In this document: positions 1 through 42,825 of the stretch, one piece after another
How the letters are laid out: each line of letters opens with the position of its first letter
Numbering within the stretch: position 1 is the first letter of the stretch
Assembly: GCA_001563915.1 (NCBI GenBank)
Contig: LKMP01000006.1
Span: forward strand, 1-42,825
Direction: 5' to 3'
DNA: 42,825 nt
Origin: Nanohaloarchaea archaeon B1-Br10_U2g21
GTDB lineage: Archaea; Nanohalarchaeota; Nanosalinia; Nanosalinales; Nanosalinaceae
The notes under the pieces: generated by a model
What the model was told of the DNA's origin: nothing
The model's input: the letters and a program-made list of their open reading frames with translations, nothing else
Databases searched by the model: none
Translations under genes and position numbers: made by a program

Positions 1-2
1 AA

Positions 3-869
3 ACACTTGAACAAGGCCTCAACGCAGAAACAGTCATAGAAAACCCTGAAATAGAGCTTTACTGGGACACCATACCCGAAAACCCTGAAAATCCATTCAT
101 AATCGGCCTCGATATAGAAGATTTGGCGGATTTTGCATCAACTTACAACGGAGAACACCACTGGCAGCAAATCGCATCTACACAATTAAATCAAAATACA
201 CTAGCGCTGTTGAATCACGAAATAAATCAGATGGCAGAACGAGAATTGGAAAAAGAGAGACACAAATACTCTGACTTCACGACACGCACTGTAATGCACG
301 ACACTAAAAATATCCTGCAAACTTTAGAAGGCTACATAGAACTATACCAAGAAACAGGCGATGAAAAACACTTCCAAACTGTATTAAACGCTAGTAAAAA
401 CATTCAAACCCTATATGAAGAACTTGAAGCACTCCAAAAACTCTATGAAGAAGACCATAAAACCCATATCAACGCATATGACATACTACAAGAAATAAAC
501 AGCAAACTAGAATTCAGAGAAGACCAGAAAAGCAAAAGCATCCATCTACCTGAAAATAACACACACTACACCTTCCATTCAAGTCCATTAATAGAAAGAA
601 TGATGTACAACCTCTTAGACAACAGTCTAGAACATGGACAAACAGATCCCGAAATAGACATGTACAAAGAAAACGGCCATATAAACATAGACGTATACGA
701 TAACGGAGAAATACCACAATCTATATGGGATAACTGGGGCTCAGAACACAACGGTATCGAAGACTATCCAGGCACAGGAACATTCCTAATAGGAGAAATA
801 GCCCAAAGAAACAATATCCGGATAGAGCCTTTAGAAAATGGCTACCGAGTTAAAATACCGGAAACATAG
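3..869 (+). CDS. Sensor histidine kinase (HisKA + HATPase_c), 5'-truncated by window edge
   Basis: Frame is open from position 3. H-box-like VMHDTKNILQTLEGYIEL, N-box MYNLLDNSLEHG, G1-like VYDNGEIP, G2-like PGTGTFLIGEIA. Confidence 0.8.
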   Translation, partial: TLEQGLNAETVIENPEIELYWDTIPENPENPFIIGLDIEDLADFASTYNGEHHWQQIASTQLNQNTLALLNHEINQMAERELEKERHKYSDFTTRTVMHDTKNILQTLEGYIELYQETGDEKHFQTVLNASKNIQTLYEELEALQKLYEEDHKTHINAYDILQEINSKLEFREDQKSKSIHLPENNTHYTFHSSPLIERMMYNLLDNSLEHGQTDPEIDMYKENGHINIDVYDNGEIPQSIWDNWGSEHNGIEDYPGTGTFLIGEIAQRNNIRIEPLENGYRVKIPET

Positions 870-1081
870 CCCAAATTCTTAGAAATAAATCTTTCTCTAA
901 ATTTTTTCGAATACTGTTTAACATGACTAGTCTCCTCACGAACCCATAATACTCTAGTGAGCTCTCAGACATAATTCCTCCGCCTCATAGAATCCCTCCG
1001 AACACTCTAACTGTTTCTCTCAGCACCCCGGACTTAACTGATCAAGACCTATCATAACCAAACTGAATGAACAATAACACT

Positions 1082-1663
1082 TCAACCATCCAAACTACCA
1101 TAAATCCTATCCGAACCAAAAGAACCTCTGATAACATCAGAACTATACGCCATAAAAGTAGGAACACGAATACCCATAGCCTCTAAACCCAGATCAACAA
1201 CCTCAGTCTCATCATAACTACCAAAACCAATTTCAACACTTGAACCTCTAGGCGTTCTCCACTCATCCTCCTCCATCCTATCAAAGAACGGATGAGAAAC
1301 CTCCTCCATAAACTCTCCATACTCATTAGCAACCCTCAACCTCAACGGCTCAGGCCTCGGAAAACTATCATACTCCACCTGTCTAAAAGAGTCCCTCCCC
1401 ACATGAAGCTCAGCCTCATAACCATTATCTAAAAACATTTCATCCATTAAATAAAGCTCATCTGCAAAAGCATTAGACATCAAAATAGTCTGCCACTTAT
1501 CAATATCTGGCCCTGAAACAACACGAGAATCACCTATTTCAGAGTACAACTGATCCGACAAATCTCGTCTATTTGACACATACTCAACTTCATTTACCGA
1601 CATCTCAGATAGTTCTTCAATACCTATATCCCCAAAATTTTCAATGTCAAATTCTGCATCCAC
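1082..1663 (-). CDS. Hypothetical acidic protein
   Basis: 193-aa ORF with D/E-rich composition like neighbouring genes; no motif recognised. Confidence 0.65.
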   Translation of the reverse strand: MDAEFDIENFGDIGIEELSEMSVNEVEYVSNRRDLSDQLYSEIGDSRVVSGPDIDKWQTILMSNAFADELYLMDEMFLDNGYEAELHVGRDSFRQVEYDSFPRPEPLRLRVANEYGEFMEEVSHPFFDRMEEDEWRTPRGSSVEIGFGSYDETEVVDLGLEAMGIRVPTFMAYSSDVIRGSFGSDRIYGSLDG

Positions 1664-1717
1664 TCTTTTTTTTCCACCTCCTGCACGTACTCTTTAAAAC
1701 AAACTCAAAATGTTAAA

Positions 1718-2575
1718 TCAATAACTATTGGCCGGCCCCTTATGATTTCCAAAAGCAGCTACATCCAGCTCCAATACTCCATCAACAAAATCATAATCAT
1801 TCGAAACAACAATATTTGAGTCTCTATCCGTACCACTCAACCTAAACTTGTAACTATTATTACCAGCTTTTCTCTCAGGCGTAATAGGCATATTTGGATC
1901 CACCAATTGATCCGATATATTATAATCTTCCTCAAAATCTCTGTAAAACTCTGCAATATCATTTAACTGTTTAAACAAGTTTTCAGCAGCATCATTATCA
2001 GACTCATACTTAGGAACCCCTTTAACACTGTCAAAACCTTTCAACAGCACATCCCCTCCTAAGGCCTCAAAACTCCCCGAATTTATCACATCGCCATACA
2101 GATCCGCATAGTTGCCGCCGAACCCTACATCAACGTCATTAGAGCTGACAACTCTTGACTCTCTTTGAACTGCTTCAACAATCGCCATGTGATGATTAAA
2201 TGGCATAGCACTAACCTCACTAGTAGAAATATTACCGCTTTCATCGATCAAGCTCATTGAGCCACCGTCTCCTAAAGCTGCTAAAACATATGTTGTGGTA
2301 CCTTTAGAATCCTGTACATCGACTAATCCATTCTGAAAATCAATTCCTACTCTATCAACACCTACTGCTTCAGGTGCGCTCAGTCCATCAACAATTGTAT
2401 CCCATTCTGATCTAGTGGATTGATTTTCAACAATACCAGGATTTAGTGAAAGTGCTTCTCCGAAAATGGATTTTCCTTCTAACTTTACGTTAGGGTTGAT
2501 GTATGCGAAATCGTCTGAGTCTGAGGGACTCTCAACTTCTAGCCAGCGACCATCAACCATATATGTTACTATCAC
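1718..2575 (-). CDS. Hypothetical protein, possible C-terminal RelE/ParE-like domain
   Basis: 285-aa acidic ORF; C-terminus YKFRLSG...IVVS...LDVAAFGNHK loosely follows the RelE pattern. Confidence 0.6.
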   Translation of the reverse strand: MIVTYMVDGRWLEVESPSDSDDFAYINPNVKLEGKSIFGEALSLNPGIVENQSTRSEWDTIVDGLSAPEAVGVDRVGIDFQNGLVDVQDSKGTTTYVLAALGDGGSMSLIDESGNISTSEVSAMPFNHHMAIVEAVQRESRVVSSNDVDVGFGGNYADLYGDVINSGSFEALGGDVLLKGFDSVKGVPKYESDNDAAENLFKQLNDIAEFYRDFEEDYNISDQLVDPNMPITPERKAGNNSYKFRLSGTDRDSNIVVSNDYDFVDGVLELDVAAFGNHKGPANSY

Positions 2576-2738
2576 TTAGTAGCACTTATATAGTTTTCCT
2601 GTATAATATACACGATAGAACAACAAACAATGAGTCTTACCCTCATATAAAACCTTTCACAAGACTCAGCAAAAATTTTTCTCCCTCAAAACATGAAAAG
2701 CAGGAACAAGTTCTATCAGTTAATCATAATGCAGTTTT

Positions 2739-2788
2739 TTAGAAAAAAGAAAAAGAAGAAAATGTGTGGGGAAAATGTTTTCCCGCAC
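2739..2788 (-). terminator. Hairpin plus oligo-U terminator of the S-layer gene
   Basis: Inverted repeat GTGTGGGGAAAA..TTTTCCCGCAC (2764-2788) right after the stop codon, followed on the minus strand by a long T-rich tract. Confidence 0.75.
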
Positions 2789-2792
2789 TAGT

Positions 2793-5588
2793 TTACTCGA
2801 CTACTTGTCCAGTCTCTGTTGAGATTGTGACTTCGTCTCTGCCTTCTAGGTCAGCTTCATGGTCACGGTAGTTAGCTAGGAATTCTCCAGCAGCTCTTGT
2901 ATCTTCACCAGAGTGTCCGGCTACAATAAGTGCTTGCTGTCCATCGTTGAATCCATCAACTAACTGAACCATTCCTTCGCCTTCGGTGTAATCCTCAGCA
3001 GGCATGGTTCTGTTCTCTTCAACTAAGTCAGAAACCAAACTGTTTACGTTTGGTCCTCCAACTAGGACTAAGTGATCGTCACTTGTGATGTGCTCTGAAT
3101 CATCATCAGAGTCTAGGTTTCCAGCAGCCCAACTGTAAGTAGGCGTCTGTGAAGTGACTGATCCATCTGTAGCTCCTCCTTCAGCGGATAGAGCTCCATC
3201 TGTTCCTGTCATAGCCATTCCTGACGTGGATTGAACTGCAGGAACGTTCACTGTGATGTCTCCTTCGTCGTCAGTGTCGTGTGTGATGTAGGATCCGTAA
3301 ACTGTGTATCCTACTTCTACATCATCGTCACTGTCAAGTTCATGACCATAGAAGTCTTCAGAGTCTTCATCAGTGTAGTAGAAGTCTACTTCATTGATCT
3401 CTCCATTGTCGCCATCTTCAGCTTCAAAGACGAAAGCGTCTTCATCGCCGTCATCGTCTTCAGGCTGGACATAGATAGCTGCAGGGCCTTCTTGTCCTGT
3501 TTCTCCGTCTTGCTGAGTAACAACTAGATAATCATCGTCATCTCCATCTTCTACTCCGGTTCCATCTGCGTTACCTAAGCCATACTCAATTGATCCTGCC
3601 GTAAACGTATCATCGCCTTCTTCGTCATCTAGATTTACTGTCTCTGTCTCATCAATTCCGCTCGGAAGCTCTACATAATCTCCTTCTAAATCAGCTACAG
3701 CAACCGGCGCTGCGAATGCTGCTGCTCCGTCTGCTTCTGTGTAGAATGCGGAGAATACTTGCTGAGCGTAATCTTCTTCTGTTCCGAGCTCATCAGCTGC
3801 GTCATCTCTTACGAAGCTCACTGCTTCTTCTTCAGCTTCATCTTCGTTGTAGTAGACTTTGACATCAAATCTTAGACCTTCGATTCTCTCAGAATCGAGA
3901 GTATAAGATACGATATTGTCGCCGCCGATTTCACCTTCGTCTTCTACTTCTCCAATTCCGTCTTCTTCAATTGTAACTGTGTTGCCCGTGAATACATTTT
4001 CAAGCTCGAGCTCAAGCTCTCCATCATCATCGTCATCAACGATGTCTTCGTCTAGGTCTGCGAATAAGCTTGTGATTTCGTACATTGCTGCATCATCGTC
4101 CTGGTTCAGGACTACGAAATCGTCTTCGTCAAGTTGCTGTCCTTCGTAGGTTGCGATTGTTTCTTCTTCGCCACCTAGAGATACTGTATCGTCTCCGTCG
4201 CCTTCAGCGAAAGTGATTGTCTCTGTTTCTCCGTCATCGTTTGTTACTGTGAATTCTGCGTCATCTTCGCTTGCTTCTGCGTTTACGGTTTCTGCGTAGT
4301 CTTCTGCTGCGTCAGCGTTTAGGCCTCCGTAGTGGAATTCTAGTGCGCCGTTGAATACAGGTTCTACGTATGAGTCTTCTGCTTCTACGATGTTTTCATC
4401 GTTTTCTTGTGCTCCGAATCCGAATGTCATTCCGTCGATTGCTGCAAATTCTTGATCATCAGCATCGTCTAGGGATACATCGATTCCTCTGACTCGGTCT
4501 TCGTTGACTTCTACTCTTCCGTCTTGGATGGATAGTTCGTCAGTTCCGATTCCGAACTGTACTACGCCATCATTGTCTCCGAAGTCGTAGATGTTTCTTA
4601 CTCTGACATCGCTTCCTGATACTCTTACTGTGTCTCCTGATTCGACTGTTTCTAGTGATCCGTCTACTCTGACTGTTGCTTCGTCTGAGCCTGAAACGGA
4701 TACTACTTCAAATGTGTGTTCGTTTCCGTCTACTGTGATTGTTTCTTCTTCTCCTCTTTCGACATCAAAGTCTTCTGCGTCGCCGTATAGGATTAGTTCA
4801 GAGTCGTCTGAGTCGTCTGAGAATGTGTAAGTTTCTCCGAAGAGTGTGATTTCTTCTCCGTCTTCTACCCATTCGTCAGCTTCTTCGTTCAGGTCATCAT
4901 CGCTTCCTGCTGCGTGGAAGTCTAGTGTCTGTGAGAAGTCTACTGTGGCGGTGAAGAGATTGTTTTCTGAGCCTGCGTCTGCGTCAACGTCTCCTCTTGA
5001 TGGTACTTCGATGTATTTCGCTGGATCATCTAGATCTCCTTCATCTGAGTCGAAGGATTGTGGTCTTTCTCCCATTGCTACTTCGAAGTCTGTGCTAATT
5101 TCTTCTCCGTCTTCTGATGAGAATGTTGTTGATTCTAGAACGTCTAGGTCTCTGTCGTCTAGTGTTGATTCTCCATCATTTGTGTACTGGTTCAAGAATA
5201 GGTGGCTTCTTTCTCTGTTTAGTGTTACTCCGTTTTCTGCACTCCATTCTCCTACTCCGCCTTCTACGGATACTGTTTCTTCGGTTTCTGTGAATGCTGC
5301 GTTGCCGAGTGATCCGGCTACTTCGATTCCAGATACAACGTCAAGTGTTGATACTGGTTCTCCATCTTCTGCTGTCTCTCCGACAACAACTGATGAAGTT
5401 ACTTCTCCGTCTTCATCTACGAACGGATGAGGATAGTCTCCTAAGTCTCCACTGGACCCATTGTCCTGTGCTGCTGCGAAGGCTGCGCCTCCTGCAACTG
5501 TTGCACCGACCAATAGTGCGGAACCTAGAAGGGTTCTTGTGTTATTCTTAAGTTTTTTGATTATTTTCATGGTTGTGTTTGTCACCAT
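2793..5588 (-). CDS. S-layer protein (S_layer_N / S_layer_C, Methanococcus type)
   Basis: 931 aa, extremely acidic, signal peptide; N-terminal YPHPFV..VVVGETA..DVVSGIEVAGSL and C-terminal LVLVGGPNVNSLV..ALIVAGHSGEDTRAA motifs. Confidence 0.9.
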   Translation of the reverse strand: MVTNTTMKIIKKLKNNTRTLLGSALLVGATVAGGAAFAAAQDNGSSGDLGDYPHPFVDEDGEVTSSVVVGETAEDGEPVSTLDVVSGIEVAGSLGNAAFTETEETVSVEGGVGEWSAENGVTLNRERSHLFLNQYTNDGESTLDDRDLDVLESTTFSSEDGEEISTDFEVAMGERPQSFDSDEGDLDDPAKYIEVPSRGDVDADAGSENNLFTATVDFSQTLDFHAAGSDDDLNEEADEWVEDGEEITLFGETYTFSDDSDDSELILYGDAEDFDVERGEEETITVDGNEHTFEVVSVSGSDEATVRVDGSLETVESGDTVRVSGSDVRVRNIYDFGDNDGVVQFGIGTDELSIQDGRVEVNEDRVRGIDVSLDDADDQEFAAIDGMTFGFGAQENDENIVEAEDSYVEPVFNGALEFHYGGLNADAAEDYAETVNAEASEDDAEFTVTNDDGETETITFAEGDGDDTVSLGGEEETIATYEGQQLDEDDFVVLNQDDDAAMYEITSLFADLDEDIVDDDDDGELELELENVFTGNTVTIEEDGIGEVEDEGEIGGDNIVSYTLDSERIEGLRFDVKVYYNEDEAEEEAVSFVRDDAADELGTEEDYAQQVFSAFYTEADGAAAFAAPVAVADLEGDYVELPSGIDETETVNLDDEEGDDTFTAGSIEYGLGNADGTGVEDGDDDDYLVVTQQDGETGQEGPAAIYVQPEDDDGDEDAFVFEAEDGDNGEINEVDFYYTDEDSEDFYGHELDSDDDVEVGYTVYGSYITHDTDDEGDITVNVPAVQSTSGMAMTGTDGALSAEGGATDGSVTSQTPTYSWAAGNLDSDDDSEHITSDDHLVLVGGPNVNSLVSDLVEENRTMPAEDYTEGEGMVQLVDGFNDGQQALIVAGHSGEDTRAAGEFLANYRDHEADLEGRDEVTISTETGQVVE

Positions 5589-5800
5589 TGCTTTGCCTTC
5601 CCTGTTGTTTTGAGCGGGTTTTTCAGGCGAAATGTTTTCCGCTTTCCCATGTCTTTTCTTTGATTCCGAAGCCCTTGGGAATCTACGGCTCCGCGGGATC
5701 CCGTTTCCCGGAAAAAAACTTTTCCCTCTACTAGTATGGGAAGTTACTAAACGGGGTTTCCAAGATCCAGGTCTGAGTATACCTATGGCTCAGTCTCTGT
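5589..5800 (-). promoter_or_regulatory. Putative long structured 5' leader of the S-layer mRNA
   Basis: GC-richer non-coding stretch with several hairpins between the start codon and a TATA-like TTTAAAAA at 5822-5829 (minus strand). Confidence 0.55.
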
Positions 5801-5852
5801 TACCGTATAAGAACACCCACCTTTTTAAATGCTGTGATTTTTATTGCGTTCT

Positions 5853-5910
5853 AACCGTTCACGAACCGTTTTTAACCGTTCTCCAACGTTCAAATATTAA
5901 TTTAAACGTT
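5853..5910. repeat. Helically phased AAC(C)GTT direct repeats upstream of the S-layer TATA box
   Basis: AACCGTT at 5853, 5864, 5874 and AACGTT at 5885, 5905. Confidence 0.7.
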
Positions 5911-6175
5911 TAAGATTGTTTTTCAGCCAGAAACAGGCCCAAATAATCATTTTTTGACTTAGAAATATCTTCTGCACAGCCTTCACATAAAACGTATTTT
6001 GAGAGCTCTGTTTTGTTCATAGCGCCCCAAAAGTTTTTTGTTAAGTGAAAGAATAGTTAAGATTCTGTTTTAACTTGTTTTTAGGCCTTGAGTTTTGTTC
6101 GGTTTCTGTCTAACAGCTCTTACATGAGTTATTGAGGATTATATATTTTTGACAGTATATTTTGTCAACCTTTAG

Positions 6176-7918
6176 TTATTCTAGCATATACAAGTGATGT
6201 CCATCATCCCGAGAATTGAAGTATAACCGGCCTTCACCTACTGTAGGCGTGGATCGGGAGTTGTGGCCTACTGATTTTTCCCAGATGGTTTCTCCTGTGT
6301 ATGCGTCGAATGCGAATAGGTTAGAGTCTTCGTCATCGTGATTTTGTGTTGACTGATAAACTGTTCCTTCTGTTATGAGAGGTGCTCCGTAAGCATCTCT
6401 TGCGTCCAGTGTTCTACTCCATTCTTCTTCGCCGCTTTCTTTATCGAATGAATTGACGTTTACTTCATTGGGCGATGCAGTTGCGTTACGGGTGGCGGCA
6501 TATACTTTTCCGTCATATATTCCGGGGCCTGACCATGCTCTTTCTCCAGTGTCATGACTCCATTCTATTTCGCCTGTTTCTTTGTCTAGTTTCCAAAAAT
6601 TGGATTCGTAGTGTTCAGGTAATTCTGTATTGTCTTCGTCTATGTCGTGGCCGCTGTCAGAGGTGATGTATAGGCCGTTTTCGCCTACTGCAGGTCTTCC
6701 TACTACGCCTTTTTCTATTTCTGTATTCCATTCTAGTTCTCCGTTTTCTTTGTCAAGTGCGAATACGTTTCCTCTTCCTACAGCATATAGTTTTTCATCG
6801 TCTATTACTGGAGTAGGTCTTATTCCTGCGTCTCTATACGGCCATCTTGCGCCATCTTCTTCTTCAGGTTCTAATTCGTTTGCTACGTTTTCTCGCTGGC
6901 CTGTTGCTTCAAATTCTATTTCTGTGCTCCAGAGTTCGTTTCCTGTATCTAATTCTAAAGCTGTTATTGTGTCAGGCCAGTCTCCGACCCCTTCACGGTT
7001 TATTGGGCTAGGCTCTCCTTGCCATCCATCTGTGATGTATAATATTCCATCTTCATATGCGTTGTATTGTCCTTCTTCTTCCCATTCAAGATTTCCTGTT
7101 TCTCTGTCAAGAGCGAATAGTGTGTTATTCCATCTGTAACCTATTACGTAGTCATCAGTTATTTCGAGGTTATCATAGTTGCTTATTCCTGTTCCTTCTT
7201 CTCCCGTTCCTTCCATGTCATAGCTCCATTCTTCTTCGCCAGTCTCCGCATCATAGGCATTAACGTAAAATCCTGTATCGGCCGTTTCATTTCTGACAGA
7301 TTGGTACACAGTTCCATTGGAAAGCGAGGGGTTGCTCCTATAGTTTCCTCCATCTTCCACTCTCCATTCTATGTCCGGTTCTGAAGCAGGCCCCCATGTG
7401 TAAGGATGGTATCCTGTTCCCTGTGCGTTATACTGCCAAGTCCTCCATTCTCTAGGATCAAAATTTTCATCTAAGAAGTAGTTCCCTGTTATTGTTCCTG
7501 AAGTTTCCATTCCCTCCAGGTTTCCAGAATCAAAATTTATGGTTGCATCAATAGCGTTTGTTCCTGAATCTGTTTCGAATACTGGAAACCTTACTGTATC
7601 TGTATCCGCAACGCTTACACTTTTACCCGGAAACACGATTACTTCATTATCTCCATCACTGAGCTTTATCTCATTTATAGTTATAGAATCAGAATCCTGA
7701 TTTCTTACTACAGCCGACATACCTTCTGAAGTCATTCCTACCTCATCTATCGCAATACTCTGACCATCAAAACCTGTAACAGTCTCAATGCTTTGATCTC
7801 CAACCATCGCAAATATCGCTCCTCCAACAATTGCTACTACGAGAAGCATCCAACCATAAGTCATCAAATACTCAATCGCAGACTGCGCTTTCGAGGTGTT
7901 GTAGCACATATGAGCCAA
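6176..7918 (-). CDS. Class III signal peptide (pilin-like) protein with PQQ/BamB-type beta-propeller
   Basis: KAQ-SAIEYLMTYGWMLLVVAIVGG prepilin motif; repeated A(L/Y/F)DxETGExxW blades. Confidence 0.85.
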   Translation of the reverse strand: MAHMCYNTSKAQSAIEYLMTYGWMLLVVAIVGGAIFAMVGDQSIETVTGFDGQSIAIDEVGMTSEGMSAVVRNQDSDSITINEIKLSDGDNEVIVFPGKSVSVADTDTVRFPVFETDSGTNAIDATINFDSGNLEGMETSGTITGNYFLDENFDPREWRTWQYNAQGTGYHPYTWGPASEPDIEWRVEDGGNYRSNPSLSNGTVYQSVRNETADTGFYVNAYDAETGEEEWSYDMEGTGEEGTGISNYDNLEITDDYVIGYRWNNTLFALDRETGNLEWEEEGQYNAYEDGILYITDGWQGEPSPINREGVGDWPDTITALELDTGNELWSTEIEFEATGQRENVANELEPEEEDGARWPYRDAGIRPTPVIDDEKLYAVGRGNVFALDKENGELEWNTEIEKGVVGRPAVGENGLYITSDSGHDIDEDNTELPEHYESNFWKLDKETGEIEWSHDTGERAWSGPGIYDGKVYAATRNATASPNEVNVNSFDKESGEEEWSRTLDARDAYGAPLITEGTVYQSTQNHDDEDSNLFAFDAYTGETIWEKSVGHNSRSTPTVGEGRLYFNSRDDGHHLYMLE

Positions 7919-8007
7919 TAGGATTTTATAATTGAAATAGCTTAGTGGGGCGAAGATAAACTTTAGAACTAGAGCTACGCTTTTTTTTGAACTTAGATAA
8001 TGCCTAT

Positions 8008-9075
8008 TTATCTTGCTGTATATTCTTCTATTTCTGATTCTGACATCACATCATCCATCCAGATTATATCGCCTAATGAACCATCAAAGGTTTCATAGGT
8101 GCTGCTATCAAACCCTCCTATTCTTGCAGTACCCGAGTACGATAGTTCCTCCTCCCAGTCTTCTGAAGCTATTTGTTCTCCTTCTCTGTAGACTGTATAA
8201 GAGCCATCATTAATCGTTACGGCCCAGTCTTCCCATTTCCCTTCTTCAGGACCTATATCTGTAGAAAACGTGTTTTCTCCCCAGTGTCTAAATGCGATGT
8301 TGTCTGAATCTCTCCAGAGTATTACATTCCATGATCCAGATTCTCCTGACCCTGTTACTACATCTCTATCATTGTGGTTGCCTCCCCATTTTATTGAGAA
8401 CAGTATAGTCGCTGAGTCGCCTAAATCCAAGCTTTCGTCTTCTTCAGTAACAATATTTACTTTGCCGTCTTCTTCAGTATTGAAGGTTATGTGTTCTCCT
8501 CTTGAGGTAGATGACCAGTAAGCTTGATCCATTTCCCCATGATTGCTGTTTTCTGATAGATCAAAGATATGTGAGTTATTAGCATAATTGCTATTCAAAG
8601 ACCAATACGCTGCCAGCGCATCATTGCTTATAATAGAGTCTTCTAAATCAAAATTACCGGTAACAGTACCTGAAGATGTAACTCCTTCTAAATTTCCAGA
8701 GTCATAAGTAAACTCTATATCCAACTCGTTTGAGCTATCTGATTGAGATATGGGAAGCATAAGTACCTCTTCATCTCCTGCTGATACTTCAGTATTTGCA
8801 GGCAGAACAACTTCTTCTCCTTGTTGCTCAATTTTTATCTCTTTTACTTCAACTCCTGTTGAAGTCTGTGCACGTAAAACCGTTGATAATCCCTCAGAAG
8901 AGATTCCGAAATCTGTAATCGCTAAGTTCTGGCCGTGAAAACCTGATACACTTTCAACATCATGACCGCCTGTAAGCGAAAATATTGCTCCTCCGGCTAT
9001 AGCCACAACTAAAAGCATCCAACCATACGTCATCAAATACTCAATCGCAGACTGACCTTTGAGGCGACATATCAT
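8008..9075 (-). CDS. Class III signal peptide (pilin-like) protein with LamG/concanavalin A-like domain
   Basis: KGQ-SAIEYLMTYGWMLLVVAIAGG; LAAYWSLN..DLSENSNHG, WEDWAVT..VYREGEQI, IGG..FDGSLGDIIWMDDVMSESEI LamG pattern. Confidence 0.85.
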   Translation of the reverse strand: MICRLKGQSAIEYLMTYGWMLLVVAIAGGAIFSLTGGHDVESVSGFHGQNLAITDFGISSEGLSTVLRAQTSTGVEVKEIKIEQQGEEVVLPANTEVSAGDEEVLMLPISQSDSSNELDIEFTYDSGNLEGVTSSGTVTGNFDLEDSIISNDALAAYWSLNSNYANNSHIFDLSENSNHGEMDQAYWSSTSRGEHITFNTEEDGKVNIVTEEDESLDLGDSATILFSIKWGGNHNDRDVVTGSGESGSWNVILWRDSDNIAFRHWGENTFSTDIGPEEGKWEDWAVTINDGSYTVYREGEQIASEDWEEELSYSGTARIGGFDSSTYETFDGSLGDIIWMDDVMSESEIEEYTAR

Positions 9076-9137
9076 AATGAGGATTTGAAGATTCCAAATT
9101 TATAGTTAAAGGAGAAGGAGAAGTTGCTAGAGAGTTT

Positions 9138-9458
9138 TTATGGCATGAACTCTCTAGGATCTGGTGCACTAAGACTTTCTTTGGCACGATCTAGTGCTTG
9201 GATGTCTTTCCAGTACTCTGGTGCTCCATGACTGTCTATGGTTAATCCTCCTGTGCCTGAAGCTTTTCCGTTGTATTGGACGGCTTCTGCGATTTCTTCG
9301 TAGTGTTCGCCATCATAGTTCTCTAGTGCGGTTCCAATATCGTCTTGTTGGTCTAATAATGCATCGAATTCTTCGACTGCTTCTTCTGTTAGCTGTGTTC
9401 TGATTTGTGATACGTCTTGTCCGTTATACTCGTTGTTGTTTGTCATAACTGCGTCCAT
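9138..9458 (-). CDS. Hypothetical protein
   Basis: 106-aa acidic ORF. Confidence 0.6.
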   Translation of the reverse strand: MDAVMTNNNEYNGQDVSQIRTQLTEEAVEEFDALLDQQDDIGTALENYDGEHYEEIAEAVQYNGKASGTGGLTIDSHGAPEYWKDIQALDRAKESLSAPDPREFMP

Positions 9459-9538
9459 CTCTACAGTTGTAAAGACTTATTAAACAGGGCTTTCTCATCG
9501 AAAGGAATGGTTTTTAAGAGGTGCGGGTTTTTTGCAGG

Positions 9539-10084
9539 TTATCTTTCGGCGAGATCTGTATCTATTGCTATCCATCCCCAGCTTTTCTCGATTTCGGCTC
9601 CAGGAAATACTGCTTCTCCAAAGCTTTGATCATAGTGTCCTTGAATATGACTTCCTTTTCCTATCTTGTATTCATCGAATGCCGTCATATCCTCTAGTGC
9701 TTTAGCTATTTGTTGTTCCGTGGAAGCCTTTACAGGCCCTGATTGAAGCTCAGTAACTGTGCGTTGTTCGTCGAAAGGATCTTCACCCATTGACTCATCA
9801 AATCCATATATTTCGATGAGTTTTTGGCATAGTTCTTTAGCAGAGTAATCCGCATCCATTTCATTCAGTTCTGGATATAGGCCATTATAGAGGCACAGTA
9901 GATGTGTTGCCTTGTCTTCGGCTGCAAGTTCTTCTAAACTCTGATCTATTCCTTCTAGCTCTTTTATATAGTCCCAGCGAGTTTCTTCTTTTCCTATAGG
10001 TGTTTGTAGCAGTTCTTCGCCGAGTTCTGCTGTTATGTATGCTTGTCTTGGTGTAAATTCGTATTGTTCTTGGCTTTTAGACAT
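9539..10084 (-). CDS. Hypothetical protein
   Basis: 181-aa acidic ORF. Confidence 0.65.
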   Translation of the reverse strand: MSKSQEQYEFTPRQAYITAELGEELLQTPIGKEETRWDYIKELEGIDQSLEELAAEDKATHLLCLYNGLYPELNEMDADYSAKELCQKLIEIYGFDESMGEDPFDEQRTVTELQSGPVKASTEQQIAKALEDMTAFDEYKIGKGSHIQGHYDQSFGEAVFPGAEIEKSWGWIAIDTDLAER

Positions 10085-10241
10085 TTTAGACTCTTTCCTC
10101 GATTTTTGTCAGGCCTGCCTGACTTAGACTACTTTGATAGCCGCTTTTTTAAAATTTTCGAGGTATAATTACGCAGCTAGTGTTTATAGAGCCACTGCAT
10201 GTCTTGGTTATTTATTTTTTCATTACTATTTGTTGTAACTA

Positions 10242-10595
10242 ATGGGCGAAGAGTTTCACTTTGAGTACAAAGAAGGAGTTTACAGGATAGAAGACGTTGA
10301 TTCAAAAGACATGGCTTTTATGGGCCGCTATTCTGACTTAAGCGGCTCTATGCCTAATAGTCGCATTTTAAGACTGCGACTTGAGGAGTTAAGCGAGTGG
10401 GCGCGTTTAGAAGATTTTCAAGGAGAACCCTTGTACATGGATCAGGATAGAAACTTTTTGAGGCCTGACGGAGATGATTTAGTGCTTGATACTGGTGAAG
10501 AACGCTTTGAAAAAGAATTGTATTTAATGGATGCTGAAGCGCGTTTGAGAGGCGATGATGATGCCTGGACTGTAGAAAAAGCATTGAATCCTTAA
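10242..10595 (+). CDS. Hypothetical protein
   Basis: 117-aa acidic ORF; stop overlaps the convergent gene's stop. Confidence 0.6.
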   Translation: MGEEFHFEYKEGVYRIEDVDSKDMAFMGRYSDLSGSMPNSRILRLRLEELSEWARLEDFQGEPLYMDQDRNFLRPDGDDLVLDTGEERFEKELYLMDAEARLRGDDDAWTVEKALNP

Positions 10596-11215
10596 TCGAA
10601 GTATTCTGGTTCAATAGGTAACGCTCTGACATAGAGTTTTTCTATGAATTCCTCGATTTTTTCATTCTTATCTGCGTATTCAAAGGACTGATGAAATCCT
10701 CTAACGCTTTCTGCAAACTGTTCAGTAGTTTCAGCACTTCGGAGCGCAGTCTCTGTAAGGTCTTTTATTGATTCATAGTCTGCATCTAAGCTGCTTGGCG
10801 TGAGCTGTTGTAATTGTGCTTCTAAATGATTGAAAAATTCATCAGCTTCAGAATTATCTATATTTTCTATTTGTCCAAGTACTTTCTCATATTCTGGAAT
10901 TTCTAATTGCTGATATACTCCTACACATTTTTCAGTCATAAACTGTTCAAATTCCTGGGCTTTCTCAGAGTTTTCTTCCCCGTATTCTCCGATTTTTCTG
11001 GTCGTTTTTGAGCGAAGCGTTTCTATATCTGAGCTTTCTTCAAGTAAGTCTCCTAAATCTTGGACAAATTCTTGCTGTCTATGTTCTAAGCTTTGTAGTT
11101 CTTCCAAGTCTTTATCTGTAATGACATCTGCTGTTTCTGCTAAAGCCCACATATATTCTAACTGTATGGTTCTGCTTGTCAGGCCAAGTTCTTCAAAAAC
11201 TGTATCTAACTGCAT
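10592..11215 (-). CDS. Hypothetical helical acidic protein
   Basis: 207-aa E/L/Q-rich ORF. Confidence 0.65.
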   Translation of the reverse strand: MQLDTVFEELGLTSRTIQLEYMWALAETADVITDKDLEELQSLEHRQQEFVQDLGDLLEESSDIETLRSKTTRKIGEYGEENSEKAQEFEQFMTEKCVGVYQQLEIPEYEKVLGQIENIDNSEADEFFNHLEAQLQQLTPSSLDADYESIKDLTETALRSAETTEQFAESVRGFHQSFEYADKNEKIEEFIEKLYVRALPIEPEYFD

Positions 11216-11284
11216 CAGTAAAGAATCTATGATGTATATACTATTTTATACATATCTGGAAGCATAACTTCGCAGCAAAAATAG

Positions 11285-13723
11285 TTACAGATAAGGTATT
11301 GCTTCTATAATAGACTCCAGCATATTTCTAAGAGTTGACTGTTCTTCTTCTAATTCGTCCATTCTCTGTTCTAGTTCTTCTGTTTCATCCCTTGTTATTT
11401 GTATTTCTGCAGAATGGGTTTGATTAGCATCTTCAGGTGAGAACACGTATTCAAGTTCTATACTGCCTTCTTCTGCAAGTATTTCGTGCTCTCTGTCTTC
11501 AAGGTCTTCTTCATTGACTATATCGGTATCAGTCTGAAGGTTTGTTGTATCTTGGAAGTATGTTTCACCTTCTACTTTTAGTTCATAGTCTCCTCTAGCA
11601 GTTACGTCTTCTCCATTCTGATCTACTAGGTTGAGCGTCATTTCTTCGCCAAGTTCTGCTTCCTCTTGATCAAAGTATAGATCAAGCTCTGACTCTTTTA
11701 GCGAGTCATCTTTAACTGTGAGAGACTGGGAAAGGCTTTGATTCAGCTCCTCCGGCTCAAATAAGTATTCTAGCTCGAATTGGCCTTCCTCTCTAAGTAG
11801 TTCTTTCTGATCTTCTTCCAAATCCTGTTCAGTTAGTGTGTCTGTTTCTTCCTCTCTGATAGTAGTTGTTCCTTCACTTTGTAGCTCACCGCCCAAATAT
11901 AACTGGTAATCTCCTCCAACTGTAAGTGCTTCTCCATCTCTATCAGTTACAGACAGTATTACTTCTTCTCCAAGTTCTATCTCATTTTTATCGAACTCCA
12001 AATCCATATCTAATCTTTCTGTAACTAAAGTCATATCTGCTTCAAGCTGTTCGCCAGTATCTTCTGGCGTAAAAAAGTAATTTAGTTCTAGTTCGCCAGT
12101 TTCTGCCATTTCGGTTCTTTGTTGTTCGTTTAAATCTTGTTCATCAATAGAATCGGCTTCTCTGCTTTCAATACTTGTACGCCCATCCGAAACTAATTCT
12201 CCATCTAAAAATAATTCATAATTTCCTGAAACTCTTTCTTCTGAAGTTTGATCTTCCTCTAGCATTGCTATTTCAAATTCTTCTCCAAGTTCTGCAATAT
12301 CAGTTTCAAACTCTATATCGAGATCGGTTTCGGCCTCATAATCCGGATCTATCACTTCCACGCTATCAGATACTTGATTTTCTGTGTCTTGAGGAGTAAA
12401 AGCTATAGTCCATGTATAATAGCCTTGTTCTTCCAATATGTCGCTCGCTTCTTGATTTTGATCCGCAGTAGCCGACGTAGTGTATATCTCTTCATCATTT
12501 GTCTCCACATCTCCAGTCTCTTCTACCTCCACTTTAACTTCTCCCGCTACAGCTTCCTCCCGTCCAATTTCCTCTCCAGTATCTGGATCGAGAACAAGCA
12601 CATCAATTTCTTCTCCGGCTTCAACCTCACTTTCTGAAAATTCTAAAACAACTTCCTCTCGTTCATCACTCACTACATCAAAAGATACTGAATCCGAAGT
12701 CGTACCTCTTTCAGTTTGAAGCGCATATTCTATCTCATAATTTTTCCCTTCTTCATATTCACTATCCGTAATCCGGAGAGTCTCCGAATCTTCTTGTCCA
12801 GATACATCATTGTATTCCTGCTCAACTATTTCTCCTTCTTCATACATAGTGAGAAGGCCTGTTCTCTCAGACTCCATTATGTCTCCATTCTCATTCTGGA
12901 TCTCCATTCCAACCTCTATTTCGTCATCAATCTCAACAGCATTTTTGTCTGAAATCATCTCAACATTATCAGGGAGATCTTCAATATCACATTCTCCTGC
13001 TTCTCCATAAAGAACTCTTGATAAATCTCTGAGACTTATTCCCCCATCTTGATAATCTTCATAAGCACTATCAGCATCAAAGGCTTGACTTTCTTCGTCA
13101 AAATAGTCGATTGATGTTTCAGTTGCTCTTGCATCTGTGCAAGTCATTGTGTCAAATTGATCTATGACTAATTCTATCGTGCTATCTTCTTCATCACAAG
13201 ATTGTCCTTCATTTCCTATGATGAAGTTTCCATTCCAGTTTTGTCCTGGTTCAGTTAGCTGAATACTTTCATAGTCTATTGCTAGGCCTGATTCTTCTTT
13301 TGTTTTTAGTTCATCGCCTTCTGCTCCTATTATTGCTCCTCCGTCTCCTTCTACGTCTTCGTCTATTTCTGCTTCTGCTCCGAATACTAATCCTTCAGAA
13401 AAAGGAGTTACTTCAGGGTGCTCTACTACTACTTCTCCAAATCCGCAAATGCCGTTCTCTCCAGAGTTTAGTTCTAGATTGGGTCCGGATTCGTCGAGTT
13501 CAAATTCTGCGTCCTGATCTTCTACCGAATCATAATATATTTTTGTTAGAGTATATTCATCTTGAGTAGTTTGTTCATATCTTATGTCTTCATGACTGAA
13601 ATCAATGTTTTCTTCTTCTAAAATTAGAGAAGTTGTTTCTTCATGCTCAAAAGGGGATTCTGCAGATGCAGAGATTGATAATGCTAGGGTAAATGCTAAA
13701 ATTAGCAGTATTTTCTGTACCAT
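11285..13723 (-). CDS. Large secreted acidic protein with ~100-aa tandem repeats and C-terminal coiled coil
   Basis: Sec signal MVQKILLILAFTLALSISASA; 3-4 repeats of the form L.F...E.ELGEE...G.Y.L...GE...E.G..EL.Y.F.PE. Confidence 0.8.
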   Translation of the reverse strand: MVQKILLILAFTLALSISASAESPFEHEETTSLILEEENIDFSHEDIRYEQTTQDEYTLTKIYYDSVEDQDAEFELDESGPNLELNSGENGICGFGEVVVEHPEVTPFSEGLVFGAEAEIDEDVEGDGGAIIGAEGDELKTKEESGLAIDYESIQLTEPGQNWNGNFIIGNEGQSCDEEDSTIELVIDQFDTMTCTDARATETSIDYFDEESQAFDADSAYEDYQDGGISLRDLSRVLYGEAGECDIEDLPDNVEMISDKNAVEIDDEIEVGMEIQNENGDIMESERTGLLTMYEEGEIVEQEYNDVSGQEDSETLRITDSEYEEGKNYEIEYALQTERGTTSDSVSFDVVSDEREEVVLEFSESEVEAGEEIDVLVLDPDTGEEIGREEAVAGEVKVEVEETGDVETNDEEIYTTSATADQNQEASDILEEQGYYTWTIAFTPQDTENQVSDSVEVIDPDYEAETDLDIEFETDIAELGEEFEIAMLEEDQTSEERVSGNYELFLDGELVSDGRTSIESREADSIDEQDLNEQQRTEMAETGELELNYFFTPEDTGEQLEADMTLVTERLDMDLEFDKNEIELGEEVILSVTDRDGEALTVGGDYQLYLGGELQSEGTTTIREEETDTLTEQDLEEDQKELLREEGQFELEYLFEPEELNQSLSQSLTVKDDSLKESELDLYFDQEEAELGEEMTLNLVDQNGEDVTARGDYELKVEGETYFQDTTNLQTDTDIVNEEDLEDREHEILAEEGSIELEYVFSPEDANQTHSAEIQITRDETEELEQRMDELEEEQSTLRNMLESIIEAIPYL

Positions 13724-13804
13724 AATATGACTTTTTTCTCCCCATATTAAAAGTCTTTAGTCCCTTACTAGAGGATTTTTCTCTCAATGAGAAAAATAAA
13801 GAGA

Positions 13805-13887
<83 letters not shown>

Positions 13888-13948
13888 ATAGTCTATTTTT
13901 TCCTATAATTTGTGAAACGCTTTGTAACGTTAAAAATGTCGAGCCCAT

Positions 13949-14443
13949 TCAATCCGCTGCAGTAAATAATATTTGAGGCGGACGAAGAGGAGGGAATTCT
14001 GCAGGACTATCTGAAGGTGTATTTTCTAAGTAGCCTTGTACGGATACGTCAAGATTCTGGAGGTCGTGCTCTAAGGCAGTATAATTACCTATCATCAAGT
14101 CATAGTTGTCTGCTATCTCTTCTAACTTTGTATCCTCTTGTTCTTGAGCGAACTTTTTTACCTCCGCATCAAAGTCGTGCATAAAGTACTCAATGGATTT
14201 ATCCCATGCTTCTGATAAAAGCCTTGAATAGAACATCATGTCTGCATATGCCTCCTCATCAGACGATTCCTCCCATTTCACAACGTTATCCTGCGAAGAC
14301 TCAAATAATAGTGTTTGATCGGTAGTAAACGGTACTTGAGAGTGTTGTTCTGCAGCTTGAGCCAGTTTTTCACCGTATTTACGAGCATGTTCATATATAT
14401 CTCCTGCGCGATGAAAAGGACTGCAATCCATGTCTTTATCCAT
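13949..14443 (-). CDS. Hypothetical helical protein
   Basis: 164-aa ORF; weak similarity to 14587-15153. Confidence 0.6.
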   Translation of the reverse strand: MDKDMDCSPFHRAGDIYEHARKYGEKLAQAAEQHSQVPFTTDQTLLFESSQDNVVKWEESSDEEAYADMMFYSRLLSEAWDKSIEYFMHDFDAEVKKFAQEQEDTKLEEIADNYDLMIGNYTALEHDLQNLDVSVQGYLENTPSDSPAEFPPLRPPQILFTAAD

Positions 14444-14586
14444 ACTAATTTGTACTACCTGCTAATTTTTTATCTAATAACTATTTTCTAGTAAATTAGA
14501 GCCATTTGGAGGATTAGCTCTTGTTCATCCTAACTAGACTACTCCAAATATCGTTTTTAGCCTAATAGTATGACGATGTCTAGACT

Positions 14587-15153
14587 TCATTTCGCAACTT
14601 CTTCCTCCTCTACTGGCCCCAATATTTCCTTATAGAGCTGTGTTTCAAGTAGGCCTTCTATATCTATCCGTTCATAGTTTTCCATTCCTTTTCTCACTTT
14701 CCGGCCTTCATTTACTTCTTTTCTTATTTTTTCCAGCTCATGTTCAATATCATAGTACCTTGATTCTATCCGGTCTATCTCTGTAATAACCTGATAAAAC
14801 TGTTCCGCCTCTTCCTCAACCCACACTTTCGTTTCTGGCTCTATTTCTTGTCTTACGAACCTTATATAGTCAAATACTTCATCTAGAATTCTGTCGGTTT
14901 CTTCAATATGACTTTGTATATCGTGTTCAGAATCTATCCATTCGTCTATATTTTCTCCTTGAGCCAGATTTACTGTTTCAAGACTGAGTTCGGCAGGCCC
15001 ATTATAATTTATTTGAGAGTGTGATTGCGCAAGGCTTGCCGTCTTACTAAATTGGCCTACTAGTTTAGTATAGCTCTCTGAAAGATAGTTATCTGTTTCT
15101 TTTAATTGTTCTATAGATGAGTTATCCGTAGCCTCATAATGCTGAATCTGCAT
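14587..15153 (-). CDS. Hypothetical helical protein
   Basis: 188-aa acidic ORF. Confidence 0.65.
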   Translation of the reverse strand: MQIQHYEATDNSSIEQLKETDNYLSESYTKLVGQFSKTASLAQSHSQINYNGPAELSLETVNLAQGENIDEWIDSEHDIQSHIEETDRILDEVFDYIRFVRQEIEPETKVWVEEEAEQFYQVITEIDRIESRYYDIEHELEKIRKEVNEGRKVRKGMENYERIDIEGLLETQLYKEILGPVEEEEVAK

Positions 15154-15279
15154 CTAGTAGTTTACACTCCGTTATTAGAACAGTTATATCTAAACTAATA
15201 TATCTATTTTTCTATATAGTAGCTTTCTTCAGCATTATCTCGCTATACTCAATGAAACGCGAGTTTATTAGAGAAAAAT

Positions 15280-15843
15280 TTACAGTCTATCTTCAAAACT
15301 TTCAAGATCATTTTTTAGTTCTTCGACTGCAGATGCTAAGAGATCTTCGTTGCTATATCCAGATGTTGATTCGATCCAGAACTTGAATTCTCCTTCTCCA
15401 GTCTTCTCATACCCTACTGTACCTCCTTGGTGTTTAGCGTGCTGATCTCCAGTCCCTAGCACAGCTGTAGCTTCAAGCTCAAGGTCTTGATTATCTTTAA
15501 GCGTTACGAGCCCAATATCATCGCTTACAGGTTCCGCTTCTTCATTGTCTGTCTGAATATCTCCAGATTTTACCTTTACAGGACCTTCTTTTTTGATTGC
15601 GATATGGAGTTCATCATCTTCATTGAACTTTTTTGGAACCGTAAATGGCACTTGTCCTAATCTATTGGCAAGTACTTCATCAAATAATCCTGACTCATTT
15701 CTCACTACATCTAGCTCTTTTATAGATAGTGTAGGAACTTTTGTCATTACTGATCTTCGAATTGCGTTTGCCATAGCTGGCGACGCATCTGTAAGTGTTG
15801 CTTCTAGTACTCCATCTTCTTCATCGCCTAGCTCAATATTCAT
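15280..15843 (-). CDS. rpoD: DNA-directed RNA polymerase subunit D (Rpo3), short form
   Basis: [46 protein letters not shown]; follows rps11; no Cys-rich Fe-S insert. Confidence 0.95.
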
Positions 15844-16223
15844 ACTCTTCTACCTCTTTTTCCTCCCTTTTTTCTGACACCATCATGAGGGATAGGTGTA
15901 ACATCTTCAATCTGTCCTACTTCTAAATCAGATCTGGAAATTGCTCTGATTGCTGGTTGTGCTCCTTTACCAGGGATCTTAGATTTTTGTCCTCCTGGTG
16001 CTCGGACACGAATATCAACTTTTTCTAGGCCTTTCTCAATTGCTTCTTCTGATGCCTGGTCTGCTGCCTTCATTGCAGGGAATGCGCTTCCTTGTAGTCG
16101 GCCTTTGTCTGTAGCCATTCCAGAGGTTATTCTAGAAATTGTTTCTGCCCCTGTGGCGTCTGTTATATGAATTATAGTATTGTTAAAGCTTGAATAAATG
16201 TGTACTACTCCTTTCTTACTCAT
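15840..16223 (-). CDS. rps11: 30S ribosomal protein S11 (uS11)
   Basis: [34 protein letters not shown]; start set to MSKKG at 16223, overlapping the rps4 stop. Confidence 0.97.
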
Positions 16224-16788
16224 TGTTTTCTTCCTCCTCTTCTTCATCTTCAGATTCAGCTTCCGTATCCGTTTCTTCTTCATCTTCTGAGACTTCTTCG
16301 GCCTCAGATTCTTCTGACTCTTCTGATTCTTCAAACTCTTCTACTTCAATTTGTTTTTCTTCTTCCTGGGTAAGCATGTATCCAGGAATGTTAACTCTTT
16401 TTCCATCAATATAGACATGTCCATGCACTACTAGCTGTCTTGCTTGCTTAGGAGTGTCTGCTAGACCTCTTCTGTGTACTGCTGTCTGTAGTCTACGGTT
16501 TAGAATGTCTTCAACTTGTAGTGTTAGTAGGTCTTCAAGCTGTGCGTTAGATTTTACTAGACCTAGCCTGTGTACTTTTTGTATTACTTCTTTTGCTTCT
16601 TCTGAGTCAGGTTCTGATACAAGTCTTCTTGCCTGTCTTCTCAAGCTTCTTAGTTCGGAGTATGCTTTGTAAATCTCTTCTTTGTTTGCGAGACCATAGT
16701 TTTCAGATAGTTCGGCCTCCTTGTTCATTCTTTCTTGGTTCCATGCCCTGTTAGGCGTTTCGTATTGTTTTTTGAGTTTCTTTACCAT
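16216..16788 (-). CDS. rps4: 30S ribosomal protein S4 (uS4) with acidic C-terminal tail
   Basis: [35 protein letters not shown] motifs. Confidence 0.97.
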
Positions 16789-16789
16789 T

Positions 16790-16855
16790 CTATCTCAGCC
16801 TGTTTTTGAGTTCTCTGTATTTTCTCTTTGCTTTTTCTGTTGTTTCTGAGAACAT
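16790..16855 (-). CDS. Putative 21-aa basic micropeptide [21 protein letters not shown]
   Basis: ATG overlaps the rps13 stop (TAATG); its stop ends 1 nt before the rps4 ATG. Confidence 0.45.
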
Positions 16856-17319
16856 TATTCTTCTCCACTTGGTGCTGCTTCTTCTTTGATTGCTGCAGTG
16901 TCTACTCCAACTTTGCTTCCTGTTCTGAAGCTGGATTTGGTTTTTTGTCCTCTTACTGGTAGTCCGAGCTTGTGTCTCCATCCTCTATAGCTATCTATTT
17001 CTTTAAGCCTTCTGATGTCGAATTCTTGTTTTAGCTCGAGGTCTGACTCTATTAGATGTCCGTCTTCTCCAGTTTCTCTGTCTTTTCTCCTGTTAAGCAA
17101 CCATGATGGCACTTCAGGATTTTTAATTTCTTTTTCGATTTCTTCTATCTTTTCATCGCTTAGATCTCCAATCTTCTGGCCTTTCAGGCCTAGATCATGT
17201 GCGATTGCGTTCCCATACAGCTCTCCGACTCCGGTTAGGCCTGTCAAGGCTTTTTCCACCGGCTTTGTGCCGTCGATTCCTGTACGTGCAATTCTTACAA
17301 TTTCTTTAGTTTCGGACAT
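16855..17319 (-). CDS. rps13: 30S ribosomal protein S13 (uS13)
   Basis: PSWLLNRRKDRETG, SYRGWRHKLGLPVRGQKTKS. Confidence 0.97.
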   Translation of the reverse strand: MSETKEIVRIARTGIDGTKPVEKALTGLTGVGELYGNAIAHDLGLKGQKIGDLSDEKIEEIEKEIKNPEVPSWLLNRRKDRETGEDGHLIESDLELKQEFDIRRLKEIDSYRGWRHKLGLPVRGQKTKSSFRTGSKVGVDTAAIKEEAAPSGEE

Positions 17320-17423
17320 CGGGTATAGAACTGGGTCTCGCTTAAATCTTATAAAGGTATGAACCCCTAGAACTGATTCCGGCAGTAATTGTTAGAAAAA
17401 TGTTGCGCTCTAATTAGACTTAT

Positions 17424-17903
17424 ATGGTCTTAACCCGACTAATACACCGCTTAACTACGCCCCCAAGAGAGTTCGTAGAAATTGAAGAGGATATTGGCGA
17501 AGTTTTGACAACTCATGCGATAGCCGGAATGGAGGACGAGTATGGCGAAGTAGGCCGACAAAAATTGAATGCTGACTGGGACGAAGTAGAAAGACTAATG
17601 GAAGAAAGTCCAGGAGTTTTCAAGTCTCCTGAAGCCGAATTTAATTATAATGGCGGCCTTACCGCATTAAGCCGACGACCCGGATGCACAAACGTTGAAA
17701 GCCTGAGCTATGATGTTAATGGAAATGATTATTCAATATTCTTGATAGAGGTTGCCGAACCTATAATCACTGATGATAATCCTTTCTACATTGTGGGAGA
17801 GGTTTTTGAGTTTCCTGAGTCTGAAACAGATGCTAAGCTAAGTTACTTGAATGCTGAAAGACGAGATTATGACACTCCTCTTTCAGAAAATCTTGAAAGA
17901 TAA
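17424..17903 (+). CDS. Hypothetical protein (probable paralog of 18807-19271)
   Basis: 159-aa ORF; shares colinear motifs with 18807-19271. Confidence 0.65.
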   Translation: MVLTRLIHRLTTPPREFVEIEEDIGEVLTTHAIAGMEDEYGEVGRQKLNADWDEVERLMEESPGVFKSPEAEFNYNGGLTALSRRPGCTNVESLSYDVNGNDYSIFLIEVAEPIITDDNPFYIVGEVFEFPESETDAKLSYLNAERRDYDTPLSENLER

Positions 17904-17936
17904 AAAATTAAGAAAATGCGCGGCCTGTGTTAAATA

Positions 17937-18701
17937 TCAACTGATACGTTTTGCATTGATTAGACTATAGCTCGACACCTTTTCTTCAAGGGTTTCTGGA
18001 CTCTTTTCTCCACAATAATTTACCAGATATAACTGGCCTTTTTTACCCTCATACATGCCGTCAAGGTCAAAAACTAGACCTATGAATTCTGTATCTGTGT
18101 AATCTGACCGTTCTATGAGTTCTGCAACTTGATTGTCTACATTCCTTTCTACAAGCCTATCAACCTCTTCTATCTTCTCTGCATTACCCTTTAGTTCCTT
18201 GTAATCTTCTAGCAGCCCAGAGTTTATTAACAGACGAATTTTTGTGTTTATTCCTTGTGTTTTCCCATTATACTTGGCTAGGTTTACTTGATCTATTTCT
18301 ATATCATCTAAATCATAGTCTTTCTCTAGCGCTTCAAGAGTTTCATATGCTGCAGTTACCGCACCACAACCTGTATGCCCTATTACTGCCGCCACAGTAG
18401 GAGTCTCAGAGTGCTCCGGTATATAGTCTACATCTCCAGAAATAGTTGTTTCTCCTTCATGCGTATATTCTAGAACCGAGTTCCCTATTGTACCTCGAGT
18501 AAACTCCGCTCCTATTTCTTCATTACCCCACATGCCCTCCTGCTTAACTCTAGAGTCGCAGCACGACACCGTTGTAGTTACGGGATCTTGGCCGTCCACA
18601 TGTTCTTGCAGCTTCTCCTGCATTTTTTCTATATACTCATTATTTCCTTCAAAAACTTCGTTTAGAAAATTAAGCAAATTGAATGTTTCTTCTGTACTCA
18701 T
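17937..18701 (-). CDS. Beta-class carbonic anhydrase
   Basis: Zn ligand motifs CxDSRV and GHTGCGAV; ERNVDNQV. Confidence 0.9.
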   Translation of the reverse strand: MSTEETFNLLNFLNEVFEGNNEYIEKMQEKLQEHVDGQDPVTTTVSCCDSRVKQEGMWGNEEIGAEFTRGTIGNSVLEYTHEGETTISGDVDYIPEHSETPTVAAVIGHTGCGAVTAAYETLEALEKDYDLDDIEIDQVNLAKYNGKTQGINTKIRLLINSGLLEDYKELKGNAEKIEEVDRLVERNVDNQVAELIERSDYTDTEFIGLVFDLDGMYEGKKGQLYLVNYCGEKSPETLEEKVSSYSLINAKRIS

Positions 18702-18806
18702 CGGTGAGGAACCATTTGAACATTATAATTTAATTAACTGAACTACTCTTGACTCAACTGTAAAAATAGTAATAAGTAAACCAGAAAGTAAGACTTAATA
18801 CCTATA

Positions 18807-19271
18807 ATGACCAAAACTAGTCCCGACATTCTAGACCCTTATGAAGAAATAGAAGAAGAATATCAAGACATTTTATACAGTCATGCTAGCGACTCCGCAG
18901 CCCATTACGGCGGTTCTCTACACGAAAGCTCTTCATCATGGAGCCAAATACTAGAGCATATAGGAGACTCATGCGGCTCCATAGATGACAAATGCTATCT
19001 AGGTTATGAGTTAGAGATGGCTGCAGACATGCTTGAAAACACTTCCCATCTAGGTCTGAAAAACGAAGACGAGGAGATTTATCTTTTGATAGGTAGAGCA
19101 TCCGGATTCATAATCGACAAAAATATTCGAACTCCCGAATACTTAATTGGAGAAGTAAAAAAATGGGAAAGCGGAGACACAACCGTGCCCAACTGGAGAT
19201 TTATAGGCGAAATTCGCACTCCTAGCTTCCTGAAAGACACATTAAATAGGCCTCCATCGCTTTCAAAATAA
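18807..19271 (+). CDS. Hypothetical protein (probable paralog of 17424-17903)
   Basis: 154-aa ORF. Confidence 0.65.
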   Translation: MTKTSPDILDPYEEIEEEYQDILYSHASDSAAHYGGSLHESSSSWSQILEHIGDSCGSIDDKCYLGYELEMAADMLENTSHLGLKNEDEEIYLLIGRASGFIIDKNIRTPEYLIGEVKKWESGDTTVPNWRFIGEIRTPSFLKDTLNRPPSLSK

Positions 19272-19316
19272 CCAAATTCTCCCTTCTTATCAGGCAGATA
19301 TCTTGAAAGAAAAAGA

Positions 19317-19598
19317 TTATTTTTCGTCGACCTTTTTTATTAGATGCCAGCCAAATTCTGTCTGTACAGGCTCAGATACTTCCTCTTTACCAAGATCGAA
19401 CGCCTCTCTTTCAAAAGGCTTAACCATATCTCCTCTTCCAAACCATCCGAGATCTCCGCCTTTATTTCCTGACGGACACTCCGATTTTTCTTTTGCAAGT
19501 TCTTCGAAGCTTTCTCCGCCATCTATCTCTTGTTTTATCTGACGAGCATGCTCCCGATTATCTACCAAAATATGTTTGGCGCGTACTTTTTGTACCAT
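19317..19598 (-). CDS. ppiC: Parvulin-type peptidyl-prolyl isomerase
   Basis: RAKHILV, FEELAKEKSECPS..GGDLGWFGRGDMVKPFE, PVQTEFGWHLI. Confidence 0.95.
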   Translation of the reverse strand: MVQKVRAKHILVDNREHARQIKQEIDGGESFEELAKEKSECPSGNKGGDLGWFGRGDMVKPFEREAFDLGKEEVSEPVQTEFGWHLIKKVDEK

Positions 19599-19662
19599 AA
19601 CACCTTTTTCGCCCTCGACATTTTTAGAAACTCGGGGAGAAAAAACATAACCCTCTCAGACT

Positions 19663-20268
19663 TTATACTCCCATTCCTCCAGAGGCCTCAGGAAGATCAA
19701 CTTTCTCATATTCTATTTCTAGCTCATCCAAAGCCTGCTCCAGATGTTTCTCCTTAGCATACTCTGAACCATCCTCTACTCTCAACTTATGAGCCCTAGC
19801 CAGTACTTTAGCCCTCTTCTCATCAGGAATCCTGTATTTATCCGCAGATAACTCCACCACCAACCCGTTATTATCCTGTGTATAAATCGAATGGAAAATT
19901 CCTCTGTTAAACACATTATAACCGTAGCCCTCTCCATCTAATGCATCAGTTATTTGCTCAAACTCGGCCGGATCGATTTTATAAGATATATGATGAACTG
20001 ACCCTGTCTGACCTCTCTGTAGTGGCACAGAAGGCCTATCATCATTAACAAAAAAAGTTAGTATTCTACCATCCCCTGTGTCAAAGAATAAATGCGTCTG
20101 ATTCGGATCATCAAGATTAGGCTGCTTCAATACCAAAGGCATCCCTAAAATATCTTGATAGAACTCTATAGTCTCCTCGGCATTACTCCCCCAAATTGTG
20201 ATATGATCGGTTCCACGAGTTTTCAATAAGCTATCAGGTCTTTCTGTATCAACGTTGAGATCAGTCAT
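19663..20268 (-). CDS. VOC / glyoxalase family protein
   Basis: GTDHITI..FYQDILGMPL, HLFFDTGDG, VHHISY, SIYTQDNNGLVVEL. Confidence 0.9.
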   Translation of the reverse strand: MTDLNVDTERPDSLLKTRGTDHITIWGSNAEETIEFYQDILGMPLVLKQPNLDDPNQTHLFFDTGDGRILTFFVNDDRPSVPLQRGQTGSVHHISYKIDPAEFEQITDALDGEGYGYNVFNRGIFHSIYTQDNNGLVVELSADKYRIPDEKRAKVLARAHKLRVEDGSEYAKEKHLEQALDELEIEYEKVDLPEASGGMGV

Positions 20269-20336
20269 ACTATAATTTGGGAGTCTTGATAGTTAAGTAG
20301 AAATCGGAACTGTATGACAAAAAAGAATAGGTTGTT

Positions 20337-20443
20337 TAGCCCCCCCCGGATTCGAACCAGGGTCACCGGCTTTCTCCTACCAACAGCTTTATCGCTGTAC
20401 AGTAGCCAAAGGCCGGAAGGATTGGCCACTACCCCAGGGGGCT
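20337..20443 (-). tRNA. tRNA-Gln (anticodon UUG) with 34-nt intron at position 37/38 (intron 20372-20405)
   Basis: A1-U72 acceptor AGCCCCC/GGGGGCT; anticodon stem CCGGC/GCCGG; bulge-helix-bulge CUUU/GGAG with GG|C and AA|A bulges. Confidence 0.93.
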
Positions 20444-20455
20444 GTTTTAGATAAA

Positions 20456-20640
20456 TTATAGACCTTTAGCTTTAATTGGTTGAATCAGTCTTATAAACTT
20501 GTCAACTTCATCTTGAGCTGCAACCTGAACAGTCCTATAACCTCCTTTAGAAGTAGATATTCCTAACTCTTCACATGGTTCTCTGAATCTTTGAGATGTG
20601 GTTTTGATGCGTCTTGAATTGTGTTACATCATAGCCATCT
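20456..20640 (-). pseudogene. Frameshifted remnant resembling the C-terminal half of a LAGLIDADG endonuclease domain
   Basis: Three frames stitch to DGYDVTQFK/ASKPHLKD/FREPCEELGISTSKGGYRTVQVAAQDEVDKFIRLIQPIKAKGL*. Confidence 0.5.
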
Positions 20641-20670
20641 AGAGTTATAGCTAGAAAGAGTTTGAGGCCT

Positions 20671-21126
20671 TTATCTTACGGTTATTGTTCCTTCCATTCC
20701 TTGTTCTGCATGACCAGAAACTGAGCATTCGAAGTCGTATTCTCCTTCTTCATCGAACGTTACTTCAAACGAGTCTCTTTCTCCGGAAGAAATTACTTCT
20801 GTTCCCTCATCAAGGTCTGGAATTCTTAAATCATGCTGCATGTCTCCAGTATTAGCAAACACAATTTCAACTGTCTCTCCTTGCTCAACCTCTACATTAT
20901 CTGAGTCAAAGTAATGTTCTCCGCCTTCTATAACTATCTGTCTAACATCTTCTCCATTTTCAGCATCGCTAGTTTCAGAATCTTCATCATCCTCTTCCTC
21001 CACGGATTCGTCTGGTTCTGGCTGGTCCAGCTCTCCTTCAGGAGTTTCTGGATCTTCCCCATTTAAACAACCTGATGTCACTAAGATTGCTGAAACCAGA
21101 AGTAGAAGTGCTATCCGACTTTCCAT
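20671..21126 (-). CDS. Cupredoxin (halocyanin/plastocyanin-like) lipoprotein
   Basis: Lipobox LVTSGC, acidic linker, type-1 copper ligands H(DL)..C(SVSG)H(AEQG)M. Confidence 0.9.
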   Translation of the reverse strand: MESRIALLLLVSAILVTSGCLNGEDPETPEGELDQPEPDESVEEEDDEDSETSDAENGEDVRQIVIEGGEHYFDSDNVEVEQGETVEIVFANTGDMQHDLRIPDLDEGTEVISSGERDSFEVTFDEEGEYDFECSVSGHAEQGMEGTITVR

Positions 21127-21202
21127 AACTTTGTATTAAATCGGAGTTTTTTAATATAAACTCCAGATTACCCGATCTTAAGCGCAAACTTAAAATTGGC
21201 TA

Positions 21203-21275
21203 TAGCCCCCACAGGATTCGAACCTGTGTCTTCACGCCCAGAACGTGAAAGGATTGGCCACTACCCCAGGGGGCT
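21203..21275 (-). tRNA. tRNA-Gln (anticodon CUG)
   Basis: AGCCCCC/GGGGGCT acceptor; anticodon arm TCACG-TTCTGGG-CGTGA; GGTTCGAATCC T arm. Confidence 0.95.
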
Positions 21276-21342
21276 GCTTTCTTAAGAACTGTAGAATATA
21301 GCAATCTTAATAACCGGAGACTTTTTTCAGAAATTCTCTAAT

Positions 21343-21357
21343 AGACCTATTTTTGAG
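21343..21357. repeat. 15-bp motif AGACCTATTTTTGAG, copy 1
   Basis: Exact copy at 24431-24445. Confidence 0.75.
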
Positions 21358-21359
21358 GT

Positions 21360-22271
21360 TTAGGCCTGTTTTTGCCTCATCCTTTCTACTGAGTCTGCTA
21401 CTATGTTTAGAGCATCTTCAACGTTTTCCTCTGCCTGTTCAATAGATTTCTTCTCAGATTCATAGAGTCTGGCTCTTCTGAGTTGTTTTTGGACTCTGTT
21501 TATTTCTAAGTGATATTTCTGGATTTCTTTTGAGAACTCTTCTACTTCTTCTTCGAGCTGTAATAACGTTATTTCTTCAGCTCCTTCTTCCTGCGCCATT
21601 TGGTTTATTTCAGCTCTGAGTGTAGCTTCTATTTTTTGTCCTAATTGTTCGAGTCTTTGCTCGAATTTTTTCTGTTTTCTTGTGCCTGATTCAGCCACGA
21701 TTTTTCTTAATGTGCTTAATTGTTGCTCGAATTTTTCTGATTCTTGTTGCAGATAGTCTTCGGCGGTAAATCCTTTTTCTTGGTTTTTCTCTAATTCTGC
21801 AACCATTAAGGCTAGAATTCTCATCTCTTCTGCCTCCTGCTCTAGTCTCTGTGAGATGTCCAGAAGAGATTTTATGATGTAATCTGCATCATCTTCAGTA
21901 AGGCTTTCCTTCATTCTGTTAATGTTGCGGTTAATGTCTTGTAGTTCTAATCGAACAGAGTATTGTTCTTCTCCAATTATTTGCTCTGTTTTCTGTATAA
22001 GAGCAATCATTTTGCTAATATCCTGTATTCCATTTTCTATACTTTTTAGAGAGTCTCGTATTTCTTCTTCTATGTTGTTGGCCTTATCTAAAGCCTGTCT
22101 AATTTCTTGATCAGTGAGTTCATCTCCCTTGTTTTCTAGCCATTCGTCCAATTGGAATTCTTTTGCCTCAAGTTCATTTTCTTTGCCTAAAACGTTTTCA
22201 AAAAGCAGTCTGGCATCTGGAGTTATACGTTTGAACTTTTTAGCAAATCTGTATACAGGAGTTTTCCCCAT
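21360..22271 (-). CDS. Coiled-coil protein (paralog of 22328-23347)
   Basis: 303 aa, E/K/Q/L heptads, alignable to its neighbour. Confidence 0.8.
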   Translation of the reverse strand: MGKTPVYRFAKKFKRITPDARLLFENVLGKENELEAKEFQLDEWLENKGDELTDQEIRQALDKANNIEEEIRDSLKSIENGIQDISKMIALIQKTEQIIGEEQYSVRLELQDINRNINRMKESLTEDDADYIIKSLLDISQRLEQEAEEMRILALMVAELEKNQEKGFTAEDYLQQESEKFEQQLSTLRKIVAESGTRKQKKFEQRLEQLGQKIEATLRAEINQMAQEEGAEEITLLQLEEEVEEFSKEIQKYHLEINRVQKQLRRARLYESEKKSIEQAEENVEDALNIVADSVERMRQKQA

Positions 22272-22327
22272 GTTTTAGGATATGCTTTTTCCGGTTAAAA
22301 AGATTTTACAGTCTAGATTCTTTTTAC

Positions 22328-23347
22328 TTAGTTACTGAAAATTTTCTTTGCCATGCTTCCTGCCTGTCCCGCCATCTTTTGTATATCTTGAAACTGTGCT
22401 TCTTCAGACTGAAGCTTGCCTGAAACACCCTCCATTCTTTGCTGAGCTTCCTGTACATTACCAATAGCTTGCTGAATGGCTTGTTCATCTTCTTGGTAAA
22501 CTGAGCTTTGAGGCAAATCTGATTCTACTCTGTTTACTTCAGTTCTAAATGTTTCTAGTTCTGATGTGAACTCTTCAACTCCTTTTTTCAATTGAGAAAT
22601 AGTATTTTTTTCAGCGTTGAGTTGTTGGGACTCTTGATTTAACTCAGTCTCAAGCTGTTCTTCAATTTTCCTCTCAATAGTTTCAAGTTTTTCTTCAAAT
22701 CGTGCTTCCTGTTCTGTTCCTGCTTCTCTTATCAGCCTCTTCAAAGCCTTCAGTTCTTCTTTAAACCGCCCTACTTCTTGTTCTAGATGACCTTCAGCTT
22801 GAAGTTCCATGCTTTCAGTTCTTTCAAGATCGTATATCATTAGGGCTAGTTCCTCCATATCTTCGGACGCTGCTTCTATTTTCACTGAAACATCAAGAAG
22901 TTCTTTTACAACGTAGTCAGCATCTTCTTTAGTTAGGCCTCCTTCCTCCATCTTTCCTATATTTCGGCTAATATCTTGAAGTTCTTGGCTGATAGAATAT
23001 TCTTCTTTTCCAACCACTTGTTCTGCCTGCCTGACTTTCTCAATCATTTTTGCTTTTTGTTGAATGGCTTTTTCCATCCTCTGAATTATATCTTCTAATT
23101 CTTCTTCGATATTTTCTCCTTCTTCCAGGGCTTTTTGAAGTTCTGCAGGACTTGGTGTGCCGTTGAGTCCGCTCAGCCAGTTTCCTAGCCTCGTCTCTCT
23201 TTGGTCTACATCTTCCTCCTCATCAACAACTAGCTCAGCAGTTTTCCTGACTTCTTGAGCGAGGCCTCTTACATCTTTTCCAGTTATTCTCTTGCGCTTA
23301 CGTTTCTTTTGCTTTCCTCTACTGAACAAGCTGCCGAGAATGCCCAT
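22328..23347 (-). CDS. Coiled-coil protein with amphipathic/basic N-terminus
   Basis: 339 aa; MGILGSLFSRGKQKKRKRKR followed by long heptads. Confidence 0.8.
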   Translation of the reverse strand: MGILGSLFSRGKQKKRKRKRITGKDVRGLAQEVRKTAELVVDEEEDVDQRETRLGNWLSGLNGTPSPAELQKALEEGENIEEELEDIIQRMEKAIQQKAKMIEKVRQAEQVVGKEEYSISQELQDISRNIGKMEEGGLTKEDADYVVKELLDVSVKIEAASEDMEELALMIYDLERTESMELQAEGHLEQEVGRFKEELKALKRLIREAGTEQEARFEEKLETIERKIEEQLETELNQESQQLNAEKNTISQLKKGVEEFTSELETFRTEVNRVESDLPQSSVYQEDEQAIQQAIGNVQEAQQRMEGVSGKLQSEEAQFQDIQKMAGQAGSMAKKIFSN

Positions 23348-23453
23348 ATATCAAATAGCGTATGTGTCCAGTTTAAACCTTTCTGCCTGTAAAAATAATG
23401 ATGGGTAAACCTATGTTGGTTCTGAACGTCTATTCAAAATCCCGGTTTAATTT

Positions 23454-23948
23454 TTAAGAGATATTTTTAACCATGTATGTTCTTTCAGGATGTTCTGGGT
23501 CAGAAACATTGAGATCCTCAAATCCGTGACTTTTGTAAAATTTATAGGCTTGTTCTGAATTTGGATTTGTTCTAAGCACCATCTTGTCATATTTCTCAGC
23601 TTTTTCAGTCATGTTTTTGAGCAGCTTACTTCCAAGATGTTCGTGCTGATGATTAGGACTAATAGCAAGTTCATCGAGATAGGCTACTTCAAATCCTTTT
23701 AGAGGCTTCCAAAAATTCTCTGAATCTGGGTAAGGAGAGTCTCTTTGATTCATAGGATAAAGCATTGCAAACCCTTCTACTACCTTATCTATCTCTGCGA
23801 CTAGGATAATCGAGTCTCGTTCTTCATTTTTCTCAAGTTCTTCCTCTTCTTCTTCAAAAGATGTATCTTCCCAATATGGAGGCTTCCAAACTTTACTCCC
23901 TATTTCAGCTATTCTTTCTTCATCTGAAGGTCTGAACTCTCTAATCAT
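23454..23948 (-). CDS. GNAT family N-acetyltransferase
   Basis: AYLDELAISPNHQHEHLGSKLL (motif A), AYKFYKSHGF (motif B). Confidence 0.9.
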   Translation of the reverse strand: MIREFRPSDEERIAEIGSKVWKPPYWEDTSFEEEEEELEKNEERDSIILVAEIDKVVEGFAMLYPMNQRDSPYPDSENFWKPLKGFEVAYLDELAISPNHQHEHLGSKLLKNMTEKAEKYDKMVLRTNPNSEQAYKFYKSHGFEDLNVSDPEHPERTYMVKNIS

Positions 23949-24291
23949 GATCTATAGTTGTGAAATAGAGAACTTAATAATTAGAATCGTGGCAGAATTG
24001 GTTACGAAGCATGTTTGCTGACGGCGAAATAAGTAAGGAAGTATAAAAGGAAAAATTGAGTCCTCGAATATTTCTTCATCACACATCTGTAATAGTATTA
24101 GAATCCTTCCTACAGATCTATACCGTATTCCTTATTAGATCCTGATATTTTTATCAGATTTGAACGTTGTTTAGATTGGGTTTAAGCTTTCTTTTACCGT
24201 ATCCTATTTTTGACGAGACGTCACAACGCTTAAACCGCCAGAAGGTTAGTCGGCCTTATGTATCCGCTGCATAGTGAGTTAGATAGAAACA

Positions 24292-24378
24292 CGCCGGGGC
24301 CGGGATTCGAACCCGGGCGGGCTTTAGAAGCCCAATGGCTTAGCAAGCCATCGCGTTAAGCCACTCTGCCACCCCGAC
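24292..24378 (-). tRNA. tRNA-Ser (anticodon GCU)
   Basis: Anticodon arm ATGGC-TTGCTAA-GCCAT; long variable arm GGGCTT..AAGCCC; discriminator G. Confidence 0.95.
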
Positions 24379-24430
24379 ACAGTGTATAGTTTTAGATGTA
24401 GGTTAACTGTTTAAAACTGGTCGGGCTCTG

Positions 24431-24445
24431 AGACCTATTTTTGAG
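24431..24445. repeat. 15-bp motif AGACCTATTTTTGAG, copy 2
   Basis: Exact copy at 21343-21357. Confidence 0.75.
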
Positions 24446-24446
24446 A

Positions 24447-24821
24447 TTATTTTTCTTTTGAAATCTGAAACTCAAATATTACGTATGCTATACCAAGCGC
24501 CATGAATCCTGTGAATCCATTCCAAAATGCCTGTAATACGAATTTAGCGTCATTGGTTATATGGCCTAGATTGTATATGAATTCTATGGACATCCATAGT
24601 GCTACTAGAATGACTCCAAAAAGTGCTATGCCCATGTTTATAATTCCCCATTCTCCCGACAACTTATGCACTATGCCTCCTATCAGCGCTACTACTCCAT
24701 AAAGTAATGAAACAACAGTAAAAGTATTAAGAACAGAGTTAATATATGCAAAAGTTGTTACAGACACTAGTATCACTGCTGAAATTAGTATTGGCTTTGA
24801 ATCTTTCTGACCTTGCCTCAT
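24447..24821 (-). CDS. Hypothetical membrane protein (about 4 TM)
   Basis: 124 aa, four hydrophobic segments. Confidence 0.7.
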   Translation of the reverse strand: MRQGQKDSKPILISAVILVSVTTFAYINSVLNTFTVVSLLYGVVALIGGIVHKLSGEWGIINMGIALFGVILVALWMSIEFIYNLGHITNDAKFVLQAFWNGFTGFMALGIAYVIFEFQISKEK

Positions 24822-24958
24822 ATCTATGTAGTAGACTTGGACTACGTATAAATTTCGCGGTCAAAATACCCGGTATAAAGTTTTTATTTGAGCCCTATGC
24901 TGAGCGGATAAGGTATTTAAGTTTCTGAGGGCCTTCTTGTTGTATAAGTGGTTCAATA

Positions 24959-25234
24959 ATGGCGCAAAATATCCTTGATTTCTCCGATGTAACGGGGAAG
25001 ACGGTATATACGAACAAGGGTTCGTACTGTGGAAAAGTAAAAGATATAGAGATTGACTTGGGAAAGTTCGCTGTCAGAGCAGTAGTAGTCGGAGCTGATA
25101 AAGAGTCTTATCTTGCCCAAAAAGTTGGGGGAAGTAAAAACGTTGTTATCCCTTATAGAATGGTTCAAGCCGTTGACGATGTAATTATCATTAAGGACTT
25201 CCAGACCAGCCAGGTAGATAAAGAAGATAATTAA
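24959..25234 (+). CDS. PRC-barrel domain protein (CdpB-like cell division factor)
   Basis: GKTVYTNKGSYCGKVKDIEID, VVIPYRMVQAVDDVIII. Confidence 0.88.
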   Translation: MAQNILDFSDVTGKTVYTNKGSYCGKVKDIEIDLGKFAVRAVVVGADKESYLAQKVGGSKNVVIPYRMVQAVDDVIIIKDFQTSQVDKEDN

Positions 25235-26226
25235 AGTTCTTTAGGCGTCTGGCTTAGTTGGTCTGAGCCGTTACTGGTTACATGAACCGTATCTTCTATT
25301 CTTACCCCTCCTAATTCTTTCAAGTGTAGTCCTGGCTCTACAGTCACTACCATTCCTTCCTTGAACTTTTCATCACAACTGTGTGATAGAGTTGGCGGTT
25401 CATGCGTCTCTAATCCAATTCCGTGGCTGAAATACAACACATTTTTATCAGGATTAAAGCCTTTTTCTTCAACCAAACGATATTCATGTTCTTTCCATTC
25501 GGCCACTGACAGTCCTGGTTCAATCATTTCTATTAGTTCTTTTTGTATATCTCTAACAGCATTGAACAATTCTATCTGTCTTTCGTTTGGATTTTCGCAG
25601 AAAGTACGAGTTACATCGCTACAGTAATGGTCTACTCTGCACCCTGTATCAACTATTACTAAGTCTTCAGAAAGAATTTTTTTGTGTGATGGAGGCCTAT
25701 GAGGTCTTAAAACATTTCTCTGCACCAGGCTTTCTCCTTTGTTCGTTATAAATGACTCTGGGACTTTTTCTTCTATGTAAAACTTTTTTAGCTCCCCTAC
25801 GGCCTCAAATTCAGTTAATCCTACTAAATTAGGTTTTAATTCTTCAAAAGCTCTGTCAGTTATCTGGCAAGCTTCCCTAATTTTTTCTACTTCTTCCATC
25901 GTCTTTATTTTTCTTAGCTCATTTACTATATCAGTTTGCTCTACTTCAAATTTTTCAGGTAGTAACCCTTCTTTTCCGGCAATATAGACTTTATCGTAGT
26001 CTAAATTCTCAAAATGATCTAGGTAATCTTGAAGAGAGAACGCGTATCGAGCGTCAACATCTTCATACATGTAGAAACGCGGAAGCACCATTTCAACGTC
26101 TTCCTGAGTTATAAAACAATATCCGGCCATTTCTAGGCCGAAGAAGTACAAAAAGTCATAGGAACTATTTATACAAACGGTTTCTATTCCTTCATCCCTC
26201 ATTTTCTGCCTTAACCGTTCTAACAT
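25231..26226 (-). CDS. M24 family Xaa-Pro peptidase
   Basis: DTG..YCSDVTRT, HGIGLETHE, TVEPG, GGVRIED. Confidence 0.93.
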   Translation of the reverse strand: MLERLRQKMRDEGIETVCINSSYDFLYFFGLEMAGYCFITQEDVEMVLPRFYMYEDVDARYAFSLQDYLDHFENLDYDKVYIAGKEGLLPEKFEVEQTDIVNELRKIKTMEEVEKIREACQITDRAFEELKPNLVGLTEFEAVGELKKFYIEEKVPESFITNKGESLVQRNVLRPHRPPSHKKILSEDLVIVDTGCRVDHYCSDVTRTFCENPNERQIELFNAVRDIQKELIEMIEPGLSVAEWKEHEYRLVEEKGFNPDKNVLYFSHGIGLETHEPPTLSHSCDEKFKEGMVVTVEPGLHLKELGGVRIEDTVHVTSNGSDQLSQTPKEL

Positions 26227-26280
26227 AGTTACATTTTTGGAAGCCTAACGGTTTAAACTTGGGGCTCCGAAATAATTTGT

Positions 26281-26577
26281 ATGATAGAAGTCTTTGTCTC
26301 AGTAGGTTACAGCCTGATTGAGGCCTCTTGGACGGCTGCTGCAATGGCGATAAAGTATTATCTTGCTTTTACTGTTTTCAGATTAAGCATGGATGAAAAA
26401 TTAGATTTGCCGTCCTTTGAAGAAAAAGTGCTTGAAGAGTCTGCTACAGTAGTTACTGCAGTTTTCGTATTTGGTGCTTTAATGCTGGTTACAGGTGTGA
26501 ATTCTGATCCTGTTCTAAAGTTTTTCAGTGAGTTAACAGCTTTGGCTTATCTTGGCTTCCTTTTCTGGAAGTTCTAA
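26281..26577 (+). CDS. Small hypothetical membrane protein
   Basis: 98 aa, three hydrophobic segments. Confidence 0.6.
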   Translation: MIEVFVSVGYSLIEASWTAAAMAIKYYLAFTVFRLSMDEKLDLPSFEEKVLEESATVVTAVFVFGALMLVTGVNSDPVLKFFSELTALAYLGFLFWKF

Positions 26578-26900
26578 CTTAAGCGAGCTTGGATTTGTGA
26601 ATGCCAGTGATCTAATGCCTCAGAGGTGATGTCCATGATTTCTTCCATGGGTAGCGTTGTATAAACATAGTATACAGTCTTATCTGTTTTACCTTCTCTG
26701 ACTAAGAGATCTTTATCTAGCATTTTTTGAAGCGCTCTCTGAACTGTTGAACGATTTCGTCCTACTTTGGATGCTATTTCCTGTACTGTAAGTTGTGAAC
26801 CATCTAAAACTTGAAAAATATCTTTTTGGAGGTCGTTTAATCCAAAGACTTCGAATACTATTTCATCTTTGGACTTATTCTCTAGTTCCAGCAATTCCAT
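26574..26900 (-). CDS. Winged-helix (TrmB-like) transcriptional regulator
   Basis: VFGLNDLQ..LTVQEIASKVGRNRSTVQRALQKM..YYVY; start set to MELLE. Confidence 0.85.
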   Translation of the reverse strand: MELLELENKSKDEIVFEVFGLNDLQKDIFQVLDGSQLTVQEIASKVGRNRSTVQRALQKMLDKDLLVREGKTDKTVYYVYTTLPMEEIMDITSEALDHWHSQIQARLS

Positions 26901-26932
26901 TGAATAATATGTAAAATTCCACAGGTTTAAAT

Positions 26933-27145
26933 TCATCCCCCTGCTATAACGTCAAAGATATTTAGTTCGTCTCCATCTTTTACTTTATGGCTCTCAGAAA
27001 TAATTTGTCCGTTTCTAGCGACTAAAACTTCCTGCTTTTCTATATCGAGCTTATCCAGTAGTTCGGAGACAGTCAAACCTTTCTCAATCTCTATTTCTCT
27101 GATTCTTTGCTCTACTAAGTCATCTCGCACAATTTTTATCTTGAT
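26933..27145 (-). CDS. ThiS/MoaD/SAMP ubiquitin-like protein (start uncertain)
   Basis: TVSELLDKLDI, VARNGQII, VKDGDEL, C-terminal IAGG; strand beta-1 (IKIKIV) lies upstream of the GTG at 27130. Confidence 0.8.
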   Translation of the reverse strand: MKIKIVRDDLVEQRIREIEIEKGLTVSELLDKLDIEKQEVLVARNGQIISESHKVKDGDELNIFDVIAGG

Positions 27146-27364
27146 CTTATATCACCTTTCTTCCTCAGTCATATACTGATATTTTCCGTAACGATTCGAA
27201 GGCTTTATTCTACATCGTTTCTTAAATAATTGAAGACTGAGAGCTTGCTTTCTATGTTTTTCAGTATAACCTCTTCACTTTTTTAGATTCGTAAATAATT
27301 GTTATAGGTTAAACGTAAAGTGTATTACCAAAAATATTTAAGTGTTACTAACTAGTAACTACAT

Positions 27365-27853
27365 ATGACTAAGTCCTCTGGCATCGCAAGAATTCCGAAT
27401 CCTGTAAATGACCAAATAAGAGTGAAAGAATCCTATAACCCTGATAATCCTCCGGCAGAATATGACCCGGATGAACACGCTTTATTTGAATTAATATCTG
27501 AAAACGGTCGAGAAGGCTATATGTTGATGAGAAAACCGGGCGAAAATGAGTTCATAAGCCCAGGGCTAAATAACAGAGAATCCTTCAACAAACTCGTAAG
27601 AACTGATGCCGCCTCAGAATGGTATGAACAACCCGAAGATTTTGAGCCACACGACCCCGGATACGACCATAAGCCAAGCTCAGTATACGGACTCAGATGC
27701 CCCTCCCTAGAAGAAATAGATGAATTTGGAGAACAGTATCAAGAAAAAGTTGAAAATGCAGAGGGAGAAGAACTAGAAGAGATACTAGAAGAGGCTTGGG
27801 AAAATGCAGCAGAGTTCGTTCCAGAAAAGAGAGAAAGACTCGGAAATATCTAA
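27365..27853 (+). CDS. Hypothetical acidic protein
   Basis: 162-aa ORF. Confidence 0.65.
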   Translation: MTKSSGIARIPNPVNDQIRVKESYNPDNPPAEYDPDEHALFELISENGREGYMLMRKPGENEFISPGLNNRESFNKLVRTDAASEWYEQPEDFEPHDPGYDHKPSSVYGLRCPSLEEIDEFGEQYQEKVENAEGEELEEILEEAWENAAEFVPEKRERLGNI

Positions 27854-28705
27854 TTATACATCAATCCAGCCCTTTCTAGCAGCATGAAACAGATATTCTT
27901 GCGCATATCCTGAGTACGGTCCAAAGAACTCCCTCAAGTTACTTGAAGCATCATCATAGTTTTCAGAATACAGCTCAGGATAATATTTCTCCACTGCTTT
28001 CAAAGCCCAAGTATCTAAAGGATAAGCTTGGTAGAAACCAAGAGAGAATAATAATACACAGTCCGCAACTTTATCTCCTACACCATACAACTTTTTCAAG
28101 TCTTCGCGAGCCCTCTCATAATCCTCAGAGATGACAAGACCGCCTTCATTAAGAATCTTTACTGTTTCAGCCACATATTTTGCCCTGTAACCTAGGCCTA
28201 GATTTCGCAGATCTTCTTCTGAGGCTTCAGCAAGCTCTTCCATACTAGGGAACTTTCTTAGCTCATCTCCATCGAAATTGATTTTTTCACCAAATTTTTC
28301 CGCAATATCATCATGCATTTTTTTGATTCTCGGTATCTGCATTTGAGGAGAGCAAAGATATGATACAAGACATGGGAAAAACTCATCTTGGACAATTCTG
28401 AGACCTGAAAGCTCTTTTGAAGCCTGTAAAAGAATTTCATCTTCTGGAAAAGTCTCTCTTATATCTTCTAAATTTTGATCTATGCCTAACGCTTTTTCAA
28501 CTTCTTCTCTAGCCAGTTCCGTTTCTGCAATTATTGAGTCTCTTTTTTGTTCGACTATAATCAGCTTCTCTTTTCTAAAAGTATAGAATTTTGAATCTCC
28601 TTCTCCATACAGCTCTCCGTTGAAACGGTTCCAACAGAATGTTTGTCCGCAGGTCATAGTCAACTCAAGATCAAAGTCTGGAGCCTGAATTTTGTATTTG
28701 TTCAT
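27854..28705 (-). CDS. 8-oxoguanine DNA glycosylase (Ogg1-type HhH-GPD)
   Basis: LTMTCGQTFCW, GLRIVQDE, LGLGYRAKY, LYGVGDKVADCVLLFSL..PLDTW, GYAQEYLF. Confidence 0.92.
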   Translation of the reverse strand: MNKYKIQAPDFDLELTMTCGQTFCWNRFNGELYGEGDSKFYTFRKEKLIIVEQKRDSIIAETELAREEVEKALGIDQNLEDIRETFPEDEILLQASKELSGLRIVQDEFFPCLVSYLCSPQMQIPRIKKMHDDIAEKFGEKINFDGDELRKFPSMEELAEASEEDLRNLGLGYRAKYVAETVKILNEGGLVISEDYERAREDLKKLYGVGDKVADCVLLFSLGFYQAYPLDTWALKAVEKYYPELYSENYDDASSNLREFFGPYSGYAQEYLFHAARKGWIDV

Positions 28706-28736
28706 AGTTCAGTATGTGTCAGAAACTGTTTAAGTT

Positions 28737-28910
28737 TCAGTCTTCTTTGCGGTACTTGAAGAACCCTACGCCTTTTTCATCATCAGGTTTTTTGGAAGCC
28801 TCATACTTCGCTCTTTTTCTATAGCTGCGACCACACCTATGGCATTTAATTCTTTTCTCTGCTTTGCTGCGCTGTTTGAATCCGCAGTCAGGGCATTGGA
28901 AGTATGTCAC
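28737..28910 (-). CDS. Small basic zinc-ribbon protein (57 aa, absent from ORF track)
   Basis: GTG start; MTYFQCPDCGFKQRSKAEKRIKCHRCGRSYRKRAKYEASKKPDDEKGVGFFKYRKED; two CxxCG motifs. Confidence 0.75.
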   Translation of the reverse strand: MTYFQCPDCGFKQRSKAEKRIKCHRCGRSYRKRAKYEASKKPDDEKGVGFFKYRKED

Positions 28911-28950
28911 ATCTAGTTTTTTGAGGCCTAGTTTTTTCCATTTAACTGTT

Positions 28951-30066
28951 CTATACTGCCGATAGATATGGCGCGTAACTGAACGCTAGAAGAGTGATTA
29001 TCGCCCATACTGACATTGCAGCAGTCATTACGCCTGCTATTTGTTTTTCTGTTAGCCCTCTCCGCATTAAAGGATGAGTTAAAGAATAGTTTTTGCTGTG
29101 TAGTGGCTTTAGCGTTCCGTCAGGCTGAATTTCTCCCCAAGAATGCGCATTAAACTTATTTCGAGCTTTTAACAAAAACTCGGCCATCCATGGCATGAAC
29201 AAAATTATTCCAAATTTTTCCATATCGCCTATAACCATTGCAGAAAACATCACTGCTCCGCAGAGGTAAGTTAAAGAGTCTCCTGGAAGCACTGTAGCAG
29301 GATACTTATTATAGAACAGAAATGCTAGAAGAGTTCCCGAGAGCACAAAAGTTAACGCATAGGCCTCTACCGCTCCATTCTGGTAGGCGTGTATTCCTAG
29401 AGCTGTTGAGGCAACAAAGGCTAACGCAGCTTCCATCCCGTTTATGCCTGCCAACATATTCACCACATTCGACACAAAGAGTAGGCCTAAAGGCAATAAA
29501 AGCAAGGGATAAATGAGACCCCAGTCTATAACTCCTATTACAGGAAACGTCATTGTCCATGATCCTGCTCCTACAGCTATTAATGGAAATGCGGCAGGCA
29601 GAACCATCAACATTTTTACTGCTTGATTTAGGCCTGTACGTTCTATTTCCGAATCTTTAGCGCCGAATACGACATCTACATGGCGGTGAAAAATAGTTTT
29701 TCCGGTTTCAAGATCTATTTGGATGTCTTCTCCTACTCTTTCCTCTACTAATCGAGTTATATCAACATGCACATCATCAATAAGACCTATTAGTGCTATT
29801 AATGCTGCTGAAGATACTGCAGCAAATATGAGCGATCTGTCTGTCACTGTTTCTGTGAAAAGCGCAGTTGCTCCCGCATAAAATGATATGGCAAACATAA
29901 AACCTAGAAGAACTATAACTCCTCCTGAAGTCGGTATTCTAGGCTTCCCTAATTTTTGCTGATCTTTTCCATATATTCCTGACGCAAAAAGATATTTTTC
30001 CGCTACCGGCGTGCCTAAAAGCACCGTAAGAAATCCCAATATTATTGATAGAAATAGTAGCTCCAT
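28951..30066 (-). CDS. UDP-GlcNAc:dolichyl-phosphate GlcNAc-1-P transferase (AglH/Alg7-like, MraY family)
   Basis: GKDQQK..IPTSGG, IGLIDD, NVVNMLAGINGME, YNKYPATVLPGDSLTY. Confidence 0.88.
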   Translation of the reverse strand: MELLFLSIILGFLTVLLGTPVAEKYLFASGIYGKDQQKLGKPRIPTSGGVIVLLGFMFAISFYAGATALFTETVTDRSLIFAAVSSAALIALIGLIDDVHVDITRLVEERVGEDIQIDLETGKTIFHRHVDVVFGAKDSEIERTGLNQAVKMLMVLPAAFPLIAVGAGSWTMTFPVIGVIDWGLIYPLLLLPLGLLFVSNVVNMLAGINGMEAALAFVASTALGIHAYQNGAVEAYALTFVLSGTLLAFLFYNKYPATVLPGDSLTYLCGAVMFSAMVIGDMEKFGIILFMPWMAEFLLKARNKFNAHSWGEIQPDGTLKPLHSKNYSLTHPLMRRGLTEKQIAGVMTAAMSVWAIITLLAFSYAPYLSAV

Positions 30067-30076
30067 AACATAATAC

Positions 30077-32671
30077 CTATTCTTCTACTCGCCAAGTCTT
30101 TACAAAGTCATTAGATGCTTCATCGACTCCTTCCAAATAATCTATTCCATACCCATCCATAAGATACATTCTTGCAATATTCGTTTCCTTAATATCTCTA
30201 GGTACGATTACTAGTCTTGCTTGCTGTCCAAACACCTGGCTTCTATCAAGAGTAAAGTATGGATCCTCAGCAATACAGTACTCTGAGTCTCCATCTTCAA
30301 ATTCTTGCACTCCATTCTCTGTAATAATGCAGCTCGCAGACATCCTTTGCCCGTCCATAGTTTGGATAGTAGCTGCTCCACTTATATCGGCAGAAGCTTC
30401 AGTTCTGTTTATAGGCGCGTATATTTCTGCAGGCAATCCTTCAATACTTCCAAAGAATGGTACTACTTCTGACTCTCCATCCGAAGTTACTACATCTTCT
30501 AGAGCCCCCATTGTCTGAGCTTGTGACCATGAGTCAAAGTTTTCATTGTCCTCTCTAGCAATCTGACTTACTGCAGCATATTTACCAATCATAGTATTAT
30601 CCAGCACTATATAGTCTACAGAATGCTTCTCTAAAAGATCTTGATCGTCCTCAGGATCATCAGATGTGAAGTATCTTGCAATCGGGAAGTTAACTCTCTC
30701 ATCGCTTGTGTAATAGTTATAGTTACCTCCATCCGCCACACTTGCAGAACGGCCAATCGTCTGGAAATGGTATCCATAATCCCACCATGACAAAACTACC
30801 GTCCCTTCATCAGCTTCTTCTCTCAAGTAGTCCAGATTCTCCATCCAGGCCTCATTAGGCTCTCCACCTATGCCTTGAACGGCCGCCCACCCGGCAAAAA
30901 TATTCACTGATAACAGTGCAATAATTCCCACGCCTAGTATCAACGTCCTCAGTTTGTCCCCATTGATATCAAGTTCGCTGAAATCCAAAGATTGGATTCT
31001 ACGGTATGCTATCGAGAATGTATATCCTGCTCCAAGAGCGACCGGGAATGCAGCCAAGAATATTAAACGGTTTCTTGCCGTTGCGCCTAACAAATTAGTG
31101 ATAATCCAGAAAAATGCAAGGAATTGATACCACTCTACTTGGATTTCACGAGGCTTAAAGTCTTCTAAAAAGTATACTACTCCCAGTCCTAAAGTCGCTA
31201 TCCATAATGGGTACGCTGCGCCTCTAAGCACAGAAGACTGATCTTCTTGTCCAAAAGAGAATAATGTGGCGATTATAGCGGTAAATAGAAGAGACATAAT
31301 AGTGATTGATAATACAGAATCTTCGTCAAGATAAAACACAAGAACCGAAACTAGGCCTAGCATAATAAGTCCTAACGCTATTCCAGCTGTCGTATAGCCT
31401 CCAAAGAACCCTAAAAATGTTACACCCCATGCTGATACGACTCCAGCCAGAAGCCCATAGTATTTACGACCTTCTAAGACTTCCTCTACTAACCCATAGC
31501 TTTTGGCAATCATTAAGATTGCTGAAACAAGAAGGAATGGAATTGAAAGGAAAACTAGTGTCCAAGGACCTACCAGCGCAGAAAGAATCTCTGCGCCCGG
31601 AAATATTTGATCAACAATTCCTGTACCAAGCTGAACTGTAAGTTCTCCTAGCCCTGGTGCTGCATCTTCTGCAACAGTTCCCGAAATAGTTCCTGCATCA
31701 GTCTGAGTTGCTCTACGATATATGCTGAAAGTTATATCTGCTAAGAAGCTAGAATAAAGTGGAGATAATGCGAGCGCCAGACCTCCTGTAATGTACATTG
31801 ATGGTGAAAAGTACTGTAAATAATCTTCCTTCAACAAGTTTAGCTCTTCTACAAGGAAACGAGCCCATAGCAGTGTAAGCATACCGACATTCAGGTAAAT
31901 ATACATATGGTCGAACCAGAATCGTCCGGAATTAAATATAGATGCGAAAAATGCGGCTATTAAGACTGTAGGCGTGAATGCAGCAACAAGATTTTCTATA
32001 TCTCTGTCAATTAAAAGCATGAAACCGACTGTCATCGGATACAGAAGCCAAAGTACTCCGCTTCCACCCCAAGTGATTGTGAATATTCCTAATGTGAGGC
32101 CTGCAAGTATGCCGTAAATCCAGTCTTTTTTCTTCCACGCTATAGTGAAGAAGAGAAGGGATAGTAGCATGAAGAATGTTCCTATGGCTTCTTTCTCGAA
32201 GAATCCTGCTGAGCTTCTAAACATTGCTCCCGGAATTACTGCTATGAAGAATGCTGCTCCAAGGCCTGTGTATTTATCGAACATTTCTTTTCCAAGGTAA
32301 TACATTGCTATTGCGCCAAGACCGGAGAAAAGAGGTTGTATCCAGTAACCAAACTCTAGATAAGAGTCAAAAAGTAGAAATCCTCCTGCCCAGTAAAGTA
32401 TTGCCGGTATTACAAGATTACCCATATGGTCTAAATGCAGCGGGTAAGCATATGGGAAATATCTTAGGAAATCAAGTTCTGGAAGTCCTCCTGTATATGC
32501 TATTTGCTGTGAGCTTCGGAACAGATTATACGGATCCATTGCAGAAAGATATTCAATAGTTCGTGTAGGATAGTATCGGAAGCCTACTGCTATGAAGAAA
32601 ATTGCTAGTAAAAACGGGGCGACCCAGTACTTTTCGGCCAGTTTTTTCGGATTTCTTTCTGAAATATTCAT
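30077..32671 (-). CDS. aglB: Oligosaccharyltransferase AglB (STT3)
   Basis: MDPY, RSSAGFFEKE, TVAE, SWWDYG, DK-type motif DNTMIGK. Confidence 0.95.
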   Translation of the reverse strand: MNISERNPKKLAEKYWVAPFLLAIFFIAVGFRYYPTRTIEYLSAMDPYNLFRSSQQIAYTGGLPELDFLRYFPYAYPLHLDHMGNLVIPAILYWAGGFLLFDSYLEFGYWIQPLFSGLGAIAMYYLGKEMFDKYTGLGAAFFIAVIPGAMFRSSAGFFEKEAIGTFFMLLSLLFFTIAWKKKDWIYGILAGLTLGIFTITWGGSGVLWLLYPMTVGFMLLIDRDIENLVAAFTPTVLIAAFFASIFNSGRFWFDHMYIYLNVGMLTLLWARFLVEELNLLKEDYLQYFSPSMYITGGLALALSPLYSSFLADITFSIYRRATQTDAGTISGTVAEDAAPGLGELTVQLGTGIVDQIFPGAEILSALVGPWTLVFLSIPFLLVSAILMIAKSYGLVEEVLEGRKYYGLLAGVVSAWGVTFLGFFGGYTTAGIALGLIMLGLVSVLVFYLDEDSVLSITIMSLLFTAIIATLFSFGQEDQSSVLRGAAYPLWIATLGLGVVYFLEDFKPREIQVEWYQFLAFFWIITNLLGATARNRLIFLAAFPVALGAGYTFSIAYRRIQSLDFSELDINGDKLRTLILGVGIIALLSVNIFAGWAAVQGIGGEPNEAWMENLDYLREEADEGTVVLSWWDYGYHFQTIGRSASVADGGNYNYYTSDERVNFPIARYFTSDDPEDDQDLLEKHSVDYIVLDNTMIGKYAAVSQIAREDNENFDSWSQAQTMGALEDVVTSDGESEVVPFFGSIEGLPAEIYAPINRTEASADISGAATIQTMDGQRMSASCIITENGVQEFEDGDSEYCIAEDPYFTLDRSQVFGQQARLVIVPRDIKETNIARMYLMDGYGIDYLEGVDEASNDFVKTWRVEE

Positions 32672-32755
32672 CGGCTGTAATTTTGAATTGTGTATAAAGC
32701 TTTTTTATGAGCTTCTAGACCTGGGACGATTTTAAAAGCATTTCAAGTGTAAATA

Positions 32756-33715
32756 TTGTTTACCGTGGAGCGGATTGATGAGTTAGAGAGAAATTTGAGC
32801 AAGAGATATACTCGGCTCTATGAGAACCATGAACGGTATTTTTTCATACCTTTAGTGCTCATACTTCTAGCAGCTTCAGTCTTATTCTATAACTTTGCTA
32901 CTACCGGCGAATTCCTTGAGAAAGGTACTGATTTCGCTGGAGGCACAGAAATAACGTTTGAAGTTGAAGGAGAATTTAGCTCTAGCGAAATAGAGCAAGT
33001 ATTCGCTGACGCAGACCGTTCAGGAACCACTGCATTAACCCAAGATACTGGGGAACGAGAACTCTTACTAGTTCAAGTACCTCCTCCAGACATGACTCAG
33101 GATGAAGCCGCAGAAATAATGGAAGATGCAGGCTATGAAGTTGAAATAGAAGGATTCAACTCAATATCTGCGGCAGTTTCCGGACAGTTCTTCCAGCAAG
33201 CCCAGTTTGCATTCATACTAGCATTCACGATAATGAGCATAATAATTTTCTACGCATTCAAAAACTTTACACCTGCAGCAGCAGTAGTATTTGCAGCAGG
33301 AGGAGATATCATGATAGCAGCAGCCGGAATGTCCTTACTAGGAATACCTTTGACTCTCGGATCGCTCGCTGCACTATTGATGCTTATAGGTTATTCTGTT
33401 GACACCGATATCGTACTATCTACGCGCGTATTGAAGATGAATAGGGGCTCTAACAGATCTCGTATGTGGAGTTCTGTCAAAACAGGATTGACAATGAGTT
33501 CGGGAGGAATAGCAGGATTTACACTACTATATCTTGTTTCTTACTCTATTGTCGGACCTTCAGAACTCTCAATAATCGCCTCAGTAATGGTTATAGGCCT
33601 TATGGCGGATATACCTCTTACTTGGCTTGGTAACACGGTCATTTTGAAGAAATATGTTGAAGGCGATTTTGAAAATCTTGATAACTTTACGAAGTGGTCG
33701 TTTTGGAGATCTTAA
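32756..33715 (+). CDS. secF: Protein translocase subunit SecF
   Basis: GTDFAGGTEI, LAALLMLIGYSVDTDIVL. Confidence 0.93.
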   Translation: MFTVERIDELERNLSKRYTRLYENHERYFFIPLVLILLAASVLFYNFATTGEFLEKGTDFAGGTEITFEVEGEFSSSEIEQVFADADRSGTTALTQDTGERELLLVQVPPPDMTQDEAAEIMEDAGYEVEIEGFNSISAAVSGQFFQQAQFAFILAFTIMSIIIFYAFKNFTPAAAVVFAAGGDIMIAAAGMSLLGIPLTLGSLAALLMLIGYSVDTDIVLSTRVLKMNRGSNRSRMWSSVKTGLTMSSGGIAGFTLLYLVSYSIVGPSELSIIASVMVIGLMADIPLTWLGNTVILKKYVEGDFENLDNFTKWSFWRS

Positions 33716-35325
33716 AAGAACTCGCTAAGGAATGGCGTATTTGGCTTCTGCTAGTCTCTCTAGTTGGCGCCACACTAATGCTTGGCTTCAGCTATGAGGA
33801 AGACGATGCTGGAGACATAGCTTTAACGACAAATCTTGAAGACCGTATGGGTATTGACTTCACAGGCGGTACTCGGTTACTGCTAGCAATGGATACTGAT
33901 GCCGAAGGAGATGAACAATTAGAGCTAGCGGATCAAGTAAGAGATGTTTTAGAAGTACGAGTGCAGCAATTTGGTTTACCTGATCCCAATATTAGAACTG
34001 TAGATATCGGAGGAGGCAATCATAGAATACAGGTAGAAGTAGGTGCAACAAACCAAACTCAAATACAAGAGCTAATTGAACAAGAAGGCACATTTGAAGC
34101 TCGAATGCCTATATGGGTGGACGAAAGCGTAGATTTCACCCTATCAGAAACTCACACATTCACACGCAGTAATGGAGAAATAGAGGTAGAAGAATCAGGA
34201 GAAACATACAGCGAAGGAGAAAGGTTTGAACTAGAAGGCAGAGATTTCAAATACATAAACGACACCGAAGATAGAGCAGTATTAGAAGTAGTCACCTATG
34301 ACGGAAGCGACATACAAGATGTATTGACAGGCGATGCTTCTCTTTCCGAATCTGCGCCCTACGAATTCCAGTTCCCAATTGTTTTGTCTAATGACGCAGC
34401 ACAACACAAGTCCGCAGTAGCACAGAACTATGATGTTAGTATTGGTGATGGAGGCTGGCTGCAACATCCTAACACAAATGAATATGCTCGGATGAATCTC
34501 TACGTCGACGATGAAAGAGAAAGCGATCTTCGTATGAGCGGAGTATTCCAAGAACAAGTACTCACTCAGTCAAGTATCAGTGGCGGAGGAGAAACACGAG
34601 AAGATGCAAGTCAACAAATGGAAAATTTACAAGCCATACTTCAATCAGGAAGTTTGCCTGTTCCTGTAGAAATTGAAACTATAACTACACTGTCATCAGC
34701 GTTAGGAGATGACTTTATGAGAGCCTCAATACTTTCGATTATCGCTTCCTTAATAGCTGTAGGATTACTAGTAACAATAAGATATCAAGACCCTAGAATT
34801 GCTGCGCCAATAGTTCTTACTGGTGCTGCAGAAGTCTACATCATATTAGGATTTTGGTTCACCACTATGGGAACTTTAAGTCTTTCAGCTATCGCAGGAA
34901 TAATCGCAGCAGTAGGTACAGGCGTGGATGACCAAATTATTATTGCAGATGAGTCAGATCGAGAAGTAATACAATCTTGGACAGAAAAGATGAAAAGGGC
35001 ATTCTTTGTGATCTTCACTGCTGCAGCATCCACAATCGGAGCCATGACTCCTATACTCTATCCTGGATTGATGAGTATGCTGATTGCGATGGCAGGAATA
35101 GGATTGTTAATGTACAATTATTACAGCAGAGGAAGTAACTCACATCTCGTGGCAATTGGAGTTTTTTCAGTACTCATAGGATCATTTATATTCTCAATGG
35201 ATCCTTCAGGAGCAGCAATGTCAACAATCCATGATTTTGCATGGACCACAATATTAGGAATCCTTATAGGGATTACAATCACAAGACCTGCATTTGCAAA
35301 GGTTCTAGAAAAGATGAATGACTAG
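33694..35325 (+). CDS. secD: Protein translocase subunit SecD
   Basis: GIDFTGGTR, LQSGSLPV, IAGIIAAVGTGVDDQIII, ITRPAF. Confidence 0.93.
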   Translation: MVVLEILKELAKEWRIWLLLVSLVGATLMLGFSYEEDDAGDIALTTNLEDRMGIDFTGGTRLLLAMDTDAEGDEQLELADQVRDVLEVRVQQFGLPDPNIRTVDIGGGNHRIQVEVGATNQTQIQELIEQEGTFEARMPIWVDESVDFTLSETHTFTRSNGEIEVEESGETYSEGERFELEGRDFKYINDTEDRAVLEVVTYDGSDIQDVLTGDASLSESAPYEFQFPIVLSNDAAQHKSAVAQNYDVSIGDGGWLQHPNTNEYARMNLYVDDERESDLRMSGVFQEQVLTQSSISGGGETREDASQQMENLQAILQSGSLPVPVEIETITTLSSALGDDFMRASILSIIASLIAVGLLVTIRYQDPRIAAPIVLTGAAEVYIILGFWFTTMGTLSLSAIAGIIAAVGTGVDDQIIIADESDREVIQSWTEKMKRAFFVIFTAAASTIGAMTPILYPGLMSMLIAMAGIGLLMYNYYSRGSNSHLVAIGVFSVLIGSFIFSMDPSGAAMSTIHDFAWTTILGILIGITITRPAFAKVLEKMND

Positions 35326-35404
35326 AAATTAAGGCAATACCAGGTTTACTCAACCAACTCAAACATTTAAGCTATAAAAACAGGTTAAAGCTAAAATATA
35401 GTAA

Positions 35405-35629
35405 ATGAAAGGAGGCTCAGTTCTTAAACTAGTGGCTGCATCAATATTACTTCTCTTACTATTTGGAGTTGCAGTACTAGGAATATCAGCACTTGACAAT
35501 ACGCTAGATGATGAAATAGAAGCAGAATATTTTGAAGAAAATGAATCTGAGAGTGAATCTGGTGCGGAAGAAATGTTTATGAATCTAGAAGAACCTGGAA
35601 AAAATATTAAAGGCCCTGAAGCTTCATAA
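35405..35629 (+). CDS. Small single-TM hypothetical protein
   Basis: N-terminal hydrophobic helix plus acidic tail; overlaps the 3' end of nac. Confidence 0.5.
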   Translation: MKGGSVLKLVAASILLLLLFGVAVLGISALDNTLDDEIEAEYFEENESESESGAEEMFMNLEEPGKNIKGPEAS

Positions 35630-35924
35630 CGGCTCCAGCAACGTCACCTTCACTTTCCAAAGCTTTTCTAGCTTCTTCTTTTGAAGCATCTGTTTTTTCC
35701 ATTACAATTTCAATATCTTCTTCTGGTATAGCTGTCTCTTCAGTATATTTACCTTGTAGCTGGAAAATTTCCTGTCCTTGAGCCTTAACCTTTGAAATTT
35801 GAGGAGAATTGAAAACTACTTTTTTCCCTCCTGATAACGTTATTTCTACTTTTTCTGCGTTGAGTTCTTCCATATCAACGCCCATCTGTTTCATCATTTT
35901 TGACATATCTTTGCCGCCGAACAT
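35607..35924 (-). CDS. nac: Nascent polypeptide-associated complex protein
   Basis: MMKQMGVDMEEL, QGQEIFQL, UBA-like EEDIEIVMEKT..ARKALE..GDVAGAVMKL. Confidence 0.93.
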   Translation of the reverse strand: MFGGKDMSKMMKQMGVDMEELNAEKVEITLSGGKKVVFNSPQISKVKAQGQEIFQLQGKYTEETAIPEEDIEIVMEKTDASKEEARKALESEGDVAGAVMKLQGL

Positions 35925-36119
35925 ACATTAGGATTAACCCTTAGATTTTTTATCCCTGTTGAGACAAGCAAATTATCATTTCTAATATTTCTTGATGGAT
36001 CCACTTTAGAACAACATGAGTGTTCAAAATATGCGAACAATAAGATTAACTTTTCATAAAAACAAGACTATGTTCTTTTCAGGAAGAACTTTTATCTGAC
36101 TAAGTTCTAAAGATTATAC

Positions 36120-37121
36120 ATGGATACACAAAAAACCTTTCTAGCAGGTACAGCCGCCCTTCTAACACTCATTTCCTTAACGATGTTAGCACCATTTCTG
36201 GCGTATATACTAACTGCAATAATCCTAGCTTTTGTTTTAAGACCTCTACAGATTAAGCTTGAGCCTTACATAGGAGGAACTATTTCCTCAGCACTTCTAA
36301 TACTAGCGTTCATCTTAATTATAGCTCTACCTTTTGCATTAGCTGTGGGCACAGTAGCCACGGACGCACTAGAACTTGTAGACGAGATAGAAGACATTGA
36401 AGTAATAGATCTCGGCGAACTTGAACAGACAATATTTGATTTAACTGGACAAGAGATAGATTTAGAATCCGAGCTACAGGAACTACTTGAAAGATTCACT
36501 GCAGTGGCTGTGGGCGGCATTTCCCAGATTGTTGGCGTAATAACATCTGTAGCAATAGGCCTGCTGATAATGATATTTTCGTTATTCTACATGCTTAGAG
36601 ATGGAGATAGACTCTACAACTGGATTAGGTCAGTTACACCAGTGTCAGAAAAAATACAGAAAGATTTGTATTCTCGAGCCGAGATAATGACAAATGCAGT
36701 TCTCAAAGGGCATGTGCTGGTGGCAATAGTAGAAGGTCTCGTAGGCGGTCTAGGACTGTATTTAGCAGGAGTACCTAACTTTGCATTCTGGACCTTCATT
36801 ATGATACTTCTTTCCTTCATCCCTGTAGTCGGAGCATTCTTAGTCTGGGCTCCTGCGAGCCTGTATTTATTTTTAATACAGCAGCCGGTTGAAGGAGTAT
36901 TCTTGTTCTTATATGGAGCAATTATAATTTCCTTTATAGACAATGTGATGAGGCCTTATCTTGTTGATAGTCGAGCGGAACTGCATCCTGCCGCAATACT
37001 TATCGGTGTTCTTGGAGGCGTTTATGTTTTCGGAGCTATAGGACTATTCATAGGTCCTGTAATCTTTGGATTAACAAAGGCAGTGCTTGATGTATTCAAC
37101 GCTAACTACAAGGATTTATGA
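36120..37121 (+). CDS. AI-2E family transporter
   Basis: LFYMLRDG, LSFIPVVG, DNVMRPYL..LHP..IGVLGG..FG..GLFIGP. Confidence 0.92.
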   Translation: MDTQKTFLAGTAALLTLISLTMLAPFLAYILTAIILAFVLRPLQIKLEPYIGGTISSALLILAFILIIALPFALAVGTVATDALELVDEIEDIEVIDLGELEQTIFDLTGQEIDLESELQELLERFTAVAVGGISQIVGVITSVAIGLLIMIFSLFYMLRDGDRLYNWIRSVTPVSEKIQKDLYSRAEIMTNAVLKGHVLVAIVEGLVGGLGLYLAGVPNFAFWTFIMILLSFIPVVGAFLVWAPASLYLFLIQQPVEGVFLFLYGAIIISFIDNVMRPYLVDSRAELHPAAILIGVLGGVYVFGAIGLFIGPVIFGLTKAVLDVFNANYKDL

Positions 37122-37154
37122 GCGGAGAGAGCTTCAAATGACTTATTCTTTTTT

Positions 37155-37517
37155 CTATCTGTGTTCGCTGTAAGGATCTTCTATTCTCTCAATATCATCA
37201 GGCCTGTAAGGAAAAGATATTTCCAGTACTTTTGCGACCATCGAATCAATGTTCTGTAATTGGTGTTTCTCTCTACTTCTGATTATTTGAGCCTTTCCTT
37301 TCTTGAGCTCTTTCATTTTGTCCTCTAATCGGAGAGTTATATTTCCCTCTTCAAGATATATGATATCTGCCTGAGTGTCGTGAGAAGAGTAAGAAGTCAT
37401 CTCATCAGAGTTAATTACTAGTCTTCTGATTCCAAGCATTCCACGTTCTCCCCCAATATCTACCTGGGTAACAAGTATCTGCTCTTCATACCCCCAAGGC
37501 TTCTCAATCCTTCCCAT
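37155..37517 (-). CDS. Cupin protein (mannose-6-phosphate isomerase type II C-terminal-like)
   Basis: IEKPWGYE, HQLQN, LEIS..DIERIEDPY. Confidence 0.8.
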   Translation of the reverse strand: MGRIEKPWGYEEQILVTQVDIGGERGMLGIRRLVINSDEMTSYSSHDTQADIIYLEEGNITLRLEDKMKELKKGKAQIIRSREKHQLQNIDSMVAKVLEISFPYRPDDIERIEDPYSEHR

Positions 37518-37553
37518 GGTAGGTTATACAGTCCTTTAATCTTATACCTCTTT

Positions 37554-38090
37554 CTAAAAATCCTGAAACTGCTTATCTATAAGAAAGTGCTTTGTAGGTT
37601 CAGTAAGCTCGATTTTTTTTAACTCAGATGGATCGACCCATCGGAAATCGGAGGCCTCATCATTTGTGCTGACTTCTACTGGTTCCTCTACAGTCTTAGT
37701 GTACAAATACCAGTAATGATAATCTGCGCCTCTCCTACAGGGATCTTCAACTTTTTCCTCTAATTTAAGTTCAGGAGCAGAAATTTCTAGATTTGTTTCC
37801 TCTTTAACTTCTCTTATAATAGCTTTTTCAGGATTTTCTCCTTCTTCCAAATGACCTGCTGGAATAGTATATTTGAAAGGATATTTTCTCCGGTTTAGCA
37901 ATAATATCTTACCGCTTTTTACAATTACCGCCCCAACAGACACATGAACAATCTCTCCTTCCTCATTGTAGTGTTCTAATCCCTTGTTAAGAATCATCCT
38001 TGAGTTTTTATGGCCTTCTGAACAAATATAGTATTCCTTCCCGTCTTCAGTCTTAATTTGAGTCTCTTTACCACAATCCATGCATTTCAT
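37554..38090 (-). CDS. NUDIX hydrolase with N-terminal zinc ribbon
   Basis: GHLEEGENPEKAIIREVKEETNL Nudix box; CMDC..CSEGH; start set to MKCMD. Confidence 0.9.
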   Translation of the reverse strand: MKCMDCGKETQIKTEDGKEYYICSEGHKNSRMILNKGLEHYNEEGEIVHVSVGAVIVKSGKILLLNRRKYPFKYTIPAGHLEEGENPEKAIIREVKEETNLEISAPELKLEEKVEDPCRRGADYHYWYLYTKTVEEPVEVSTNDEASDFRWVDPSELKKIELTEPTKHFLIDKQFQDF

Positions 38091-38685
38091 CTTTCTCATC
38101 CTCATAATAGCTAAGTTTAGGGAAATCTATATCCTCTACATGCGAATATAGCTGATCTCCTTGTAGATCCCATTTGCCTACAACTGTTTCCTGAAGCTCT
38201 GGATCGCCTCTGGCAACAATTAACTGGCTTCCTGGCTCGCGTGATTGGATACCGTGATACATACCTGCAGGAATAATTAAAGGCTCATCAAACTCGATAA
38301 TAGTAAACCCTGATTCTGATTCTTTGGATGCCACCTCCATCTCAAAATTACCTGTTGGAACGTAAAGCTCAGGAGTATTGTGTACGTGTGTAAGCTCAGG
38401 ATATGATCTCAACTCTTCAGAAAATCGATATTTTAACTCTACTGGGGAATTATCCGAATTCATGAAATAGAAGCCATCGCTGCTTCTATCATCTCTTTCA
38501 ACAGTGTTTTCGTTTCCAAGAATTCTTGCATCAATGTAAAGGCCTTCTATACCAGGATCTCTACTCAAAACAACGTAATCTCCCTCTTCTATGTATCCAT
38601 TATCTTCCATTGCAACGAAACCCGGCTCCTCTAGGATTTCTCTTGCTTCATCCCATTCTCCAAAATGCGTGACTTCAGCAAACAT
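38068..38685 (-). CDS. Hypothetical protein with cupin-like motifs
   Basis: HVHNTPELY..IIPAGMYHGI; start set to MFAEV. Confidence 0.7.
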   Translation of the reverse strand: MFAEVTHFGEWDEAREILEEPGFVAMEDNGYIEEGDYVVLSRDPGIEGLYIDARILGNENTVERDDRSSDGFYFMNSDNSPVELKYRFSEELRSYPELTHVHNTPELYVPTGNFEMEVASKESESGFTIIEFDEPLIIPAGMYHGIQSREPGSQLIVARGDPELQETVVGKWDLQGDQLYSHVEDIDFPKLSYYEDEKDEMHGLW

Positions 38686-38740
38686 CGTAATACACCATAT
38701 TACTTTTTTTGTTTTTAAACCATGGCATTTATTGTACATT

Positions 38741-39151
38741 ATGGGTAATGAATACTTGCGTTCAATGCTGACAGGCGAATCTCGATCCTATGGTTTTACT
38801 ATCGCATTCTGGGGTAGCGGCGCAGTCTTAATCAACTACTTCGGCGTACCAGAACTATTCCCCGCACTATTATTCGGAATAGGATCCATAACAGGTTTTG
38901 CTCTATTAGCTATACTTGCCCTAAGAATGGAAGAGCCTAAAGAAGCAACCTCAAACAAAAATCTGCTCATAATTTCAGGAATACACTATCTATCGGCACT
39001 ATTACCCATATTAGTAGCCTATTCAATAATATCCTTAGGTATAGAAATCCATGCAAGCTTCTTTTTATCAGGGATGAGCGTATCGCTTTTGTACACGCTA
39101 TTGTCAATACAAGAGCAAAACATGGCAGAATTTCTAAATAAGAAAGTATAA
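38741..39151 (+). CDS. Hypothetical 4-TM membrane protein
   Basis: Start MGNEY avoids overlap with the divergent gene; ESRSYGFTIAFWGSGA. Confidence 0.7.
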   Translation: MGNEYLRSMLTGESRSYGFTIAFWGSGAVLINYFGVPELFPALLFGIGSITGFALLAILALRMEEPKEATSNKNLLIISGIHYLSALLPILVAYSIISLGIEIHASFFLSGMSVSLLYTLLSIQEQNMAEFLNKKV

Positions 39152-39156
39152 CCCTA

Positions 39157-39903
39157 TTACTCTACTTTCCGCCATTCCCCACCATAAATATATCCTGTTA
39201 GCTCTTTTTCAGCCGCCAACTTCTCAAAAGTCTTATGAAGACCTCCAGTCTCCAATCCATCAAATATTTCCGGTTCAAAGATATATGCCCCCGCATTAAT
39301 CAGTCTAGTAGGCTCTTGTCCCGGATCAGGCTTTTCATCAAAACCTAATATAGTTCTACCTTTCATACGAACAACTCCATAATTTGTAGGATCTTGTACA
39401 GTCGTTAACGCCATTGAAGCTTTTTTACCTTCATCTCTATGCACCTGAAGCATATCCCTAAGATCAATATCTGCTATAACATCGCCATTAATTGCTAAAA
39501 ACGTTTTACCTATTTTATCCTTCAATTGTTTTAGCGCAGTGGCCGTCCCCCCATCTTCACTATCAGCAACATATTCAATAACTAAACTATTCCAACTACT
39601 TCCAAAATGATTTTCTAAATCTTCCCTATTAGACCCTGCTAAGAGTAAAACACGCGAAATTCCTTTGTCTGACAGCATATCAACAATATGGCTTAAAAGC
39701 GGCTTTCCATCTATCTCAGTCAAAGGATCATACTCTTCACCTCCGCAAAATACTGCAGCAGTATCTAACTCCTGCCCATGAATATAGTTCTCAACTATCT
39801 CCTCCACCATCTGAGACCTATTCATCGACCGGTACTCAGCTTCTGCATCAATACGCTGCACAAGTACGTCATCAAGAGTAAGAGAAACACGCTTTTTCGT
39901 CAT
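39157..39903 (-). CDS. Ribbon-helix-helix + sugar-phosphate nucleotidyltransferase-like fusion
   Basis: KKRVSLTLD..NRSQMVE (CopG-like); GGTATAL, FLAINGDV, DPTNYGVV, FDEKP, LINAGAYIFEP. Confidence 0.85.
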   Translation of the reverse strand: MTKKRVSLTLDDVLVQRIDAEAEYRSMNRSQMVEEIVENYIHGQELDTAAVFCGGEEYDPLTEIDGKPLLSHIVDMLSDKGISRVLLLAGSNREDLENHFGSSWNSLVIEYVADSEDGGTATALKQLKDKIGKTFLAINGDVIADIDLRDMLQVHRDEGKKASMALTTVQDPTNYGVVRMKGRTILGFDEKPDPGQEPTRLINAGAYIFEPEIFDGLETGGLHKTFEKLAAEKELTGYIYGGEWRKVE

Positions 39904-39929
39904 ACAAAATAAATGCCATAACACATTTT

Positions 39930-40610
39930 TTAGTTTGAGCCATTGACCTCTTCTACTTCAAGCTTCAAATTGTAGAATTTCCCATCCTTTTCAAAAACAC
40001 CGAGGCCTTTATCACCATAAGACAAACCTCTCAAAAGACCTATAGCCTCTTCTAAAGTCATTTCTTCGTTAAGATCAAGCCGTGATACCTCATCTAAATC
40101 TTCTCTATGATGCATAGATCCCTTCTCAAGGTCTTGCTCTTCGCCTTCTTTGCCTGCGTAAATATTAGGCCAATTCTTCTTAAACAGTTCTGCTTGAGCA
40201 GCCATCAAACGCTCCCGCAAACTAGAAGCAGTGTCATCAGATTTCAACTCTACTTTTTTCCTTGCAATTACTGGTCCAGTATCAAGACCCTTGTCCATGT
40301 AGTGTATGGCTACTCCTGCAGGACTTCCATCAATTATAGGCCATATATATGGATAAGCGCCTCTGTTAAAAGGCAGATAAGACGGATGGAGATTCACTAT
40401 ACCTTTTTCAGGAATTTCTAGTATTTCCTCAGGCACAATATGTTCAAAGCCTGAAGATATTACTAGATCAGGCCTCAACTCTTTAACCAGGTCTAATTGT
40501 TCTTTTTCAGTTAGTAAAGCCTTTACTTCAACATCACTCCTATTATTAAGCCACTCGTAGACTTCTTCACCTGCATCATTTATCCCTAGAAAGACTGCTT
40601 CGACCGTCAT
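39930..40610 (-). CDS. Formyltransferase (probably nucleotide-sugar N-formyltransferase)
   Basis: VNLHPSYLPFNRGAYP, GVAIHYMDKGLDTGPVI. Confidence 0.85.
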   Translation of the reverse strand: MTVEAVFLGINDAGEEVYEWLNNRSDVEVKALLTEKEQLDLVKELRPDLVISSGFEHIVPEEILEIPEKGIVNLHPSYLPFNRGAYPYIWPIIDGSPAGVAIHYMDKGLDTGPVIARKKVELKSDDTASSLRERLMAAQAELFKKNWPNIYAGKEGEEQDLEKGSMHHREDLDEVSRLDLNEEMTLEEAIGLLRGLSYGDKGLGVFEKDGKFYNLKLEVEEVNGSN

Positions 40611-40660
40611 TAGTATAGTTAGAATAATGAAAAAATATTAAACCCAAGCTTTGGAGAAAA

Positions 40661-41407
40661 ATGGCTTTAATGTTTGATCTTTCAAAATTATACAAGATGC
40701 ACGGCCGAAAACGAATCAAATATGAATACAAGAAAAGGTCTTTCCAAGAGTTCCTTAAATGGCTTTATCATGGGCTAAAAGCTCGTATGGCGGTTAAGCT
40801 CCATAGTTTGTTATCAGACATATTGGGAGAAGAGAGATACTTTAATGCTCTAAAAAGGCTTCGGTGCCGAAAGATAAGAGAAGATGAGTTCATAGAGCTA
40901 AGGAAAATAGATCCTGACACAGTGGAATATGTTTCGCCAACACGAGAAAAACAGAAATGGTACTCTACCGGCAAACTGAAAAACGGAGGTTGGGATAAAG
41001 GTCTAGATAGATACAATGATCTTCCTTTTCATCGCGCAATGATAAAGAGAGTAAAAGAAGATATTAAGTGGGATGAAATTGAAGAAGTTCAAGAGGCTAG
41101 GAAAGGAGGAATAAAATGGCCAGGAAAGCCGTATAACGTAGACAGAGACATTCAAAAGACTGAAGAATTATTGGAGAATATTAAGGAGAATGGTTACAGG
41201 TCTCAAGAAGAAATTAGAAACATTTCTTACGAAGAAGCAGAGAAGAACTGGGATTTTAAGGCCTTAAATGAAGTATGTGTAGATCTTGACAGAAATGGCG
41301 ACCCTTTATTTGTAGACGGACGGCATAGATTAAGTATTGCAAAAATTCTTGGAATAGATGAAATACCTGTTCGTATAGTTATGAGGCACAGAAACCTCAA
41401 AAAGTAA
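40661..41407 (+). CDS. ParB/Srx N-terminal-like domain protein
   Basis: LLENIKENGY..DGRHRLSIAKILGIDEIPV. Confidence 0.75.
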   Translation: MALMFDLSKLYKMHGRKRIKYEYKKRSFQEFLKWLYHGLKARMAVKLHSLLSDILGEERYFNALKRLRCRKIREDEFIELRKIDPDTVEYVSPTREKQKWYSTGKLKNGGWDKGLDRYNDLPFHRAMIKRVKEDIKWDEIEEVQEARKGGIKWPGKPYNVDRDIQKTEELLENIKENGYRSQEEIRNISYEEAEKNWDFKALNEVCVDLDRNGDPLFVDGRHRLSIAKILGIDEIPVRIVMRHRNLKK

Positions 41408-41443
41408 CAGCTTATTAGTACCTCCAAAGACCGAGTGTAAATA

Positions 41444-42825
41444 ATGACCGAGTCCAAAGTTGTGAAATCTCTTTTCACTGGGGGCGCCATAATTTTCGCA
41501 GGGATGATAATCTCCAAGCTTTTTGGGTTGCTTTACCGAGTAGTAGTTGGTAGAGCGCTCGGACCAGAAGAATATGGCATAATCTCGGTTATGCTTGCAG
41601 TTTCCTCTGTGATAGGAGCCTTAGCATACATAGGAGTGCCCAAAGGAGTCCAGAAATACGTATCAGAGTATAGAGGTAAAAATGACATAGGCAGTCAAGT
41701 TGGTGTGCTTCGCACAGGACTCATACTGGTAACAATACCATCATTCTTAACTGGTATAGCGCTTTTTCTACTAGCTCCTTGGATTTCTACAGAAATATTT
41801 AATGAGCCGCGAGCCATATGGCCGCTAAGATTTCTAGCAATTATACTTCCTTTACGAGCCTGGAGAAAAACTATGATTAAGACCACAGAAGCCTATGAAA
41901 AAATGCAGTATAGAGTCTATACTAACTATATTTATGGAAATGTCCTAAAGGTAATACTCACAGTATTCCTCGTAATAATGGGCTACGGCTATCTTGGCGC
42001 AGCTTTCGCATACGTATTTGCTTGGGGATCTGCAATCATACTTGCAATAATATTCACATACAGAGTTTTACCTGAGACCTTTCAACTCTCGAGGAGTCCA
42101 GGAGCACAATATCGGAAGCTCTTCCACCACTCTTGGCCGCTGTTTGCGGCAGGTTTGTTTGCATCAATCGCCGGATACATAGACACGTTTATGCTTCAGG
42201 CCTTCCTTGGCAGCGAAGAAGTAGGACTATACAACTCAGCCTATCCTTTCGCAGCAGTAATATCATCTGCAGGAGGAGTATTTGGATCAATCTATCTGTC
42301 AAATGCCTCTAAACTCTATGGACAGGACAAAAAAAATGAAATGACTGATGCCTATAGGCTCGTTGTGAAATGGATTGCATTAGTATCTCTTCCAATGTTC
42401 ATGATAATGGTAGCGTTTCCACATGCAGTGCTTCAAATCTTTGGTAGCGAATACCTTGGAATGGGTAACGTTCTTAGAGTACTTGCTTTCGGCTTCTTGT
42501 TGTCGGCCATGATAGGTCCTGTAGGCAAAGTAATACAGGCTATAGATAAGACCAGGTACAAACTATACCTTACTCTGTTTATAGGGTGTTCAAACATATT
42601 GCTCAATTACTTGTTGATTCCTATTTATGGAATAATGGGTGCTGCAGTCGCCACCACTCTTACATTTGCAATAGCTTTCATACTTAAAATCTTAGTAATG
42701 GAGTATCTTGCTGATATACAGCCATTTCGTCCGATTATCCTTAAAATAATAACTAGTTCAGGTCTTGCAGCGCTAGCAGTTTTCTTAATAGCTTTACTGG
42801 CGTTTGAAACAACGCCATTATGGTA
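41444..42825 (+). CDS. Oligosaccharide flippase (Wzx/MOP superfamily), 3'-truncated
   Basis: MTESKVVKSLFTGGAIIFAG..GRALGPEEYG, IDTFMLQAFLGSEEVGLYNSAY, LNYLLIPIYGIMGAAVAT; runs off the window. Confidence 0.9.
   Translation, partial: MTESKVVKSLFTGGAIIFAGMIISKLFGLLYRVVVGRALGPEEYGIISVMLAVSSVIGALAYIGVPKGVQKYVSEYRGKNDIGSQVGVLRTGLILVTIPSFLTGIALFLLAPWISTEIFNEPRAIWPLRFLAIILPLRAWRKTMIKTTEAYEKMQYRVYTNYIYGNVLKVILTVFLVIMGYGYLGAAFAYVFAWGSAIILAIIFTYRVLPETFQLSRSPGAQYRKLFHHSWPLFAAGLFASIAGYIDTFMLQAFLGSEEVGLYNSAYPFAAVISSAGGVFGSIYLSNASKLYGQDKKNEMTDAYRLVVKWIALVSLPMFMIMVAFPHAVLQIFGSEYLGMGNVLRVLAFGFLLSAMIGPVGKVIQAIDKTRYKLYLTLFIGCSNILLNYLLIPIYGIMGAAVATTLTFAIAFILKILVMEYLADIQPFRPIILKIITSSGLAALAVFLIALLAFETTPLW

Follow-up and report, generated by a model that had tools for sequence, protein, structure and literature searches.

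To our knowledge, the highly iterated palindromes (HIPs) of cyanobacteria are still unexplained. According to PMC4390886, alternate cyanobacterial HIPs are found together with methyltransferases that have the corresponding specificity, and in Elhai's model the palindromes saturate at roughly one per kb. Xu, Lawrence and Durand concluded that the positional conservation of HIP1 indicates selection, not biased repair, and its one-off variants are also conserved (PMC5861425). Restriction-modification systems specific for the word AGGCCT are described from bacteria in PMC12128166. In the literature, we found no published description of iterated AGGCCT in nanohaloarchaea.

Here we analyzed a 42,825-nt stretch of DNA (the window), for which an initial annotation had claimed at least 41 AGGCCT copies in a DPANN archaeon. 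Judged from its protein sequences and gene order, the DNA is nanohaloarchaeal (DPANN), as proposed: S11 shares 98% identity with its counterpart in a Nanohaloarchaea MAG, and approximately 5 kb around the S11 gene are syntenic.

Abundance and placement of AGGCCT in the window

A pattern search identified exactly 41 AGGCCT sites, each where the initial annotation had placed it, which corresponds to 0.96 sites per kb. The GC content, estimated by eye at about 38%, was measured as 40.0%. Base composition (zero-order) predicts 6.2 sites, and the 2nd-order and 3rd-order Markov models predict 11.9 and 18.0. None of 100 dinucleotide-preserving shuffles reached 41 (mean 8.47, sd 2.57, max 15). Synonymous-codon shuffling within genes gave 10.0 sites (sd 2.8) vs the 37 observed in CDS, and a stringent shuffle, in which protein sequence, codon usage and codon-junction dinucleotides were held fixed, gave 14.6 (sd 3.1) vs 36; the observed number was reached in 0/1000 shuffles in both cases. 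AGGCCT ranked first among the 64 palindromic hexamers and, under synonymous shuffling, first among the 2080 strand-collapsed hexamers (z 9.0, as compared to 6.3 for the next). The analysis confirmed that the abundance of AGGCCT in the window is far beyond what base composition or protein coding would produce.

Of the 107 GGCC sites in the window, 41 belong to AGGCCT, and the remaining 15 NGGCCN words have both-strand counts of 0–15 each. Two sites are embedded in the longer word CTAGGCCTAG, namely 28194..28199 in the Ogg-like glycosylase gene 27854-28705 (-) and 31353..31358 in the AglB/STT3 gene 30077-32671 (-), both in frame 2 (L-G-L). These extensions, pointed out initially, do exist, but with a both-strand count of 4 vs 2.7 predicted from shorter words they show no excess.

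As first described, the sites are located in genes on both strands (37 sites) and in intergenic DNA (4 sites), and the density is alike inside and outside the called CDS. The intergenic sites are 6083..6088, 10111..10116, 20665..20670, just beyond the stop of 20671-21126 (-), and 28924..28929. Strands given here are those of the genes, the sites being unstranded, and sites within the segment 15280..20268 are described below. Eight coding sites are in frame 0 (AGG CCT, encoding R-P), including 1352..1357 in ORF 1082-1663 (-), 10461..10466 in ORF 10242-10595 (+), 25693..25698 in the M24 peptidase gene 25231-26226 (-), 36951..36956 in the AI-2E transporter gene 36120-37121 (+), 37200..37205 in the cupin gene 37155-37517 (-) and 40470..40475 in the formyltransferase gene 39930-40610 (-). 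Nine are in frame 1 (xAG GCC Txx), including 2062..2067 (E-A-L, ORF 1718-2575 (-)), 26321..26326 (E-A-S, ORF 26281-26577 (+)), 29361..29366 (E-A-Y, glycosyltransferase-4 gene 28951-30066 (-)), 30847..30852 (E-A-W, AglB/STT3 gene), 37652..37657 (E-A-S, NUDIX gene 37554-38105 (-)), 41259..41264 (K-A-L, ORF 40661-41407 (+)), 42198..42203 (Q-A-F, polysaccharide-biosynthesis/flippase gene 41444-42823 (+)) and 21362..21367 (Q-A-stop), which overlaps the stop codon of ORF 21360-22271 (-).

The other 20 coding sites are in frame 2 (xxA GGC CTx). Apart from those in CTAGGCCTAG and in the segment, they are 14..19 (Q-G-L, ORF 3-869 (+)), 4321..4326 (G-G-L, S-layer-like gene 2793-5588 (-)), 12855..12860 (T-G-L) and 13284..13289 (S-G-L) in ORF 11285-13723 (-), 14651..14656 (E-G-L, ORF 14587-15153 (-)), 22935..22940 (G-G-L) and 23262..23267 (R-G-L) in ORF 22328-23347 (-), 29483..29488 (L-G-L) and 29630..29635 (T-G-L) in the glycosyltransferase-4 gene, 32097..32102 (A-G-L) and 32262..32267 (T-G-L) in the AglB/STT3 gene, 33595..33600 (I-G-L, SecF-like gene 32756-33715 (+)), 36557..36562 (I-G-L, AI-2E transporter gene), 38540..38545 (E-G-L, ORF 38068-38739 (-)) and 40003..40008 (K-G-L, formyltransferase gene).

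The share of Gly-Leu sites (20/37) would suit an excess arising as a by-product of the preferred amino acids, codons or codon pairs (Gly-Leu, Arg-Pro, Glu-Ala-Ser), or of copies of a small repeat, as would the maximal-order (pentamer-based) Markov expectation of 33.1. This expectation is high because the model absorbs the word's own pentamers, which it merely mirrors; AGGCC and GGCCT are among the most over-represented pentamers of the window. The stringent shuffle contradicts the by-product explanation, and so do the sites themselves, which occupy every frame and also spacers, in contrast to the coding-driven word CTGCAG, which is in one single frame in 26/26 cases. GGC is moreover a minority Gly codon (0.20) except within AGGCCT, and no flank consensus is conserved around the sites. 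Based on frames and spacers, both codon-level shuffles and the flanks, the coding or repeat by-product is refuted, and we give it virtually no credence. The excess also withstood the refuting tests that the initial annotation had set.

AGGCCT in related contigs

Three Nanohaloarchaea contigs, L001, L002 and L003, contain 22 AGGCCT sites in 5455 bp, 40 in 11720 bp and 54 in 13209 bp, respectively. The pooled 116 sites, as compared to 7.4 expected, amount to 15.7 times the expectation, with 86 sites in CDS and 30 in 6590 bp outside CDS. The density of 3.4–4.1 per kb (approximately 3.8 per kb overall) is about four times that of the window, which is a weak case of the iteration. An Aenigmatarchaeota locus showed no excess (7 sites vs 5.5 expected). 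A 1.95-kb stretch of L003 is without AGGCCT and could be foreign.

The initial annotation had considered a bias centred on GGCC. In the three relatives, all nine one-mismatch classes had observed/expected ratios of 0.96–1.59 (1.17 for AGGTCT and 0.99 for AGGCTT), vs 15.7 for the exact word; GGCC was rejected as the unit, which is the whole hexamer.

AGGCCT has reshaped peptide usage in the relatives, where 49 [KQE]A[FLSYCW] peptides were observed vs 24.3 expected, and 80 GL dipeptides vs 52.8. The word fills 85/135 (63%) of the permissive peptide contexts in the relatives and 35/140 in the window.

The proteome footprint, the dense lineage-wide occurrence in coding and non-coding DNA, the possibly foreign stretch of L003 and the decay in one lineage (see below) would all fit a self-recognition tag for DNA exchange, with preferred uptake or recombination of AGGCCT-rich DNA among nanohaloarchaea driving accumulation; once a lineage ceased to exchange DNA, its copies of the word would decay. 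Such a tag would be comparable to the uptake signals known from Pasteurellaceae and Neisseriaceae, and uptake sequences are likewise described as leaving a proteome footprint. However, known uptake sequences are 9–12 bp and non-palindromic, and with only 6 bp each site would discriminate poorly. The 73 kb examined contained no competence or uptake genes, and we found no literature linking nanohaloarchaea with uptake sequences. We consider an uptake tag unlikely.

Retention and apparent loss of sites

The window segment 15280..20268 (-), with genes for RpoD, S11, S4, S13, carbonic anhydrase, an ORF, PPIase and glyoxalase, is syntenic with L001 and was the basis for comparing gains and losses with the relatives. 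It contains 6 sites, as compared to 22 in the 5455-bp L001 contig. Site 16027..16032 in the ribosomal protein S11 gene (-) (frame 2, K-G-L) is common to all three relatives, 17237..17242 in the S13 gene (-) (frame 2, T-G-L) is common to L001 and L003, and both 19248..19253 in ORF 18807-19271 (+) (frame 0, R-P) and 19683..19688 in the glyoxalase-family gene 19663-20268 (-) (frame 1, E-A-S) are common to L001. The S13 gene also contains 17186..17191 (frame 2, L-G-L), seen in the window only, and the glyoxalase-family gene contains 20032..20037 (frame 0, R-P).

The alignments show that AGGCCT has been retained in the relatives across saturated synonymous divergence, with four-fold sites within the word identical in 22/23 comparisons among L001–L003 and in 0.32–0.46 outside it. 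This retention is what selection for the binding site of an abundant dimeric DNA-binding protein would produce; such a protein could give the chromosome or nucleoid its organization, or serve as a mark in its replication, repair or segregation, and methylation need not be involved. At RpoD column 508 the amino acid varies (K/Q/E-A-S) while AGGCCT is intact throughout, and at S13 column 128 the word is intact in L001, L003 and the window (K/T-G-L), with AGGTCT in L002. Sites in L001 and L002 are spaced more evenly than random (CV 0.69 and 0.67 vs 0.93–0.96; P=0.054 and 0.007), many short spacers contain a site, which also favors this explanation, and selection is the published conclusion for HIP1 (PMC5861425). 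On the other hand, even spacing is absent in L003 and in the window, all-or-none specificity for six bases is unusual for architectural proteins, and the one-mismatch words gain nothing, unlike the conserved one-off variants of HIP1. A density of about 4 sites per kb would imply thousands of sites, each very weakly selected, in a small-genome symbiont, and the window lineage persists at one quarter of the relatives' density. No candidate binding protein was identified. We regard this explanation as possible but doubtful.

In pairs with the window, four-fold sites within the word were identical in only 12/29 comparisons, which is the background level (0.32–0.52 outside the word). Where L002 and L003 both have AGGCCT (5 columns), L001 keeps 5/5 and the window 1/5. 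Among window hexamers with the other five positions matching, a non-C base is T in 13/25 cases at position 4 (baseline 0.21, P=0.0007) and in 7/11 at position 5 (P=0.025), whereas in the relatives it is T in 3/12 cases at position 4, equal to the baseline. Because its four-fold sites are at background and its variants are biased to C>T, the window seems to show a HIP-like word, common to the lineage, in the course of erosion. Upkeep of AGGCCT in the window lineage appears weak or gone, the 41 sites appear to be mostly relics, and lost sites appear to have turned mainly into C>T (G>A) variants.

The polarity, with the window losing sites, rests on a weakly resolved tree of S13, S4 and S11, in which the relevant split has a support of 56 and the root is not firmly placed. 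The window may instead represent a lower equilibrium, or an earlier phase, of the same process, the density of the relatives having been gained later or in parallel. Besides the uncertain root, at least one private window site (S13 column 179) agrees with this polarity, and at 63% saturation the sites common to the relatives could be convergent. A single loss is nevertheless more parsimonious than two or three gains under any rooting except on the window's own short branch, and a state of weak gain does not predict the C>T enrichment. The background level in the window of four-fold sites at the relatives' motifs also argues against late gain, as does the fact that 4/5 of the assessable window sites in the segment are common to L001. 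Late gain seems improbable.

A possible link to a DNA enzyme

Our preferred reading, which we hold tentatively, is that AGGCCT is a genome-wide, DNA-level iterated palindrome of a nanohaloarchaeal lineage, driven by a hexamer-specific enzyme and biased repair and eroding in the window; neither coding nor a repeat element nor a regulatory function would account for it. Since the complete hexamer is needed and words with one mismatch derive no benefit, AGGCCT would most likely be the target of a type-II-like DNA enzyme present in the cells, with a cytosine methyltransferase specific for the hexamer as the probable candidate. When active, this enzyme would skew the repair of mismatches or deaminated bases, or the choice of the strand to be repaired, toward making and keeping AGGCCT. 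The resulting molecular drive, possibly reinforced by selection, would resemble that proposed by Elhai for cyanobacterial HIPs. In the window lineage, the enzyme or its repair partner would have become weaker or disappeared. Precedents in favor are the methyltransferases matching alternate HIPs, the bacterial restriction-modification systems specific for AGGCCT, and a cultivated nanohaloarchaeon for which two Dcm-like methyltransferases are predicted, although SMRT sequencing, a poor detector of m5C, showed a single motif (PMC11001535, PMC10609329).

Several observations count against the enzyme reading. The one nanohaloarchaeal methylome considered gives GDGcHC and not AGGCCT (PMC11001535), for a species that may itself lack the word. 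Under a T:G-specific (Vsr-like) drive, T variants should be depleted most strongly, but the relatives are drained of A, G and T alike (T 3, A 5, G 4 of 53 at position 4; T 0, A 1, G 1 of 35 at position 5). The 3.8 sites per kb of the relatives exceed the saturation of about 1 per kb in Elhai's model. General GC-to-AT mutation bias would also yield C>T erosion, and GC at four-fold sites is 0.22 in the window vs 0.31 in L001. The positional-conservation argument of Xu, Lawrence and Durand applies to AGGCCT too, although at 63% saturation the same permissive positions, refilled independently, would look conserved as well. Genes for a methyltransferase, Vsr or a restriction enzyme were found neither among the 47 window ORFs searched with Pfam nor among 22 window ORFs, most of which had no Pfam match, searched with NCBIfam, nor among 31 scanned ORFs of L001–L003; this absence is weak evidence either way, because only 73 kb are covered.

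The term HIP1-like, already used in the initial annotation, is the best available description of AGGCCT, which resembles the highly iterated palindromes of cyanobacteria but is here archaeal and apparently decaying.

Excess of AGGCCT in the window

A pattern search of the window returned exactly 41 copies of AGGCCT, at coordinates identical to those of the 41 sites claimed in the initial annotation. The zero-order composition of the window (40.0% G+C) predicts 6.2 copies. In 100 dinucleotide-preserving shuffles the mean count was 8.47 (sd 2.57, maximum 15) and none of the 100 reached 41, corresponding to a 4.7-fold excess. Second- and third-order Markov models predicted 11.9 and 18.0 copies, respectively. 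The maximal-order Markov expectation of 33.1 is an unfair null because it is built from AGGCC and GGCCT, which are inflated by the hexamer and are among the most over-represented pentamers of the window. AGGCCT was the most over-represented of the 64 palindromic hexamers, which rejects restriction-site avoidance, and under synonymous shuffling it ranked first among the 2080 strand-collapsed hexamers, with a z-score of 9.0 compared to 6.3 for the next hexamer. No replacement word was found in the window; the next hexamers, AGACTG and CTGCAG, are frame-bound coding words.

The coding context of the sites was analyzed in the 47 ORFs called in the window and annotated with Pfam. Eight copies were located in frame 0 (AGG CCT, Arg-Pro), nine in frame 1 (xAG GCC Txx) and 20 in frame 2 (xxA GGC CTx, Gly-Leu), with the remaining four in spacers. 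Shuffling synonymous codons within genes gave an expectation of 10.0 (sd 2.8) for the 37 copies in coding sequences, a number reached in 0 of 1000 shuffles, whereas pooling synonymous codons across genes gave 7.8 and shuffling the codon order gave 7.0. The strictest shuffle, which fixes the protein, the codon usage and the dinucleotide at every codon junction, gave 14.6 (sd 3.1) against 36 observed, again with 0 of 1000 reaching the observed number, and leaves a 2.5-fold excess. A by-product of codon or dicodon usage is ruled out by these shuffles together with the presence of sites in all frames. The excess claimed in the initial annotation is thus present at the DNA level: neither its disappearance under dicodon control nor a restriction of the sites to one reading frame, the outcomes named there as counter-evidence, was observed. 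CTGCAG provides the contrast, with 26 copies in the window versus 9.5 expected from a first-order Markov model. All 26 are located in frame 1 of coding sequences (xCT GCA Gxx), and CTGCAG is therefore a codon-context word with no DNA-level signal.

The initial annotation had also considered a bias around GGCC, but the unit is AGGCCT itself. It accounts for 41 of the 107 GGCC sites in the window, while the other fifteen NGGCCN words have both-strand counts of 0-15 each (0 for GGGCCC). GGCC as the true unit was likewise rejected in two contigs from related Nanohaloarchaea, where GGCC sites without both proper flanks numbered only 0/29 (L001) and 2/51 (L002) and GGCC outside AGGCCT is at or below expectation. 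No flank consensus was found at ten positions on each side, with base frequencies close to background both in the window and in the related contigs L001-L003, which rejects a longer motif or a small dispersed (MITE-like) repeat; the feature is therefore a bare hexamer and not a repeat element. Of the proposed extension to CTAGGCCTAG, the two copies do exist, but their number is not above the prediction from shorter words. The RNA genes of the window are three tRNAs, none of which contains AGGCCT, and no other Rfam families were found in the window or in L001-L003.

Occupancy and conservation in related contigs

The gene content of the window is archaeal, as seen from the Pfam matches to an S13-S4-S11-RpoD cluster, AglB/STT3, an S-layer protein, NAC and SecDF. 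A single search of genome contigs with the window S11 ORF returned four loci. Three are contigs of Nanohaloarchaea metagenome-assembled genomes, with S11 identities to the window of 98% (L001), 88% (L002) and 87% (L003), and the fourth, L004 (63%), is from an Aenigmatarchaeota genome and served as the outgroup. L001 is syntenic with window positions 15280-20268 over eight genes with 53-99% protein identity. The nanohaloarchaeal S11 matches and this synteny confirm the source as a DPANN archaeon. Statements about the lineage as a whole refer to the three contigs and the window, compared with one outgroup contig.

Gene calls for L001-L003 were score-based. The PPIase, S13, S4 and RpoD genes in L001:345-4908 are overlapped by long antisense ORFs, and a longest-ORF rule selects these instead, so that ORF length is not a reliable basis for gene calls at this composition. 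With its listed TTG start, the window S11 ORF (15840-16334, minus strand) shares approximately 120 bp with the terminal part of the S4 gene. Its Pfam match starts from residue 42 and the S11 proteins of the relatives are 127-128 aa long; the true start is probably further inside the ORF. Two adjacent paralogous ORFs on the minus strand of the window (21360-22271 and 22328-23347) have weak, sub-threshold matches of coiled-coil type only (SMC/Rad50, SKA1, GCP), and a homologue is present at L003:2250-3182.

AGGCCT was far denser in the relatives than in the window. There were 22 copies in the 5455 bp of L001 (4.03 per kb), 40 in the 11720 bp of L002 (3.41 per kb) and 54 in the 13209 bp of L003 (4.09 per kb), as compared to 41 in the 42825 bp of the window (0.96 per kb) and seven in the 14008 bp of L004 (0.50 per kb). 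Dinucleotide shuffles of L001-L003 gave a pooled expectation of 7.4 for the 116 copies, a 15.7-fold excess, and for L004 the expectation was 5.5. At permissive positions, where the protein allows the word by synonymous choice, it was present in 85 of 135 cases in L001-L003 and in 35 of 140 in the window. By peptide, the filled positions in the relatives were 12/16 for Arg-Pro, 32/49 for [KQE]-Ala-[FLSYCW] and 41/70 for X-Gly-Leu.

All three frames were used in each relative (frames 0/1/2: 2/7/7 in L001, 7/10/14 in L002 and 3/16/20 in L003), and 6, 9 and 15 copies, respectively, were located outside called coding sequences. Densities were similar in the two compartments, with 30 copies in 6590 bp of non-coding DNA and 86 in coding sequences, and many short spacers contain the word. 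The shuffle that fixes protein, codon usage and junction dinucleotides gave 4.5 expected versus 16 observed in L001, 9.6 versus 31 in L002 and 12.6 versus 39 in L003. Peptides that can encode the word were themselves over-represented in the relatives, both [KQE]A[FLSYCW] (49 versus 24.3, z 5.3) and GL (80 versus 52.8, z 4.0), with a z-score of 1.0 for RP; in the window this imprint is weak (z 1.0-1.9). All nine one-mismatch classes had observed/expected ratios of 0.96-1.59 in the relatives and thus no excess; recognition is therefore all-or-none across the six bases. AGGCCT is a strand-symmetric, exact hexamer at the DNA level, which is near-saturating in a clade and alters proteins.

Some local features of the contigs were also recorded. 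A stretch of 1.95 kb at L003:4524-6477 has no AGGCCT, while the rest of the contig has approximately one per 200 bp. This stretch, which may have been acquired recently, has an unchanged GC content (0.476) and contains genes for an HxlR regulator and a DsbA-like thioredoxin as well as an ORF of 184 aa. At L001:2709 and L003:8804, AGGCCT is placed 12-13 nt upstream of a TTTATAAG box that precedes the S13 gene, and it is absent from the corresponding spacer of the window. The depleted tetranucleotides of the window were GATC (observed/expected 0.63), TCGA (0.64), TTAA (0.62) and CGCG (0.55), while CTAG was mildly low in the window (0.89) and lower in the relatives (0.52). In L004:1-14008, GATC (3 sites, 0.04) and CTAG (4 sites, 0.07) are nearly missing from 14 kb, a very strong avoidance of the type usually tied to restriction systems.

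To examine conservation, the shared genes were aligned by codon. Outside AGGCCT, four-fold sites were near saturation, with identities of 0.32-0.52 overall and 0.32-0.46 among L001-L003. Within AGGCCT, the four-fold sites of L001-L003 were identical in 7/8, 8/8 and 7/7 cases by pair (22/23), whereas those compared between relatives and window were identical in 6/15, 2/6 and 4/8 cases (12/29), which is the background level. The Fisher test gave P = 3e-5, a value that overstates independence, as the pairs share sites, and that comes from a small sample of 5 shared genes. At RpoD column 508 the residue varies (K/Q/E-A-S), yet AGGCCT is kept. Of five columns with the word in both L002 and L003, all five have it in L001 and one in the window (P = 0.048), where the other four columns read AGGCGT, AGGTCT, AGGATT and CATCTG. 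In the syntenic segment, 4 of 5 assessable window sites are common to L001.

Where the other five bases match in the window, a non-C base is T in 13 of 25 cases at position 4 (baseline 0.21, P = 0.0007) and in 7 of 11 cases at position 5 (P = 0.025), positions 4 and 5 being the two cytosines of AGGCCT. For the relatives, T accounts for 3 of 12 non-C variants, which equals the baseline. In a maximum-likelihood tree of S13, S4 and S11, L002 and L003 were grouped with a support of 89. The window and L001 both branch off close to the root, with very short branches, and their order has a support of only 56. Unless the root is placed on the branch of the window itself, the most parsimonious scenario is that the word was lost once, in the window lineage. 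The window has the longer branch of the two in this tree (0.028 versus 0.0017 for L001) and a lower GC content at four-fold sites (0.22 versus 0.31), with 75 GC-to-AT and 42 AT-to-GC differences between 15280-20268 and L001. Since the window is more AT-rich at these sites, general drift from GC to AT may account for part of the decay, and the AT shift and longer branch hint that mutation or repair has changed in its lineage. Judged from 5-8 genes and 30 kb of the relatives, the 41 copies in the window appear to be largely relics of a far denser ancestral state. As it is being lost from one lineage, the word is dispensable.

Comparison with other iterated words and candidate mechanisms

The pattern resembles the highly iterated palindromes (HIPs) of cyanobacteria. 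The best known of these, HIP1 (GCGATCGC), is described as a short GC-rich palindrome that is over-represented 15-fold or more, occurs in every reading frame as well as in non-coding DNA, is kept at orthologous positions past synonymous saturation, and has been lost or weakened in some lineages, symbionts included (PMC5861425, PMC4390886). In both the window and the relatives we observed a gross excess of a GC-rich palindrome, although the excess in the window by itself does not reach the 15-fold that is given as the lower bound for HIP1-rich genomes (PMC5861425), and sites in all three frames and in non-coding DNA. Retention above the synonymous background was found in the relatives but not in the window lineage. 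AGGCCT differs from HIP1 in being another word, of six bases rather than eight, in a DPANN archaeon rather than a cyanobacterium. Its density of approximately 3.8 per kb in the relatives compares with roughly 1000-2000 per Mb reported for HIPs (PMC4390886). One-off variants of HIP1 are reported to be conserved (PMC5861425), whereas those of AGGCCT show no excess. HIP1 proper, as GCGATCGC or a GATC-centred derivative, was rejected, as the word is AGGCCT and GATC is depleted in the window. HIP1 is further characterized by a periodic distribution at 10-90 kb. The iterated word varies by lineage also in cyanobacteria, with GGCGCC, GCCGGC, GCsGC, GGGATCCC and, in Synechococcus sp. PCC 6312, CAGGCCTG as alternate HIPs. 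The last of these contains AGGCCT and is reported as 14.7-fold over-represented at 0.37 per kb (PMC5861425). The flanks in our contigs are not C...G, and the unit is hence the hexamer with free flanks.

As the process that maintains the word, we tentatively favor drive by a resident, hexamer-specific cytosine methyltransferase, because exact six-base recognition is typical of type II methyltransferases and restriction-like enzymes and less so of architectural proteins. Such an enzyme would be resident in the lineage and act on AGGCCT, and its action would bias repair so that the word is created and retained, as in the model of Elhai for cyanobacterial HIPs. Alternate HIPs are reported to co-occur with methyltransferases of the same specificity (PMC4390886), and restriction-modification enzymes specific for AGGCCT exist (PMC12128166). 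Systems of this StuI type are present, for example, in Alcanivorax borkumensis SK2, and methylation can cover nearly all of the 1674 AGGCCT sites in one genome (PMC12128166). The exact six-base specificity is shared with our case; sites of such systems are usually avoided, however, while here the word is iterated. For one cultivated nanohaloarchaeon, two predicted Dcm-like methyltransferases are described, and the motif reported from SMRT sequencing is GDGcHC only (PMC11001535, PMC10266531), a method described as detecting m5C poorly (PMC10609329). A REBASE survey lists a single complete nanohaloarchaeal genome with one m5C methyltransferase gene (PMC10609329).

Several observations count against the methyltransferase model. 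No methyltransferase, Vsr or restriction folds were found by Pfam or NCBIfam in the 73 kb of the window and loci, where the sole repair gene encodes an Ogg-type glycosylase (27854-28705). In E. coli, very-short-patch repair by Dcm/Vsr raises CCWGG and lowers CTWGG, a modest bias from methyltransferase-linked repair. The excess of AGGCCT in the relatives is 15-fold, and T variants show no clear selective depletion there, with observed/expected ratios of 1.17 for AGGTCT and 0.99 for AGGCTT. In context, T was counted in 3/53 and 0/35 cases, small numbers in which A and G were as rare. The density in the relatives is also above the saturation of approximately 1 per kb in Elhai's model (PMC4390886).

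The main rival explanation, which we regard as rather doubtful, is that AGGCCT is kept by selection as a protein-binding site or for a role in chromosome structure. L001 and L002 lend it some support, as their sites are spaced more evenly than random by the local spacing CV, although no such evenness was seen in L003 or in the window. The positional conservation of HIP1 has been interpreted by Xu, Lawrence and Durand as selection for chromosome structure (PMC5861425).

A self tag resembling an uptake signal is a second rival, and an unlikely one. The uptake signal sequences of Pasteurellaceae (USS) and Neisseriaceae (DUS) are lineage-specific words found in both coding and non-coding DNA with a density of approximately 1 per kb or above; their accumulation, through molecular drive, marks the peptide usage of the proteome. 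They have an oriented, non-palindromic core of 9-12 bp that is read by an uptake receptor. The peptide imprint is shared by AGGCCT in the relatives; however, its conservation does not extend past the palindromic hexamer to a longer oriented core, and no literature was found that links nanohaloarchaea to uptake machinery or uptake bias. Similarly improbable, in our judgment, is that AGGCCT is a dense self mark which separates the nanohaloarchaeal chromosome from the DNA of the physically joined haloarchaeal host. With approximately 4 sites in each kb, the symbiont DNA could then be protected or recognized by a modification or binding system specific for the hexamer, while the DNA of the host would be broken down as a source of nucleotides, or DNA exchange would be limited to nanohaloarchaea. 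If true, the window lineage would have changed its handling of host or foreign DNA.

Implications

We found no report of AGGCCT or of any other iterated palindrome from archaea, Nanohaloarchaea included, in the full-text literature, in which few subscription journals are covered. The origin of HIPs in cyanobacteria, a problem for decades, is described as still disputed between a methylation-linked repair ratchet and selection for chromosome structure (PMC4390886, PMC5861425). A rich and a poor genome at about 95-99% ribosomal-protein identity are well suited for phylogenetic profiling of the responsible gene, which would make the question of origin directly testable, and digestion with StuI would be a cheap probe of the modification state of AGGCCT. 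The density of the word is also a strong compositional marker for nanohaloarchaeal binning and for the detection of foreign islands. If the pattern is genome-wide, it would represent an independent HIP case in a DPANN archaeal symbiont with a tiny genome, in which a six-base word denser than HIP1 bends protein sequences and is being lost by a close relative.
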